A stretch of DNA of 64,000 nucleotides. It comes from Adineta vaga. Its lineage: Eukaryota > Animalia > Rotifera. Location: NCBI GenBank assembly GCA_021613535.1, contig CP075495.1, positions 15,934,001 to 15,998,000 of the forward strand, given 5' to 3'. Shown in pieces: positions 1 to 64,000 of the stretch. The notes under the pieces were generated by a model. The model saw nothing but the letters and a program-made list of their open reading frames with translations, was not told where the DNA came from and did not search any database. The translations under genes and the position numbers were made by a program. How positions within the stretch are numbered: the first letter of the stretch is position 1; the number at the start of each line of letters is the position of its first letter.

Positions 1-912
1 CACTCAAGCTGCTCTACTGAGCAACGTGTCGTTAAACGTGAATCTTGTTTGATCAGCTGCTCTAAAAAGTCGATATCAACTTTAGACCTACGTTGATCTA
101 CGAGCTTATATTTTCTGTTGCGAAAGCGATCAAATCAATATCGCGCCGTACGGATAGCTATCACACTTGGTCTCATCGTACTGCATATATATTTCGTCGG
201 TTCAGTCACTGTGTGACTCAAACCAAATTCACGAAGTAAAAGCGCCAGAATCTCTCTACAAAATATGTTCATTTCTGCACGTTTGCGTGCATCCATATCG
301 ATCGATATACGTTCGTTCGGACGATAGTCACACCCTCTATCTATACCCTTAGTATCGAAACTACGAGAACTTTCTATAGTGCTGTACGATATTTTTCAAA
401 AAAGCGCAAAAACTTTCTTAACAACTTAATATATATATTCACCCACACCTATTGAGTACCCTGTGGATGCAGCAGGTATAGATGTGTATGAGTGAAAAGC
501 ATATTGTTTAGATGACGCAATCTGTGAAATGGCATCTCGGGATGAGCTTAGCAAACATGCGACAAGGAGAAAGTGCGGAATCCCATAGAATCTAATGAAA
601 CTCATCGGAATCTGAAGAAATCTTGAATTCAGGTTTCCAGGAGTCTACACTTTCTCCCATGGCATAAGGTGAACTTTGTATATAAAATAAAAATGAAGAA
701 AAATCTGCCATATCAATATCGTTTAACTCACATTCTATTATTTCTTTCTTGTCAGAGACACTGCAGAGTGATATAACAGAAGTTTCCTATCAGAAAAACT
801 TTCTCTATTTATTATAGAAACCACAAAAACACTGACCAGAACAGAGAGAATCAATCAGAACTGACGAGAGAATAACTAAACTCGATGACTGCGACACACA
901 TCATGTCCTCTG

Positions 913-1863
913 TTATTGATCCTCGTATTCTATGCCGCTCTTGTCACTAATCACATATATTTCTTTTGGATTTTTTCCTACCTGAAGTAACTTGACCCAA
1001 AATGCAAAACTGAATTGTAACTAATATAGTTTCATTGGTTGTTTCAATATCGAATGAGTAAGATGTTGAACCAAGTTTTGATTGTATTTCAGATTTGGTC
1101 TCTGGAACACATTTCTCAAGACATTGGTCTGTCAGGCATTTCGACCGAGGACATTTATTGATGTGAACATACATGCCCAAATTAGCGCCTTCGTTCGTGC
1201 CATTTCTAACTGCATCACAAGATATTTTCACACTGAAAGAATGCGTAGCATAAAAGAATTCGTAATAAATAGTGAAGATGCTGAAGTCACTAACCCTGTC
1301 TGTCTTTTCTTTTTCCTGTTGTTATTTGTAACGGCACTGTTAGCAAATATCGCCGATCGAACACTGAGGATATCTTGTGAATATCCTAAGCGTTGATTCA
1401 TCTATAAAATAAAGTAACTAACGATGCCTCTCATGTCCGCAAAAATACAAATTTACTTGTCGAGCTAGTGAATTGTAATTACTTATCGTACCTTGAGGAC
1501 TATTCGTCAAATCTGTGGCAAATACTAGATTGACAGCCCTTTGTGCTTAAAAAAAGATAATTGGAATTGAAAAATATTTTTATCGTAATCTGTCTACCTT
1601 CAGCGTAGTTTCCTACGGTTATATCGTCACCTTTTCGTGGCAAATATAGCGGCAACAAAGAAAGAACCACTACCACAACAATGGAAGCCAAGGTAATTAT
1701 GGCTAAACAGACGCTTCCCACAAGCAACCAAGTTGCTGATAGTCTAGAGAAAGATAGATATGAAACAATATAAATATTAAAGGTCAGCAATCGTTTGTTC
1801 CTACCCAGCTCTTGCCGCCATCCGGTCTACATTGCTACGATAACCATTTATAAAATTCCCCAT
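913..1863 (-). CDS. Spliced single-pass membrane protein (6 coding exons) with polybasic RKKKR site and Cys-rich C-terminal region; function unknown
   Basis: Joining minus-strand segments at GT..AG short introns gives one open frame: MGNFINGYRSNVDRMAARAG|LSATWLLVGSVCLAIITLASIVVVVVLSLLPLYLPRKG..YAE|AQRAVNLVFATD..LARQ|MNQRLG..NNRKKKRQTG|VKISCDAV..KCPRSKCLTDQCLEKC..TS|EYEDQ*. This merges ORF-track pieces 1500..1790 and 947..1231. Confidence 0.75.
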
Positions 1864-2927
1864 ATCTAAAATAAATGGCTAGTATTACAATTGTTTTTTC
1901 AAACTAACTACTATTCACGACAATCAAATTTCTATGAGAGATTAAATTCATCTCTCTTAATTTATCAATTAGCAAACACATACAAAACGAAGAATAGTTA
2001 ACGACTATACATCACAGAAAAAATGGGCATAGAGTGATAAATCTGAATAAGTGTTTTTGATCATTATCAATTCAATGATATACTTCTTTTTGAGTTTATT
2101 AGGATCACCAAACTTTTCACATATCCATCGAATTGATAAACCTTTCAGTGGATATTTCATACGCTGCACTCTGGTCAACCTTCTGAAGAATTTATCCATT
2201 TGAAGGCTATATGAAAAGGTAGATGATCTTGATAAACTAAAAAAGTATATCAATGGGTTGATAATGATCAAAAACGCTTATTCGAGGTTTATTATTCGAC
2301 GCTCATTTTTTCTATGAATTCACCGTCACTGTTGCATGCCTAGCAAAAGCTCCTTATACTTAGAGCATTCGAAAAGTACTGGCGAAAGTTCTGTAATTCC
2401 TTATAAAACCTGTGAGAGACTTGCTGTCATTACAGTCAGATAGAGAACATAATGCTCTATTTTCCTATGCTATTTGGTCATGCTTCAACTATTAGCATAA
2501 TAGTAAAGTTTCGATAGATTCTGTTTTTTTCGCATGTGTAACGACAATATTAGTACTCATTAAAGAAAAGGCGAATTATTATCTTTCGAATCCTTTCGAT
2601 AGAAACAACATAATGTACTGCCGGTTTCGCCATTAGAAAGAGAGGACGAAGACACATCGAACTGTATATTATAGAGATTTTTATTTTTATCTGATTTTTT
2701 TCGAGGTTTTCAATTGAACTTTTAAAGAGGAAACCTAGCTGGTAAGTTTTTTGCATTAAACTTTCAGTTACCAAGTATGGATTCAAACCATTAATCGAGG
2801 ATCTATAAACTTCAAAAAGCTGAGAATACTAATATTTATTCTAGTTCAATCTGTAGTGCAATTTTCTAGCAATTGTTTTGAAAAGGTAATTTTTCTTTTT
2901 TTTTTAATGAAAGAACATTTTTCGGCG

Positions 2928-3523
2928 AGGGTGTGGGTGTCAGTGAGGATGCTAGTTTTTGCGATAACTACACCCACCCGACCTCACCAATTATTCACCA
3001 ACGACACCCAACAACCTATCACCCATCTGCGATACCTACCTGCCTAACATCCATCACTGGAAAAACAAGCATCTCGAACCTTAATAGCGAGAGAAAACAG
3101 TATCTCAAATCTGATTGGTCGGAAAACTACTCATTTTTCAGATAACTCATTAGGAGCATTCACCTACTTATCACCCACCACTCATTACTTGAAAAACTAG
3201 CATCTTAAACCTCATTTACGCGAAAAAAACAGCATCTGAAATCTGATTGGTTGACAAAAAAATGCCTCATCTTCGAGGTGACTGATCTGACTAATGTCTC
3301 ATATATATAGTCAGTACCACTTACCTTTTGAAATTGTTAGCTGAAAAATGAACTTAAATGGCTGTTACATCTCCTTTTATACTCTATTAACGATGATAGT
3401 CGTTATTATTCAAAATCATCCAATCGATAAGTTAGGGAAAAGCGGTAATTGTGTCGCAACTGCGATCGCAAAAAGGCCAATACGCACAACTGCGACGCAG
3501 TCCTTAAAAAAGAGGCGACATGG
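2928..3523. repeat. Partial copy of the non-autonomous element at 12674-13606
   Basis: Shares TTTTTGCGATAACTACACCCA, AAATCTGATTGG, TTAAATGGCTGTTACATC and the terminal TCCTTAAAAAAGAGG.GACATGGG with 12955-13606. Confidence 0.75.
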
Positions 3524-4682
3524 GTTCTTAATTGCAGAAAAGCTAAGTAGAAACTGTACTCCTTATAGCGATGTATATTGTATAAGAATATCCATACATC
3601 TCATATGTATATTATAAAAAATGTTCCTTAATTTCAGTCATTGTTTATAGAAAAAGTATTATTTATTACATTTAAGTTTCAGAATATAACTAAGGAGGAA
3701 GTTTAGTATAGAAACGTTGCGAATGATATTACGAGACCGCTTAGAATTTTCAGTCATTTCTGAGAAATTTCAAGATGATGTAACTACATATATATTTCTA
3801 CTAATCCAGCTGTGAGTACACAGTACTACATTAGCATTGTTGTGCCTTGAACCGGAAGAAGGTTTTATTTTCAACGTTTAGAAGGAAATTATTTTCACTG
3901 AAGAGTCACATCGTTTGAAACTTTCTTAAAGCATTACATTTATCATTTATTGGGCCTAGGATAAACCCAAAAGCAAACATCTAGTCGTTCGTCAGCCACC
4001 CACGGCTAGACGTTGCTATATTTTCCTGTAATACACTTGAGGGTGTCGATTTGTCAAACTAAAAGAAGATCGGTGAACATTCAACCGAACGTTTTTCGGT
4101 TCAGTAAATCGCTACGAAACCTGAAAGGATCTTCCCCTGGATACAGGTTCGGTAAAACTTCTTTTTTTTAGAGTGTAGAAACTGAGAAAAAAGACATCTA
4201 TTTAATAAACTGTTGCAAATTACATCACATTAGTATTTTGATAGTCTTTGTGTGTTTTGAGTACTACTAAACAAACAATATCTACGGAAGAGAAACAACA
4301 GTATTTTCTTTCTGGTAGACAAAAGTCTATCAAATATGAACTGTGCTCTTACTCATACTCGATAACGTCCAATGAAATTTCTCTAGATAGTATGGTTGAT
4401 GTATTCATTCACAGTAAATTATTACTAATTTCCGAATAATAACCTCAATTTGATTTTTCAGCACTTGATCGCTATTGAAAAAACTGATTAAAAAGCAATG
4501 TTCATCTAAGAGCCCAGTCAACTCTTCTTCATAGAAACAGTCTTCACTACTACTACCATGCTTTTCATTTATAGAGTTAAACCAAGTTCACACCAGATTC
4601 GAGTTCCTCGACCTAGACTACTCTCCGGTCAAACCTTATAAAATATGATAGTTTTCCAGACAACTGGATTCTTTCTTGAGGG

Positions 4683-4706
4683 TGTGGGTGTGGGTGTGGG
4701 TGTGGG
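4683..4706 (+). repeat. (TGTGGG)4 interstitial telomere-like repeat
   Basis: Four perfect TGTGGG units. TGTGGG is the reported telomeric repeat of the bdelloid Adineta vaga. Confidence 0.75.
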
Positions 4707-5147
4707 TGTACTCTATCAATCAATGAAAGGCCTACGCCTCTATCGTGTACTGTTGCTGATATATAGGGGCCACGCTGAAGCTCCCGTTTTCGGTCAATAC
4801 ACGGGAGCGGAAGCAAAAATATACCGCGACAAAAGTAATTCATCACGCTGATTCAAATGGTGATATTCGTCTTTAATTTAAACTGATTTTGAACACGGAG
4901 TATATTCTCTTATCTCTGCATAGAAGGGGTGGGAGAGGATAATACTCCATTACAGATACTGTGAAGTCGTTAAAAATAAAGACGAATATCACCATTTGAA
5001 TCAGCGTGATGAATTACTTTTGTCGCGGTATATTTTTGCTTCCGCTCCCGTGTATTGGCCGAAAACGGGAGCCTCAGCGTGGCCCCTATATCTCAGCAAC
5101 GGTACACGATAGAGGCGTAAGCCTTTCATAGATTGATAAAGTACACC
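4705..5147. mobile_element. Foldback MITE with about 177-bp inverted arms
   Basis: 4705-4881 is the near-perfect reverse complement of 4970-5147. This explains the mirrored ORFs 4645+ and 5001-. Confidence 0.85.
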
Positions 5148-6271
5148 TAGCCTTATCCAGTACACAAATAAAAGCGTAAAAGACAATAGAAACTTATTGT
5201 CCGAAACTATCTTCCTATTATTGCTATCAAAAAGCAACCTGATTAGTCAGCTACTGGACCAATAGAAACCGAAGTCTATCGGTGAAAATCGCAGGTCGAT
5301 AGTTCTTTCCGATCGTGTGTTATTGTAAAAATACTTACGACCACCGTTTTTTGGACAGACGGTAGTATTGTCTACTTTTTGAGAAAATATCAGTCAAATC
5401 CACGATGGTCGTTTAACAACGTTAGGATAAATTAGGCGTGGCTAACATACAATGTCTCATAATCATATGGAATATCAAAAATTGTCATACACTCCTTCAA
5501 GATTATCGAAAAAAAATTTAACTTCGAATTCCGACCTGAAAATCTGCCTGCAACAATATGGGTGAATCCATGAGGACCCAGCCACTTTTTGGAAAGGTCT
5601 TTTTTTTCGATTTTTTTTTTGTTCAAAAGGTTGATCTCGACTAGAAAACAGTTTTAGTTAAAAAAAATTAAGTACTCTTACCCAAAAACTCCGAGTTTTT
5701 GAGCATTTTCTCGGAACACCTATGGTGTATTTTTATATATAGAAAAATGTCGAGAAAAAGCGTGGAACTTCTTTAAAAGTATTCTTTTTGGAATTTTTTG
5801 GTTTTCAGAAATGTAAACAAAGTCTAGAAACATGTTTCCTGAGGAACATCAGACCAGTTCTATTGAAGGTTTCGGAGGCTCAGTCATTTTCTCTGAACAT
5901 ATCAATAGATATATTTCGTCAACCTAGATTGTATTCAATTAAATTGAATAATTTTTATTTTCTTTTACTCGTGGAATACAACAACTTCCATGACACTATC
6001 CTAACAGAACGAAATCATACTAACGACTCTGCCCTGATAACTGAAAAGATTTGCTGTTATACTGTCTTTCACAAATGAGACCATGGAATCGAAAGAGACA
6101 TTACTATCGAAATGATAGATTTTCCATTTCTCTTTAAGGACATCTTTAGATATAGAGTCTTATTCATAAATGTTGTGACTTCACACGAATAAGATTACGA
6201 GATGAATCATTGGATATTAGAAAATATCGACTGTCCATCAGTGCTTCTTTATTTTTTCAAAATCTATTCTA

Positions 6272-9030
6272 ATGCCGCGACGAAAAAATTGTGAACATCC
6301 GGTAAAGCATGATAAATCTGTATGTGTACCAAAAGGAGTAAAGGCTGTGTCATCCGAATTATCGAAGTTTTTGATCAGTCAGTATGACGTAGCTTACACC
6401 CGAATTAGCTGGTTATGTCCAAGATGTTATATATTTGAATCGAAGAAAATGATGACTCATCAATCAAAGCAGGAGAACAACAATGAAAGTTCTAGTGATG
6501 ATGAATCAATGACACAAGGTTCCCCTGTTAATGATGACAAAAATGATGATGATTGTGTCGATGTGGAATTCAATGATCTAAGTGAAGAAGAGAAAGAGAA
6601 TCCTCATATGGATAGTGTAACGACAAACTGGTTGAGTAGTTAACCGCCTCTCACGGTATGATGTTTATTGACTACTCTACATGACCAGAATGTCCCGATT
6701 TCACAATAAGACACACGTTTATATAGAGAAGAGGAAAGAGAGAGATGACCCGGAGACAATATGATATAGAGGTGAGAGAATAGAGAACAGAAAGAGATGA
6801 ACGATATCATTATCGTTACAGATAGTGGTATCTTAGCTGAGTCAAATGACGATGATGAATCGCCACCTGTCGATGAAACAACTGACCATGAATCGATGGA
6901 AGAAGAGACAGATCATGATTTCTATGAAATCGAACACAAAAAAGACAAATCAATGAAAGAATTATCAAAGATATTCGATCTATTGAACATAGAACCGATT
7001 CATGACAGGTTAGTTTGTTAATTTAATTCGAATTTTTTAAAACGAAATTTGTATTTAGATCAGCAGTATTGCCCATTCGAGACAAAGTCGATGAGGTGTA
7101 TAGAAAACTCAATCGTTTATGCGACATACTAGACGGCAAGTCTCAAGTCTCGCACGATCCAAATCCTCACGGACTAACGATATGTGAATCAAATGAAGTT
7201 TTGGATGGTTTGAAGAAGTTATACGGTGACAGTGATGCTAATGAACAAGTTCGCTTGATGACAATTGCTCCCAAAGAGTGGGGTCGACAAAAAATCGAAA
7301 AATGGTGCGTATTTTATTCTCATGTCGTTCAATATCTTCGCATTTTTTCAAAAAATGTTACCAAAAATTTCTTTCACTTATCAGGTTTGCATCAAAGCCA
7401 AATCAAGCTCGACGATCGCTTGTTCTTCGAAAAACGATGGAATTTTAGCTTATCCACAATGTCTGCGAGGAAGTAATCGTCCTTTATCTAACTCAACAAT
7501 TGATCTTGTGATCAAGTTCTATTGTGAAGATGGTATTAGTCGAGTCTCATCCAATTCCAAAGACACGATCAAAATCAACGGACAATCAGTAGCAGTTCGG
7601 TTTCTAGAAATGACTGTCTTGGATGCCTACCAAACATTCAACGAACGTCATCCTGATACGGTTTCAAGATCAACTTTCAATGCTCTTCGTCCACGAGAAG
7701 TGAAGACTGCAACACCACATGACACATGCATGTGTATTATCCACGAAATATATGGATCTGTTATTGAAGGTTTATGCTAGCCGTATATTGATTCGAATGT
7801 AACTTAACTTCATTATAGGCTTGGAACAATTACTACCGAAAATGTGCCGATGTAGGTTCTTTCTCAGCTAGTAATAAGATCAATATGAAGGATCTGATTA
7901 CTCAAATGGTTTGCACTATTTCGAATGAAAAGTGCTTTAATGGTGAATGTGATGCTTGTCCAGAAGAAAACATCAGAGATATTCTCACTGATAACTTTAT
8001 GTTGGATTTGGAGGACGAATGTTCATGGTCTTTATGGAAGAAAGTCAATAATAAATTCGATCTTCAGCAAATGTCTGGCTCGGTTGACTCTCTATTGACG
8101 GAAATTGAAGCAAGATGGTCTCCATTCTTGCTTCACACGCACATTAATCGTGAACAACGTGAATATATCAAAGACTTACGCTGTCAATCAACGGAAAAAA
8201 CTTTTGCTGTGGCTCAGATAGATTTTTCAATGAATTACACACTCATACGTCAGCGTGAAGTTCAGCAAGGCTTTTTTAGTTATCATCAAGCCACCTTATT
8301 TACAATCCATCTGACCATTGGGAAAGAACAGCGAAATTTGACGATCATTAGCAATTATATGGAGCATACAACATCATTCGTGCATTGTGCACAGAAAATT
8401 CTCACCGCATTTATCAAGAAAAACTTTCCATTGGTAAAAAAGGTCAATTATGTGAGGTAAATCTTTTTTTAAATAGTTTATGTACTACGTCAACCCTCAT
8501 CGTTCATTTAGTGATGGCGCATGTGCACATTTCAAGAACAATACCAGCATTTTAAACCTAATTCATCATAAGATGGACTTCGATTTGGATGCTTGTTGGA
8601 CGTTCACAGCTACAGGTCATGGTAAAGGTGCTGGCGACGGTATAGACGCCGTACTGAAGTCAGTCGCCAGACGTGCTACATTTTCAAAAAACATTCTCAT
8701 GTCAAATGCAAAAGACTTCTACGAATTCTCACAAAAACAACAACTTGAAACAGCAAGAAGATCTAACAAAGATATTCCTGATGTTCATATCTTCTTTCTT
8801 GAATCGAATGAAGTAGAAGAAGCGGAGAACACTTTTCTGAAAGCTAGAAGCGAAAAACTTCGAACAACAGGTCAGAAAAGCTTTTGCTTTTGTCCCCTTA
8901 TGTCTGTATTAATTTAGGTACAATACAAGGAATTCGATCAATGCATGAATTCAAACCGATTAGCAACTCAATGGTTCAATGTAGTTCGACATCTCGTTCA
9001 ACAAATACCAGGACATTTACATTTAAATAA
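6272..9030 (+). pseudogene. Intron-containing DDD transposase (Sola2-like), disrupted
   Basis: Motifs CMCxxHE, QIDFSMNY..QREVQQGFF, SDGACAHFKN and WTFTATGHGKGAGDGI. Interrupted by a solo LTR at 6616-6820 and a frameshift near 7432. Superfamily call rests on recalled motifs plus termini and TSD. Confidence 0.7.
6616..6820. mobile_element. Solo LTR (205 bp)
   Basis: TGTAACGA...TCGTTACA termini with 5-bp TSD GATAG (6611-6615, 6821-6825). Removing it restores the frame M-D-S-G-I-L-A-E. Confidence 0.85.
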
Positions 9031-10463
9031 AAATCCTTTTTCTATCTTTTCTAGTCGATCAGATTTTTTAAAATTAGACTTGACGATGATACTCAATATT
9101 CAGATAGATTGAACAGCTCTCTTCATTACCACCTTATATTAGATTTCTGTACTCTTGTGTTCCTCAGGAAACATGTTTCTAGACTTTGTTTACATTTCTG
9201 AAAAACAAAAAATTCCAAAAAGCATACTTTTAAAGAAGTTCCACGCTTTTTCTCGACATTTTTCTATATATAAAAATACACCATAGGTGTTCCGAGAAAA
9301 TGCTCAAAAACTCGGAGTTTTTGGGTAAGAGTACTTAATTTTTTTTAACTAAAACTGTTTTCTAGTCGAGATCAACCTTTTGAACAAAAAAAAAAACGAA
9401 AAAAACGACCTTTCCAAAAAAGTGGATGGGTCCTCATGGATTCACCCATATAGTATTGTCAATACTAGAGAATTAAAGTTTCAGATCCTACAATACCCCT
9501 AAAATGGAAATCCAAAATAGAAACTATTTAGAGGTAACATGGATTTCGATCGAGAAAATATTTTGTCCTAAACTTTTGTCCCGATCTGAACTTCCGGTGA
9601 TTTTTAGATCCAAACCTTATTTATTTAAAATTAATTGATCATTATTATCGACTTCGTAATGCTAAGTGGTATAAATTTTCACAATTTCACTCTGTTATGC
9701 AGTATGAATATAAAAAAGAATCACTTGATAGTGCGATGTCATGGTGTGAAGCAAGATGGGGCTCCTCTATATTCCTACTGCTCAGCATTATCAAGTTACT
9801 AATTAATGATCAATTAATTTAATATAAATACGATTTGGACCAAAAAGTCACGAAAACTGCGATCCAGGATGAAAAGGTGCTGGGCCAAATTTCTGCTTTC
9901 GCGTATTTAGCGGGATTTATTTGAATAAAGAGACTAAAAGATGCGCCCGCCACAGTTACTTATAGGTGTGTTATATTAGGCTAAAAAAGCGCGGGTCTTT
10001 AAGGCCGTAAATCGACCCACGTACATTTTGGTCACAGAAACATTTAGAAACTATATAGATCGATAGATTTTGATTATAAGAGTAGTCGACAATGATTTGC
10101 GTTGTTTCCGACTTACATTCTGGGCAGCAACTATTAGTCTATATGCTATAACGTTTTGGTGCAATTTTCATGATTTTCCTTATTCAATACTCGACTCATG
10201 CACGCATATCTCAGAGAAATATTAATTGAGATTCTTGATATTCTGGAGTAGTATAACTGAGTAACAGAGTTAGTTTATCGGATTATCATCTTTCTATGAT
10301 CTCACATGATGCTTGGTAGCTTATTCTTTCTATATTACTTTGAGAAACACAGAAAACCTGCCTCTGAATTTTTTTATCACAATTACATTTCATATAGATC
10401 TTTCAGCTTTGTAAAGCGTGCCATAGTGTACGAGGTTGGCCACCTGAGATATAATTCACTGTA

Positions 10464-11694
10464 TGTGACGATTTTTGATGGAAGAGATGTATGCGCTGAT
10501 GGAACTACGCGTTTATTTATTTCTTCCTCTAAAATCGCATCGTTCTGATACAAAACACGCGTTTATATACTCGTCCCTACAGAAGAGAACGCAAGAAAAT
10601 ATTCTATCAAAGTACATCAGAATGTACAGAAATAAGGATAATCCATTAGATGAGAAAAACCGTATCACGCGTACAGCGCATGTCAGAGAGATTGTCACAC
10701 TCCCAGACCAAAATTGGACGCTCTCCCGAGCGTCCGTAACATCAAACGAGAAGGAGAAAAAAAAAACCCAAAAAAGAGACAGAACAGAGATAAACGATGT
10801 ATCAGTACAGAACGACATTATGAAGTGTACGATAGGGTAAAGGAAAAGGATAAGAAGGGAAGAGAAAAAAATGCATATTCCAGAACAACTGTCAAACATA
10901 AGTGAAGCCATAATGCTTTTGAAACAAAACACCAAACCGGAGAAGGGGAACACTTCCACTGTAGCTACTCAAATGAATCTGCATACACTCAGCCCATTGA
11001 GGAGATGAGAAGTTCCAAGAAGAACATAGCAACACCAGTGAATTTGAAAGTTGAAGTCAGTTGTAAATTCTGAGTTGATGATGTTGAATTAATTATAAGA
11101 GATCGATGAAGACATTGATCGAAATGCCAAGCAACAGGGTAAGTTGAGACCCAACAGCGTATGAATTGTTCGTACAGATGTTAGAAGGTAAGTGCGTTGG
11201 TTGGACGCACCATCGGCCCAGGTCTAGCCGCCCTTGAGTACGTACGCTGACAATCTACAATACTACTGCCACCTATCAGCAGTACTGCTGTCCCTCCATC
11301 ACCACAAATTGTCCGACAACCCGAACATAATCCATATCATTGTCTCGTTGTATTGTTGTTGAGACCAAATGGCGATGTGAAGGAGAAAATAGGGGTTAGG
11401 GTGATGATGTTTGACTTCAAATTCAGAAGAAGAAGATCGAATCGACAGGGTCGCCAAATGTGACGATTTTTGATGGAAGAGATGTATGCGCTGATGGAAC
11501 TACGCGTTTATTTATTTCTTCCTCTAAAATCGCATCGTTCTGATACAAAACACGCGTTTATATACTCGTCTCTACAGAAGAGAACGCAAGAAAATATTCT
11601 ATCAAAGTACATCAGAATGTACAGAAATAAGGATAATCCATTAGATGAGAAAAACCGTATCACGCGTACAGCGCATGTCAGAGAGATTGTCACA
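10464..11694 (-). mobile_element. Small non-autonomous LTR retroelement (TRIM-like), 1231 bp
   Basis: 236-bp LTRs at 10464-10699 and 11459-11694 (TGTGAC..GTCACA, one mismatch seen). TSD CTGTA at 10459-10463 and 11695-11699. PBS-like TGGCGACCCTG lies next to the right LTR on the minus strand. No gag/pol motifs seen. Confidence 0.88.
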
Positions 11695-11711
11695 CTGTAC
11701 TGCTTTTTTTA

Positions 11712-12068
11712 CCATGTTTCCTACATTTTAAAGTTTCGACAGATTTCAGCCTAATTTGTCGGACAAATCGCATATATGAAATTAACGAGAAAACTGAGTC
11801 AACCTAATTATATTTCAAGTAAAATCATCAACACTTGTTTTCCACCATTCAATTCGAGTTTTATTCTAAATAAATTTTTGGATGAATGCTAAGGGAGACC
11901 GGATAGCTATTTTTCTGCGAAAAGCAAATGTCGGTTGTTTTACTTGAAACATGATCAGGTCAGCTCAGTTTTTTACGCTGATTTCATATGCTCTGTTAAT
12001 TTGGGGAACTTGTACGACAAAGTAGGTCGAAATCTGTCAAACCTTTTTTAAAATGTAGGAAATATGGT
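11712..12068. mobile_element. MITE with about 35-bp TIRs flanked by TA
   Basis: CCATGTTTCCTACATTTTAAAG..GACAGATTTC pairs with GAAATCTGTC..TAAAATGTAGGAAATATGG. Confidence 0.6.
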
Positions 12069-12149
12069 ATAATAAATGCGGAAACTTCGGATTTTATCCG
12101 AAACCAGATATAGGAATATATCAGTATTTTTTTCAATAACTCAGCAATG

Positions 12150-12318
12150 GCTTGTCCAATCAGCCTCATTTTCGCTCCCGAGCGAGATATTGATGAGATA
12201 ATTCTGTGTGCAAAATTTCAGCTCAATCGGATGTAGCTGTGAGAGTTATCATGTAAACGGACGGCAAGACACACTGACCGATTCTAGCAGTGTACTCACT
12301 TTGTGAGTACACAAAAAC
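12150..12318 (+). mobile_element. HINE/DINE-like (Helentron-associated) 3' end
   Basis: AGTTATC..TAAACGGACGG..GACACACTGA.CGA.TCTAG followed by the perfect hairpin GTGTACTCAC-TTT-GTGAGTACAC (12290-12312). A related copy lies at 60649-60716. Confidence 0.5.
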
Positions 12319-12673
12319 AGTACGATCAACTATTTTTCAAGTGCTCAACCCTATAGACCATGACATGCTTCATAAAGTTTGAAGATCTATATGAGATGTA
12401 GATCCAGTAAATAATTCAGAAATAGATATTTTGATTTTCTCGAGATATTGTGCAAATACTAGGTTATCAATCATCATATGAGGGTATAAAGAGGTGATAA
12501 TTCGAGAAACTACTTCTGTTACTCACTTACATTACTTTAGAATTAAAAGATCTTGATTATTTTGTACAGTGGCGTTAGTCTTTGAATTTTCTGTGAGAGT
12601 GGAAGTGATATTTCTTCAAGATATGCATGTATAAACCGAATATTGAGTACGGAAAACCATGAAAATTGCACTA

Positions 12674-13606
12674 CCCATGTTTTCGATTGCGCCGCAATTG
12701 CGAAAAATAATCGCAGTTACGCGCAGTTGCGGTAAAGAAATCACAGTTGCGCCGCAATTGCGACGCAATGACCGCATTGTTCTGAATTCATATTTCGACA
12801 CTATTCTGGTTACTATTACGTTAATAATTGTTGATAAAGGTACCCAACTCAGTAGCAACTATAATATAGTACCTCATACTTATTAAACATGTAGAAAAGC
12901 ACACGAAATGCGCAATAAAAATACGTTTTATCAGCAAAATAATATATAAAAGATTGTGAGTGTCGGTGAGGGTGCTGTTTTTTGCGATAACTACACCCAT
13001 TCTACCTTAACAATCACTCACCGACGACACTCACCTATGACTCGCCGGCACTACTTATCTGCCTAACACTCATCACTGGAAAAAACAGCATCTCAAATCT
13101 GATTGGTCGAAAAAATGACTCACTTTCCATATAATTTATCAGAGACATCCACTTGCTTATCGCCCATCACTCATTATATGAAAAACTAGCATCTTAAACC
13201 TCATTTACGCGAAAAAAACATCATCGCAAATCTGATTGACCGACAAAAAATGACTCTCCTCGAGATGACTCATCGTACAGGTGACTCATATATATGTTTA
13301 GTATCACTTACCTTTCGAAATTGGAAGTTGAAATATTAAGTGATGTAGTAGTTAGAAATTGCAAAAATGAGCTTAAATGGCTGTTACATCTTCTTGTATA
13401 CTCTATTAACGATGATAATCGTTATGATTTAAAATCATCCAATAGATAAGCTAGGGGATTGCGGTAACTGCGGCGCAACTGCGATCGCAAATGTGTCACA
13501 GTAAGCGCAGTATTGTTCATGTAACTGACTGCGATAACTGCGGCACAGATGCGATCGAAAATGCGTTGCAGTTGCGACGCAATCCTTAAAAAAGAGGTGA
13601 CATGGG
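12674..13606. mobile_element. Non-autonomous DNA element with CCCATGT..ACATGGG ends and TA TSD
   Basis: TA-CCCATGT at 12672 and ACATGGG-TA at 13600. Subterminal GCGCCGCAATTGCG-type repeats. Second partial copy at 2928-3523. Confidence 0.75.
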
Positions 13607-14269
13607 TAAGACGCTATATATACCTAAGATTTACTGTTCACTGAAAATGTATATCGGAAACAATAAAAATCCTTGTAGAGTGTTCACCGGATCGAAATCT
13701 ATCGATGTATATAGTTTCTAAACGTTTTCACATACAAAAAGTGAGTAAGCCGAGTTACGGCTTTAAAGACCCTCGTCCTTTCGCTACAGCATAGGTACTC
13801 CTTTTTTCATTTTTTTTTGCGGAACACGATCTGAAAGAGTGTTGAAATGTTTAAAGGTAGAAACTTGCACCCATTCCCTCGCCTCCAAAGCCCGTGACAG
13901 AAAAAGGTGAAAATGGTACCACAGACTGTGATATTTGGTTTTGATGAGATAACAGACATGACAAACATAATTCACAAAAAAATCACAAATGGTTACAGAA
14001 TTGCCAAAATAGCATAACATACTGTAATAGATATACGTTAGCATATGATCACAAGTCTCAGCCGTGACGAAGGAGAACACATAAGAACGCGTGCCAATAA
14101 TATGTCGCCTCGTTGTCTCCTTCCCTCTCTCCGTGCGCATTTTGAGCATTTTAGTTCGGTAAAAAGCACTTTTTTCTCTAAGCTTTAGATCGCTTTATGA
14201 ATAAAATTTTAGTAAAAACATGAAAAATGCAGGGCAAGTCATAGTAGCGAGCTAACATCGCTTATGTCT

Positions 14270-14540
14270 AGAGTCTGGCGGGGCCGGGTTTGTAGATCCG
14301 ATCCCGGTCACGATCCCGAGTTCAAGCAGAGACACCTGTTCCAGTCCTGTTTAGACCCGAATTTTCTATGTCTAACTTAAATTATTTTAAAATACATATT
14401 GCGAAAGTATCGCAACTCGATAAAATTTCATAGTAGTAAAATTCGTTGATGAAAACATAATCCCGTTCCGATGCCGACCCCGACGAGATTGGGACTAGGT
14501 TCGCGAAAAATATAGGTATCGGGAGCCTTGCCGGACTCCA
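14270..14540. mobile_element. Small MITE
   Basis: AGAGTCTGGCGGGG start pairs imperfectly with the CCTTGCCGGACTCC end. Internal GATCCCG repeats. Confidence 0.45.
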
Positions 14541-15931
14541 CTTATGTTTGCTTTTCTTCATCGTAAGATTTTATACATCATTGGAAAGAGTCTTCGAAAC
14601 TTTACGAAACTGTGTCTTTTAAGGTCAATCAGAACGAGATGTACGGCTTTCGATCAAAGAATTCAAGCTTAAAATCACCGAAATAGTTTTTATTTTAAGC
14701 AAATCTTTTGAAAAGGTTTGTCATCGCAGCTCCTTTGGAGCTAAAATGTGGAACTCATGTGGCTTATTTCTTAGCAATTTCTTATTTCATAAGTGTTTTA
14801 TTGCTTAGAGTAAATATACAAATCCTGAGTAATATTATAAATATGAATTTGATAAATCATTACGAAGTCAGCTATGTTTAGGAAAAAAGACTTTTCTTAA
14901 TTTTTTCGTTTTTTTAGGGTGTGGGTGGGACTGACATGTAAATATACTACCCTCACCTGCATTCACATCATTGCCCTCACTCACTGTATGCCATTTTTAC
15001 ATTGAAAGAGAGGGTGAATTTCGCCGCATCGCCTAAGCTAATTTTTGAGAAATCTTTTTCTAGACGAGGGGGAGAGGCGTACACAGAAGATTCTACACTT
15101 TTGTCCTCTCTTTTCCTCATGCCTTTATCGGAAATGGTTAACGGTGCTTTGTTTATTTTCAAGAAATGGCTGAATTATCCAAAAAGTTGTCACTATTGGC
15201 CAGACCATCCCTGAGGGATGTAGGGTTCTTTAGAAAAAACTTTTTTGCCAAAATTATTGAAGACATACATGAGTCGACACGGTTTTTAACGCTGATTCCG
15301 AATCTGGTATTGGTTTTGAGTCAAATCGTAGTTTCCTAATAAAACCATGCTTGAAAAAGGTTCAAAATTCGCAAAAACTGTATTTTAACACTAAATTGTC
15401 TAGATACGTCTCATATGACCTGTAGTTTGGGAGTTTCCCAAATGCTTAATTCTGTAGCTAGTCAGAAGGGCTATGGAAAGGAAAAAATCTGATCTCCATA
15501 GCTATTGATATTGATGAACTATTATGAAAATGCTGATATGTGTATCTATCATAGATCTCTTATAGATTCATGAGATTGCATATGACCGTTATTCCGATAG
15601 ATTCGAACATAAAAAATGCTCTATAGATTGACATATTTCGTTATTAAATTCGAAAAAATGTTGTACTCAACAATTTAGAAATACTATTAAGTTCTAAAAC
15701 CTGTATTATCAAAAAACTTCCAATAAGTCACCTCTGCGTGGAAAAAGGAGTCAAACACAGTGGCTAACTTTTGCTTTCGAAAGGTAGTGAAGTCTCACCA
15801 GCAATAATAGTGATGATCTCCGTTAGTCTTTTGTATAAGTTGAATTTACTCTTTTTAAATATTGTAGATTAATCGTGATCAAACATATTTCTGATTCGGT
15901 CATTGCATTCTGTTGTTATTGTGTAGCGTCT

Positions 15932-16657
15932 ATGTCGAAAACCGTCGTTGATATGGACTTTCTTAATAAATATGATGCTCAACAAGTGTCACTTCTCGAT
16001 GAACCTCTAATTGCTGTCGATCGACAAGATCGTGTAATTGGTATAACTACCAAAAAAGATGCTCATCTATTAGCAAATATTGAAAGCGAGCAATCATTAA
16101 TCCATCGAGCTTTTTCACTTTTTCTTTTTGATAGTTCTTCATATCCATCTCGCCTATTATTACAACAACGTTCAGCTGAAAAAATTACTTATCCATTATT
16201 ATGGACAAATACATGTTGTAGTCATCCACTTTATAAGGATATAGAAATGGATGGTATCGATGGTGTAAAGCATGCTGCTATTCGACGAACAAAAGACGAG
16301 CTTGGCTATAATCTTTCAACGGATTTGATTTATATAACAAGAATATTTTATCAAGCAAGAAATATTCCAGATGATGGTTATTTTGGTGAAAGTGAAATAG
16401 ATTATATTCTTATAGCCAATGTTAACGACAGCGATAAACTTGACTTGACTGGTGACTTCAAATTCAACATCAATGAAGCTGCCGAACTTAAATTGGCTAC
16501 ATTAGGGGAATGTGAAGCACTTGTCAAACAACAGGTTACTACACCGTGGTTTTCTAGAATTGTGCGTGAAGGATTATTAGCTAAATGGTGGACTTCTCTC
16601 GATCGTCAAGAATTACACGAAACTATTGGAGAAACAGATACAATCATTCAACTGTGA
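15932..16657 (+). CDS. IDI1: Isopentenyl-diphosphate delta-isomerase, type 1 (Nudix fold)
   Basis: HRAFSLFLF, LLLQQRS.EKITYP, WTNTCCSHP, ESEIDY and TPWF motifs. First ATG at 15932 follows an acceptor-like TAG, so an upstream exon is possible. Confidence 0.95.
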   Translation: MSKTVVDMDFLNKYDAQQVSLLDEPLIAVDRQDRVIGITTKKDAHLLANIESEQSLIHRAFSLFLFDSSSYPSRLLLQQRSAEKITYPLLWTNTCCSHPLYKDIEMDGIDGVKHAAIRRTKDELGYNLSTDLIYITRIFYQARNIPDDGYFGESEIDYILIANVNDSDKLDLTGDFKFNINEAAELKLATLGECEALVKQQVTTPWFSRIVREGLLAKWWTSLDRQELHETIGETDTIIQL

Positions 16658-16849
16658 TTTAGCTAACTAATGATGTTTTGTTTGACACAGAGTCGTAGCT
16701 TGTGATTTTTGAACATAAAGACATATAATAGTTTCGATTTATTTAAATTAAATTCAAGAAATAAAGCGAAATTCTATGTTTTTGGCTTTCTTCTGAAATA
16801 AAGACAATTCATAGAGCTCTCTCTCTCTCTATAGATCTGTTCAATTTTA

Positions 16850-19800
16850 TTATTCCCTCGACTAAAAGGAGGGTCATACGAAAACAAAATAGTTTGTTTG
16901 TGTCAGGGCCAAAGATCAAAATAACACTTTTTCAAAAAAACCCTAAAAATCAGAGAAATACCGTTTTTAATTGGTTTCACGGTCATAGGAATATGATTTG
17001 GAGCAGGGCAAAACGTACTTTACATGAGATCAAGGGTCAAAAGAACATTTCCAAAATCAAAGAAACATCGTTTTGTATGGATTCCAAGGTCAAAGATAGA
17101 ACAAAGGGTTGCGCATATCAATACATTCAACTGCTCAAGAACCATTTTCCTGAACCGAAAAGAAGATCATTCAAAGAACAAATAGTGTGTGAGTATGTAT
17201 GTTTCTGTCTGGATAAAAACTCAAAGGGTAAATAACATAAAATGTTTCTTCATTATCTCATTGCGTTGTGTGATCAATCACATATCGAGGATCATAAAAC
17301 TAGCCAATTAGAAATCAATGATTAATAAATTGGCTAATCAAAACTCGAGGATCCATAAATTGTCGAGTCTGGTATTGAGAAATCCTAAAATGGCCTAGTC
17401 GTGTGAATTTTCTCTCATCAGTTCTGATGAATACACGTTTGTTCACGGTTGATAGTTTCTCCCGTTGTCGATGGTACATCATGCTGGAAGTGTAGCAAAA
17501 TCGTAATCATTTTATTATATTGTAAATATTATAAATTATAGACATAGGAAAAGCGTTTTATTGTAAGAAAATTTCTGTATAGCAGTTATATGAGAATAAC
17601 AGAAATAACCATGGTATATGTATAGTGTTAGACGCGATTTCATGGTTTTAGAACCGTTTGAATTCGTAAACATTGAATAGTTTTCGTCAAAGCAACGAAA
17701 ATGTATATTCATCTCCTCAAAGTTATTCCATTTGCGCATTCTTTTCTTTCTGTTCTGATATTCTATCATATGGTCTTCTCTGTTGATTAGGCAACTGTAT
17801 ACGTCCACTTTGTGCGCTCTCGTCATTGTTCGGCACTGTTTTCAAACAATCTTGTCTATATGCGCGTCATTTTCTTTTTCTCTCATGAAATGATATTTTT
17901 TTCAACAATGAATTAGTTTGTAAGTAGGAACTTTTTATTCAATAATTTATCAAAACGATTCTAATCTTTCGAAGAATGGAAAAAAATAGAAGAAATCTTT
18001 TCAATTTTTCTCGACATCATCGACTCACTTGCTGTCACTCATAAGTATGGATTGATCATGCAAGATGTTCTGAATGTAATTATTAAGTTGTTCCAAAACA
18101 TATTATCATAAAAAAGTGACTTTGCATTCCATTGGAAAAGGAAATAATACCGTCTCAAATGATCGAGATATGAAATAGCTAAATATATAGTATGAAAGAG
18201 AGAAAAAATCCAATTTGAATATTGTAACGACAAATGCATCCATAGTGATCGACCATTCGATATTTCTGAATTTTCTTTCCCTTCCATATCTACCCGCTCT
18301 TCTTCTACGAGCATATTACTCATGAGAGAGACACAGAGAGAAGAGGAAGGAAAGAAATTGATAACATCTTAATGGTGATAGTCGGTGTCGCTCGGGTACT
18401 TTCATAAATTGAATCCTTATCTCTTAGAGCAAATAATATATTTTAGGTGGCAATAATGGTCAACTCATTATGTGTATACCCGGATGTGGTGGAACGGGCA
18501 AATCACAATTGATTCGTGCTCTTACAAAATATTTAGTTATTACAAAACGAATGCAAATGATGCGAAAACTTGCACCTACTGGAATTGCAGTTGCTGAAAT
18601 TGATGGCATGACAATTCATTCATTTTTAGGTGAACAACGTCATTCAGGAAAGCCACGTCCCATCAAACCAGGTGATTCCAAACTTGAAAAAGAATGGAGA
18701 CCTGTTGAATATCTCTTGATTAATGAGATGAGTATGGTTGGCTTAACTTTATTAGGAAAACTCAATAGAATCATTTTTTCTACCAAACATGTTGATCATC
18801 AAGTTGGATTTGGTGGTATGAATGTAATCTTCTTTGATGATTATTTACGACATCGACCAGTCTATGATTCACCATTGCATACTGATTTTTCATTACCATA
18901 AATAAAGAAGCAAAATAAGCTACCATCTGAAAAAGAAATTCAACAACGCGTTGCACGTTCTTGAATTCTTCAAATAAATTGTTTGGTAAAACTTGCACAA
19001 CAGATGCGAACAGAAGATTTACGATCTCTGCAATCATGACGGTTACGAATTATTACAGACACGAGTTGTTGGACAACTATCAATAGAATCTCTACACGAT
19101 TAACCATGGAACAAAGTAAATCAACTTTTGTATATAAAGTAAAAACTATTTTCATCTTTTCAGGCTCCTATATTCTTGTACTTCGAGATGAAGTTCGCAC
19201 ACAAATCAATAATAAGGCAGCAGTTCATAATGCAATACAAACAGGTCATCCACCGATGGTATGTGTCGCTCAAGATACTTGTAAAGGAAAAGCAATCGAA
19301 GATCCAATATTGCTTAAAAAATGATTAAAACTATCTGACAGCAAGACAGAGCATTTACCTGTTTTATTGCCTTTTGTACCAGGCATGCCTATCATTTTAA
19401 CGCAAAATATTGCTACTGAAATAGGTCTTATCAATGGCATTAATGGGATCTTTCGGCAATTAGTATATCGCGAAGAATCGGTATCAACAGAAAATTTATC
19501 GCAAATGTTTCCAAATAATACACAATATACTCGTTAACCAATATATGCTTTAATCGAGATTGTAAAGTCGAAGATTGAATGTAAACTTCAAGATCTTGAA
19601 CTAAAACTTATTCCCAATCCGCTGGTGGAACAAACATTTCGTGTCGACGTTGCCGATATTCTCCCAAAAGATAAGAAACCAAAATCAAATCAAAAGAAAA
19701 TTTTATCAATTAAACGATCTGCACTATCACTTGTACCTGCATATTGTATTACAACACATAAAAGTCAAGGTCAAACATTGAACAAAGCGGTTATTGATTT

Positions 19801-20476
19801 AAAACTAGCAAATGAAACTGATGATATTGCAGCAGTATATGTGCCACTATCTCGTGTAAAACGTTTTGTCGATCTAGCTATTCTACGGCCATTTGATTAC
19901 AAAGTTTTACTTATGGAACCAAATAAATATCAAGTTGCGGGAATGGAAAGGCTTGATCAATTGCGTATCAATACTCTATTACGTTTCTCAGAGTGGTTTC
20001 AATAAATCTCACACATAATAAGTCAACTGTTATTGTTTCTATGTAGTTTTATTATAAACGATTTGCAATTTTCACAAGTTTACTTATCTTTCATAAAATC
20101 ATGAATTTTCAATGCTCGAATATTATTCAAGGTTCATTTATTTTCTTTTATTATGTTTTACATGATATTTGATAGATATTACTTTTTTGTATTGTTAATT
20201 TTCATTTACTTCGATCATATATGAAACAAAAAGTTTCTGTCTTATAGTTAATTATGAAAGTTTCAAAATAAACAGTCTCATTTGTGTTGTAGAACTCTAT
20301 ATTTTTTGAATTTTCTATCATGTCAACTATAGCACATGATAATCTAAAAGCAGAGTTATAACGAGCATATAATAATATATTTCGAATTATTGTGAATGAT
20401 TACACCATCAGAAAATATTATTCAATGCTAGTTATTCAGTCGAGGGCTTAGCGAGTCTCCTCGAAGGGCGTTATTT
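16850..20476 (+). mobile_element. Helentron/Helitron2-like element, internally deleted
   Basis: 5' CCCTCGACT (16855-16863, within a CCCTC..GAGGG hairpin) pairs with subterminal AGTCGAGGG (20438-20446). Contains a PIF1 helicase remnant. A short relative lies at 63393-63815. Confidence 0.65.
18446..20005 (+). pseudogene. PIF1-family helicase remnant of a rolling-circle transposon
   Basis: GCGGTGKS Walker A, APTGIA, LINEMSMV (degenerate DE), TTHKSQGQT and YVPLSRV motifs, with multiple stops and frameshifts. Confidence 0.88.
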
Positions 20477-21308
20477 AGGTATTTATTGTAGTTTATAAAA
20501 TTCGCTAAATTACAATAAGAAATTATTTGTATTTGTAGGTCGTGCTGTTAAATAAATTTTTATGAACTCTTGACGAAAATCTTTGACGTCCTTCAAAATA
20601 TAGGATCTAGTAAGGTTTTTTTAACGAAAGAAACTTGTATTAAATGATTCATACGAACTATATCTGTATCAGTTGTTTAGCGACAAAAGAACATGACATG
20701 TGGTTTCACTCTAAACAGTATACTGAATCCTCTGTTAAGAGTTAAAATACCCTATTTAGTTTCTTGTTAGATCTTGATGTGCCTTGCTCGAGGTATTGCA
20801 ATATTAGTACATTAAAAACAAAAAAAATCATCTCATTCGACCCAAGTCTTTGTAGTATATCGAAATTTCTATCAGACTTAAAATATCTCCCTACTTTTTG
20901 TCGGCGTTTGTACACTGCACTCGATAATTTGCATCATCTACAAATTACAGCAATTTTACTTGAAACTTTTACAAATTCAAATATTTTAATACAAATTTTA
21001 TTTTAGATTGTTAGTTATGAAGACACTTTTATAATCTCTTGTGACACTCATCATTCCTCACTGTCACATTGACGATCACTGTAAAACTGATAGCAGTGTG
21101 CAGTGGAAGACTTACACATCGATCTAGATTGTATAGACTGCATTTTATTAAAAAAATACAATGAAATGTACTGAGCTTTATATTTGAATCGATAAGATAT
21201 TTCTGTCATGTACGCACATAATGTGGTCGTTGTTTATTAGTGTTTTCCCAGCAGTAGATCAGATGAGACTCATAATCTGTTGAAAATTCAATAATTGTTT
21301 ATTAAAGG

Positions 21309-22450
21309 ATGAAGCCTGACTCAATGGCAAAAAGTGAAGTACCAATGATCGATACCCTAGATTATACTACTATACTTGGTAAAGTATTCTCTCAAATGTT
21401 TTCTAAAGCTTTTAATGAAAAAGAGGCTATTTGCTGTTTTTCAGATGGAGATGAAAAGATAAAATTAATTCGTCAATATACAAGTTTGATCGATCGTTTA
21501 TGTTATTCACAATTACAAGAATCTCAATGGAGATATTATCATCAAATTGGCATAACACAAAACATTTGCCCAAAAAATATTCAATCTGTCCTTCATATGA
21601 GAGATCGAAAACAGTCATTCAACAACGTTTAAAACAAACTGAAAAACATTTACAACAAGCTCAAAATGCAATTAAAGGGTTTGAAGAAGACGTCTTGTTA
21701 AAATATCCACAATATTGTGATCGCTTTCATACCATTACAAAATTATCTTCCATTGTTCATCAGGTTACTCAACAAAAATAAAAGATTTTACGACATGAAT
21801 TCCAAATCCATCGAAAGATGCTAATCATGGATGCAAATGATCATTAATTAGTTCAAAAATTTTTCAATAAGATCCTTGCATTTGATGTACAAACTCACTT
21901 GAAACTGTTTTAGATCATAACAGCCAAACGTATCTGGCAAGCTACTGTTTAGCAAATGATAATGAAAAAAGACATTGCTTTATTGCAATACAGACTTACT
22001 TCGTCACAATCACAATCATAATCTAATTTGCTAGGTGCTAAGAATGACGACGTCGACAAGCAAATAGCCAATTTAAAAGAAATGAGTCAAACAGCTACAG
22101 TTACACCTGTCGTTATATCGCATGAAATAGTCAAACAATCGATACCAATCGCCGATTGTTGCAGAATATCGATGAAAAGAATGCACTTGAAAAAGCGAAA
22201 TATTCTAAGAGGACACTTTTCAATAAATCTAGTTCAAAGTGGCACAAAACCGAGCTCATTATCATTGAAACTGGTTGAATCCATGTCACGAAACGAGCAA
22301 ATTTGATCATCAAACATGAACTAGCAACAATAGCCATCACCAACGATCGCTCTTCTATATTATAGCAAGACTGGCTAATATCGAGAAAACTTTCAAATAC
22401 CGGTTACTTTTTATCTTTCCACTGCCTGCCAACATATTACTTCTTCCTAA
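21309..22450 (+). pseudogene. Decayed coiled-coil-rich ORF, probably TE-derived
   Basis: Successive frameshifted ORFs (QWRYYHQIGITQNI, KYSICPSYERSKTVIQQRLKQTEKHLQQAQNAI) with heptad-like Q/E/K/L content and many stops. Confidence 0.4.
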
Positions 22451-23992
22451 AACTATAGTTCGCTATATAAAGTTACATATTTAACATTTTCTCGTCAGAA
22501 TGTTTCAAAGAAAACAATTGACGCATTTTCATTTATTCTAGATAATACTTTGCACATCGAAGCACAGCTTAAATCTCCAAACTGTCATACAAACCGACTA
22601 TCTTCAACGCGAACATCAATTTAAAAAACCATCTGTAAAATACAAATGCCTTCCATTAAACGTCTCGGACTTCTATAGATTATAATAAAGAACTAATATT
22701 ACTGCACAGCATACCATTCAAATCAGAATACTTCCATGAAACAAACGATCAGCTCCAAATTCAATCAATTTAAATCTTTTAAAATTCTAGAATTTATGTC
22801 ATTCGATAAGAACTGTAGAAAGTTCGAAACTGGTCATGACTGATTGTACTCATCCTCGATGCAGTTAAAAATGATCCACAAGATGAAATGAAAAATCCAC
22901 GCAATCGTGATAACTGAAGGTCTGAGAGTGCCAAAACTAGAAAAAAGTGCTTCATTTTCAGGCCTATGTATGGCATTGTAATCCATATAGTTCCAGAAGC
23001 AAACAATCAATATATTTCACGGTTTTCAATTTTTTGTAGAGAGACCCTAGAGCTATCATATGAAATTCGAACGAACTCGGTAGCTACAGCCGTTCTGTAG
23101 AAAATGTTGAAATACCATACTTCATCCCGTTTCTGATAAAATTGTATCTTGATGGGAAAGGGTAAAAAAGTCGCCATGAACTAAGTTTTTTTGGTAAGAC
23201 TTTAAACCAAGATACTCCATGCTTCTTAATATAGCTAAAAACACTTTCGATTCGTGTAGTTAAAATCGAAAAAAGATTTTTCTTCAGTCAATGTTCCTAA
23301 AATTTTTTGAGTTTTTTCGCGAACTCTCTGTTAATTGATAATTTAAACAAGATGAAAAGCAGTTCGAGCAGTTAGTTGTTCGCTAACGTGACAACGAAGC
23401 GCTTATATACAGCGAATAAAATAGTAACGAGCTATAGAGCTACACCGGAAAAGAGAAAAAATTGAAATGAAGCGAAACATTCAGATGCATATAAGTATCA
23501 CTATATACTCACTTTGACATCCTACGAGGTCTGTTAGACACATAAGTCAAGTAAACTTGAGAAATTTATTTCAAGAACAAAACTCCATAGTCATCAGGTT
23601 GGTAAAGGCAAAAGATTGTAATTTCTATAGGGAAGACGAGGACCAGACAGAAGAAACAGGCTTACCTAACTTAAAGCACAAGTGTTGATAAGACAAAGAA
23701 TTGTGGAATTCCACTCGAATTTATTGGATTTACTTTATGTCCGTTAGCAGCCACAGGGCTTCAGAATTGCATTAGATTTCAGTTTTCAAGGATTCCGCTG
23801 CTTTTCCCTTGGTTGATAGATAGAACACATGTGTATATGGACTCATTTGCGCCCACCACGTGTAGGGATGCATAAGTAATGTTTGTTCGTGCCTAACCGT
23901 AGGTAATTAACCGGTCTTAAGCGAAAATCGATGTTTCAGCGGAAAAGTGTTTAACGATAACCAATATCAGTAGGCACCTTGGAAGCGTGGAT

Positions 23993-24415
23993 ACACTGTA
24001 AATAAAAACAGTAATATGACTGAACCCTCAAAAAGGTTTCGCACATATCTGAAAGCGTCAGAAAGAGCCGACAAAATTGAATGAAATAGTTTTCAAATTC
24101 TACGAAACCTAAAAAGGATGTGACGGCGGGCGCATGTTTCAAACTATCGCCTACGAAACCCTTTTCAGTTCTGCAAAGCGAAAAATAATTTTCGTCAGAA
24201 AATAGGAAACCTCAAGGTTCTGTGCTAAGGTTTAATATGAAAGCATTAGGGTTTCCTATTTTCTGACGAAACTTATTTTTCGCTTTGCGGAACTGAAAAA
24301 GGTTTCGTAGAATTTGAAAACTATTTCATTCAATTTTGTCGGCTCATTCTGACGCTTTCAGATATGTGCGAAACCTTTTTGAGGGTTCAGTCATATTACT
24401 GTTTTTATTTAGTGT
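23993..24415. mobile_element. Foldback MITE with CACT..AGTG termini
   Basis: 23993-24211 is the reverse complement of 24250-24415, apart from a roughly 40-bp extra segment bounded by CTACGAAACC repeats. Confidence 0.8.
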
Positions 24416-25705
24416 GTGGTTGTGAGTGTTGGTGTGACTGGGATTGAGTACGTGACGTTGGTTGTAGTTATGGGTGTGATGAAACAGCTAAGTAGTCCAC
24501 TCGTATTCCTATGCACCCACACCCACCCTCAACGCTTTTATAGGGTTTAATATTCTCCACTAATTTTTACAGTTATAAATATATGCCATCTATAAATCAG
24601 TTTTCATGATAAATTTTCTCTTACAAAATCTTTCGAATGTTAGTCATCGTCAAAAAGGCACTTTGTGCGAAAAACAATATCTAACATAAGCCCATAGAGA
24701 GATAGCCCGTGTTGTTTTCTTACAAAATTCCTTCGATTTATAAATAAATATCTTCTCATTTTGTCAAATTTTTGGATATATCTGTTCTCTATATCTTAAA
24801 AAATAGATTTCTAAAAGATCACTAACATTTGAAATATCTTTGTAAGGAGCATCGTCATAATATCTCAAAAGCTTGACTGATAGTGTTCTTTGTATAAATT
24901 ACAAATACCCCGGATAAAAACACAAGCACCAATTTTCAAATAATGTTTGTAAACAGAGACAGCATCTTAGTTGGAGTTCTGCGTCTTATAAGTCACTGTA
25001 GTGCCATATCTAGACGTGGCTGAAAGTTAGAATAAAGCTGTTTTAGTTAGCTACGTAGTACATACAAAGAAAATATGATCAGTTTTAGGTGCTGAGATGC
25101 CTGCACTTTCCCTATTGCTGTGGTACTCCTCAGGGTTAGGGTGTGGGTGAGGGTGAATGTGGGAGATATGAAAACTGCAATCGAAAAATTTTTGAGCATA
25201 GTACTATCGCTTTTTTGTAGTTTTCCGATACGCGAAACTTTCAATGCAGATATTTTTTAATTGTCACTGGGTACTTTAACGAGTTAATCGAATAATTATC
25301 GTCTACAGGCTGTTAGATTGACCCCGACTTCATTTTTTGATGATTCTCTAAAACTAAGTTGGCAACGGTTTCATCATGTTTCACATTTCTAATCTCGTGG
25401 GGATTGCGCTAACAGCTTTTCATCAGTCGAGAGAAAGCAATTTGAATTTCTTCACAATGGCTCAAGATTGTTTGCGCAGTTTTCGTAGAGTTTTATCGCG
25501 CATTAAGCCGCATTATATGAACAAAATAAACATATTAATGGACTGTCTTCTATTAGATCCAACCTGCGATCCTACCCTTTTCTATGCATAGTTTAGAATC
25601 CTCGAGAAACTTGGTTACCTAAAAATCAAAAGGCGAAAGTTTCAAAAACTGGTGCCGGTAGATATAGTTTACTACTACTTAATCACAAAGCAACAGCTCT
25701 TTTAA

Positions 25706-26923
25706 GAAAGGAGTCACCAGAGGTGAACCCAACTTTATGCATAACGTCGCGGGAAAACGGGTTTTCTTTCGATTTTATTTTCTAAAATGAAAGGTCTCAT
25801 TGGACCATAGACAAATCGAAAATATTAGATCATTTGAGCTTACCTATGAAAAATGCGAGCAAAAACAAGTTTAATGGGTCATTTTGGATGTTGAAAAATC
25901 GATGAAAATTAGTGTAGTCAGTATTTTGACATTATCTCACGTTTGATTTGGTCGTTTGAGGCCGGAGACGTCTGATTCGAGAGAGAGTGTTATGGGCTAT
26001 GAATCTGTTCGATCGAAGTCTCTAATATATTGAGTATCCGAAGGTCTTTAGGGCGAGCACTGTCTAGAACTCGCAATCTGACTTTTTTACTGTAGATATA
26101 AAACACAAAGACACATATTTTGATATAAGATTATCCTAGTCAAAAACACTCGGAACCCCAGATAGGATGGCTCACACTATAACTGATGCATAAAACAGGC
26201 ATCAAAACGACCCCTGGATGATATGAAAAAGTTTCTCAAATAAAAAAATATACTTCAGATTCGAAATCAGCACGCAAAGCTGCACTAGAAAATGTATTTT
26301 AAAGTGTTATTTTTGACGAATATGAGGAGATCAAAATTTAGGGTTCCAACCATGACTCCATAAGAGGTTTACAATAGTTGAACTGAATTCCAAATGTCAA
26401 ATGAATATATGTTTGAATCTCAGCTGCTTCTGATCAAATAGTGCAGCTGAATAGCTATAGAATTCCGTACTTTTGAAGCTTCGAAGAGTATAACAATGAA
26501 GGGAAAAGATGGTTTGATTGATCACCAGTGACATTTTCTGTAACAGCTTCACCCATGATTTGTCTGACATTCACAATAAAACTTGAATTTTACTCGAAAT
26601 AAGTGTTAGATTCGGAATTAGCATAAAAAATTCATTCACTCATGCTTATTTCAACGTTTTTGTAGATTCGGAATTTTTCCCGAAAAAAGTGGCCTGTTTC
26701 CTCCTCCACGGAAGGCTCAGAGAAAATACCCTTAATTGTGAGATAATGTCAAAATACTGACTACACTAATTTTCATCGATTTTTCAACATCCAAAATGAT
26801 CCATTAAACTTGATTTTGCTCGCATTTTTCATAGGTAAGCTCAAATGATCTAATATTTTCGATTTGTCTATGGTCCAATGAGACCTTTCATTTTAGACAA
26901 TAGACCCTCTGATGGACTCTCTC
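25706..26923. mobile_element. TTAA-flanked non-autonomous DNA element with internal 155-bp inverted arms
   Basis: TTAA on both sides. 25786-25940 is the reverse complement of 26738-26892. Imperfect outer TIR GGAGTCACCAGAGG / CCTCTGATGGACTC. Confidence 0.6.
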
Positions 26924-27539
26924 TTAACTCACTCATAAGCAAATAAAAGTGTAACCACAAAATAAGCTGGTCTTTTATGGCCTATGATATCTGGCTATAT
27001 TTCGTAATACGGGCAGTTCTGATTTTTGAGTATGTCAGTATGCAGAGTATCTATCGAAGTATATACTCACAGTTTCATGACTTTAAACCTTGTTGTTAAT
27101 AAATGGTGTAATGCACAGTATACATGCCTCACGTCAATTATAATCATCTTTGACGCTAGAGGAGTACTATTGTGGATACAATATCTCGAGAAAGGAAAAG
27201 TGTCAAAAGCTGAAATTTTCAGCATTATCATAAGTCACTTTGGGGGTACATACTGATAACAAATTCATCGAAATCTGAAATATCGATTGAGCAGGGGTAT
27301 CTGTTAATTTGTGCGGACTTTCTAGCATTGACTCATACATCAAAACGTACATCGAATATATATAATGTTGAAGGAAAATCATAATACAATTTGTATTTGT
27401 ATTTTTACGTCCCAGATCGACTGATAAACGTTGACATTTTTCATTGATTCTTTGTTTGTTTGTTGACGTTTTAGCTTCCAATACTTAAATATTTCAATTT
27501 GAGGTATTTATCAAATTTCATTAGAGCAAATCTATACTT

Positions 27540-30500
27540 ATGGATACTGTGCTACTGCAAAAAATTCAAAAGGCAAAAATTTTGTTACAGCCACCACAGA
27601 GTACGATTACAGCTATTGGATTGCAACAAGGTATCGCTTCCTATGCTCAAGAGCGTGTATGGTTTGAGGAAAAGTTACAAAATGATTCTTCAACATCATT
27701 AACTTCGAATAATGTTGTATTACCTTTGGTGGTTAAATGTGGTTCAATCTCCATTGAACGCATTCGTTCATCTATTCTTACTATTCTTAATCAACATACG
27801 ATTCTTCGAACAGCTTTTGATTTCAATGAAAAGCGTGGTAAACTTATGCAAAAGGTACAATCTAAAGTGGGAATCAACAGCTATTCTTTTGAAGTAACAA
27901 GAAGAACTATTCTGTCAACAAATGAGATGGTTGAATTGATTAAGAACGAATTCGACAATAATTTCAGCGACTTAGATCTCGGATTCGTACTTCGTTGTCA
28001 TTTGGTCAAGATGGGTCTGAATGACGATTATGAGTTGCTGAAACCCGATGATTTAATCATATTTGTTTTTCACCAAATAGTCTTTGATTATAATTCTGTT
28101 GGTCCGTTTATTACTGCATTTACACAAGCGTATGATGAAGTAACATCCAACATGACAAATTTACAATACATTGATTATACTTTGTATGAACAAACACAAT
28201 TAGCCAGCAGAGATCAAGATTCAAACATAAACAAGGCAAAACAATTTTGGTCAACATTAATGCGTGATTATAAGCCATATGGAAGGAATTCATCATTAAC
28301 AACTTCGATGCATGAAATGAAGAAACGCTCTGGTCGAGGTCTTAGTGCTACATTTAATCTGGACTCATATACCGTAGGAGCACAAATCGAATTCGCATCC
28401 TTATATAATGTATCTATGTTTGATTTGGGGCTCGCGTATTATTTTATTTTTCTGTATGAACTGAACAATGGTACGATCAACGATCTATGCGTAGTTTGTC
28501 CGACAGCTAATCGTCCATTAATTGAAATGAAATCAATCATTGGTACATTTATCAATATGTTACCGTACCGTATTCGTATAGATCCAAATCAATCTTTTAT
28601 AAATTTTGTCCAACGTCTTCATACATTATGTGCTGATATTTCTGAACATGATCAATTGCCATATCAATTGATCATGAAAGACACGGATAATTCATATCTG
28701 CCAAAACTGCCCTTTCATTTCCGATTTGATTCAATTGATCCTTTATCAGCAGAAGAAATGGCCCTCGAATCTGAAACGAAAGATGGAACATTGGGATTAT
28801 ATATAGATGGAGTTTGGTTGCATGGTAATAGTGTCATGGCTAACGATCTTACTTTAACGATGATTCACAATCATCAAGAACAGAAAACACAGTATATTTT
28901 CGAATGTTCCACTGACTGTTATAAAGAAAAAGCAGCGGCCGAAATGTGTCGACATTTTGAGGATTTTCTGTCGAATTTCTTCATCAAAAGTTCGACAACT
29001 TCTGACTTCAACAATACTCAACAATCGATTACAAGCTCATCTCATCTATTATCAGGCATCAAACAGTTGTCAAAAGCTAATTTCGAGCAACAATCAATTA
29101 TTGCAGAAACATGTAAGTCTCTCGTTGTAAACTATTCAAGAGCTCTATATTTTACAAATATTTCAGCATTTTCAACAGGTTCAAACTTGAAAACGGATGA
29201 AAAATGTTCATTAGCTCCTAAGGAAGACATACTAAAAATTGCATCAAATAATAAATTAGAAGATACGATTAATAACATTTGGCATGAAGTAATGCACACA
29301 GAGCTTGATTCATATAAAACACAACAGAATTATGACTCATCAATATCAACTACAACTAGCTTCTTTAGTCTTGGAGGTGATTCTCTTCCATTGCTTCAAC
29401 TCTATCGCTCATATCAATCTATATTTCACTTTGATACTGATGCTCTATCAATTCGAACGTTCTTTGAACATGATACTCTAGCTGAACATGCAAAATTACT
29501 AAAAACAGCCATCATAAATGATATTCAATCAAGACAGTGGCATACACTGCATATTAATCATGGTAGTCGGCTTTATGTTAGATCCTTATAAATCATACAC
29601 CTCTTTGGTATTTTCCTAGGTATTGCATCATTCGCTCAGGAGCGTATCTTTCTTGACGAACAAGTCCGCTTTTCCAATAAAATTGCCATATACAATGAGC
29701 TGGTAGTTGTTCGACCTGTCAAAGGTTCATTATCAATGGCTCTTCTATTAGAAGCTCTACGAGCTGTTTTAGAAAAGAATAATATATTGCGTACGTGCCT
29801 CATTTTAGACAATAGTGAAAATAAATTAAAACAATGTGTAACTGATCATCATCAAACATTCACATTTGCAAACGAACAAACGTTTGAGACCGACAATGAA
29901 CTTAGTGATCTCATTTATAAAGGAAAAGTTGATCGAAGTCGTTTTGATTTATCAAATGGGCGGATTTTTGATTGCCAGATACTTCGGAAACAGCAATCAT
30001 TGAACTCAAACTACGACACTGAACAGATAACAGATTCAGACGTGCTCATATTTGGTTTTCATCATACAGTATGTGATAGATTATCTTTTCAAAATTTTCT
30101 CAAAAGTTTAAGTCGTGCTTATAATAATAAAAAAGCATATGCAGGCGAGAAACAGTCTCTACAATACATTGACTATACTGTTTTGGAACGTGTAATGGAT
30201 ATGACATTATCTCGTGAGTTTTGGCATTCACAACTTGATGGATATAACTTTAAATATCCATTTCCTTTTACCGTCGATCGTCATCGTTTACCAAATGATC
30301 AACGATCAGGTGTAGCGTCCACGGCTCAGATCGCGTTCGACGATGACATTGCCTCGTCTTTTTTAAATTATGCATCAACACATCATCTTACGTTTTTTCA
30401 GCTTGGATTAGCGATATTTTATGTATTTTTATTCAAGTTATCTCATGGTCTAACTGATTTGTGTGTTTCTTGCTTAAACGCTAATCGATACAAAAGTGAA

Positions 30501-33500
30501 CTACAAGATATGATTGGAATGTTTGTTTCAACATTGCCTCATCGTCTGCAACTTGATTCTAGTTGTTCATTTGATGAACTTGTGAAACATGTTCGAGACC
30601 AATGTTTATCGGTTCTAGAACATTCCCACTATCCACTGCAACATATCCTAGCTGATTTTCATCTTAATCGATCGAATGTTTCATTTCTTGAGACACTCTT
30701 CGACTTTATTACTGTATCGCCAAATTTCGATCAGCCTTCCTTCGATGGAATAATCCTAGGAGAGGCACCTTTAAGACAGTCATATGAAGTGGCGAAATTT
30801 GATTTTTCAATGACATTCTTCTACAATTCAACTTCAGATGACCATAAACTATGGTGTTCTCTTGTTTGTTCAAGTGAAATATTTGACGAAGCAACAGTTA
30901 AGATCCTCAGCCGACGATTTAATTATCTTGTTGAACAACTAGTTTCTTCAAATCCAAGTACTAAGAGAATAGATACATGTCTTTTATCTATATCAAATAC
31001 TGACCTTATTTTGCCAGAAGAAGCTAACGAAATACAGAACATCGACTTTTGTCGACAACTAGATGTACTAAATGACGGTAAATATTCACTTATTCATATG
31101 TAAAGCATCTCACAAATTATATTTATGAGAAAGACTATGGTGTATCATTTTATTAGGGAACACAAAAGCATTTTTCTGGTTTTCGATGATGTTTTCCGGC
31201 AGTTACTCGGTAGTTCTGCCAGCGCTTTTTTGTACGTTTCACTAAAGTACATTGAACTGTATTTAGGAACTGCCAAAGAACTCCCGACAAGCATCAAGGA
31301 ATACTAGGAATGCTTTTGCATTCTCTCGCAAAATGACACTCTTATAAAAGCTTGCAGGGACTTACATAAATTCTTACAAAAATTATCCACGGTTGACTCG
31401 AGGGGGAAAGAGCGGAACCGTGATTCCTGAATTCCCATGTATTCCGCTCTTTACCCCTTGGGTTGAGCTGCAAAGCGTTTAATCATTTAAATACAGTATA
31501 ATCTTTCCCTAGTGGTCAAAAATCGGGACTTCCCAAAAGTGCACACTGCAGAGATGCGTTGAATATAAAGAGATAACGGTAAAATTACGTATCTTACCAC
31601 TTTTCCATTTCGAACACCGAATAGTGAGTGCTCGGAACGAACTCCCTGTGGAAAAACAGGATGTTCGGGCAGGGTGGTGCGGAATTCATCAGAGCATTTT
31701 TTAAAAAATCATTTCAAAGACAGAAGCTAATCCACGTTCGCTGACTACGCTTCTCTTTCAACCATAGCTTTCCTTTAGTTTTTCTCAAAGGGGGGAAAAA
31801 TCAAAGAGAAAATAGTTAGACCAATGCTACTAAAATAATCAAGGAGAAAGCTAACATGTAAGAAAAAAATTAGAGTGGGAAAATATCTCTCCCGTAATCA
31901 TAGGACCTACCTCACACTCTTAGACATATATCACATCACCACCTTTTCTGCCATTATACCAATTACTCTATCGATTGCAGTATTCTCCAAAACGTTTTCT
32001 ATCTACCTCGATATCTGCTTTCATTATTAATTCTTCCAATAAATTACTTCCGATCTCTCTTAGACAAACGAAACGCATAATATAAGCAAAGAAAGCATTT
32101 AAGAGAATCTAAGAATATGAACGAAGTCTTCCCGTTCTTCAACAGCTCTTGCCATTATTACAGAACTATGAAAAATCATTATCCTTCACACAATATGAAT
32201 AAACATCACGGCACAATAATCAGCCCTAAACTTACTAGCAAAATAGACAATCCTCATAAATCTTTTCAAAAAATTAATTAAATTATTATTTTGTTCAGCA
32301 CCAGCATCCTATGCTCAAACACGTCTGTGGTTTAAAGAACGCTCCAATCCTGATATCGGCAACTCGCAAGTGCCTAGTTACAACATGCCATTTGTTTATC
32401 GGCTATATCTACAACGTACTCTCTCAAGAGAAAAGCTTTCCATTGCACTCCAACTCATTGTCAAAAAGCATCCATCACTTCATACAGCACTCACCTTCCA
32501 TTCTGAAAAACAACAACTCATGCAACAGATCATCAACCATGACGATAATCAAAACAACAAAATGCACTTCCCATTTATCATCAGCACTTATGAAACCGAT
32601 CAACAACTTCAACAGATCGTCTTCGATGAAAACAAAAATTCTCAACTATTTGATTTATCACAAGGTCATGGTTTCCGATGTCATCTTGTTTATCATCAAG
32701 AGACCTCATCTGATGATGGTCTCTTGTCTGACAAAGATCTCATCATCTTCAATTTTCACCATGCTTTCTTTGACTTGCAATCATTGGATATCTTCTTAGA
32801 TGATCTTAACCAAGCATATGTCGCAGGTCAACTATGTACACATGGAGAAAACGATGAAACTGTCCTACGTTATCTTGATTGTAAATATCATTCTCCTATT
32901 CTTCTATTTGTCTTTATCATTATTCTTTCTACACAGATGCTCTCATTGAACAACAGATGTCAATGAGCGGCGCAAGTTTCTTTTGGCTTGATACACTTCA
33001 TGATTGTCAACTCGATCGAACCCTTGCTTTACCTTACGATCGATATCGTCTTTCCAATCAACAGCGAACTGATCGTGCAATATCTCTTACTTTCGATTCT
33101 GATCAACATCTTTCACATCGACTTCTTACTTATGCATCAACAAATAACATTTCATTTGAGCATCTTATTCTTTCACTCTATTTTCTGTTTCTCTACAAAA
33201 TCACCAGTGGTCAAAAGGATCTCTGCATTGCTATCGATACACATGGTCGATATCGACCTGAATTCAACTCAATCATTGGCGTTTTTGTCAATACGATTCC
33301 TCTTCGATGTCAACTTCATGCTCATTGGTCATTCATTCAATTCGTTGATCATGTGTGTGAAATAACAAGAAATTCAATGAAATATTCATACTATCCACTT
33401 CAGCACATTCTCAATCAACATCCTCATCTCTCACATGCTGCATTTCTTCATACATCATTTGAATTCATCGTTTCACCAACTACAGGCAAACACAGAAATA

Positions 33501-36500
33501 CAATTATTATTGGTGACAATCAACTTTCGTTGTTGCCTTTGTCAGTTCATACAAATGAAAATGAAATTATCAGTAAATTTGACTTCTTCGGTAGCTTCAT
33601 ACATAATCCAATGACAAATCAACTTTCATGTACAATGAATGCATCACTTGACTTGTTCACTTGTGAAACAATTCAAACAATGACACAACGATTTCACCTC
33701 ATGTTGCATCATTTATTTTCATCAAATGATACTGGTCGATCTGACACATCCATCTGCGAATTGTCATTCACAATGCCTCATGAACAACTTCTTCTTCAAT
33801 CATTAAACAATACACAAACTATATCTTCTCCTGTTACCACTGAGCATTGTATTCATCAGACATTTGTCAAACAAGTGATAAAACATCCACAAAAACTAGC
33901 AGTTGAATTAGATGAACAATCATTGACATATGCTGAGCTGTTACATTCTGCTCAGATCTTATCCTTATACCTGCTGAATCGGTGCTCAGTTCTTGTAGGT
34001 GATATTGTTTGTCAATGTGTTGAACGAAGTATTACAATGGTAAGCATGTTGAATAAATACATATGTCCGAAATGAAACTATTTTATTCATTTTAGGTAAT
34101 TGGTATCATGGCAATTGAAATGACAGGTAGTGCTTATTGTCCTTTGTCACCTCGAGATCCTCATCATCGTTTGCAATCACTTGCAAAACAAACACACAGT
34201 CGACTTGTTCTTGTTCATTGGTTGACAAACGAGAAGTTTAACGATGATGTTATTTCATTAGATATCGAAATGACACTAATAAGCAATTCTTATATCGAAA
34301 ATCATATGAATTTTGATTCATTGTCCAATATAACAGTAACATCAGAGAATATAGCTTATGTTATTTTTACAAGTGGATCGACAGGAACACCAAAAGCGGT
34401 TCGTTGTCGTTTGCTCTCTCAAAATCTGAATGTCTTGTATATTATTTATAGGTTCAAGTTTCTCAAGGGAATTTCATTCATTATGCTGAATCCTTGACTC
34501 AGATCAATTCATTCAATAGTGATGATGTTGTTATACAAATGGCTCGATGCTCATTTGATATGCATATGCACGAGATAATAGGCATTCTCATCCTTGGGGG
34601 AACTTTAGTAATGCTTCATCCACATGGAACACTCGATTTCGATTACTTGAAGGAAATGTTAGAGAAAAAACAAATCTCATACATGCATTCGGTGCCAAGT
34701 TTACTGTTCAGTTTCTTTACGTACGTTGAACAATCACACAACAAAAATATCTCATTACACCTTCGTTCACTAATTAGCGGTGGTAAGTAGTCATGACAAC
34801 ATATTATTGATGATAGCTCATCACACTATCATTTGTCATAGGTGAACCATTTCCGATTCAGTTTGTCGATATCTTGAGACGACTGGTTATCGCATATTGT
34901 ACTATTTGGAATTCGTATGGTCCAGCTGAAGCAACTATTGCTTGCACGGGGCACATTGTCAATCTCATCGAAAAGTACGAGAATGTTCCGATTGGTCCAC
35001 CTCTTCCTCGATATCGATGCTTGATCTTAGATGAATTTGATCAAGCGGTTGTCATTAATGAAGAAGGCGAATTGATTGTTGGTGGTGTTGGCGTCTTTAT
35101 TGGATATCTTCATCGTGATGATTTAACGTCAAAAGCATTAGTTTATGTCGATAATGAGCTATTCTATCGAACGGGTGACCTTGTTCATGTCGATCACCAT
35201 GGTTTTATTCATTATCGAGGAAGAAAGGATCATCAAATCAAAATACATGGTCAACGTATTGAATTGGGTGAAATAGAACAATGTCTTTTATTGATTTCAT
35301 CAATCTCAGCTTGTATCGTCGTGAAATGGACTGATGATAATCTTATTTCATATATTCAAAGTTTATCTGTTAATGAACAAGAACTTCGTGATCATTGTCA
35401 GTCACATCTTCCATCGCACATGATTCCATCATATTTTATCATTCTTGATAAATTGCCATTGAATACAAATGGAAAAATCGATCGGAAGAGTCTTCCTGCG
35501 CCGCATTTCTCCTCGTCATCTGTTGAGGATGAGATTCAATTCAAATCACCCAGCAATGACATAGAAATCATTGTTCACAACACTTGTTGTGATATATTTC
35601 AACGAAAAAGCATTTCAATCAATACAAATCTTTTCACACTTGGTGCTCACTCTCTTCTCATGATACAACTCTTTCATCGATATAAAACAAAATTTCAATT
35701 ACATTCAAATTCATTTTCTATCACTGATCTTTTTCAACATCCAACTATTTATGATCATGCTCAAATTATTCATCAAACTCTCGACATGACACAAACAATG
35801 CATGACTCAACTTGGTTTTCACTCCATCTAACACAAGGTGAGACATGCACATATGACAGAATGTATGAACAATCCGGAATCTTTTCTTTTCTTCTTCTCT
35901 CTTCTTCTAGCAAAAGCGTCCTATGCACAAGAACGTATCTACTTAGATGAACAAATTCGTTTCACAACACAAACAAGCAATCATAATATGTATGTTATTC
36001 CATTATTATATCGTGTTTCATCTCTTAACAATCACATATCATTATCACGATTGCATCATGCATTGCAAAATGTTATTACAAAACATCGTATTCTACAAAC
36101 AGCTCTTTACCTCGACACAAATGGAATTCTTATACAACATTGCTCTAAGACGAAATCATGTTCATTATCGGTCGATGATCTTCTTCAATATGAAAACTGT
36201 ACGACACATGAAGCTGTCATAAATATTATGAATCAGCCGAGTTTATTTGATTTATCCACAGGCAATGTAATTAACTGTCACATTCTCCGTTCTCATCGAT
36301 CATCATCATCATCTCATAATAACAATAACCAAAATGATGAGCATAATGATGATCTGTTGAATACAGATGATCTTATCCTATTCACTATTCATCATGCATT
36401 CTTCGATGGAACATCAACATCAGTCTTTATTCGTGATCTTTCTCTTGCCTATTCGACGAGCAATTCTTCTGATTCTTCTCCATCTATAAATCTTGATCCA

Positions 36501-39500
36501 ACATTTCAATACATTGATTATTCAGTTCATGAACATCTCATCGACATGACAACATCTCAACAATTTTGGTCTTCACAACTCCATGGATTCGATTTTCAAC
36601 ACCATCATCATCCTTCCTTATTGTGTGTCGATCGAGAACGATCATCACCAACAACTGTTCTCAATCAACGATCAGGTTCAGCATCAATTGCTTCATTTTC
36701 ATTTGATCAACGATTATGTACGTCGTTTGTCAACTATGCATCTCAACATCATCTTACACTGTTTCAACTTGCTCTAGCAACATTCTATGTATTTCTCTTT
36801 CGATTATCTCACTGTCAAACCGATCTATGTATCGCTTCAATTAATTCAAATCGGTATCGATCTGAATTACAAAATATGATTGGAATGTTCGTTGCAACAT
36901 TACCTTATCGTCTTCAACTGGATCGACATTGTTCATTTAATGAACTCGTTCGACAAGTTCGAAATCAATGTCTATCAATTCTTCCACATTCTCATTATCC
37001 ACTTCAACATCTTCTTGCTGATTTTCATCTTAATCAATCGAATGTTTCATTTCTTGAAATAATGTTTGATTTCATTAATATTTCATCTAATCGTAGTTCA
37101 TTTCGTTTGGATGAAACGCCTTTAGAACAAATATCCTTAGAACAATCAGATCAGGTGGCTAAATTCGATTTTTCCTTGCACTTCGTGTACGACGCCACAG
37201 CGTCGAATGACGAACAACTATCATGTGTATTTATTTGTTCATCTGATTTATTCGACGAGAGAACAGTTACACAAATCAGTGTACGATTTCAATATCTTTT
37301 CGAACAGTTGTTTGCATCGAACGAAAGGGCGGAAATAGGAAACGTATTTGATGTACCTATATCGTCATTTAATCTCATTTTACCAGAAGAAGCGAGAGAA
37401 ATCGACGATGTTATGTTTAGCCGACAAGATGACGTGATAAATGAAGGTAATGGTTTGTCTTTGTTGTTTTATATGTTGCCGAAAAGGCTATAGACTAGAC
37501 CAAAAGTGTTCATAGTTGATCTGCTCTTTTGTTGGGTTAATCAGAGTGGACATAAGGTGTAAGATTGATAACTCTTTGTGTTGTACTTGTGGCACAACTG
37601 TATCACGGTATCGTGCAGTCTCGAAGCTTGAATGTGAGTCCGAGTTTTTAGCATAGCAACGGGTGTTTGGATGAAAATCCAATGCTGATCGCCTCACAAA
37701 GCAGAGGTGACGTTTTGTTGAGTTGAGTTAATGTCAAATTTGTGTATTCTTTTATTGTGTCAATCAGGGCTGCCATCCGTACCCCATTTGGGGGTACCGT
37801 ACCCCATTTCGACAATTTGTACCCCAGAAATATTTGTACCTCAGAAGTACAATATTTGTACCCCATTTTGGATAATTTCTTTTTGTATAAGATTAAATCA
37901 TATTTTGCTATAATTAATAAATTTATTGGCTATAATCAAGGGGGAACAAACTGATTTCTAGCCAGAAATCATCGAAAATCAGTGGAAATTACAGAAATCA
38001 TTATATCTGATACATTTAGCTCCAAGATTTCAGGTGATTTCTATGATTCCACTTGATTTCTCTTGATTTTCACTGATTGCACCTGGGAGTCGACCTCTTT
38101 TGAAAGCAGTAGAAATCGCTGGAAATCAGTTTGTTCCACCTTGGCTATAATTGAAATTTTCATTTGCATAGAGACATGATGACTCAATTCTATTGACCAA
38201 ATTGATGACAAGGGCATAATAGTGCTATTCTTATTTTCAGCATTTGTACCTCCTTGTCTTTTCCAGTTTTAGTCACGCAATCGAAATGTAATCTTGTTCC
38301 TTATCAGTCACAGTTTTCTATCATAAAAGTGCTAACTGAAACAATTGATAGTGAATTAACGACACGATTTAATAAGTGCTACCATGAAATCAGAAGATTT
38401 TGATTTTTTGCGCAATCTCACTCAGAATTGATCAAATTTGCGAAAATCAAACCAAAACAGTTATGTGAAATACGTGTATTAGCTAATTCAAACGTAGAAC
38501 GTCTACTTTAAGTGGATATTTGTTATTATTTTTTGAACAGATAGATATCACGAGAAGACATGTATATGTAAACCAGTTGTTTTAAAATAAAAGCTAGAAC
38601 CTGAATAGAACTTTCAAAACGAACAAAGTTGTAAATAATCTTATAAGGTAAAAACCAGTGTTCAAAATCGATTTCACATTCACAGCTATTGTTACTCAGA
38701 AAGAACATGTGTACCCCATAAGTGTACCCCATTTAAAGTAGTATTGTACCTCACTTGTACCCCATTTAGAAATTTTTGTACCCCATTTCGAGCCTGAACA
38801 GATGGCAGCCCTGGTGTCAATCCATCTTTTCTTTTGCCTTCCTCTGCGCCGCTTGCCACCGACCATGCCAAGCATTATATCTTTTTGCAAAGAATCTTGT
38901 CATCGAATTATGTGTCCAAATTATGATAATTTTAACTTCAACATTGAAGCTTCCAGTGAACATTCAGGTTTTATTTCTTCTAAAACAGATTTGTTGGTTC
39001 TTTTTTCCGTCCATGGAATACGAAGTAATCTTCTCCAGCACCTAAGTTCAAAGGCGTCGATTTTTCTTTTATCGGCTTGTTTAATTGTCCAACTTTCACA
39101 TCCATACGTTGTTATCGGAAACACCATCGTTTTGATTATTCTAATTTTGGTGGTCAAGTTGATGTTCTTGCTCTTGATGAGCTTGTCCATAGTGACGGTT
39201 GCCTTTCTACCCATCAGAAGTCTGCTTTTTATTTCGTTACTGCGGTTACCATCGATGTTTATACTAGAACCCAAGAAAATGAACTCTTTGATTATTTCCA
39301 CTTGATCATTGTTGATGTAAAATTCTTGAATGCGTCCATTTGTCATCACGAAGGTCTTTTTCATATTCAGTTTTAGTCTAGCAGATGCACTTTCCTCTTT
39401 TACCTTTCGTAGGAGGTATTGGAAATCATCAGCTGTTTCAGCCAATATTGTAGTTTCATCTGCGTAACGTAGATTGTTGATATTTCGTCCACCAATTTTT

Positions 39501-42500
39501 ATACTACCTGTTGCTTCATCTATTCCAGCTTTCCTCATTATATGCTCTGCATATAAATTAAATAAATATGGAGATAGAATGCAGCCTTGTCGTACTCCTT
39601 TTCAAATGTTGAACCAGTTGGTATTTCCATAGTCTGTTTTCACGGGTGCTTGTTGATCGGTATAAAAGTTCTTCATGAGGATGATCAAATGCTTTGGCAC
39701 ACCCATTTCCAATACTACAGACCAGAGTTTCTCGTGGTCTACACAGTCGAAAGCTTTACTATATTCGATGAAACATAAGTAAAACTCTTTTAGGTATTCA
39801 CGAGCTTTTTCCATCAACCATCGTATATTTGCTATTTGGTCGCGTGTTCCTCTTCCTTTTCTAAATCCTGCTTGTGTAATTGGCATTTCTCGTTCGAGAA
39901 AAGGTTTCAATCACCGTTGTATAATCTTCAACATGATCTTGCTGACATGTGATATGAGAGCGATTGTTCGATAATATGAGCAATCTTTGGCATTTCCATT
40001 CTTCGGTATGAGGATGAATATCGAAGTTTTTCAATCTTCAGGCTATTTTTGTGTTTTCCATATTTGTTGACATAACTTTGTAAGTATTTCCACTGCATCT
40101 TCTTTGATTGACTTGAAGCATTCAATTGGGATGCCATCATGTCCAGGCGCTTTTCCATTTGGTTTTGATTTCATCACCATTTGTTAAATTTTTATCATTT
40201 TGATCTATTAAAGTTCCATTTCTGGGTATAAATTGTCCACGGAAGTATTTTATCTTCTTGTATTCTTCTACTTTTTCACATTCTTCACTAATTTGTTTTT
40301 GTTTGTCTATTCTTGCTGCACGCTGAAAGTCGGCGTTAAGTTTTGCGAAGACTTGTCTGTTTCCATTTGCTTTAGCTTCTCGTCTTTCCTTTGCGATTTT
40401 CAAGGTGTTTGACGATAACCAGTTGTTTTTCTTCTTCTTTGGGATTGTCAGTGTATTTCTTGCCATAATTCTTCAGGTTCCTTATCGACGAGGTTGAGTG
40501 CGTTCGATCTGTTTTTCACTTCTACCTTGTACTCGTACGGAATATTTTGTAGATCGGGTTTTCTGTTTCTGTTGATTTGTGATGTTGTTGAAGCTTGATT
40601 CGAAAACTTGCTACCAAAAGTTCGTGATCATCGCCGTAGTAAGTTCCTGGTCGTGTTTTGACGGATGCTGTTGAGCTTTTCCATCGTCTGTTGCAGAGAA
40701 TATAATCAATTTGGTTTCGATGTAGGCCATTTGGTGTTGTCCATGTGTATAATCGTCGTTTTGCTTGTTGAAAACATGTATTGGTGATGATCATATGATT
40801 TTCTTGGCAGAAATCAATCATTCTCTCCCCAGCTTCATTGCGCTTTCCCAGACCAAATTTTCCAACTATGTCAGGTACTGCCATTTTGCCAACCTTTGCA
40901 TTCCAGTCACCAATTATCAAGATAGCATCCTTCTTTGGAACATCGTTGAGTATTTATTGTAAACCTATGTAGAAATCGTCGATTGTCGATTCATCTGCTT
41001 CTGTGGTTGGTGTGTATATCTGTATTATTGTTAAGTTCGTTGGTTTTCCTTCAAGTCGAATAGAAAACATTCAATCACTTCTTGGATAATATTCGATTAC
41101 TGATTTAACAAGATTCTTGTTTAATACCATGGCCACTCCATTTTTTCTAGTGTTTTGGCTGCCAGAATAATAGACTTCATAGCTGCCGGATGTGAAATGA
41201 CCATTACCTGTCCATTTGAGTTCACTTATTCCAAGGGTGTCTATTTTGATTCGATCCATTTCTGATTTGACTATTTCGAGCTAGCCTTGATTCAGGCTTC
41301 TTACATTCCACGTGCCAATTTTGTGTGTTTTCAAAAAGCTTTCTTCTTTCCGCTTGTATCTGTTTTACTCAGCGATTGAACTTCCTTTCAGTTTTGATTC
41401 AATAGCGTCATTATTTACAGTACTATTTGTACTCGACCTTGGCTCTTCCCCAGCCATACTTTTGATGCCTTCCAACCTGAGAGTCCCATCTTCCGGCACC
41501 ATAGCCTGAAACGTCGTCGACTGTCTGTTCATTGAATTTTCTTGGTAGATATACTGAAGTGATTTACCATTCCCTTCTTCAGCGCAGTTCGAGTTACTTC
41601 GTTGCGACCTACTATCGCTGCTGCCCGATAGTTTCTGCGTACGGGCATTTGCCCTAAAAATATCTTTAAGTTTCTCTCTCGTACCACTTAGAGATTGCAC
41701 GTTCCGACTTTATGAGAGAAACGTTTTCTATCTACCTCGATATCTGCTTTCATTATTAATTCTTCCAATAAATTACTTCCGATCTCTCTTAGACAAACGA
41801 AACGCATAATATAAGCAAAGAAAGCATTTAAGAGAATCTAAGAATATGAACGAAGTCTTCCCGTTCTTCAACAGCTCTTGCCATTATTACAGAACTATGA
41901 AAAATCATTATCTTTCACACAATATGAATAAACATCACGGCACAATAATCAGCCCTAAACTTACTAGCAAAATAGACAATCCTCATAAATCTTTTCAAAA
42001 AATTAATTAAATTATTATTTTGTTCAGCACCAGCATCCTATGCTCAAACACGTCTGTGGTTTAAAGAACGCTCCAATCCTGATATCGGCAACTCGCAAGT
42101 GCCTAGTTACAACATGCCATTTGTTTATCGGCTATATCTACAACGTACTCTCTCAAGAGAAAAGCTTTCCATTGCACTCCAACTCATTGTCAAAAAGCAT
42201 CCATCACTTCATACAGCACTCACCTTCCATTCTGAAAAACAACAACTCATGCAACAGATCATCAACCATGACGATAATCAAAACAACAAAATGCACTTCC
42301 CATTTATCATCAGCACTTATGAAACCGATCAACAACTTCAACAGATCGTCTTCGATGAAAACAAAAATTCTCAACTATTTGATTTATCACAAGGTCATGG
42401 TTTCCGATGTCATCTTGTTTATCATCAAGAGACCTCATCTGATGATGGTCTCTTGTCTGACAAAGATCTCATCATCTTCAATTTTCACCATGCTTTCTTT

Positions 42501-45500
42501 GACTTGCAATCATTGGATATCTTCTTAGATGATCTTAACCAAGCATATGTCGCAGGTCAACTATGTACACATGGAGAAAACGATGAAACTGTCCTACGTT
42601 ATCTTGATTGTAAATATCATTCTCCTATTCTTCTATTTGTCTTTATCATTATTCTTTCTACACAGATGCTCTCATTGAACAACAGATGTCAATGAGCGGC
42701 GCAAGTTTCTTTTGGCTTGATACACTTCATGATTGTCAACTCGATCGAACCCTTGCTTTACCTTACGATCGATATCGTCTTTCCAATCAACAGCGAACTG
42801 ATCGTGCAATATCTCTTACTTTCGATTCTGATCAACATCTTTCACATCGACTTCTTACTTATGCATCAACAAATAACATTTCATTTGAGCATCTTATTCT
42901 TTCACTCTATTTTCTGTTTCTCTACAAAATCACCAGTGGTCAAAAGGATCTCTGCATTGCTATCGATACACATGGTCGATATCGACCTGAATTCAACTCA
43001 ATCATTGGCGTTTTTGTCAATACGATTCCTCTTCGATGTCAACTTCATGCTCATTGGTCATTCATTCAATTCGTTGATCATGTGTGTGAAATAACAAGAA
43101 ATTCAATGAAATATTCATACTATCCACTTCAGCACATTCTCAATCAACATCCTCATCTCTCACATGCTGCATTTCTTCATACATCATTTGAATTCATCGT
43201 TTCACCAACTACAGGCAAACACAGAAATACAATTATTATTGGTGACAATCAACTTTCGTTGTTGCCTTTGTCAGTTCATACAAATGAAAATGAAATTATC
43301 AGTAAATTTGACTTCTTCGGTAGCTTCATACATAATCCAATGACAAATCAACTTTCATGTACAATGAATGCATCACTTGACTTGTTCACTTGTGAAACAA
43401 TTCAAACAATGACACAACGATTTCACCTCATGTTGCATCATTTATTTTCATCAAATGATACTGGTCGATCTGACACATCCATCTGCGAATTGTCATTCAC
43501 AATGCCTCATGAACAACTTCTTCTTCAATCATTAAACAATACACAAACTATATCTTCTCCTGTTACCACTGAGCATTGTATTCATCAGACATTTGTCAAA
43601 CAAGTGATAAAACATCCACAAAAACTAGCAGTTGAATTAGATGAACAATCATTGACATATGCTGAGCTGTTACATTCTGCTCAGATCTTATCCTTATACC
43701 TGCTGAATCGGTGCTCAGTTCTTGTAGGTGATATTGTTTGTCAATGTGTTGAACGAAGTATTACAATGGTAAGCATGTTGAATAAATACATATGTCCGAA
43801 ATGAAACTATTTTATTCATTTTAGGTAATTGGTATCATGGCAATTGAAATGACAGGTAGTGCTTATTGTCCTTTGTCACCTCGAGATCCTCATCATCGTT
43901 TGCAATCACTTGCAAAACAAACACACAGTCGACTTGTTCTTGTTCATTGGTTGACAAACGAGAAGTTTAACGATGATGTTATTTCATTAGATATCGAAAT
44001 GACACTAATAAGCAATTCTTATATCGAAAATCATATGAATTTTGATTCATTGTCCAATATAACAGTAACATCAGAGAATATAGCTTATGTTATTTTTACA
44101 AGTGGATCGACAGGAACACCAAAAGCGGTTCGTTGTCGTTTGCTCTCTCAAAATCTGAATGTCTTGTATATTATTTATAGGCTCAAGTTGCTCAAAAGAA
44201 TTTTATTGGCTGTATTCAATCATTGACTGAGATCAATTCATTCAATAGTGATGATATTGCTATACAAATGGCCCGTTGCTCATTTGATATTCATGTCCAA
44301 GAAATACTCGGTTTACTGATCGTTGGAGCAACTTTAGTAATGCTTCATCCACATGGAACACTCGATTTCGATTACTTGAAGGAAATGTTAGAGAAAAAAC
44401 AAATCTCATACATGCATTCGGTGCCAAGTTTGCTTCTTAGCTTCTTTATGTATGTTCAGCGATCAGACAGTATGCAGATCTCTTTTTATATTCGATCATT
44501 ATGTAGCATCGGTGAGTAACGTATTCAAAAATGTTTGCTGATTGGCGTCATATTGTTATACCATCTAGGTGAACCATTTTCGATTAAGTTAATCGACATC
44601 TTGAGGAAACTTGCCGTGCCACAACTGGTAGTATCGAATCTTTATGGTCCAGCAGAAGCAACTATAGCCTGTACAGGATGTGCCCCGAATATTCTAGAAA
44701 TATCTGAAAGTGTCCCTATAGGCCAACCTCTTCCTCGATATCGATGCTTGATCTTAGATGAATTTGATCAAGCGGTTGTCATTAATGAAGAAGGCGAATT
44801 GATTGTTGGTGGTGTTGGCGTCTTTATTGGATATCTTCATCGTGATGATTTAACGTCAAAAGCATTAGTTTATGTCGATAATGAGCTATTCTATCGAACG
44901 GGTGACCTTGTTCATGTCGATCACCATGGTTTTATTCATTATCGAGGAAGAAAGGATCATCAAATCAAAATACATGGTCAACGTATTGAATTGGGTGAAA
45001 TAGAACAATGTCTTTTATTGATTTCATCAATCTCAGCTTGTATCGTCGTGAAATGGACTGATGATAATCTTATTTCATATATTCAAAGTTTATCTGTTAA
45101 TGAACAAGAACTTCGTGATCATTGTCAGTCACATCTTCCATCGCACATGATTCCATCATATTTTATCATTCTTGATAAATTGCCATTGAATACAAATGGA
45201 AAAATCGATCGGAAGAGTCTTCCTGCGCCGCATTTCTCCTCGTCATCTGTTGAGGATGAGATTCAATTCAAATCACCCAGCAATGACATAGAAATCATTG
45301 TTCACAACACTTGTTGTGATATATTTCAACGAAAAAGCATTTCAATCAATACAAATCTTTTCACACTTGGTGCTCACTCTCTTCTCATGATACAACTCTT
45401 TCATCGATATAAAACAAAATTTCAATTACATTCAAATTCATTTTCTATCACTGATCTTTTTCAACATCCAACTATTTATGATCATGCTCAAATTATTCAT

Positions 45501-48500
45501 CAAACTCTCGACATGACACAAACAATGCATGACTCAACTTGGTTTTCACTCCATCTAACACAAGGTGAGACATGCACATATGACAGAATGTATGAACAAT
45601 CCGGAATCTTTTCTTTTCTTCTTCTCTCTTCTTCTAGCAAAAGCGTCCTATGCACAAGAACGTATCTACTTAGATGAACAAATTCGTTTCACAACACAAA
45701 CAAGCAATCATAATATGTATGTTATTCCATTATTATATCGTGTTTCATCTCTTAACAATCACATATCATTATCACGATTGCATCATGCATTGCAAAATGT
45801 TATTACAAAACATCGTATTCTACAAACAGCTCTTTACCTCGACACAAATGGAATTCTTATACAACATTGCTCTAAGACGAAATCATGTTCATTATCGGTC
45901 GATGATCTTCTTCAATATGAAAACTGTACGACACATGAAGCTGTCATAAATATTATGAATCAGCCGAGTTTATTTGATTTATCCACAGGCAATGTAATTA
46001 ACTGTCACATTCTCCGTTCTCATCGATCATCATCATCATCTCATAATAACAATAACCAAAATGATGAGCATAATGATGATCTGTTGAATACAGATGATCT
46101 TATCCTATTCACTATTCATCATGCATTCTTCGATGGAACATCAACATCAGTCTTTATTCGTGATCTTTCTCTTGCCTATTCGACGAGCAATTCTTCTGAT
46201 TCTTCTCCATCTATAAATCTTGATCCAACATTTCAATACATTGATTATTCAGTTCATGAACATCTCATCGACATGACAACATCTCAACAATTTTGGTCTT
46301 CACAACTCCATGGATTCGATTTTCAACACCATCATCATCCTTCCTTATTGTGTGTCGATCGAGAACGATCATCACCAACAACTGTTCTCAATCAACGATC
46401 AGGTTCAGCATCAATTGCTTCATTTTCATTTGATCAACGATTATGTACGTCGTTTGTCAACTATGCATCTCAACATCATCTTACACTGTTTCAACTTGCT
46501 CTAGCAACATTCTATGTATTTCTCTTTCGATTATCTCACTGTCAAACCGATCTATGTATCGCTTCAATTAATTCAAATCGGTATCGATCTGAATTACAAA
46601 ATATGATTGGAATGTTCGTTGCAACATTACCTTATCGTCTTCAACTGGATCGACATTGTTCATTTAATGAACTCGTTCGACAAGTTCGAAATCAATGTCT
46701 ATCAATTCTTCCACATTCTCATTATCCACTTCAACATCTTCTTGCTGATTTTCATCTTAATCAATCGAATGTTTCATTTCTTGAAATAATGTTTGATTTC
46801 ATTAATATTTCATCTAATCGTAGTTCATTTCGTTTGGATGAAACGCCTTTAGAACAAATATCCTTAGAACAATCAGATCAGGTGGCTAAATTCGATTTTT
46901 CCTTGCACTTCGTGTACGACGCCACAGCGTCGAATGACGAACAACTATCATGTGTATTTATTTGTTCATCTGATTTATTCGACGAGAGAACAGTTACACA
47001 AATCAGTGTACGATTTCAATATCTTTTCGAACAGTTGTTTGCATCGAACGAAAGGGCGGAAATAGGAAACGTATTTGATGTACCTATATCGTCATTTAAT
47101 CTCATTTTACCAGAAGAAGCGAGAGAAATCGACGATGTTATGTTTAGCCGACAAGATGACGTGATAAATGAAGGTAATGGTTTGTCTTTGTTGTTTTATA
47201 TGTTGCCGAAAAGGCTATAGACTAGACCAAAAGTGTTCATAGTTGATCTGCTTTTTGAGGGTGTGGATGGGTTTGGGTGTAGGGTTGATGTAATACTGAC
47301 ACCTACACCCATTCAAAATCACCCACACTCACACCGCCCAGGTAAACCCTACTTTCTTGTTCTCTCTTAAAAAAACGTCAATAATTGGGAAATGATCGCA
47401 AAAGTTATTTCACAAGAAATGTTCTGAATTTTATTTCAGCATTCTGTCTCGTTGTTATAGCACCAGCATCGTATACACAAGCACGTATTTGGCTCGAGGA
47501 CACGAAATCAGAAGCTGCAGCTTATCACATGCCGTTTGTGTATCGTTTTGTTTCATCTAATACTATATCAACGAAACAACTTCAAAATGCTCTTCAACTG
47601 TGTGTGGGTAAACACCAATCACTTCATACATCACTGAACTTTGATACAGAAAAAAATCAACTCATGCAACGAGTTATAGATTCGCACGAGACCTACAATG
47701 GATTATTTAGATTCGTCGAAAGTACTTATGAAACAGAGGAACAACTCTATAATATTATACACGAAGAAAAACATAATTCACAACTTTTTCATCTTGCTCG
47801 TGGACTCGTCTTTCGATGTCATGTAGTTTATTACAAACAAATTTCTTTCGATGCACATCTTTCTGACAAAGATGTCCTTATTTTTAACTTTCATCATGCT
47901 GTTTTTGATCTTCCATCAATGAATCTATTTCTTCATGATCTTAATCAAGCTTATACAACAGATCAACTATTAACAAATGATAATGATAATAATACTCTAC
48001 GCTATCTTGATTGTAACTATAAATATTTCTAATAATTTCTTTTCATGAGACATAATCTCTCTCGCTGTTATTTAGATGCTCTCATTGAACGACAAATGTC
48101 AATGCATGGTGCTAGTAGGTTTTGGCTTGATACTCTTCATGATTGTAACATTAATCAACCTTTATCATTACCGTATGATCGACACCGTCTCACAGATGAA
48201 CATCGAACTAATAATGGAACTTCGGTTTCTTTTCATGTTAATCAAGATCTATCGTATAATTTTCTCTCATACGCATTGTTGAATAATACCACACCTGAAC
48301 AACTAGCACTTGCTATGTACTATGCCTTTTTATTTAAAATAACTAATGGAGAAAAAGATCTATCTATTGGGATAAGTACCGATGGTCGATATAGGAATGA
48401 ACTGAAATCAATTATTGGAGTATTTGGTAATATTATTCCTTTACGATGTGAATTCCATCATTATTGGTCTTGTCATCAACTGATCGAACATGTCAAAGAG

Positions 48501-51500
48501 ATGTCAACAACTAGTATGAAATATTCTTATTTTCCTCTTCAGCATATTTTCGATCAGCATTTGGATACTTCAAAGCTTGCAGCTCTTAGTACATCATTCG
48601 AATACATATCATCCACGTTGAACATTGTCAAAAATGAAACAAACATCGATAATAGTCGACTCTGTTTGATGCCCTTCACTATGAAGACGCATGATAATGA
48701 AATGATGAGCAAGTTTGATTTCATTCTCAAAATTGAACATGATTGCAATATCAATCAACTGTCATGTACAATCAATGCATCACTTGATATATTCAAAGTG
48801 GAAACAGTTCATATGATTCAACAACGATGGTATTCAATGTTGGAACAATTATTTACATCTGTTCATGATCCAAAAATGAACAAATCCATTTATGAATTAT
48901 CGTTACAACTGCCAGATGAACAATTCCTGACACAATCTATGAACAATACACAAACATCAATTTCTTTTATGAGTTGTATTCATCAAAAATTTTCATATCA
49001 AGTAATGAAACATCCGCAAAAATTAGCTGTTGAACTCGATAATCAATCGCTGACATATACTGAATTATTACATTATGCTCAAATATTATCTTTAAATCTC
49101 CTAAAGAAACACTTTGTAAAGGCAGGTGATATAATTTGTCAATGTGTTGACAGGAGTTTATCAATGGTAAACTTGTTGAAATCAATTTTTCGTTCTCATT
49201 TAAATATTCACGCTATTTAGGTTATTGGCATGATGGCCATTGAAATGACTGGTGGTGTCTATTGTCCACTGTCACCTCGAGATCCACGACATCGTTTACA
49301 TGCACTTGTACAACAGACTCAAGCTCGTGTTGTCCTCGTCAATTTTCTGACCAGAACTAAATTTCATAATGAGATCGTACAAGTGGATTTCGATACGAAT
49401 TTGATTGATTATTACGAGAAAACTAATACGGATTTTGAGCGATTATCGAATGTTAGCGTGACTTCGGATAATATTGCCTATGTCATCTTTACAAGCGGTT
49501 CAACTGGCACACCCAAAGCGGTAATTTTATTCTTATTTTTTATATGACTTTAAAATATATTTCTTTGTAAAGGTTCAAATTCGGCATCGTAATTTTGTGG
49601 GATGTATTCAATCTCTACTTCATATTGGCTTATATACATCTAGTGATATTGTAATGCAAATGGCAAGCTGTTCTTACGATGTTCACGTGCAAGAAATTCT
49701 AGGAACATTGATAATTGGTTCGAATCTTGTATTTCTTCACCCTGAAGGAAACATGGATGTGGAATATGTTGTAACAGTTTTGAAGGAAAAACAGATAACA
49801 TACATGCAAAGTGTTCCAGCATATCTCAGTTATATGTGTGATTTTCTCGTAAAAAATGATCATCCAAAATTGGAAACATTACGCACTCTTGATATCGGCG
49901 GTAAGATATTTGCATAAATAGTCAGAAATTCTCTATTAATGTTTTCTAGGCGACAAAAGTACAGTTCAACTATTTGAAAAACTATACAAACACATATTAC
50001 AAAATGCTAGAATAGTGCATTTGTATGGACCGGCAGAAACAACCATTGACTGTACATATCACTTCGTTGATATGCAACTCGACAAAACAAGTGCGCCAAT
50101 TGGCCGCTCACTGCCCAGTTATAAGTGTATGATTCTGGACGAGTTCTTACAACAAGTTCTTGTTCATCAAGATGGTGAATTATATGTTGGAGGTGTTGGT
50201 GTCTTTGCTGGCTATTTGGGACATAACGAGCTGACAGGAAAGGCACTGTTAGTTATCAATGGCGAGATATTTTACCGAACAGGTGATCTAGTTATGTTGG
50301 ATAAAAATAATCTTCTTCATCATAGAGGCAGAAAAGATTATCAAGTCAAATTACACGGACAGCGGATTGAATTAGGAGAAATCGAAAAATGCTTACTAAG
50401 TGCACCTATTTCTGCTTGTATTGTTACGAAATGGAATGATAGCCAGCTAGTTGCTTATATTCAAAGCTCTACTATTGATGATAAACAAATACGTGAACAT
50501 TGCCAAACTTATTTACCGTCCCATATGATTCCATCCAAATTTATTATCCTTGAACAATTACCATTAAACGCCAATGGAAAAGTAGACCGCAAACAACTAC
50601 CATCGCCCAAAAACCTCATTCAGTTCGATAACTACACTAGTGATGCAGAACCACTAACACCATTGGAAGAGCGTCTATGTCGTATCTTTAGCGAAGCATT
50701 TCACAGTGATTCACCTGACGTAAATATGTCCTTTGGACATATGGGTGGCACATCATTAGATGCTATAAGAGCACTCTGGCTGATACGAAAAGAAATTTGT
50801 AATAAAATCGATGCCAGTACATTATTTTTAAATCCATCTGTTCGACAACTCGCAAAAGCCATCGAACCACTGCTAATTATACTTGACGAATCATCTGTGA
50901 CTCCTATGACTCAAGAAACTGTCGACGAGAAGGAAAGGCCTATGCCATCTTTATGTATTGAGTTAATAGGCATTCTATTAATTATAGCTCATGGGTTAAG
51001 CCCCCTATGGTCATTGTATTATTTTAACTTTCCCATCGCTCTTATTTTTATACCCGTCTTTCATCTTTTATCATACGTTGTTTGCCAGCGTTTAATGTTT
51101 CTTCAACAGGAGACTGTGAAACGAAACAAAAAATTATATTCATGGCAATATTATCGTTGGTGGTTTTTAAATAGTTTATGGTTGACAAATAATTCTTATT
51201 GGTTGCAACATTTAATAGGCACACCTTTTTACAATTTTTATTTACGATTATGTGGCGCCAAAATTGGATGTCATGCACATATCTACACAACATTGATTGA
51301 TGCACCTTGGTTAATTGAAGTCGGTGAATCGACATTTATCGGCGAAGAAGTGGTGTTTTCAAATTTATCTTATCAAGATCAAACTTATGAACTTCATCCA
51401 ATTTATATTGGATCGCATTGTTCTGTCAACACACGTAGTATACTATATGACAAGGTGATTATCGAAGACCATGTCTATGTGGAACCTATGTCTGCCATTA

Positions 51501-52952
51501 CTGGTCATATTATGCTATCTTCTGACCGAATAGTTATTAAAGATCGGTCAATATCGTTGAATCAAACAATATATCAGTTCATTTGCCTAGTTGGTCTTTT
51601 CTTTATCCACAGTATAACTTTTTTCTTAGCATATTGCGTTTATCGCTGTTTTGTTATTCTATCGGTACCGTTGCCTATTCGACTTACACTAATTTGGTTG
51701 GTTTGGAGTTTAATGAGTATTTTTATTGTCCTTCTCTTTTTAAAGTTTATAGTGCGTTCTGTTACTATAGGACATTACAAACTTAATTCGTACTATTATC
51801 TTCATAAATTTTGGTTACGTCAATTGATCGTTACATCATTTTCTCATTCTCTAGATCTTATACCCGAGTACGAGGCTTTTGCACCAATTATTTTGCGTTG
51901 GCTAGGTGCTCGTATTGAAAACGATGTCAAATTCAGTGAATTTCGACAAATTTTATATTTTCCATCAAATCTGCTTAGTGTTGACAGTGGTGTTACAACG
52001 TTTCTGGGAGCTAAACTTCTTCCTTATGAAATGACAAGAGAAGGTCTTTGTTGTTTTGACCATACACACCTTAGCTTCAATGCAACTCTTGGTAATTGGT
52101 GTACAATAATGCCCGGTGCACAGTTTTCATCTGGTATCACAGTCAGTAGTCTTTCATTAGTGACACGCGAAACAGTTAATATGGATGCTAATAAGATATT
52201 CCTCGGCATTCCAGCTCGTGAAATGCCTTTTGCAGTAGTCGATAACATGTCTGCTGAAAATGACTTATCATTTTATTCTAATTCGTTCTCGATATCTGCT
52301 CTATTAATTCATATCATTATTTTTTTCATAATCAGATGTGCAACTATCAGTCTATATATATTGTTACCAGCTTCTGTTGCAACATTTATGCTTCTCATTA
52401 TTTTTTGTATAGCATGCCGTTATTTTATTTTCATTGCTTTTGGAATCAAACACAAATCTTCAGATCTTATTACCCTTGTGAACGTGATAATACTTAAATT
52501 TGTAGTAAGTTATTGGGTATTCTTCGCACCATACTTATCAGGAACACAATTTTTTGTGTTTATATTCCGTGTTATGGGTGCTAAAATTGGATACGATGTT
52601 ATTTTGAACGGTATATTATGCCTTACTGATCCCTTTCTTACAAGTATTGGTAACCATGTTCGCTTACAAATGGGCGCTCATATTGTGGTAGGAAATCATG
52701 TTTTATGCTAGACTTCATAAAGAGCATTTTTTAAATAAATTTTTTAAGTGTCATTCATTTGAACAACGTTTGTCGAAGTTCAAGCATGTCACTGTCAATG
52801 ATTCCAGCATACTTATGAGCAACGTAGCAGTATATTCAGGATCAACACTTGGTGGGCAAAATCGTCTTTTACCATTAACATTTGTGATGAAAAATGACCA
52901 ACTGCAACCTAACACAAATTGGTATGGTGTACCAGCACAAAAAATTGTTTAA
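27540..52952 (+). CDS. Giant multimodular nonribosomal peptide synthetase, C-T-C-C-A-T-C-C-A-T-C-C-A-T plus Pls/PosA-like membrane terminal domain; 21 exons, about 6113 aa
   Basis: Exons: 27540-29112, 29167-29562, 29620-31077, 32299-32880, 32937-34039, 34096-34398, 34452-34782, 34842-35837, 35911-37446, 42028-42609, 42666-43768, 43825-44127, 44181-44511, 44569-45564, 45638-47173, 47461-48012, 48076-49166, 49221-49520, 49573-49900, 49950-52687, 52749-52952. Sum is 18342 nt and all introns are GT-AG. C motifs: SYAQER/SYAQTR and HHxxxD. A motifs: YVIFTSGSTGTPK, YGPAE, YRTGD, GRKDxQxKxHGQRIELGEIE and NGK. T motifs: GGDSL, GAHSL, GAHSL and GGTSL. The true 5' start may lie further upstream (acceptor-like site near 27524). 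Confidence 0.9.
31990..37525 (+). repeat. NRPS module-1 copy of a 5.5-kb direct duplication
   Basis: Matches 41719-47252 at offset 9729, then 9727 after the divergent intron. Confidence 0.95.
37765..38813. mobile_element. hAT-like non-autonomous element inserted in the RTE 3' end
   Basis: TIR CAGGGCTGCCATC / GATGGCAGCCCTG, 8-bp TSD GTGTCAAT (37757-37764, 38814-38821), subterminal GTACCCCA repeats. Confidence 0.9.
37937..38143. mobile_element. P-element-like MITE nested in the hAT-like element
   Basis: TIR CAAGG.GGAACAAACTGATTTC and 8-bp TSD GCTATAAT (37929-37936, 38144-38151). Confidence 0.8.
41719..47252 (+). repeat. NRPS module-2 copy of the 5.5-kb direct duplication
   Basis: Identical translated ORFs to module 1 except in the A-domain pocket region 44181-44725. 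Confidence 0.95.
50930..52952 (+). other. Pls/PosA-like NRPS terminal region: three repeats of TM segments plus LbH-like units
   Basis: Three repeats: LYSWQYYRWW..GTPFYNFYLRLCGAKIG, GHYKLNSYYY..ILRWLGARIE and SGTQFFVFIFRVMGAKIG. Each is preceded by hydrophobic TM segments. Ends in CHSFEQR..TFVMKND..WYGVPA. Confidence 0.85.
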
Positions 52953-53279
52953 TGCTTCCTAATAAACTCAGTATCAGTTAATATTTTTATTATTTCTAAT
53001 TTTTCCTCGTGTTATCATTTTTCAATATAATACTGTCAGAGATTGGACTCAAGCACTTCTGTGTACTTGCGCTCAATCTCTTATTACCGTAAACTAAAAA
53101 AATAGTATTTTATTGCTTTCTCTTCGTTTTTCCAATCAGTTGAAATTAAATCTTTATCTATCTTTTATTTTCTTGTTTTCTTTTATAAACAGAAGGGCTT
53201 TTCTACAATTTATTTACATTTAATATCAAAAGACTACCAATATTTATTAATAAATTTAATTCCTCGTCTGAAAGAAGGG

Positions 53280-54246
53280 TCATATTAATATATATATATA
53301 TAATGTTCAGTGTGTGTCTGTGTGTGTGTTTCTCTGTGCCGGGTCAAAGGTTAAAGGTCAGAGGTCAAAGATGGACGATGAAATATTTTAGAACATTCAA
53401 GAATCAAGTATACAGAATAAGAATTTTCTCGAATGTTCTAGGACGTTCCACAAAGATGTGAAAGGTTCTAGAACATCCTCGAAGTATCCCGAAGGAAAAT
53501 GGGTATAAAAGATTAAAGGTGAAAGCGTATATAGATTCTAGAAGATGGCCGCCGGTTCCCAGTTGCTACATTGTGAGATTATCGATAGGTCGCCGAGTAC
53601 TGTTTGGTGGAAATGGCTCATATGTCACCAAGTACTGTGTTATGGAGACTGATAAGTCTCCGGGTATTACATTACGGGGCACTGATAGATCCGGAGATAT
53701 TATATGAATGAATGACCATGCATTCCGAAGTACTTTGTTTTGGGAATAGTGATAAGTCCTCAAGGATCGTATTGTATTCGTTTTGATGGAACCAAACCAC
53801 AAGCACATAATGGAGATGGCAATAAGTCCTGAATGCATATTGTTGGGAGATATCCAAAGCTCGAGGGCAGATATTGTATGGAGGCAACGATAGGTTCTGA
53901 ACACTACGCTGTCACAATATCCGTAGGTCCTGAAGAGCTGTTATATCCGAGTACCAAAAGATCGAGAAGCACTATTGTTTAGAGGTGTCGGCAGATCCTG
54001 AACAGATATTATACTAGGATACGTATAGGCATGGAAAGAAATAATTGAACAGATGACCAAATATTAACTGAATAGTCTTATAAATTCAGAGTTATTGAAT
54101 TGTAAAGATATGGGAGTGGGAGGTTGTGGAACTATCGAACTTGATATCTAATGTCTCTATGGCTATTTTTCGATGTCAACCGAAACGTCCACCACCCTAC
54201 ACTGAAGACAAAAATTAGCGGTGCAGTATGCACCGGGTCTCGCTAG
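53280..54246 (+). mobile_element. Non-autonomous Helitron
   Basis: 3' hairpin CGGTGCA-GTA-TGCACCG (54219-54235) then CTAG|T (54243-54246). (TA)n and (TG)n tracts near the 5' end; 5' limit approximate. Confidence 0.7.
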
Positions 54247-54257
54247 TATATATATAT

Positions 54258-55099
54258 GAGTGAGTTGCAACTTCATTGTACCGTTTGATTAAAAAAAATG
54301 TCAAAATATTTTTCTCGATTTTTTTCTGAAATGAGTAGTTCGTTGTACTGTACTATAGAAGAGAAGAACACTGCCAAGTTTTCCAAACTACCACTAGGCA
54401 TTTGGCCAAAATACGCTGATATATGCTTTTTCTTTCAAATATAAAATTTTTCCGTATGAAAGAATTTTAAGAAAATATAGTTAAAAGTTTTATAAGTTAA
54501 GGTCTTATATATGTGTACTATTGGGAACTGTCTTTCTTCTCGCTTCGTTTTAGTAGTTTAAACGATTAATAGTCTCGCGTGACATGTTTACGATCTTTTC
54601 CCTCTTTTGTACGATAGAGATATCTTCTAATTTTGATATTTAAACCAGTTGTTAACCACAAAGAGTAGTCAAAATAATCAAAGTTTGGTTGTGTTTTGGT
54701 GCAGTATAGGAGAACTATACTCTGAACAAGTTGAAAAGTCTCGCGTGACATTTTGTATGCCACTCGATTTTTTAAGTTTCTTTTTATTTTTTTTTGTTAA
54801 CAACAGGCAGGACAATTCTTTATTAGTCTTTGGTGGTCTTATATAGTATCAATTGCCTTTTGTTTGTTACCGACCCGATTAGTTTTAAGCGGATCGTCAA
54901 GTAGCAAAATGAATTTTAATCGCGCGTGACCGAAAATATAGAGTTGTAACTTTTTCTCCGGAAAACGGTGGCAGAAATCGGACTTTTGCATTTTTTGCAG
55001 TCAATATCTCAGGACTTATTCAAGATAATCTAGTGTTCTTTTTCAGGAGTGAAGATGTTTGCTTAGTAGAACATATGATATAAAAATCACGATGATTGG
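54258..55099. mobile_element. Left part of a GAG-terminated (Sola2-like) non-autonomous element, truncated by piggyBac
   Basis: ATAT-GAGTGAGTTGC..ATTGTACCGTT resembles the TIR at 59033 and 60307. Internal CGCGTGAC repeats. Confidence 0.5.
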
Positions 55100-55738
55100 T
55101 TAACCCTTCGTGGATGTTCTCATTTTTTAACTTCGTTGATGTTTACGGGTCTATCTGGACCTGTCTATGAAATTTTATAAAAAAACAACATTTTAACTTT
55201 ACTTATACTTTTCATTCGCTTATCAGAAAGATATAGATGGTTTGACTTTTATAAGGATATCAGCGCATTTCTGGTTTTGCATTGTAAGAGGGTTCCGTAA
55301 TTGAAATAAAAATTGAGTAGATCGTTTTAAAATGATGTCAAGAAAAACTGAAGATGTTGTAGACGCAACCATTGTTCATCGGATAATATATTTATGTGCA
55401 TATGTTAGTACATGCAAAACTAATTATGTATGTAGGAATAGCAAATTTTATAATGAACCAAGTTTATTCATCTTCTTCTTATGTTTAAAACCAATAAGAG
55501 AAAACTAAACATTGTGACAACATTTGTCATATGTTTGTCGAACTTTTCTTCCAGGATTTGAAGGACATAAATAACACCTATTTTTTGTTGGATGTAAAGA
55601 AATATTAGCACTAAGATTATCCAACCCTTGTGAGCTAATAGTGTAACCAAGTGATGATAGAGCTAGTTTTACTTTGGGTTTCAGATGAGTTTCTTGACTA
55701 CGACGTTGATTTTGCTGGCGTGAAAGTTGTTGAACTAA

Positions 55739-58243
55739 CGAGGGAGGTACCCGAAGTGATTAATCGCTTTAGAGTCCATACTTTGGGCATATCGAGATGA
55801 CATATAGATAACAACAACCCTAAAAGGATTTGGGCTCATGCCTCTTTTAGGCTGAAATATTCAATTTTCAAGTTTCACACGATGAAAGGAATTTTCAATC
55901 CTACACTATGTATATTTTAAAACAAAAATAAGCTGTAAGCAGGAAATTCTATGATGAACTGGTTGCATCGCTAGAAATTAACTATAGAATTCAGAGTTTT
56001 TTCTTCATTTCTGTAAATCAGAGAATTTTTTTCTATCATATTACTCACTATTACGAACACGATAACTCATAGATGATATACAGCAGATGCATATCATACG
56101 CGTTCTTTCACGACGTCTTGAAAATGATAATAATGATAAGCTCGATATAAAGAACATGTGCTACCGTGTGATATTTGTTAATCGAAAGAAGTATTTTTAT
56201 CAAACTGATCGTTCGTTGCATTTTTATATAACTAAAATATGACTGATGCTGAAAAAATAGCGAAAATTTTGGTGGATCGAATTACTGAACGTGAAGAACC
56301 GGATCGTCGAAGATTACGAGCAAATCCATTCGAAGAAAAAATCGTGCATTCCCTCTTAGAAATAATTGACAGGGTTAACCTATGCGTATCGTTTGAAGTT
56401 GAATCAGAAACAACACTCGATTTCGATGACGACGACGCATTTAGTGGTTCCGAAGATGAAAATATGGACCCAGATTTCGATGAAATCGAAAATACTGATA
56501 GTTCGCCCAACCAAATGAACTTTACCTTGGAATATATGAAAAAGGCCATTGATTACTATGATGCTTGTGACTCAAACGGAAGAAAGAAACATACATGGAA
56601 ATCAACAAAGCATCAATTTAAGGCCGTTCCTTGCCAGCAGTATGTTTCTCGTTTTCGTCATTACATTGAACAGCATGGTACAAGACGAGAGAAAATACAA
56701 ATTATAGATAATTTTGTACACGACAAATTCGAAGAAGCTCGCGAAAATGTTCTCTCTGTTCACGATCACGATTTGAAACAGTGAGCCCTTCAAAAAGCTG
56801 CTGAAGATTCGGTTCTCGATTTCGAAGCATCGAAACACTGGCTAGAGTCTTTTAAACATCGTCATAATATTTGTTCGAGAAAAAATACGAAAACAGTGAC
56901 CCGTCATCAAATGGCTGATTCCGATACTATCGACGCGTCTGCCGATTCCTTTCTAACAAAAGTGAAACAAGAAATGAGTCACTACACACCTGAAGAAATT
57001 CTCAATACTGATCAGGCTGACATCGAACTAGAGATGCACTCGACAAGAACTCTCTCGCATAAAGGTGAAGATGCTACTATAGCACGCGTAAGATCAAAAA
57101 ATGCCACAACGCATTCTTACATCATTCAACCAATAATAACTCTTGCCGATCAACTTCTCGATCCTCTCTTTATTTGCTTAAAGGAACCAAAGGAAAAGAT
57201 GAGCGATAGTGAGTTAACTTTAATCTTCTCTTCGATAATATGCGAACGTTGTTTTTACTAGATGTCAAAAAGAAACTATTTGATGCCCCAAACGTGGTTG
57301 TAACGTGTAGTTCTTCAGGAAAACTCACTGGCTCTTTGGTAGAATATTGGCGAGATCACGTTCTTCGCCCATTTGTTCCATCGAAATCTCTTCTAATCTC
57401 GGACTACTGGCCGGGTCAACGAGACTCAGACATATACTTCGCTGTTCAAGGATGTAAGAGATTAGAGATACCAGCTCATACTACGTCACGCATTCAACCA
57501 CTTGATGTCTATTTTAACAGACAATGGAAGGTATTTCCTAGACGTATATTCGATCACGTTCAACTTGATGACATCGCCATCAACTTATCTGAACGAAACA
57601 ATATAATACAATTGAATTCTCTTATTCATAATCAGTTGTCGTCGTCTCAATTCTTACCTATGATCAAGTATGCGTAGTTTGCATCAGGGTATATTGATCA
57701 GGATCGAAGAAGTTTTAAGTCTGTCAATGAAGTTTGCTTCAACATTGGTGCTGATGTTTGTCAACACTCGAGCTGTCAATCGTTATGCTTTATTAAATGC
57801 AGCCATTGTCAAAAACTACTCTGCTTTGAATATTTCTTTGAAGCTTACCACTATCATAAATAGATATCGACCTTTTCTAGTGTGATACTACAGATTTCTT
57901 AGAAATGACTTTTATTAAAAAAGACGGTTCATCGACTACGGGGCTTCCAAGAAAATAATTCTGATTTACAGAAATGAAGAAAAAACTCTGAATTCTATAG
58001 TTAATTTCTAGCGATGCAACCAGTTCATCATAGAATTTCCTGCTTACAGCTTATTTTTGTTTTAAAATATACATAGTGTAGGATTGAAAATTCCTTTCAT
58101 CGTGTGAAACTTGAAAATTGAATATTTCAGCCTAAAAGAGGCATGAGCCCAAATCCTTTTAGGGTTGTTGTTATCTATATGTCATCTCGATATGCCCAAA
58201 GTATGGACTCTAAAGCGATTAATCACTTCGGGTACCTCCCTCG
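55739..58243 (+). mobile_element. Tc4/Tc5-like DNA transposon with about 283-bp TIRs and 3-bp TAA TSD
   Basis: TIRs 55739-56021 and 57961-58243 (CGAGGGAGGTACCCGAAG..). TAA on both sides; the reconstructed target CTAAG fits CTNAG. Confidence 0.85.
56239..57863 (+). pseudogene. Tc5/pogo-type (CENP-B HTH plus DDE_1) transposase with nonsense mutations
   Basis: FEASKHWLESFKHRHNI, NTDQ, SDYWPGQ, IPAHTTSRIQPLDVYF and a C-terminal Cys cluster. Stops at 56782 and 57675, one short intron near 57209-57261. Confidence 0.85.
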
Positions 58244-59032
58244 TAAGTGTTTGACAAATAAACGACGAGTATTAGATCGTCTCACATTCCATTCCGGGTT
58301 TTGACATAACCAAACTGTGATTGCATTTGTTGTTGCAATATCGATGAGATTATAAAATACGATCATTGGCCACCGACGAGTAATTCTACGTGCCGTATAA
58401 TGATTGATACAATGGTCAATAACATCCACTCCACATTTTGTTTGATCATAGTCGTGAATAGCACATGGTAATGACTTCTCATCATCAAATGTTTCTGGAC
58501 ATTTATGTAATGATGATAAGATAATAATTGGTTTCTTCTTTTCTTTTGCTTGATAAGACAATAGCATAGACGAATTTGAAAAATAAAACCAGAATGAATG
58601 AAGTTGTTTACGACAAATCTTTATTTCATTTGGTACAAAGGATCTTCTACGTTCAACGACTCCAATTGATGTCATTTTTCTATCTAATAAAGCTGCGCAT
58701 AATTTCATATCGGTAAAATACCGATCAAATGTAACGCAACGACCTTGTTTGACACTATCGAGCAAGTGATCTATCAACTCAAGAACAACCTTCATAGAAA
58801 GATTCTTCTGAATCATATTATTCGTTTTTCCAGTATAGAGATCAATCGACAATACATATCGACTCTCTGCATCACACAAAGCACAAAACTTTAGCCCATA
58901 TTTCGCTGGCTTCCTTGGCATGTACTGCACAAATCGGCAACGACCACGAAAGGGCACCAGCTGCACATCCACAGTCAAATACTCTCCTGGTATAAAGTGT
59001 TTAGTCAGTTGTGTGACAGAAGTTTCGAATGT

Positions 59033-60307
59033 GAGTGAATTGCGCTGCCATTGTACCGTTTTAAGAGAAAAGTTGAAAAAAAAGTTCACCTAAAGAGCAT
59101 CTAAGTAGTGTACTCGATAGAGCTCTATCAGTTGTACCTAAATATACTTTTTCCCTACTGTCAGATTTACTATTCTATCAAAAATCGAGTTTTACGGAAA
59201 TACGCATAGTTTTGCTGATATTCTGATACTATAAAATACATGTATTTTATGGCTTTTTTATTCAAAAAAAGGTACATATAAATATTTATATATTGGTATT
59301 GTATATTAAATGAAAGCTCTTCGATAGGGAATTCTAATGAATATATGTAAAACTTTATCTGCGCGCAGAAATATTATTTTGCGTCTAAAGGTTAGGATAG
59401 TACATCTTAATCATATCTCTTGTCCCGTACGATCCGACTATCTTAACTATGGGTTTTCTGGAATATTCAGAATATGTAGAAAAAAGGTTTCTCAGTCTGA
59501 GAAGTCTATCGAAGTCATATGAAAGGAAATTCAATTGAATTGTTTCCAAATATATCTTGTTTTAATCTGTCGTGACATTTTCTAAGTAAATGGCTGTTTT
59601 CTCGAGAATGGTAGTTACTTAGTGAGAAGCTCAATTTTTATTACAGATACATTTCGCAGTCAGCTAAAAAGGAGGAAAAGAATCTTGATTTTGTGTCTTC
59701 TAGTTGCTGAGAAATTGAGGAAACAAAATTGAATATCTGTCGTGACATTTAGTGAGACATTAGCTGTTACCTTTTATTTTAAATTTTTTATTAGGTTTAA
59801 AAGATTAAGAGAAAATTCTTTTTATAAAAACAATTTTCAATCTTTCTTCTCTCAAATAAAAAAAGAATATTTGAGTTTCCTTTTAAGTTGCGTTTATTAT
59901 GTTGAATTTAATCTGTCGTGACATAAAATAGTCACTTAGTGTGTTTAATCAGTATTAGCCAAATTTGATCAATAAATCAAAAACGAAATTATGATCATTT
60001 TATAGTAGCAGAAAGAGGAAAGTGAGAGCTGCAAAATGTTTCAAAACATTTAATTTTATCCAAACAAAACTGTTTAATTGGATTATGATTTTCATCTATA
60101 GATGTCACCCAAATCGCCCAATTTTGACCTTTTTCATTCCGAAAATCGGAACAGTAGTACACTGGCAAATTGAATTTTTGATGTGAAGTAGGACAAACAT
60201 TAACGGTTTTTTAAAAAAAAAGAATTTGAAAATCGGTTGAGTTCAAGTCAGGATATAAGCATTCTCGTTCTCCCATAGTAACGGTACAATACCAGCGCAA
60301 TTCACTC
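59033..60307. mobile_element. Non-autonomous GAG..CTC element (Sola2-like MITE)
   Basis: GAGTGAATTGCGCTG..ATTGTACCGTT pairs with AACGGTACAAT..CAGCGCAATTCACTC. Flanks are ATGT and ATAT. Internal ATCTGTCGTGACA repeats. Confidence 0.7.
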
Positions 60308-60648
60308 ATATCTAGGCGACTTGGTTTCTGGATGAAGTTTTTGAGCATTATGAGACTTTTTCGGACAAAGTTTCGATAAAAAAGTATGGTTTATTCAAAA
60401 CTAATATCAGATTCGGAAGCAGCGGTAAAAATTCAGTCGATTTATATGTTTTAAATAATTTTGACAATAAAAATATTGTTTGTAAATATCCTTGCATCGT
60501 CCCACAAGGATTGTCTGGGCAATAATGAGCATTTTTTCGATAACTCACTCATTTCTTGAGGGATCATTCTCATCTTCCAACTCGATCAAGACATTGATGA
60601 GACTGAACTGTGCAGAACATTTCACCACAATCTACTTCTTCTTTCGAA

Positions 60649-60716
60649 AGTTATCCAGTAAACGGTCGGACACACTGATCGAATCTAGTGTGTTCACTTT
60701 TTGAGTGCACTAAAAA
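60649..60716 (+). mobile_element. Second HINE-like 3' end fragment
   Basis: AGTTATCC.GTAAACGG..GACACACTGATCGAATCTAG plus a degenerate hairpin, similar to 12244-12317. Confidence 0.45.
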
Positions 60717-61214
60717 CGGCTTACTTTTTGGTGACAAATATGAAAAAGTGAGTCAGTCTATCAAAGTATATGTCCTTGACAAAAATTGACCAGAAAATCT
60801 GAACGATAGCGACTGTAGCAGTCGAGAGCACTCGTGGGAGCTTTCGATTGGCATAGACCGATCAACTGTAATAATATTCTAATAAGTCTTAGAGACCTAA
60901 AAACTATATAGAAGGTCGTATTGTGTAATATATTTGAAATACTTGGTTTTTAAAAGTACTAAAAGCATAGTTTTATAGAGTTGTTCTTATAGAGATTGAA
61001 GCAGGATTTCGTGCTTTTTCTAATGAAACCAACCGCAGATCGCTACAGCATTTTGTTGATGAGATATTAGCGAAATATCGCTCAATGATAACACATGATA
61101 ATATTATATGATGTTGGACGGCGTAGATGAATTTGGATACACTCAAAATAGTTTTTAAGTCCGTTTTTTATTTTTTTTACGAAGACGTAAGATTTCTATG
61201 TCAAAACGACATTA

Positions 61215-61480
61215 GTCATTCATCGTTGTATGGTGGTCTTTGAAGCAATCAGCAACAGAGGTATATCACAATGAAGACACATATCGCGTGGCACGTCGAA
61301 TATTATGTGACGTATAAACCGTACATTTTCTTTGCGGCTGTTTTGACTGTGAATTCCTTGGAATGAGTGATAGATAATATTGAGCAGTTTGGCGCAGCGG
61401 AAAAGGTCTTGTTGATGGTCTTTCGATAGTAATTGGTCTTTTTGATCCATATGTTGGCAAAATTTCTCTGATGATTTCAA
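61215..61480 (-). pseudogene. Fragment of a piggyBac-type C-terminal Cys-rich domain
   Basis: Frameshifted RKCTV..RRATRY / CLHCDIPL / CFKDHHT, matching the PGBD C-terminal zinc-finger pattern. Confidence 0.55.
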
Positions 61481-62438
61481 GACAAAAATCAGCTAGATAG
61501 ATCGAAACATTATTCTAGATTTTGTAAACTACAAATGCATTATTATTGTCCAAAGAAGAATGTGTTTGATTCATTCTTACCCTTGTCTTTTAATATTCGA
61601 ATGATAGGTATATATAGGCTACGATTTAGAAATTTGAAAGAACTTACTGAATTTTCTAGATAGGATAGAACTAAATAGAAATTTACACAAAAGATAGAAA
61701 GTACCTGGAAAGTATCAGAGAGAACACTGTGTCATCAAAAGTGAGAAAAGATCGAAAGTAAAATGACTTTACCACAACACACTAGAATGATACATCGTCT
61801 ATGTTATTATGCAGAACGCAAGAAAACATAGATGTGTAATAGAAATAAGTGATAAGAAAAGAAAAAAAGATTGCACTATCATGATACGACTTCGCGAACG
61901 ACAATAATATCATCTGAACAATCAAAGAATATGCTAAGAGCTTCTTTATCCAGTAACTGCATTAGAAAGTATTTATTCGTCACCGGAACGCAAAGGTCAA
62001 GTTCCTTCTCATTGTTTAGTTGAATTTATTTATAAAACTATTTCAGTATATAACTAAGGTTGTTAAGAAAACTAGTGTGAACATAAAAATATCAAATAAA
62101 AGTTAGAAAAAACCGTCACAACTTGTATCTAAGAGGCATTGCTCGTAAGCTACACCCGACGTTTCTCAATGAACATCTCGGATTTGACTGATATGTATAC
62201 AGTAGAAAAACCATACTATGTTAGGAAGAAACCCAAAAATTTAAGTCAAACGAATGGGCCTTTGCAGAGATATAAGTTTTACAAGCATCATGAGTACCGT
62301 ACATTTGAGGAGGATTTTAAACCAATAATTGTGAATACATTTTGAACATATCAGTCGAATCAGAGATGAACATAGAGAAAGGTCGGATGTGGCTTACGAG
62401 CAATGCCTTCTAAGCGAATGTTCATATTAAGAACGAGT

Positions 62439-63022
62439 TTATTTGTGAGCAGATATTCCGATTATAGGTTGATATTTCTGAGAATCTTTGTCCAATTCAG
62501 TGTCGCGCACACTCTCTATAGGAACCCATTTGAAGTATTTGAAGCCGGCTTTTTGAAATGCTTGCTCATAAATAGCAGGTGAAAAGTAATACGTTATGAA
62601 TGAAAGGATCGAACCGTCAGGATTGACAACATTGTTTTTAATTTGAGCTCCGTCGATTAGTGGCAGTTGAGCTTCAAACCAATAGCCAAATTTACGATAG
62701 ATATCCGTATTGACAATGTGCTCAGTACAACATACATTCGCGTTGATACCAAGGAAATAAGCTTCGTTATTATCTCCAAGTTGCTCACTAATTATCCTCA
62801 CCATTTTTTCAAGTTCATTTAATGTCGTAGCATAGTTAAGCAGATAAGCGGCGACAACCAAATCGAACTTTTTCTCTGGCTCAGTTAAATTAAGCACATC
62901 TGCGATTTGATAAGTAATCCCAAGAGGATGATTTTTTTCACTTGTGCGTGCAATATCAATCATAGCTGGACTTATATCAACACCAACTACTTCTTTGCAG
63001 CCAAGTTCTTCTTTAAGTTTTC
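62439..63022 (-). CDS. Class I SAM-dependent methyltransferase, ToxA-like; 3' exon only
   Basis: VVGVDISPAMIDIAR, FDLVVAAYLLNYA and YEQAFQKAGFKYFKW motifs. Splice acceptor CTATAG ends at 63023. The motif-I exon was not found in the window. Confidence 0.8.
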
Positions 63023-63392
63023 CTATAGATGCAAACAAGAACAATACACTTGAATAGTACAACACTGAACTCAATGCAATGGCGGATTCATATGGGGTAC
63101 AGTCACACCCACTTTGGTTTCTAAGTTGTGCTTGGTGCCATAGATCATGACATTTGATGATTAATGTAAATTTGGATAGTTGAGAAAAAAGGAGGGTGTG
63201 GGTTTGGGTACTACATGTATCGATAAGCTACACTCCATCTTCACCCAACCTCAAGATCTTTTTTCTGTCCGATCTTTACTACAAATGCTAAAAAACCCAC
63301 CGAAAATTTAACGTATTTTTTTACCATTTTCTGACAGTTTTTGCCTTTTGGGTTTCTGAAAAACTTTCTTCGATAGATTCCAAACATGTAGT

Positions 63393-63815
63393 TTTATCCA
63401 CTCGACTGTAGGGAGGATCTTATGAAAAAATAATTTGTTTGTACATTTGTGTCAGGGTCAAGGGTCAAAAATATTTTTTTTTAAATGGTCGCAAACGTTG
63501 AAAACTGGTAGCAAGATGGGGCTAGGTCTAGTGGGACTGAGTTGTGCAGGGGCAAGGGAGGGGGGGCTGGACGCACACGGGTAGGTGTATGTGCGTGAGT
63601 GGGGATGTTGAGTGAGGGTGTTGGATGAAATTGGTTTCACGAAAAAAAAGCTAACATTCTGTTTTCGACGGTGGATACATATTTCAACAATGACATGAAA
63701 ACCGTTTTCTCGCATCTTAAGTTTCCAGATTAATTTATCCCACTATTGAGTCCAGCTGAAAATATCCGTCCTCCACAGTCGAGGGTTAAGTGAGTCGGTC
63801 CGACGAGCCTTACTT
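63393..63815 (+). mobile_element. Short non-autonomous Helentron/Helitron2-like element, same family as 16850-20476
   Basis: CTCGACTGT (63401-63409) pairs with ACAGTCGAG (63775-63783). Shares TTTGTGTCAGGG.CAA.G.TCAAAA and the 3' AGTCGAGGG.TTA.G.GAGTC with the 16850 element. Confidence 0.65.
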
Positions 63816-64000
63816 GTAGATTTCAATCTATTATATTTTTCGGCATATTAACAATTTAATTTGAATGATTTTCAGGGGAGAAAATAACCAAATTCTGAGT
63901 AACTATAAACTCAGAATATCCAAAACTATATTTTGGACCTGTTGAAGAAGGTACTTGTCGAACCCGTCCAAAAATCACTTCAAAAATGCTGAAAGCTTGG

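Follow-up and report, generated by a model that had tools for sequence, protein, structure and literature searches.

A bdelloid rotifer NRPS gene that ends in a divergent Pls/PosA-type membrane domain

The window analyzed here, a stretch of 64 kb, carries on its + strand an NRPS gene that extends from 27540 to 52952; the contig is of chromosome size, and its end is about 290 kb away. Our model of this gene has 20 exons, one fewer than the 21 of the original prediction, with 18,396 coding nt and 6,131 residues. The reading frame opens at the ATG at 27540 and closes with the TAA at 52950-52952; all 19 introns are GT..AG, every exon is stop-free, and the split codons never form a stop. The intact open reading frame of about 6100 residues that had been predicted is thus confirmed. 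Pfam searches of the individual exons gave seven Condensation (C), three AMP-binding (with AMP-binding_C; A) and four PP-binding (T) domains, the same counts as noted before, and the last large exon also gives a Hexapep match. The domain order is C-T-C-(C-A-T-C)-(C-A-T-C)-C-A-T, in which the first C domain is altered in its active site, followed by three repeats of a transmembrane (TM) pair plus a left-handed beta-helix (LbH). Neither a thioesterase nor a reductase was matched anywhere in the gene with Pfam and NCBIfam, exon by exon; the terminal domain is the last domain, as had been claimed. All searches, fold predictions and family scans were run on single exons. The gene is flanked by PIF1-helicase, NUDIX, piggyBac-like and pogo-like transposase fragments and a methyltransferase, and no biosynthetic partners were found among the flanking ORFs scanned within the 64-kb window.

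Exon 1 (27540-29562) encodes C1 (about 27636-28982; Condensation, E 2.3e-39) and T1 (about 29337-29498; PP-binding, E 1.8e-4). The active-site motif of C1 is HQxxxD, not HHxxxD, i.e., the second histidine is lost, and T1, with the serine motif GGDS, has no A domain ahead of it. Intron 1 (29563-29619), like the donor at 31078, was placed from phase and GT..AG only. Exon 2 (29620-31077) is C2 (HHTVCDR; Condensation, E 8.1e-47), which is of the same type as C4 and C6; the DNA of this exon is 77% identical to 36721-37057 and 46448-46784. Module 1 (32299-37446) was delineated with Pfam in the exons 32299-32880, 32937-34039, 34096-34398, 34452-34782, 34842-35837 and 35911-37446, all of them open, and consists of C3 (HHAFFDL), A1 (code DMHHIGSIAK), T2 (GAHS) and C4 (HHAFFDG); its acceptor at 32299 is identical in sequence to the RNA-supported acceptor at 42028. 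Intron 8 (37447-42027; 4,581 nt) holds a decayed non-LTR retrotransposon on the minus strand, with reverse-transcriptase fragments at 38921-39910 (Pfam RVT_1, 7e-7 and 1e-7) and an AP-endonuclease fragment at 40525-40920 (Exo_endo_phos, 2.6e-4), in broken ORFs. Module 2 (42028-47173), also from Pfam, occupies exons 42028-42609, 42666-43768, 43825-44127, 44181-44511, 44569-45564 and 45638-47173, and consists of C5, A2 (code DIQHCILIAK), T3 and C6. Module 3 (47461-50863), whose introns are supported by RNA, spans exons 47461-48012, 48076-49166, 49221-49520, 49573-49900 and the first part of 49950-52687, with C7 (HHAVFDL), A3 (code DVQQDGLIDK) and T4 (about 50669-50863; GGTS) assigned by Pfam. 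That the extra C domains, which lie in tandem (T-C-C-A), might be E domains was ruled out: all start with the C-type motif S(Y/F)AQxR, and GHGR occurs in none. Among solved structures, the closest to them are ordinary C domains, e.g., 5U89, Txo1/2, 4ZXH and 2JGP.

The two middle modules form a 5.5-kb tandem duplicate, 31990-37531 versus 41719-47257, with 97.5% identity over 5,556 nt in a self-comparison, and they are separated by the retrotransposon-bearing intron. Nearly all differences between the copies (141 of 143) fall in 34400-35000. At the protein level, modules 1 and 2 differ only in a patch of the A domain, of about 165 residues, that includes the specificity pocket; this patch is 73% and 58% identical, and the flanks are 100% identical. 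A near-identical module pair differing only in the A-domain pocket provides a clean natural case of specificity swapping.

RNA-derived contigs from two studies (X1/X2 and X6), plus run X5 (organism B), were compared with 46960-52952. The runs were taken as RNA by guess from their records; the precise removal of introns argues that they are. Contigs from X1/X2 and X6 contain the GT..AG joints of the introns at 47174-47460, 48013-48075, 49167-49220, 49521-49572, 49901-49949 and 52688-52748, and two of these six joints are present in X5 too. A single 5,468-nt contig extends from the end of the C6 exon (47154) to past 52952, continuing 235 nt beyond the stop. Because spliced contigs connect the upstream C exon, whose end is at 47173, with the exon that begins at 47461, the alternative that 47461-52952 is a separate gene fails, and the last module is part of the same gene, as originally proposed. 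From the C4/C6 exon end (after 47173), some contigs also continue into the sequence starting at 32299/42028. These contigs show that the 4.6-kb intron holding the retrotransposon is removed; moreover, a joint of this type implies that two tandem modules reside in one transcript. The first 13 introns, except intron 8, rest on phase and GT..AG. Thus, we conclude that the gene is intact, transcribed and spliced, the 6,131-residue NRPS being predicted from the 20-exon model.

The tandem duplicate could in principle be an assembly artefact, e.g., two alleles placed in series, such that the real gene would have two A modules. The copies are indeed identical outside a 600-nt patch, and subtelomeric NRPS regions are reported to be hard to assemble (PMC11258130); however, RNA shows the splice joint between modules, and a unique 4.2-kb spacer with the retrotransposon lies between the copies, in an assembly with no N here. 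We therefore regard an artefact as highly improbable. It is also conceivable that the locus does not make a single 6,131-residue protein, and that module skipping or separate transcripts give shorter enzymes. Because each module cassette is bounded by phase 1 on both sides, and all inter-module junctions are of phase 1 too, splicing from exon 8 to exon 15, for example, would keep the frame; in addition, the exon ends at 37446 and 47173 are identical in sequence, so the joint into 47461 is not assignable to one copy, and none of the RNA contigs covers the whole gene. Nevertheless, given that the C4/C6-type end joined to a module-type first exon needs two tandem modules in one transcript, and that both module copies are fully open, shorter enzymes seem distinctly unlikely.

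The last T domain and the Pls/PosA-type domain are fused inside one exon. Hydropathy analysis of the terminal domain delineates three pairs of hydrophobic segments and, after each of them, a hexapeptide-like stretch, namely TM pair 1 (50939-51100) and LbH1 (about 51149-51541), TM pair 2 (51566-51778) and LbH2 (about 51809-52261), and TM pair 3 (52271-52534) and LbH3 (52544-52687 plus the last exon, 52749-52949). The last intron, 52688-52748, lies inside LbH3 and is RNA-confirmed. NCBIfam TIGR02353 (the Pls/PosA terminal domain) matches residues 378-890 of the ORF at 50015-52708 (E 2.7e-32; profile 79-631 of 695), as well as the last exon (E 8.8e-13; profile 621-695). The C-terminal match to this family that had been anticipated is therefore significant on exons 19 and 20, but its bit scores, 112.0 and 47.5 when scored per exon, are each far below the curated cut-off of 423.1. 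An AlphaFold2 model, built with 51 aligned relatives and without the last 67 residues, has a pLDDT of 88.9 and a pTM of 0.89, and in it long helix pairs alternate with beta-strand coils. Foldseek matched this model to LbH acyltransferases only, with weak scores; a solved structure of a Pls/PosA terminal domain was not found either by sequence search or by fold. Hydropathy, AlphaFold2, Foldseek and the coverage of TIGR02353 (profile 79-695) agree on the three TM plus LbH-like repeats previously noted at the end of the protein. By profile and model, the terminal domain is a divergent member of the Pls/PosA family, in which three pairs of TM helices alternate with three LbH units.

A search of protein representatives yielded 852 relatives of the terminal domain, among them P0065, which bears the name Pls/PosA family. 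Homology to bacterial single-module Pls/PosA proteins is near full-length, as in P0074 (query 7-498 versus 667-1162). The H..E.R..K and W.G.PA motifs of the third beta-helix are kept in the bdelloid copies, across the last intron. Many columns that are conserved among 36 relatives from outside the bdelloids carry other residues in every one, or almost every one, of the 14 bdelloid rows; examples are columns 139 (D), 425 (E) and 781 (D) of the alignment. Because these family-conserved columns are changed, the chemistry or the acceptor may differ in bdelloids, or catalysis may be lost; in the literature searched, no catalytic residues of the Pls/PosA terminal domain are reported as established.

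The genome searched (100.8 Mb, 6 contigs) contains 13 further copies of the terminal domain, 12 of them with open frames. Each of the 10 copies examined sits behind several C-A-T modules on the same strand, and the paralogues, one of which (L010) is identical to A. vaga UJR38881.1, are 36-52% identical. Relatives of the domain were also found in Rotaria and in other Adineta species. The gene is thus not a one-off hybrid; it belongs to a family, present in Adineta and Rotaria, of which at least 11 multimodular members that end this way are found in the same genome. The claim of an animal assembly-line NRPS fused to a Pls/PosA-type domain itself stands, the gene being bdelloid and intron-bearing, with the fused domains in one exon. 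In a tree of the terminal domain only, 24 rows, either bdelloid or from this genome, are gathered on the same side of a branch whose SH-aLRT is 99; this clan includes 3 metagenome proteins and is set apart from the single-module bacterial enzymes. Judged from these sequence comparisons, the gene is part of a family shared across bdelloids, which makes up a branch of its own within the Pls/PosA domain family. Next to the bdelloid clan groups P0075, a 3,171-residue protein from a eukaryotic contig of GCA_017884045.1, with formyltransferase-A-T-C-A-T and the same terminal domain; this placement is unsure because the branch is long.

In the specificity code of A3, position 3 is Gln, not Glu. With the same mapping, this position is Glu in 16 of 16 single-A-domain Pls-like proteins outside the bdelloid clan, whose codes include DAESIGTVVK, DMEH..VTK, DLEDIGSVVK and similar ones, and it is reported to be conserved as Glu in all such diamino-acid polymerases (PMC10522769). 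Because A3 is without the Glu that marks these polymerases, the polycationic tail envisaged in the original prediction is disfavored; from the code, no homopolymer tail of the lysine or ornithine type is to be expected. Moreover, because a C domain lies directly upstream of A3, what T4 receives should be a peptide rather than a monomer alone.

In Pls/PosA enzymes, the donor is a T-bound aminoacyl group and the acceptor a free amine, and the three tandem domains, with six TM helices, form one LbH pseudo-trimer (PMC10522769). Our best explanation, which we hold to be probable, is that the divergent Pls/PosA-type domain of the rotifer NRPS is a membrane-bound releaser of the assembly-line peptide onto an amine. 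In this mechanism, T1 would be loaded in trans, and the three modules would add three residues. The terminal domain would then act on the T4-bound peptide as it does on T-bound lysine in Pls, with the amine attacking the thioester at the cytosolic face of the membrane and the chain leaving as an amide, possibly passed through or into the membrane. The amine donor could be a small molecule, a lipid head group or an earlier released product; if the product keeps a free amine, repeat rounds would yield oligomers of the peptide unit. A bolder proposal, which is possible but doubtful, is that bdelloids made a poly-lysine-synthetase membrane domain the standard off-loader of a multimodular NRPS family, ligating peptides to a membrane-side amine, and that free-amine peptides are joined head-to-tail into exported, sequence-defined oligomers. 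If true, this would be a release and polymerization chemistry new for multimodular NRPSs, working in an animal.

Some of the data weigh against release onto an amine, namely the TIGR02353 scores, the changes in the bdelloid rows at columns conserved elsewhere in the family, and the lack of the second histidine in C1. The same data are in line with a terminal domain that is only a membrane anchor or export conduit, with release by hydrolysis or by a separate enzyme; because C1 shows active-site decay, not every domain need be catalytic. We consider this unlikely, since no other release domain is found in the gene or among the ten flanking ORFs scanned, the domain is kept at the end of the multimodular paralogues, nearly all of them open, the H..E.R..K motif is retained, and the AlphaFold2 model is confident. 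Another way to account for the ending is iteration as in Pls, i.e., A3-T4 would load one amino acid repeatedly, and the terminal domain would make an isopeptide tail, alone or on the peptide. The homology of the domain to homopolymer synthetases is in line with this mode, and the Asp residues at code positions 5 and 9 of A3 could contact a basic side chain; in a paralogue (P0028), the code of the last A domain is DVESSGFITK, in which the Glu is present. The Gln of A3 and the C domain directly ahead of it, however, make iteration improbable for this gene; release of an assembled peptide onto an amine is the reading that we retain.

That bdelloids possess NRPS genes is established, and a fungal pathogen is known to induce some of the NRPS/PKS genes; we know of no product of a bdelloid NRPS gene. 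According to our analysis, one large branch of these genes shares an ending so far studied only in single-module homopolymer synthetases, which points to a release step absent from the models of standard NRPS prediction tools. This ending provides a handle for product discovery, namely amide-capped or oligomeric, membrane-associated peptides, and many natural variants for studying acceptor choice of the Pls/PosA domain.

Among known systems, fungal C_T domains and VibH-type C domains release a T-bound chain via amine attack. The logic proposed here is alike, in that an amine attacks the T-bound chain instead of a thioesterase, but these terminal condensation-type domains are soluble, with a chloramphenicol-acetyltransferase-like fold, whereas the rotifer ending is predicted to be a membrane-embedded LbH pseudo-trimer, unrelated to them. 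The horizontally acquired NRPS/PKS family of bdelloids (Arkhipova 2013, PMC3846280; PMC10531068; Nowell 2024, PMC11258130) is, like this gene, intron-bearing, multi-copy, of foreign origin and transcribed, and lies in a subtelomeric, transposon-rich setting. The NRPS screens in these studies used A, T and C domains only, and text searches of the three papers and their supplements did not turn up any word that would denote an ending of Pls type, or a transmembrane or hexapeptide one. Metazoan homologues of Pls-type enzymes have been noted (PMC10522769); the only metazoan found by searching the supplement of that study, whose network had a length cut-off of 1,100-1,800 residues, is Nematostella. 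Our literature search turned up no paper linking bdelloids with Pls-type domains or describing this architecture, consistent with the earlier impression that it was undescribed in animals.

The closest known systems are Pls of Streptomyces albulus, PosA of Acinetobacter baumannii and the other TIGR02353 enzymes. They share with the rotifer NRPS an A-T unit followed by a domain of about 650-700 residues with three TM pairs and three LbH units, neither has a thioesterase or reductase, and the homology is significant over nearly the whole terminal domain. These relatives show an identity of 16-22% in alignment A1 and of 24-30% over matched stretches. P0075 is, like the rotifer NRPS, multimodular with the same terminal domain at its end, but it has another starter, no introns in its gene call and no tandem C-C. 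Pls and PosA, in contrast, are single-module proteins of about 1,300 residues, with A-T only, that load a diamino acid (code D-x-E...), whereas the rotifer enzyme has seven C, three A and four T domains and an A3 without the position-3 Glu, and is encoded in an animal by a gene with introns, with many family-conserved residues of the terminal domain replaced.

The NRPS domains of the gene lie in open frames on the plus strand between window positions 27540 and 52952, in the order C-T, C, C-A-T-C, a 4.2-kb spacer, C-A-T-C, C-A-T, and then a Hexapep match. Joining these frames by GT..AG introns yields a model with 18,396 coding bases and 6,131 amino acids, with no stops in exons or at split codons, and with a TAA end at 52950-52952. 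The domain scan and this model agree with the original prediction of seven Condensation (C), three adenylation (A) and four carrier (T) domains in about 6,100 residues; the predicted 21 exons are corrected to 20. Searches, fold and family scans were done exon by exon. Introns 1-7 and 9-13 are predicted from phase and modelled on the RNA-confirmed introns of module 3 (C7-A3-T4, from 47461). The A-domain motifs FTSGSTGTPKA, YGPAE, GEL..GG, YRTGD and NGK.DRK are kept, and the T domains show, in order, GGDS, GAHS, GAHS and GGTS. C2-C7 retain HHxxxD; C1 (27540-29562) has HQxxxD, i.e., the catalytic second histidine is missing. The gene opens with a His-less C1 and then T1, for which there is no A domain (27540-29562); T1 must be either loaded in trans or vestigial. 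At 29620-33750, 35911-43480 and 45638-48890, a T domain is followed by two tandem C-type domains, not an E domain, and then by an A domain; this T-C-C-A pattern is repeated in most paralogues in the genome (loci L014-L033). Neither a thioesterase nor a reductase was found in the domain scan of the gene.

Nine sequencing runs from three studies contain the stretch; the run records do not state RNA. Contigs from four of these runs were aligned to 46960-52952, and they lack exactly six GT..AG introns, namely 47174-47460, 48013-48075, 49167-49220, 49521-49572, 49901-49949 and 52688-52748. Because the introns are removed precisely, we conclude that the contigs come from spliced RNA. A 5,468-nt contig from run X6 begins at the end of the C6 exon and continues 235 nt past the stop codon, one from run X2 covers 212 nt of the C6 exon and 502 nt of the C7 exon, and run X5, from a second organism, shows two of the six joints with 1-2% sequence difference. 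That is, spliced contigs join a C6-type exon to the C7 exon, and 47461-52952 is part of the same gene, as originally predicted, not a separate gene. The donor of the joint into 47461 may be exon 8 or exon 14, as the joint fits both. Contigs ending at 47173 run on into 30 letters found only at 32299 and 42028. This joint, from a C4/C6-type exon to the first exon of a module, shows that the mRNA contains two modules in tandem and that intron 37447-42027 is spliced out.

These two modules, module 1 (32299-37446; C3-A1-T2-C4) and module 2 (42028-47173; C5-A2-T3-C6), are near-identical duplicates. In a self-comparison, 31990-37531 and 41719-47257 are 97.5% identical, and 141 of the 143 differences fall within 34400-35000. 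The divergent patch (34400-35000 versus 44130-44730) spans the A-domain specificity subdomain. Over these approximately 165 residues (about 600 nt) the two A domains are 58-73% identical in protein, with flanks at 100%, and the specificity codes are DMHHIGSIAK in module 1 and DIQHCILIAK in module 2. The patch looks like a subdomain swap, or gene conversion sparing the pocket. The duplicated unit spans intron to intron, and each module cassette starts and ends in phase 1. The inter-module introns (31078-32298, 37447-42027 and 47174-47460, plus strand) are all phase 1 and share a common donor and acceptor context; whole modules could therefore be skipped or duplicated in frame. Intron 37447-42027 measures 4,581 nt; one further intron of the gene has 1,221 nt and the others have 49-287 nt. 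Within the 4,581-nt intron lies a decayed non-LTR retrotransposon on the minus strand (38921-40920), with broken RVT_1 (reverse transcriptase) and Exo_endo_phos (AP-endonuclease) ORFs.

At the C-terminus, the NCBIfam model of the Pls/PosA family, TIGR02353, matches the last large exon (E 2.7e-32; ORF residues 378-890, profile 79-631 of 695) and the last small exon (E 8.8e-13; profile 621-695), both scores being far below the curated cut-off of 423 bits with the exons scored singly. Hydropathy reveals three hydrophobic pairs (exon residues 330-383, 539-609 and 774-861), each followed by a hexapeptide-like stretch. The family motif QTHLFEDRxMK keeps its H, E, R and K across the last intron, and the terminal W.G.PA is also kept; at many other columns, residues conserved across 36 non-bdelloid relatives are substituted in every or almost every one of the 14 bdelloid rows. 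A confident AlphaFold2 model of 51032-52687, built with 51 aligned relatives (pLDDT 88.9, pTM 0.89), predicts long helix pairs alternating with beta coils. Foldseek returned only left-handed beta-helix acyltransferases (maltose O-acetyltransferase, Vat(D), AntD, LpxA/D, QdtC), each spanning one unit, and a sequence search of the PDB found no structure of the terminal domain.

With the terminal domain as query, an exhaustive search yielded 852 proteins. The best matches, at 32-52% identity in the terminal-domain alignment, are from Rotaria magnacalcarata, Rotaria sp. Silwood2, Adineta steineri, A. ricciae and A. vaga; these bdelloid matches, many of them long, are labelled 'unnamed protein product' or 'hypothetical protein'. 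In the A. vaga paralogue P0028 (3,646 aa), A, C and T domains occur three times each. Next come proteins of about 1,300-1,360 aa, some named Pls/PosA family, with 16-22% identity to the window's domain in the same alignment and 24-30% over matched stretches. The same genome holds 13 further copies of the terminal domain, 12 of them without stops, and all ten copies examined have several C, A and T domains within 20 kb upstream on the same strand, mostly as T-C-C-A. One paralogue in the genome has a sequence identical to A. vaga protein UJR38881.1. In the tree, the 24 bdelloid and own-genome rows all fall to the same side of a branch whose SH-aLRT is 99. Adjoining this clan, on a long branch, is P0075, a formyltransferase-A-T-C-A-T protein of 3,171 aa that is encoded without introns and has this terminal domain too (L001:8001-17516; GCA_017884045.1, contig JABBYD010000051.1); the contig is eukaryotic, with histone, DWNN and 7tm_3/LRR genes as neighbours. 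In non-bdelloid proteins the domain also comes after ODP-A-T, KS-AT-T, a partial C-A-T (Diplonema), and A-T then PPTase or DUF418. Among these, P0097, P0072, P0077 and P0118 are uncharacterised proteins in which the Pls-type ending occurs with KS-AT-T (polyketide-like), ODP (beta-lactamase-fold)-A-T, PPTase or DUF418.

The window (15934001-15998000 of a contig of 16,274,841 bases, in a 100.8-Mb genome of six contigs) is AT-rich, with a GC content of about 35% and no N, and some 290 kb separate the gene from a chromosome end. Around it lie a methyltransferase and PIF1-helicase, NUDIX, pogo-like and piggyBac-like transposase fragments; the PIF1-like helicase, pogo-like DDE_1 and piggyBac-like fragments are at 18470-18898, 57240-57674 and 58226-59089. 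The helicase and transposase fragments fit a subtelomeric, transposon-rich region. A scan of ten flanking ORFs revealed no biosynthetic partner.

Bdelloid NRPS genes are known to number about 50 copies and to be foreign, intron-bearing and subtelomeric, some being pathogen-induced (PMC3846280, PMC10531068, PMC11258130). A term search of the text and supplements of these papers found no mention of a Pls-type, transmembrane or hexapeptide ending, and literature searches for bdelloids or rotifers together with poly-lysine synthetase or NAPAA gave no relevant results. Metazoan homologues are mentioned in PMC10522769, whose network is restricted to 1,100-1,800 aa; Nematostella was the only one returned by a term search of its supplement. 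We conclude that the architecture and the gene family are undescribed, their member proteins already standing unnamed in public databases, and that the function is putative.

In Pls/PosA, an amine in the side chain of either a free monomer or a chain attacks the T-bound aminoacyl thioester, and the terminal domain is needed (PMC10522769). Because a C domain stands ahead of T4, T4 should carry a peptide; in the simplest reading, the terminal domain would use aminolysis to release this peptide at the membrane. The polycationic tail of the original prediction is not favored by the predicted A3 code, DVQQDGLIDK. The same column mapping gave D-x-E codes in every bacterial control, returning for one of them the lysine code DAESIGTVVK of PMC10522769, and thus a lysine- or ornithine-type homopolymer is not predicted for the gene. 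The paralogue P0028 has DVES... in its last module. The predicted fold of the terminal domain matches what AlphaFold shows for PosA (PMC10522769).

Follow-up and report, generated by a model that had tools for sequence, protein, structure and literature searches.

How did two modules of one animal nonribosomal peptide synthetase (NRPS) come to be copies of each other everywhere except in the part that selects the substrate? The window analysed, a stretch of 64,000 nucleotides from the bdelloid rotifer Adineta vaga, carries one multi-module, intron-bearing NRPS gene; according to passages of Nowell et al. 2024 (PMC11258130) and of Nonribosomal Peptide Synthetases in Animals 2023 (PMC10531068), bdelloid NRP/PKS genes were horizontally acquired. 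A sequence-only reading of the window had correctly recognised an intron-bearing animal NRPS and had left two routes to the mosaic: import of an adenylation subdomain from a paralogue, or gene conversion homogenising everything but the specificity determinants.

Results

Two consecutive intact modules

Two consecutive cassettes of the gene, each with the domain order C-A-T-C', read open through GT-AG introns and are followed by a diverged module and then by a Pls/PosA-like terminal domain.

Cassette 1, 32299-37446, + strand: coding exons 32299-32880, 32937-34039, 34096-34398, 34452-34782, 34842-35837 and 35911-37446; 1,616 amino acids
Cassette 2, 42028-47173, + strand: coding exons 42028-42609, 42666-43768, 43825-44127, 44181-44511, 44569-45564 and 45638-47173; 1,616 amino acids, no stops
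Third module of the same gene, 47461-52711, + strand: diverged, about 50% amino acid identity to cassettes 1 and 2; specificity code DVQQDGLIDK

The introns of cassette 1 are GT-AG throughout, the outer two in phase 1, and its splicing is backed by RNA contigs at 32298/9, about 34040-34095, 35838-35910 and 37446. Joined exon models were used for translation, dN/dS, tblastn against fetched loci and trees. Pfam matches identified the condensation domains (PF00668, on the exons, with the HHxxxD motif as HHAFFD in both C and C'), the adenylation domain (PF00501 and PF13193, with core motifs A3, A4 (FD), A5 (NxYGPxE) and the A10 lysine) and the carrier domain (PF00550, with the phosphopantetheine serine in a GAHS motif); Asp235 and Lys517 are kept in both adenylation domains. 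By these sequence criteria the cassettes are NRPS elongation modules C-A-T, predicted to activate an amino acid and form a peptide bond.

The repeated unit comprises the cassette and parts of both adjoining introns.

Duplicated segment copy 1, 31990-37525, + strand: the complete module cassette together with 309 bp of the intron before it and 79 bp of the intron after it
Duplicated segment copy 2, 41719-47252, + strand: compared with copy 1 by global alignment and direct base counts
Intron A, 31078-32298, + strand: upstream of cassette 1, phase 1; the repeat takes only its last 309 bp
Intron B, 37447-42027, + strand: between the cassettes, 4.58 kb, phase 1; 79 bp in common with intron C, a unique spacer and 309 bp in common with intron A
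Unique spacer, 37526-41718, - strand: 4,193 bp; a mosaic of decayed dispersed repeats whose other copies are 66-92% identical
Intron C, 47174-47460, + strand: from cassette 2 to the third module; its opening 79 bp are the same as those of intron B
Telomere-repeat-like inverted repeat, 47256-47333, no strand assigned: starts 4 bp past the right edge of copy 2

Likeness ends abruptly beyond 31990 and 37525. The minus strand of the spacer retains reverse-transcriptase (RVT_1) and AP-endonuclease (Exo_endo_phos) sequence left from a non-LTR retroelement. The spacer ends match neither the left side of copy 1 nor the right side of copy 2, and unequal crossing-over between flanking repeats was rejected on that ground.

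Differences are confined to the adenylation pocket

The left flank (31990-34452 versus 41719-44181, 2,463 bp) contains a single mismatch, an intronic C/T at 32184/41913, and the right flank (34999-37525 versus 44726-47252, 2,527 bp) contains none. Alignment and counts thus bear out the earlier claim that the segments are base-identical outside one patch save for that polymorphism; the bounds given for the divergence, right after 34452/44181 and up to 34999/44726, also hold, as does the acceptor at 34451/34452. The patch, roughly 550 bp long in all, consists of the following parts.

Patch-left of copy 1, 34453-34600, + strand: partner 44182-44329; 79% identical, dS about 0.5; motif A4 and code positions 235, 236 and 239
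Identical core, 34601-34702, + strand: 102 bp, partner 44330-44431; code position 278, His in both copies
Patch-right of copy 1, 34703-34998, + strand: partner 44432-44725; exon parts about 63-64% identical, pS 0.70, dS about 2; code positions 299, 301, 322, 330 and 331
Patch intron, 34783-34841, + strand: diverged, 59 bp, partner 44512-44568; about 56-61% alignable

Between the copies, patch-left differs by 28 substitutions and 4 gap positions and patch-right by 79 substitutions and 30 gap positions; the core, already noticed as an inner identical patch, has no mismatch. Divergence is therefore restricted to 34453-34600 and 34703-34998 rather than spread evenly: these 444 bp hold 141 differences and the 5,092 bp elsewhere hold 1, a concentration that cannot be chance. 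Four introns inside the cassette and 388 bp of the outer introns belong to the matching sequence.

At the protein level, the cassettes differ by 53 amino acids, every one between residues 663 and 825, a span reaching from just past adenylation motif A3 to just short of A6. No difference touches motifs A1-A3 and A6-A10, the T domain or either C domain. The specificity codes are DMHHIGSIAK (A1) and DIQHCILIAK (A2), as had been read by eye, and the strong differences reported for the pocket residues and the patch intron are real. Nine of the ten code positions fall inside the patch, which agrees with its assignment as the A-domain specificity subdomain, and five of them differ (236, 239, 299, 301 and 322). 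The code register was set by motif alignment and GrsA numbering; a search of PDB sequences with the patch exon gave matches that did not include the PheA structure. The A1 and A2 pockets would be expected to take different substrates.

Independent DNA and RNA contigs

Subtelomeric regions of the A. vaga genome are hard to assemble and have divergent haplotypes (PMC8494291, PMC11258130), which would favour an assembly artefact, either a single cassette whose two haplotypes ended up in tandem or flank identity made by polishing. A false duplication has allelic flanks and a single read context; here the sequences outside the copies are unrelated on both sides, a 4.2 kb unique transposon mosaic lies between, and DNA and RNA contigs branch at the repeat edges. 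In two independent DNA studies (two independent runs), contigs begin at 31990 and terminate at 37525, branching exactly there, show flanks without difference over 1.9-2.5 kb and also break at the patch edges. Contig placement at 80% likeness drew many paralogue contigs, which left the binned depths and most of the variant letters and joints without information; only per-contig rows, one summary table and zero-depth bins were used. K-mer depth was 54 and 136 in the flanks versus 28-30 and 80 in the patch, about twofold, an argument for two copies per haplotype that rests on few contigs. A 2:1 ratio alone is compatible with alleles too, but the depths of haplotype-specific paralogue contigs, of the patch and of the flank stand roughly as 1:2:4.

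At the RNA level, one contig joins the exon end 34398 to patch-2 sequence, and another covers patch 1 exactly; a further one stops 10 nt past the donor 37446, precisely where the two candidates for the next exon, the first of cassette 2 and the first of module 3, cease to match. RNA contig depth is zero at the ends of intron B. Both pockets are expressed and the cassettes are spliced. Contig breaks at repeat and patch edges, a flank depth about twice that of the patch and spliced RNA with both pockets therefore render an artefact highly improbable, and the same architecture recurs in two other genes, described below.

Patch and flanks differ in age

Along the module, dS between copies 1 and 2 is 0, 0.5, 0, 2.0 and 0, and dN/dS in the patch is about 0.16-0.4 with silent sites near saturation. 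A recent duplication followed by fast point mutation of the pocket under positive selection, without recombination, would account for differences limited to the specificity region and for changes at five of the nine pocket positions in the patch. The near-saturated silent sites, the low dN/dS, the scrambled 59-bp intron and the one change among silent and intronic sites over about 5 kb of flank reduce the probability of this account to almost nothing, and positive selection alone is, as far as sequence can tell, ruled out by the silent-site and intron divergence. Since patch silent sites are old and the intron scrambled while flank dS is 0, the difference between the copies stems from recombination rather than recent mutation or positive selection, as had been anticipated.

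Nor is the patch of one age. Silent change differs between patch-left and patch-right (Fisher p = 0.003), and pS in patch-right (0.70) exceeds that found in the flanks between the window gene, C2, and its paralogue C6 (0.48-0.52); C6 and C3 stand for the NRPS paralogues carried by contigs 6 and 3. Compared with C6 paralogues the 102-bp core shows 76-84% identity and dS of 0.7-1.2, so it is not conserved to that level there. The age gap between left and right, together with the identical core, implies at least three segment ages, which fit repeated tracts better than one swap. Judged by silent sites, the pocket difference is ancient (dS 0.5-2) and the homogenisation of the scaffold recent, so that the earlier description of the locus as a 'snapshot of product diversification' was the weak part of that reading.

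Donor search, trees and paralogous genes

A DNA search of the whole 100.8-Mb assembly found no donor above 80% identity for either patch, the best non-self matches being 77-80%; it covered the haploid assembly, from which a hemizygous or unassembled donor of this subtelomeric locus may escape. Two C3 patches, searched in the same way, had no match above 80% other than at positions of the same gene family. In trees the two patches are sisters (support 91/84), separated by a path of 0.50 versus 0.60-0.65 to C6 modules; no minor parent lies nearer to a patch than its own sister. In the flanks, cassettes 1 and 2 are identical versus 0.39 to C6, and sequences group by gene within the genome. The patch lineages split nearly as deep as the C2 and C6 genes. 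No orthologue above 65% identity was found in other species; protein database searches with single-exon references gave 44-65% matches in Adineta steineri, Rotaria and many metagenome fragments.

Both paralogous genes contain comparable islands. In C6, scaffolds with left flanks 97-100% alike and mosaic right flanks (75-100%) carry three types of patch. In C3, seven aligned modules are 99.3-100% alike in the left flank; in the patch five of them are 96-100% alike and two only 55-84%. The few differences among the five near-identical modules cluster at codons 93-144 and touch pocket positions 301 and 331. Across nine module pairs of the three genes, the edges of the divergence islands are nested and variable around a common core, 34732-34940. 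The code of cassette 2 (C2m2) equals that of C3d/e/h at 9/9 pocket positions, with 61% matching at other patch residues, which suggests that the code is under selection.

Discussion

The facts to be explained are the mosaic with its discordant ages, cassettes that are intact and spliced, two pockets that are both expressed, a donor that was not found and a pattern repeated in two paralogues. In our judgement the best reading, at a probability of about 60%, is that gene conversion has recurred between the modules while selection protected the pocket subdomain. The two modules would be old duplicates, between which repeated and very recent non-allelic gene conversion has made exons, internal introns and adjacent intron ends alike; tracts overwriting the substrate-pocket residues would be purged by selection, leaving an island of divergence. 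The enzyme would then take up a different amino acid at each of two successive positions, on an otherwise interchangeable chassis. Gene conversion is documented in A. vaga (PMC8494291), and its marks are present at this locus: silent sites and introns homogenised between units, and mosaic tracts with variable ends and discordant ages. Conversion is favoured over a swap by the missing donor, the sister patches of deep split, the at least three segment ages and the islands in two other genes; of the two routes proposed beforehand, that of conversion sparing the specificity determinants is thus preferred, with a swap from a donor since lost as the less probable alternative.

The outer edges of identity at 31990 and 37525 nevertheless look more like recent segmental-copy breakpoints than ends of long-running conversion, being sharp, uneroded and set in otherwise unrelated intron sequence. 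A very recent whole-cassette duplication with these breakpoints, accompanied or followed by a true subdomain swap in which an A-core subdomain was imported from a paralogue (for example by template switching during break repair) whose donor is lost or missing from the haploid assembly, is on balance unlikely, though it would explain such edges and the one SNP in 5 kb. The telomere-like hairpin adjoining the right edge of copy 2 and the transposon mosaic between the copies suggest break-and-join, and A-core swaps of similar extent are the rule in bacteria (PMC8097286, PMC9205934). Whole-cassette amplification is clear in C3, and the nearly identical patch in five of its seven aligned modules indicates that this process is also active in the family. 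Against duplication with a swap, the patch ages (dS 0.5, 0 and 2.0 in three parts) make one import insufficient, the patches are nearest to each other, neither nests with a foreign module lineage, the assembly has no donor above 80% identity, and the recurring islands would require several lost donors.

We tentatively propose that bdelloid NRPS scaffolds are interchangeable chassis, kept identical by cassette amplification and by frequent gene conversion driven by break repair, in which a protected island of ~70-165 codons may set specificity. If so, product diversity would evolve by sorting and fine-tuning of pocket inserts, down to positions 301 and 331, and the naturally tolerated island edges would be ready design rules for subdomain swaps in eukaryotic synthetases. 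After acquisition, the large horizontally acquired bdelloid repertoire would have evolved in concert while its specificity islands stayed protected, a pattern found in three genes, each on a different chromosome. Two transcribed 1,616-residue modules, 53 residues apart and all of these in the pocket-bearing subdomain, are an unusually clean natural experiment, suited to a direct test of the minimal specificity unit in a eukaryotic NRPS. A warning follows for module trees built on whole A or C domains in bdelloid genomes, which mirror homogenisation, not history.

Comparison with known systems

A mosaic of this kind is known in bacteria and is apparently undescribed at such resolution for an animal NRPS. 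Homogenisation of PKS ketosynthases is a known case of concerted evolution, and Medema et al. reportedly described, in 2014, concerted evolution among assembly-line synthase modules. Concerted evolution and gene conversion among such modules are discussed in PMC9205934. As in those systems, modules within the rotifer gene resemble one another far more than they resemble those of paralogues, with homogenised silent sites and mosaic tracts. Unlike there, introns are homogenised too, and the pocket island is sharply bounded, down to single pocket codons in C3.

Natural A-core subdomain recombination is established for bacterial NRPSs (Baunach et al. 2021, PMC8097286), including the wollamide/desotamide case (Booth et al. 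2022, PMC9205934) and that of hormaomycin (Crusemann et al. 2013, as cited in PMC9205934). Shared with it are mosaic modules, breakpoints that lie within the A core and vary between cases, the retention of the C-A linker, the A-sub domain and the A-sub/T interface, and an exchanged part bearing the binding pocket, here with the specificity-code residues. By contrast, the rotifer gene is eukaryotic, intron-bearing and without an identifiable donor; its diverged unit is short (post-A3 to pre-A6, about 165 amino acids) and itself mosaic, and the recent event was apparently homogenisation of the scaffold, not import of a pocket.

The bdelloid NRP/PKS catalogues likewise contain subtelomeric, duplicated, multi-modular genes near telomeric repeats and transposons, with low but real expression; in the passages concerned, PMC11258130 and PMC10531068 list clusters, domain orders and expression and do not resolve module mosaics, pocket islands or conversion. 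Finally, the rotifer patch corresponds roughly to the small pocket-bearing subdomain exchanged by engineers (Kries, Niquille and Hilvert 2015; Crusemann et al. 2013, as cited in PMC8097286 and PMC9205934), with the difference that the rotifer case is natural.

A cassette present twice in one NRPS gene

Introns of the NRPS gene in the window (hereafter the C2 gene) were derived from frame changes and GT-AG sites, and database searches were run exon by exon. Pfam condensation, AMP-binding, AMP-binding_C and PP-binding domains were found along successive open stretches of the plus strand. The gene starts at about 27540 and consists of a C-T-C' unit without an A core (C' being a second condensation-family domain), cassette 1, intron B, cassette 2 and a diverged module 3 ending in a Pls/PosA-like terminal domain. 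Each cassette comprises six exons encoding 1,616 residues in the order C-A-T-C', is free of stops and is flanked on each side by phase-1 introns.

Features of the C2 gene and inverted-repeat pairs of the window
32299-32880, 32937-34039, 34096-34398, 34452-34782, 34842-35837, 35911-37446, plus strand: exons of cassette 1, from frame changes and GT-AG sites
Intron B, 4.58 kb: separates cassettes 1 and 2
5553-5848 / 9158-9454: inverted-repeat pair
25776-25940 / 26738-26902: inverted-repeat pair
55734-56034 / 57950-58248: inverted-repeat pair

The first unit (27540-31077) contains a condensation domain, a short region matching an A domain at its C-terminal end only, a carrier domain and C'; with no A core, it resembles a module whose adenylation core was lost or never present. 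Instead of a thioesterase, the C-terminus of the gene (51100-52708) matched the TIGR02353 Pls/PosA-type NRPS terminal domain (E 2.7e-32, below the curated cut-off) and also a hexapeptide-repeat transferase motif. The unique part of intron B (37526-41718; 4,193 bp) is a patchwork of decayed dispersed repeats, with copies 66-92% identical on five contigs, and carries reverse-transcriptase and AP-endonuclease remnants in minus-strand ORFs (38924-39538, 39605-39910 and 40525-40920). Intron C, between cassette 2 and module 3, contains a telomere-repeat-like inverted repeat (47256-47333), a G-rich arm followed by a C-rich arm, with arms of 10-20 nt that are 70-100% complementary. The other inverted-repeat pairs, listed in the table, are 98-99% identical and 165-300 bp each.

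Fixed-offset comparison, blastn and global alignment all revealed a single 5.5-kb sequence occurring twice, at 31990-37525 (copy 1) and 41719-47252 (copy 2); outside 31990 and 37525 the contexts of the two copies are unrelated. By direct count, the left flank shows one mismatch in 2,463 bp (C/T at 32184/41913) and the right flank none in 2,527 bp, and the 102-bp core at 34601-34702 is also free of differences. All other differences are 28 substitutions in 34453-34600 (patch-left) and 79 substitutions plus indels in 34703-34998 (patch-right). Pairwise alignment and counts confirmed the coordinates that the sequence-only reading had given for the repeats, the SNP, the divergence edges and the core, and showed divergence to be uneven and, the SNP apart, confined to these two segments. 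At 32184, the sole contig in each of two independent DNA runs reads T, the copy-2 letter, and one DNA run has A>C at 32272; the single flank mismatch may therefore reflect variation among strains or haplotypes and not a fixed difference.

The patch starts one base into the exon after motif A3 and ends just before the residues leading into A6, and all 53 amino-acid differences between the cassettes lie within it (cassette residues 663-825). With the register counted from FD of A4 and NxYGP of A5, and with positions following what we take to be the GrsA numbering, the pocket codes were DMHHIGSIAK for A1 (cassette 1) and DIQHCILIAK for A2 (cassette 2), reproducing those previously read by eye. 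The codes differ at positions 236, 239, 299, 301 and 322; position 278 falls within the 102-bp core and Lys517 within the right flank, both segments being free of differences between the copies.

Independent DNA and RNA contigs

Logan contigs from two DNA runs of different studies, and from two runs that proved to be RNA, were compared with 31900-37650. In both runs DNA contigs begin at 31990, are interrupted at the edges of the patch (in one run 34423-34630 and 34673-35028), pick up again near 34999-35021 and stop at 37525. Flanks present in two contexts would be expected to cause branching at just these points. Flank contigs, 1.9-2.5 kb long and without any difference, had k-mer depths of 54 and 136, patch-1 contigs 28-30 and 80, and long contigs of paralogous genes 15-17 and 35-37. 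This series (paralogue:patch:flank roughly 1:2:4), from few contigs, is suggestive of two copies per haplotype.

RNA contigs showed zero depth in introns A (upstream of cassette 1) and B, and splicing at the predicted sites. One ran from exon end 34398 into a 36-letter stretch exactly equal to the start of patch 2, and a second spanned 34468-34702 of patch 1 with 0 differences. One RNA contig stops 10 nt past donor 37446, and cassette 2 and module 3 open with exons that are alike in exactly their first 10 nt; both continuations after this donor, into cassette 2 and into module 3, thus seem to be present in RNA. Given this contig evidence, outer flanks that are unrelated and a spacer filled with transposon sequence, it is unlikely that the two copies are an artefact of haplotypes or of polishing.

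Age and relatives of the patch

Nei-Gojobori estimates on the codon alignment of the two cassettes gave dS 0 for both flanks and the core, about 0.5 for patch-left (dN/dS about 0.4) and about 2.0 for patch-right (pS 0.70; dN/dS about 0.16), with a significant difference in silent change between the two halves (p = 0.003). The 59-bp intron within the patch was alignable at only 56-61%. Such silent-site and intron divergence rules out a recent duplication followed by point mutation or positive selection. By these estimates the patch coalesces much deeper than the rest of the module, and its two halves are of unequal age. For scale, dS is 0.76-0.9 between the flanks of the C2 gene and those of its paralogue on contig 6 (C6 gene). 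In A. vaga the mean divergence between homoeologous chromosomes is ~13%, and the homoeologue of chromosome 2 is 5 and not 6 (PMC8494291).

No match above 80% to either patch was found elsewhere in the assembly (six contigs, 100.8 Mb), the best being each other (77%) and contig 6 modules (73-80%). In the flank tree the two C2 cassettes are identical and the C2 to C6 path is 0.39. In the patch tree they are sisters (support 91/84; path 0.50), with a C2 to C6 path of 0.60-0.65 and no nesting of either patch with a foreign module lineage; the patch split has ~0.8 the depth of the C2/C6 gene split. The closest database proteins were from Adineta steineri and Rotaria, and exon-by-exon protein searches recovered no orthologue in other species. 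Soil and other metagenomes (JGI, ENA) contain hundreds of exon-sized ORFs that equal these exons in ORF length and share 50-65% identity with them; they are probably fragments of bdelloid NRPS under bacterial-style names such as 'aryl carrier-like protein'.

Recurrence in paralogous genes

The C6 gene (13.70-13.76 Mb) has four cassettes with left flanks 97-100% identical and three patch types 12-37% apart, patch-right being the most diverged every time. The paralogue on contig 3 (C3 gene; 19.87-19.94 Mb, 19868001-19938000, minus strand) has at least eight modules, with left flanks 99.3-100% identical in seven and right flanks 100% identical in six; patch identity to the other modules is 55-65% for module b and 73-84% for module f. 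Across nine module pairs, in C2 coordinates, the divergence island starts at 34388-34732 and ends at 34940-35095, and 34732-34940 (codons for positions 299-331) is inside it in all nine. A second, weaker island was observed in the N-terminal part of the condensation domain of some otherwise identical modules: C3 modules a and b versus the rest (84-88%; first ~400 nt) and C6 modules m1 versus m2 (c6rc 18062-18716).

Five C3 modules have near-identical patches with two codes, DIQHCILIAK (d, e, h) and DIQHCSLIDK (a, g). Pocket positions 301 (Ser/Ile) and 331 (Asp/Ala) are among their variable codons, which upstream of codon 176 lie only within 51-144. Mosaic haplotype patterns of the differences among these modules suggest recombination among them. 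Patch 2 (44181-44725) is only 68-75% alike in DNA to modules d, e and h; yet all nine in-patch pocket positions are equal, despite 61% agreement at other patch residues, which suggests selection on the pocket code. Judged by their codes, C2 cassette 2 and these three modules of another gene probably have a common substrate.

Two possible histories

The mosaic of copies 1 and 2 needs recombination, and two histories yield the same picture. The sequence-only reading had left open whether the pocket was swapped in from a paralogue or everything around it was homogenised, and the latter is now preferred: old sister modules would have been homogenised around their pockets. In favour of this are the lack of a donor in the assembly, the sister relationship of the two C2 patches, the several ages within the patch, the nesting of island edges across three genes, and pocket codes that are kept or fine-tuned within modules identical elsewhere. 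Recent copying of the cassette with uptake of a foreign pocket, from a lost or unassembled donor, is also possible, given that both outer edges (31990 and 37525) are sharp, uneroded and within non-homologous intron sequence, that the C3 gene shows whole-cassette amplification, and that the telomere-like inverted repeat starts 4 bp past the right edge of copy 2. Homogenisation and cassette copying with pocket import may well act together.

Comparison with known systems

Gene-conversion homogenisation is an acknowledged confounder in bacterial NRPS work, in which A-core subdomain recombination is established, with diverse breakpoints and with the C-A linker and A-sub/T interface kept (PMC8097286, PMC9205934). 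Bdelloid NRP/PKS genes are known to be subtelomeric, duplicated and hard to assemble, and no module-level mosaic analysis was found in the portions consulted of the two papers describing them (PMC11258130, PMC10531068). Given this precedent and these portions, the bacterial phenomenon would be what is already known, and its case in an intron-bearing animal gene, seen here at single-base resolution and family-wide, what is new.
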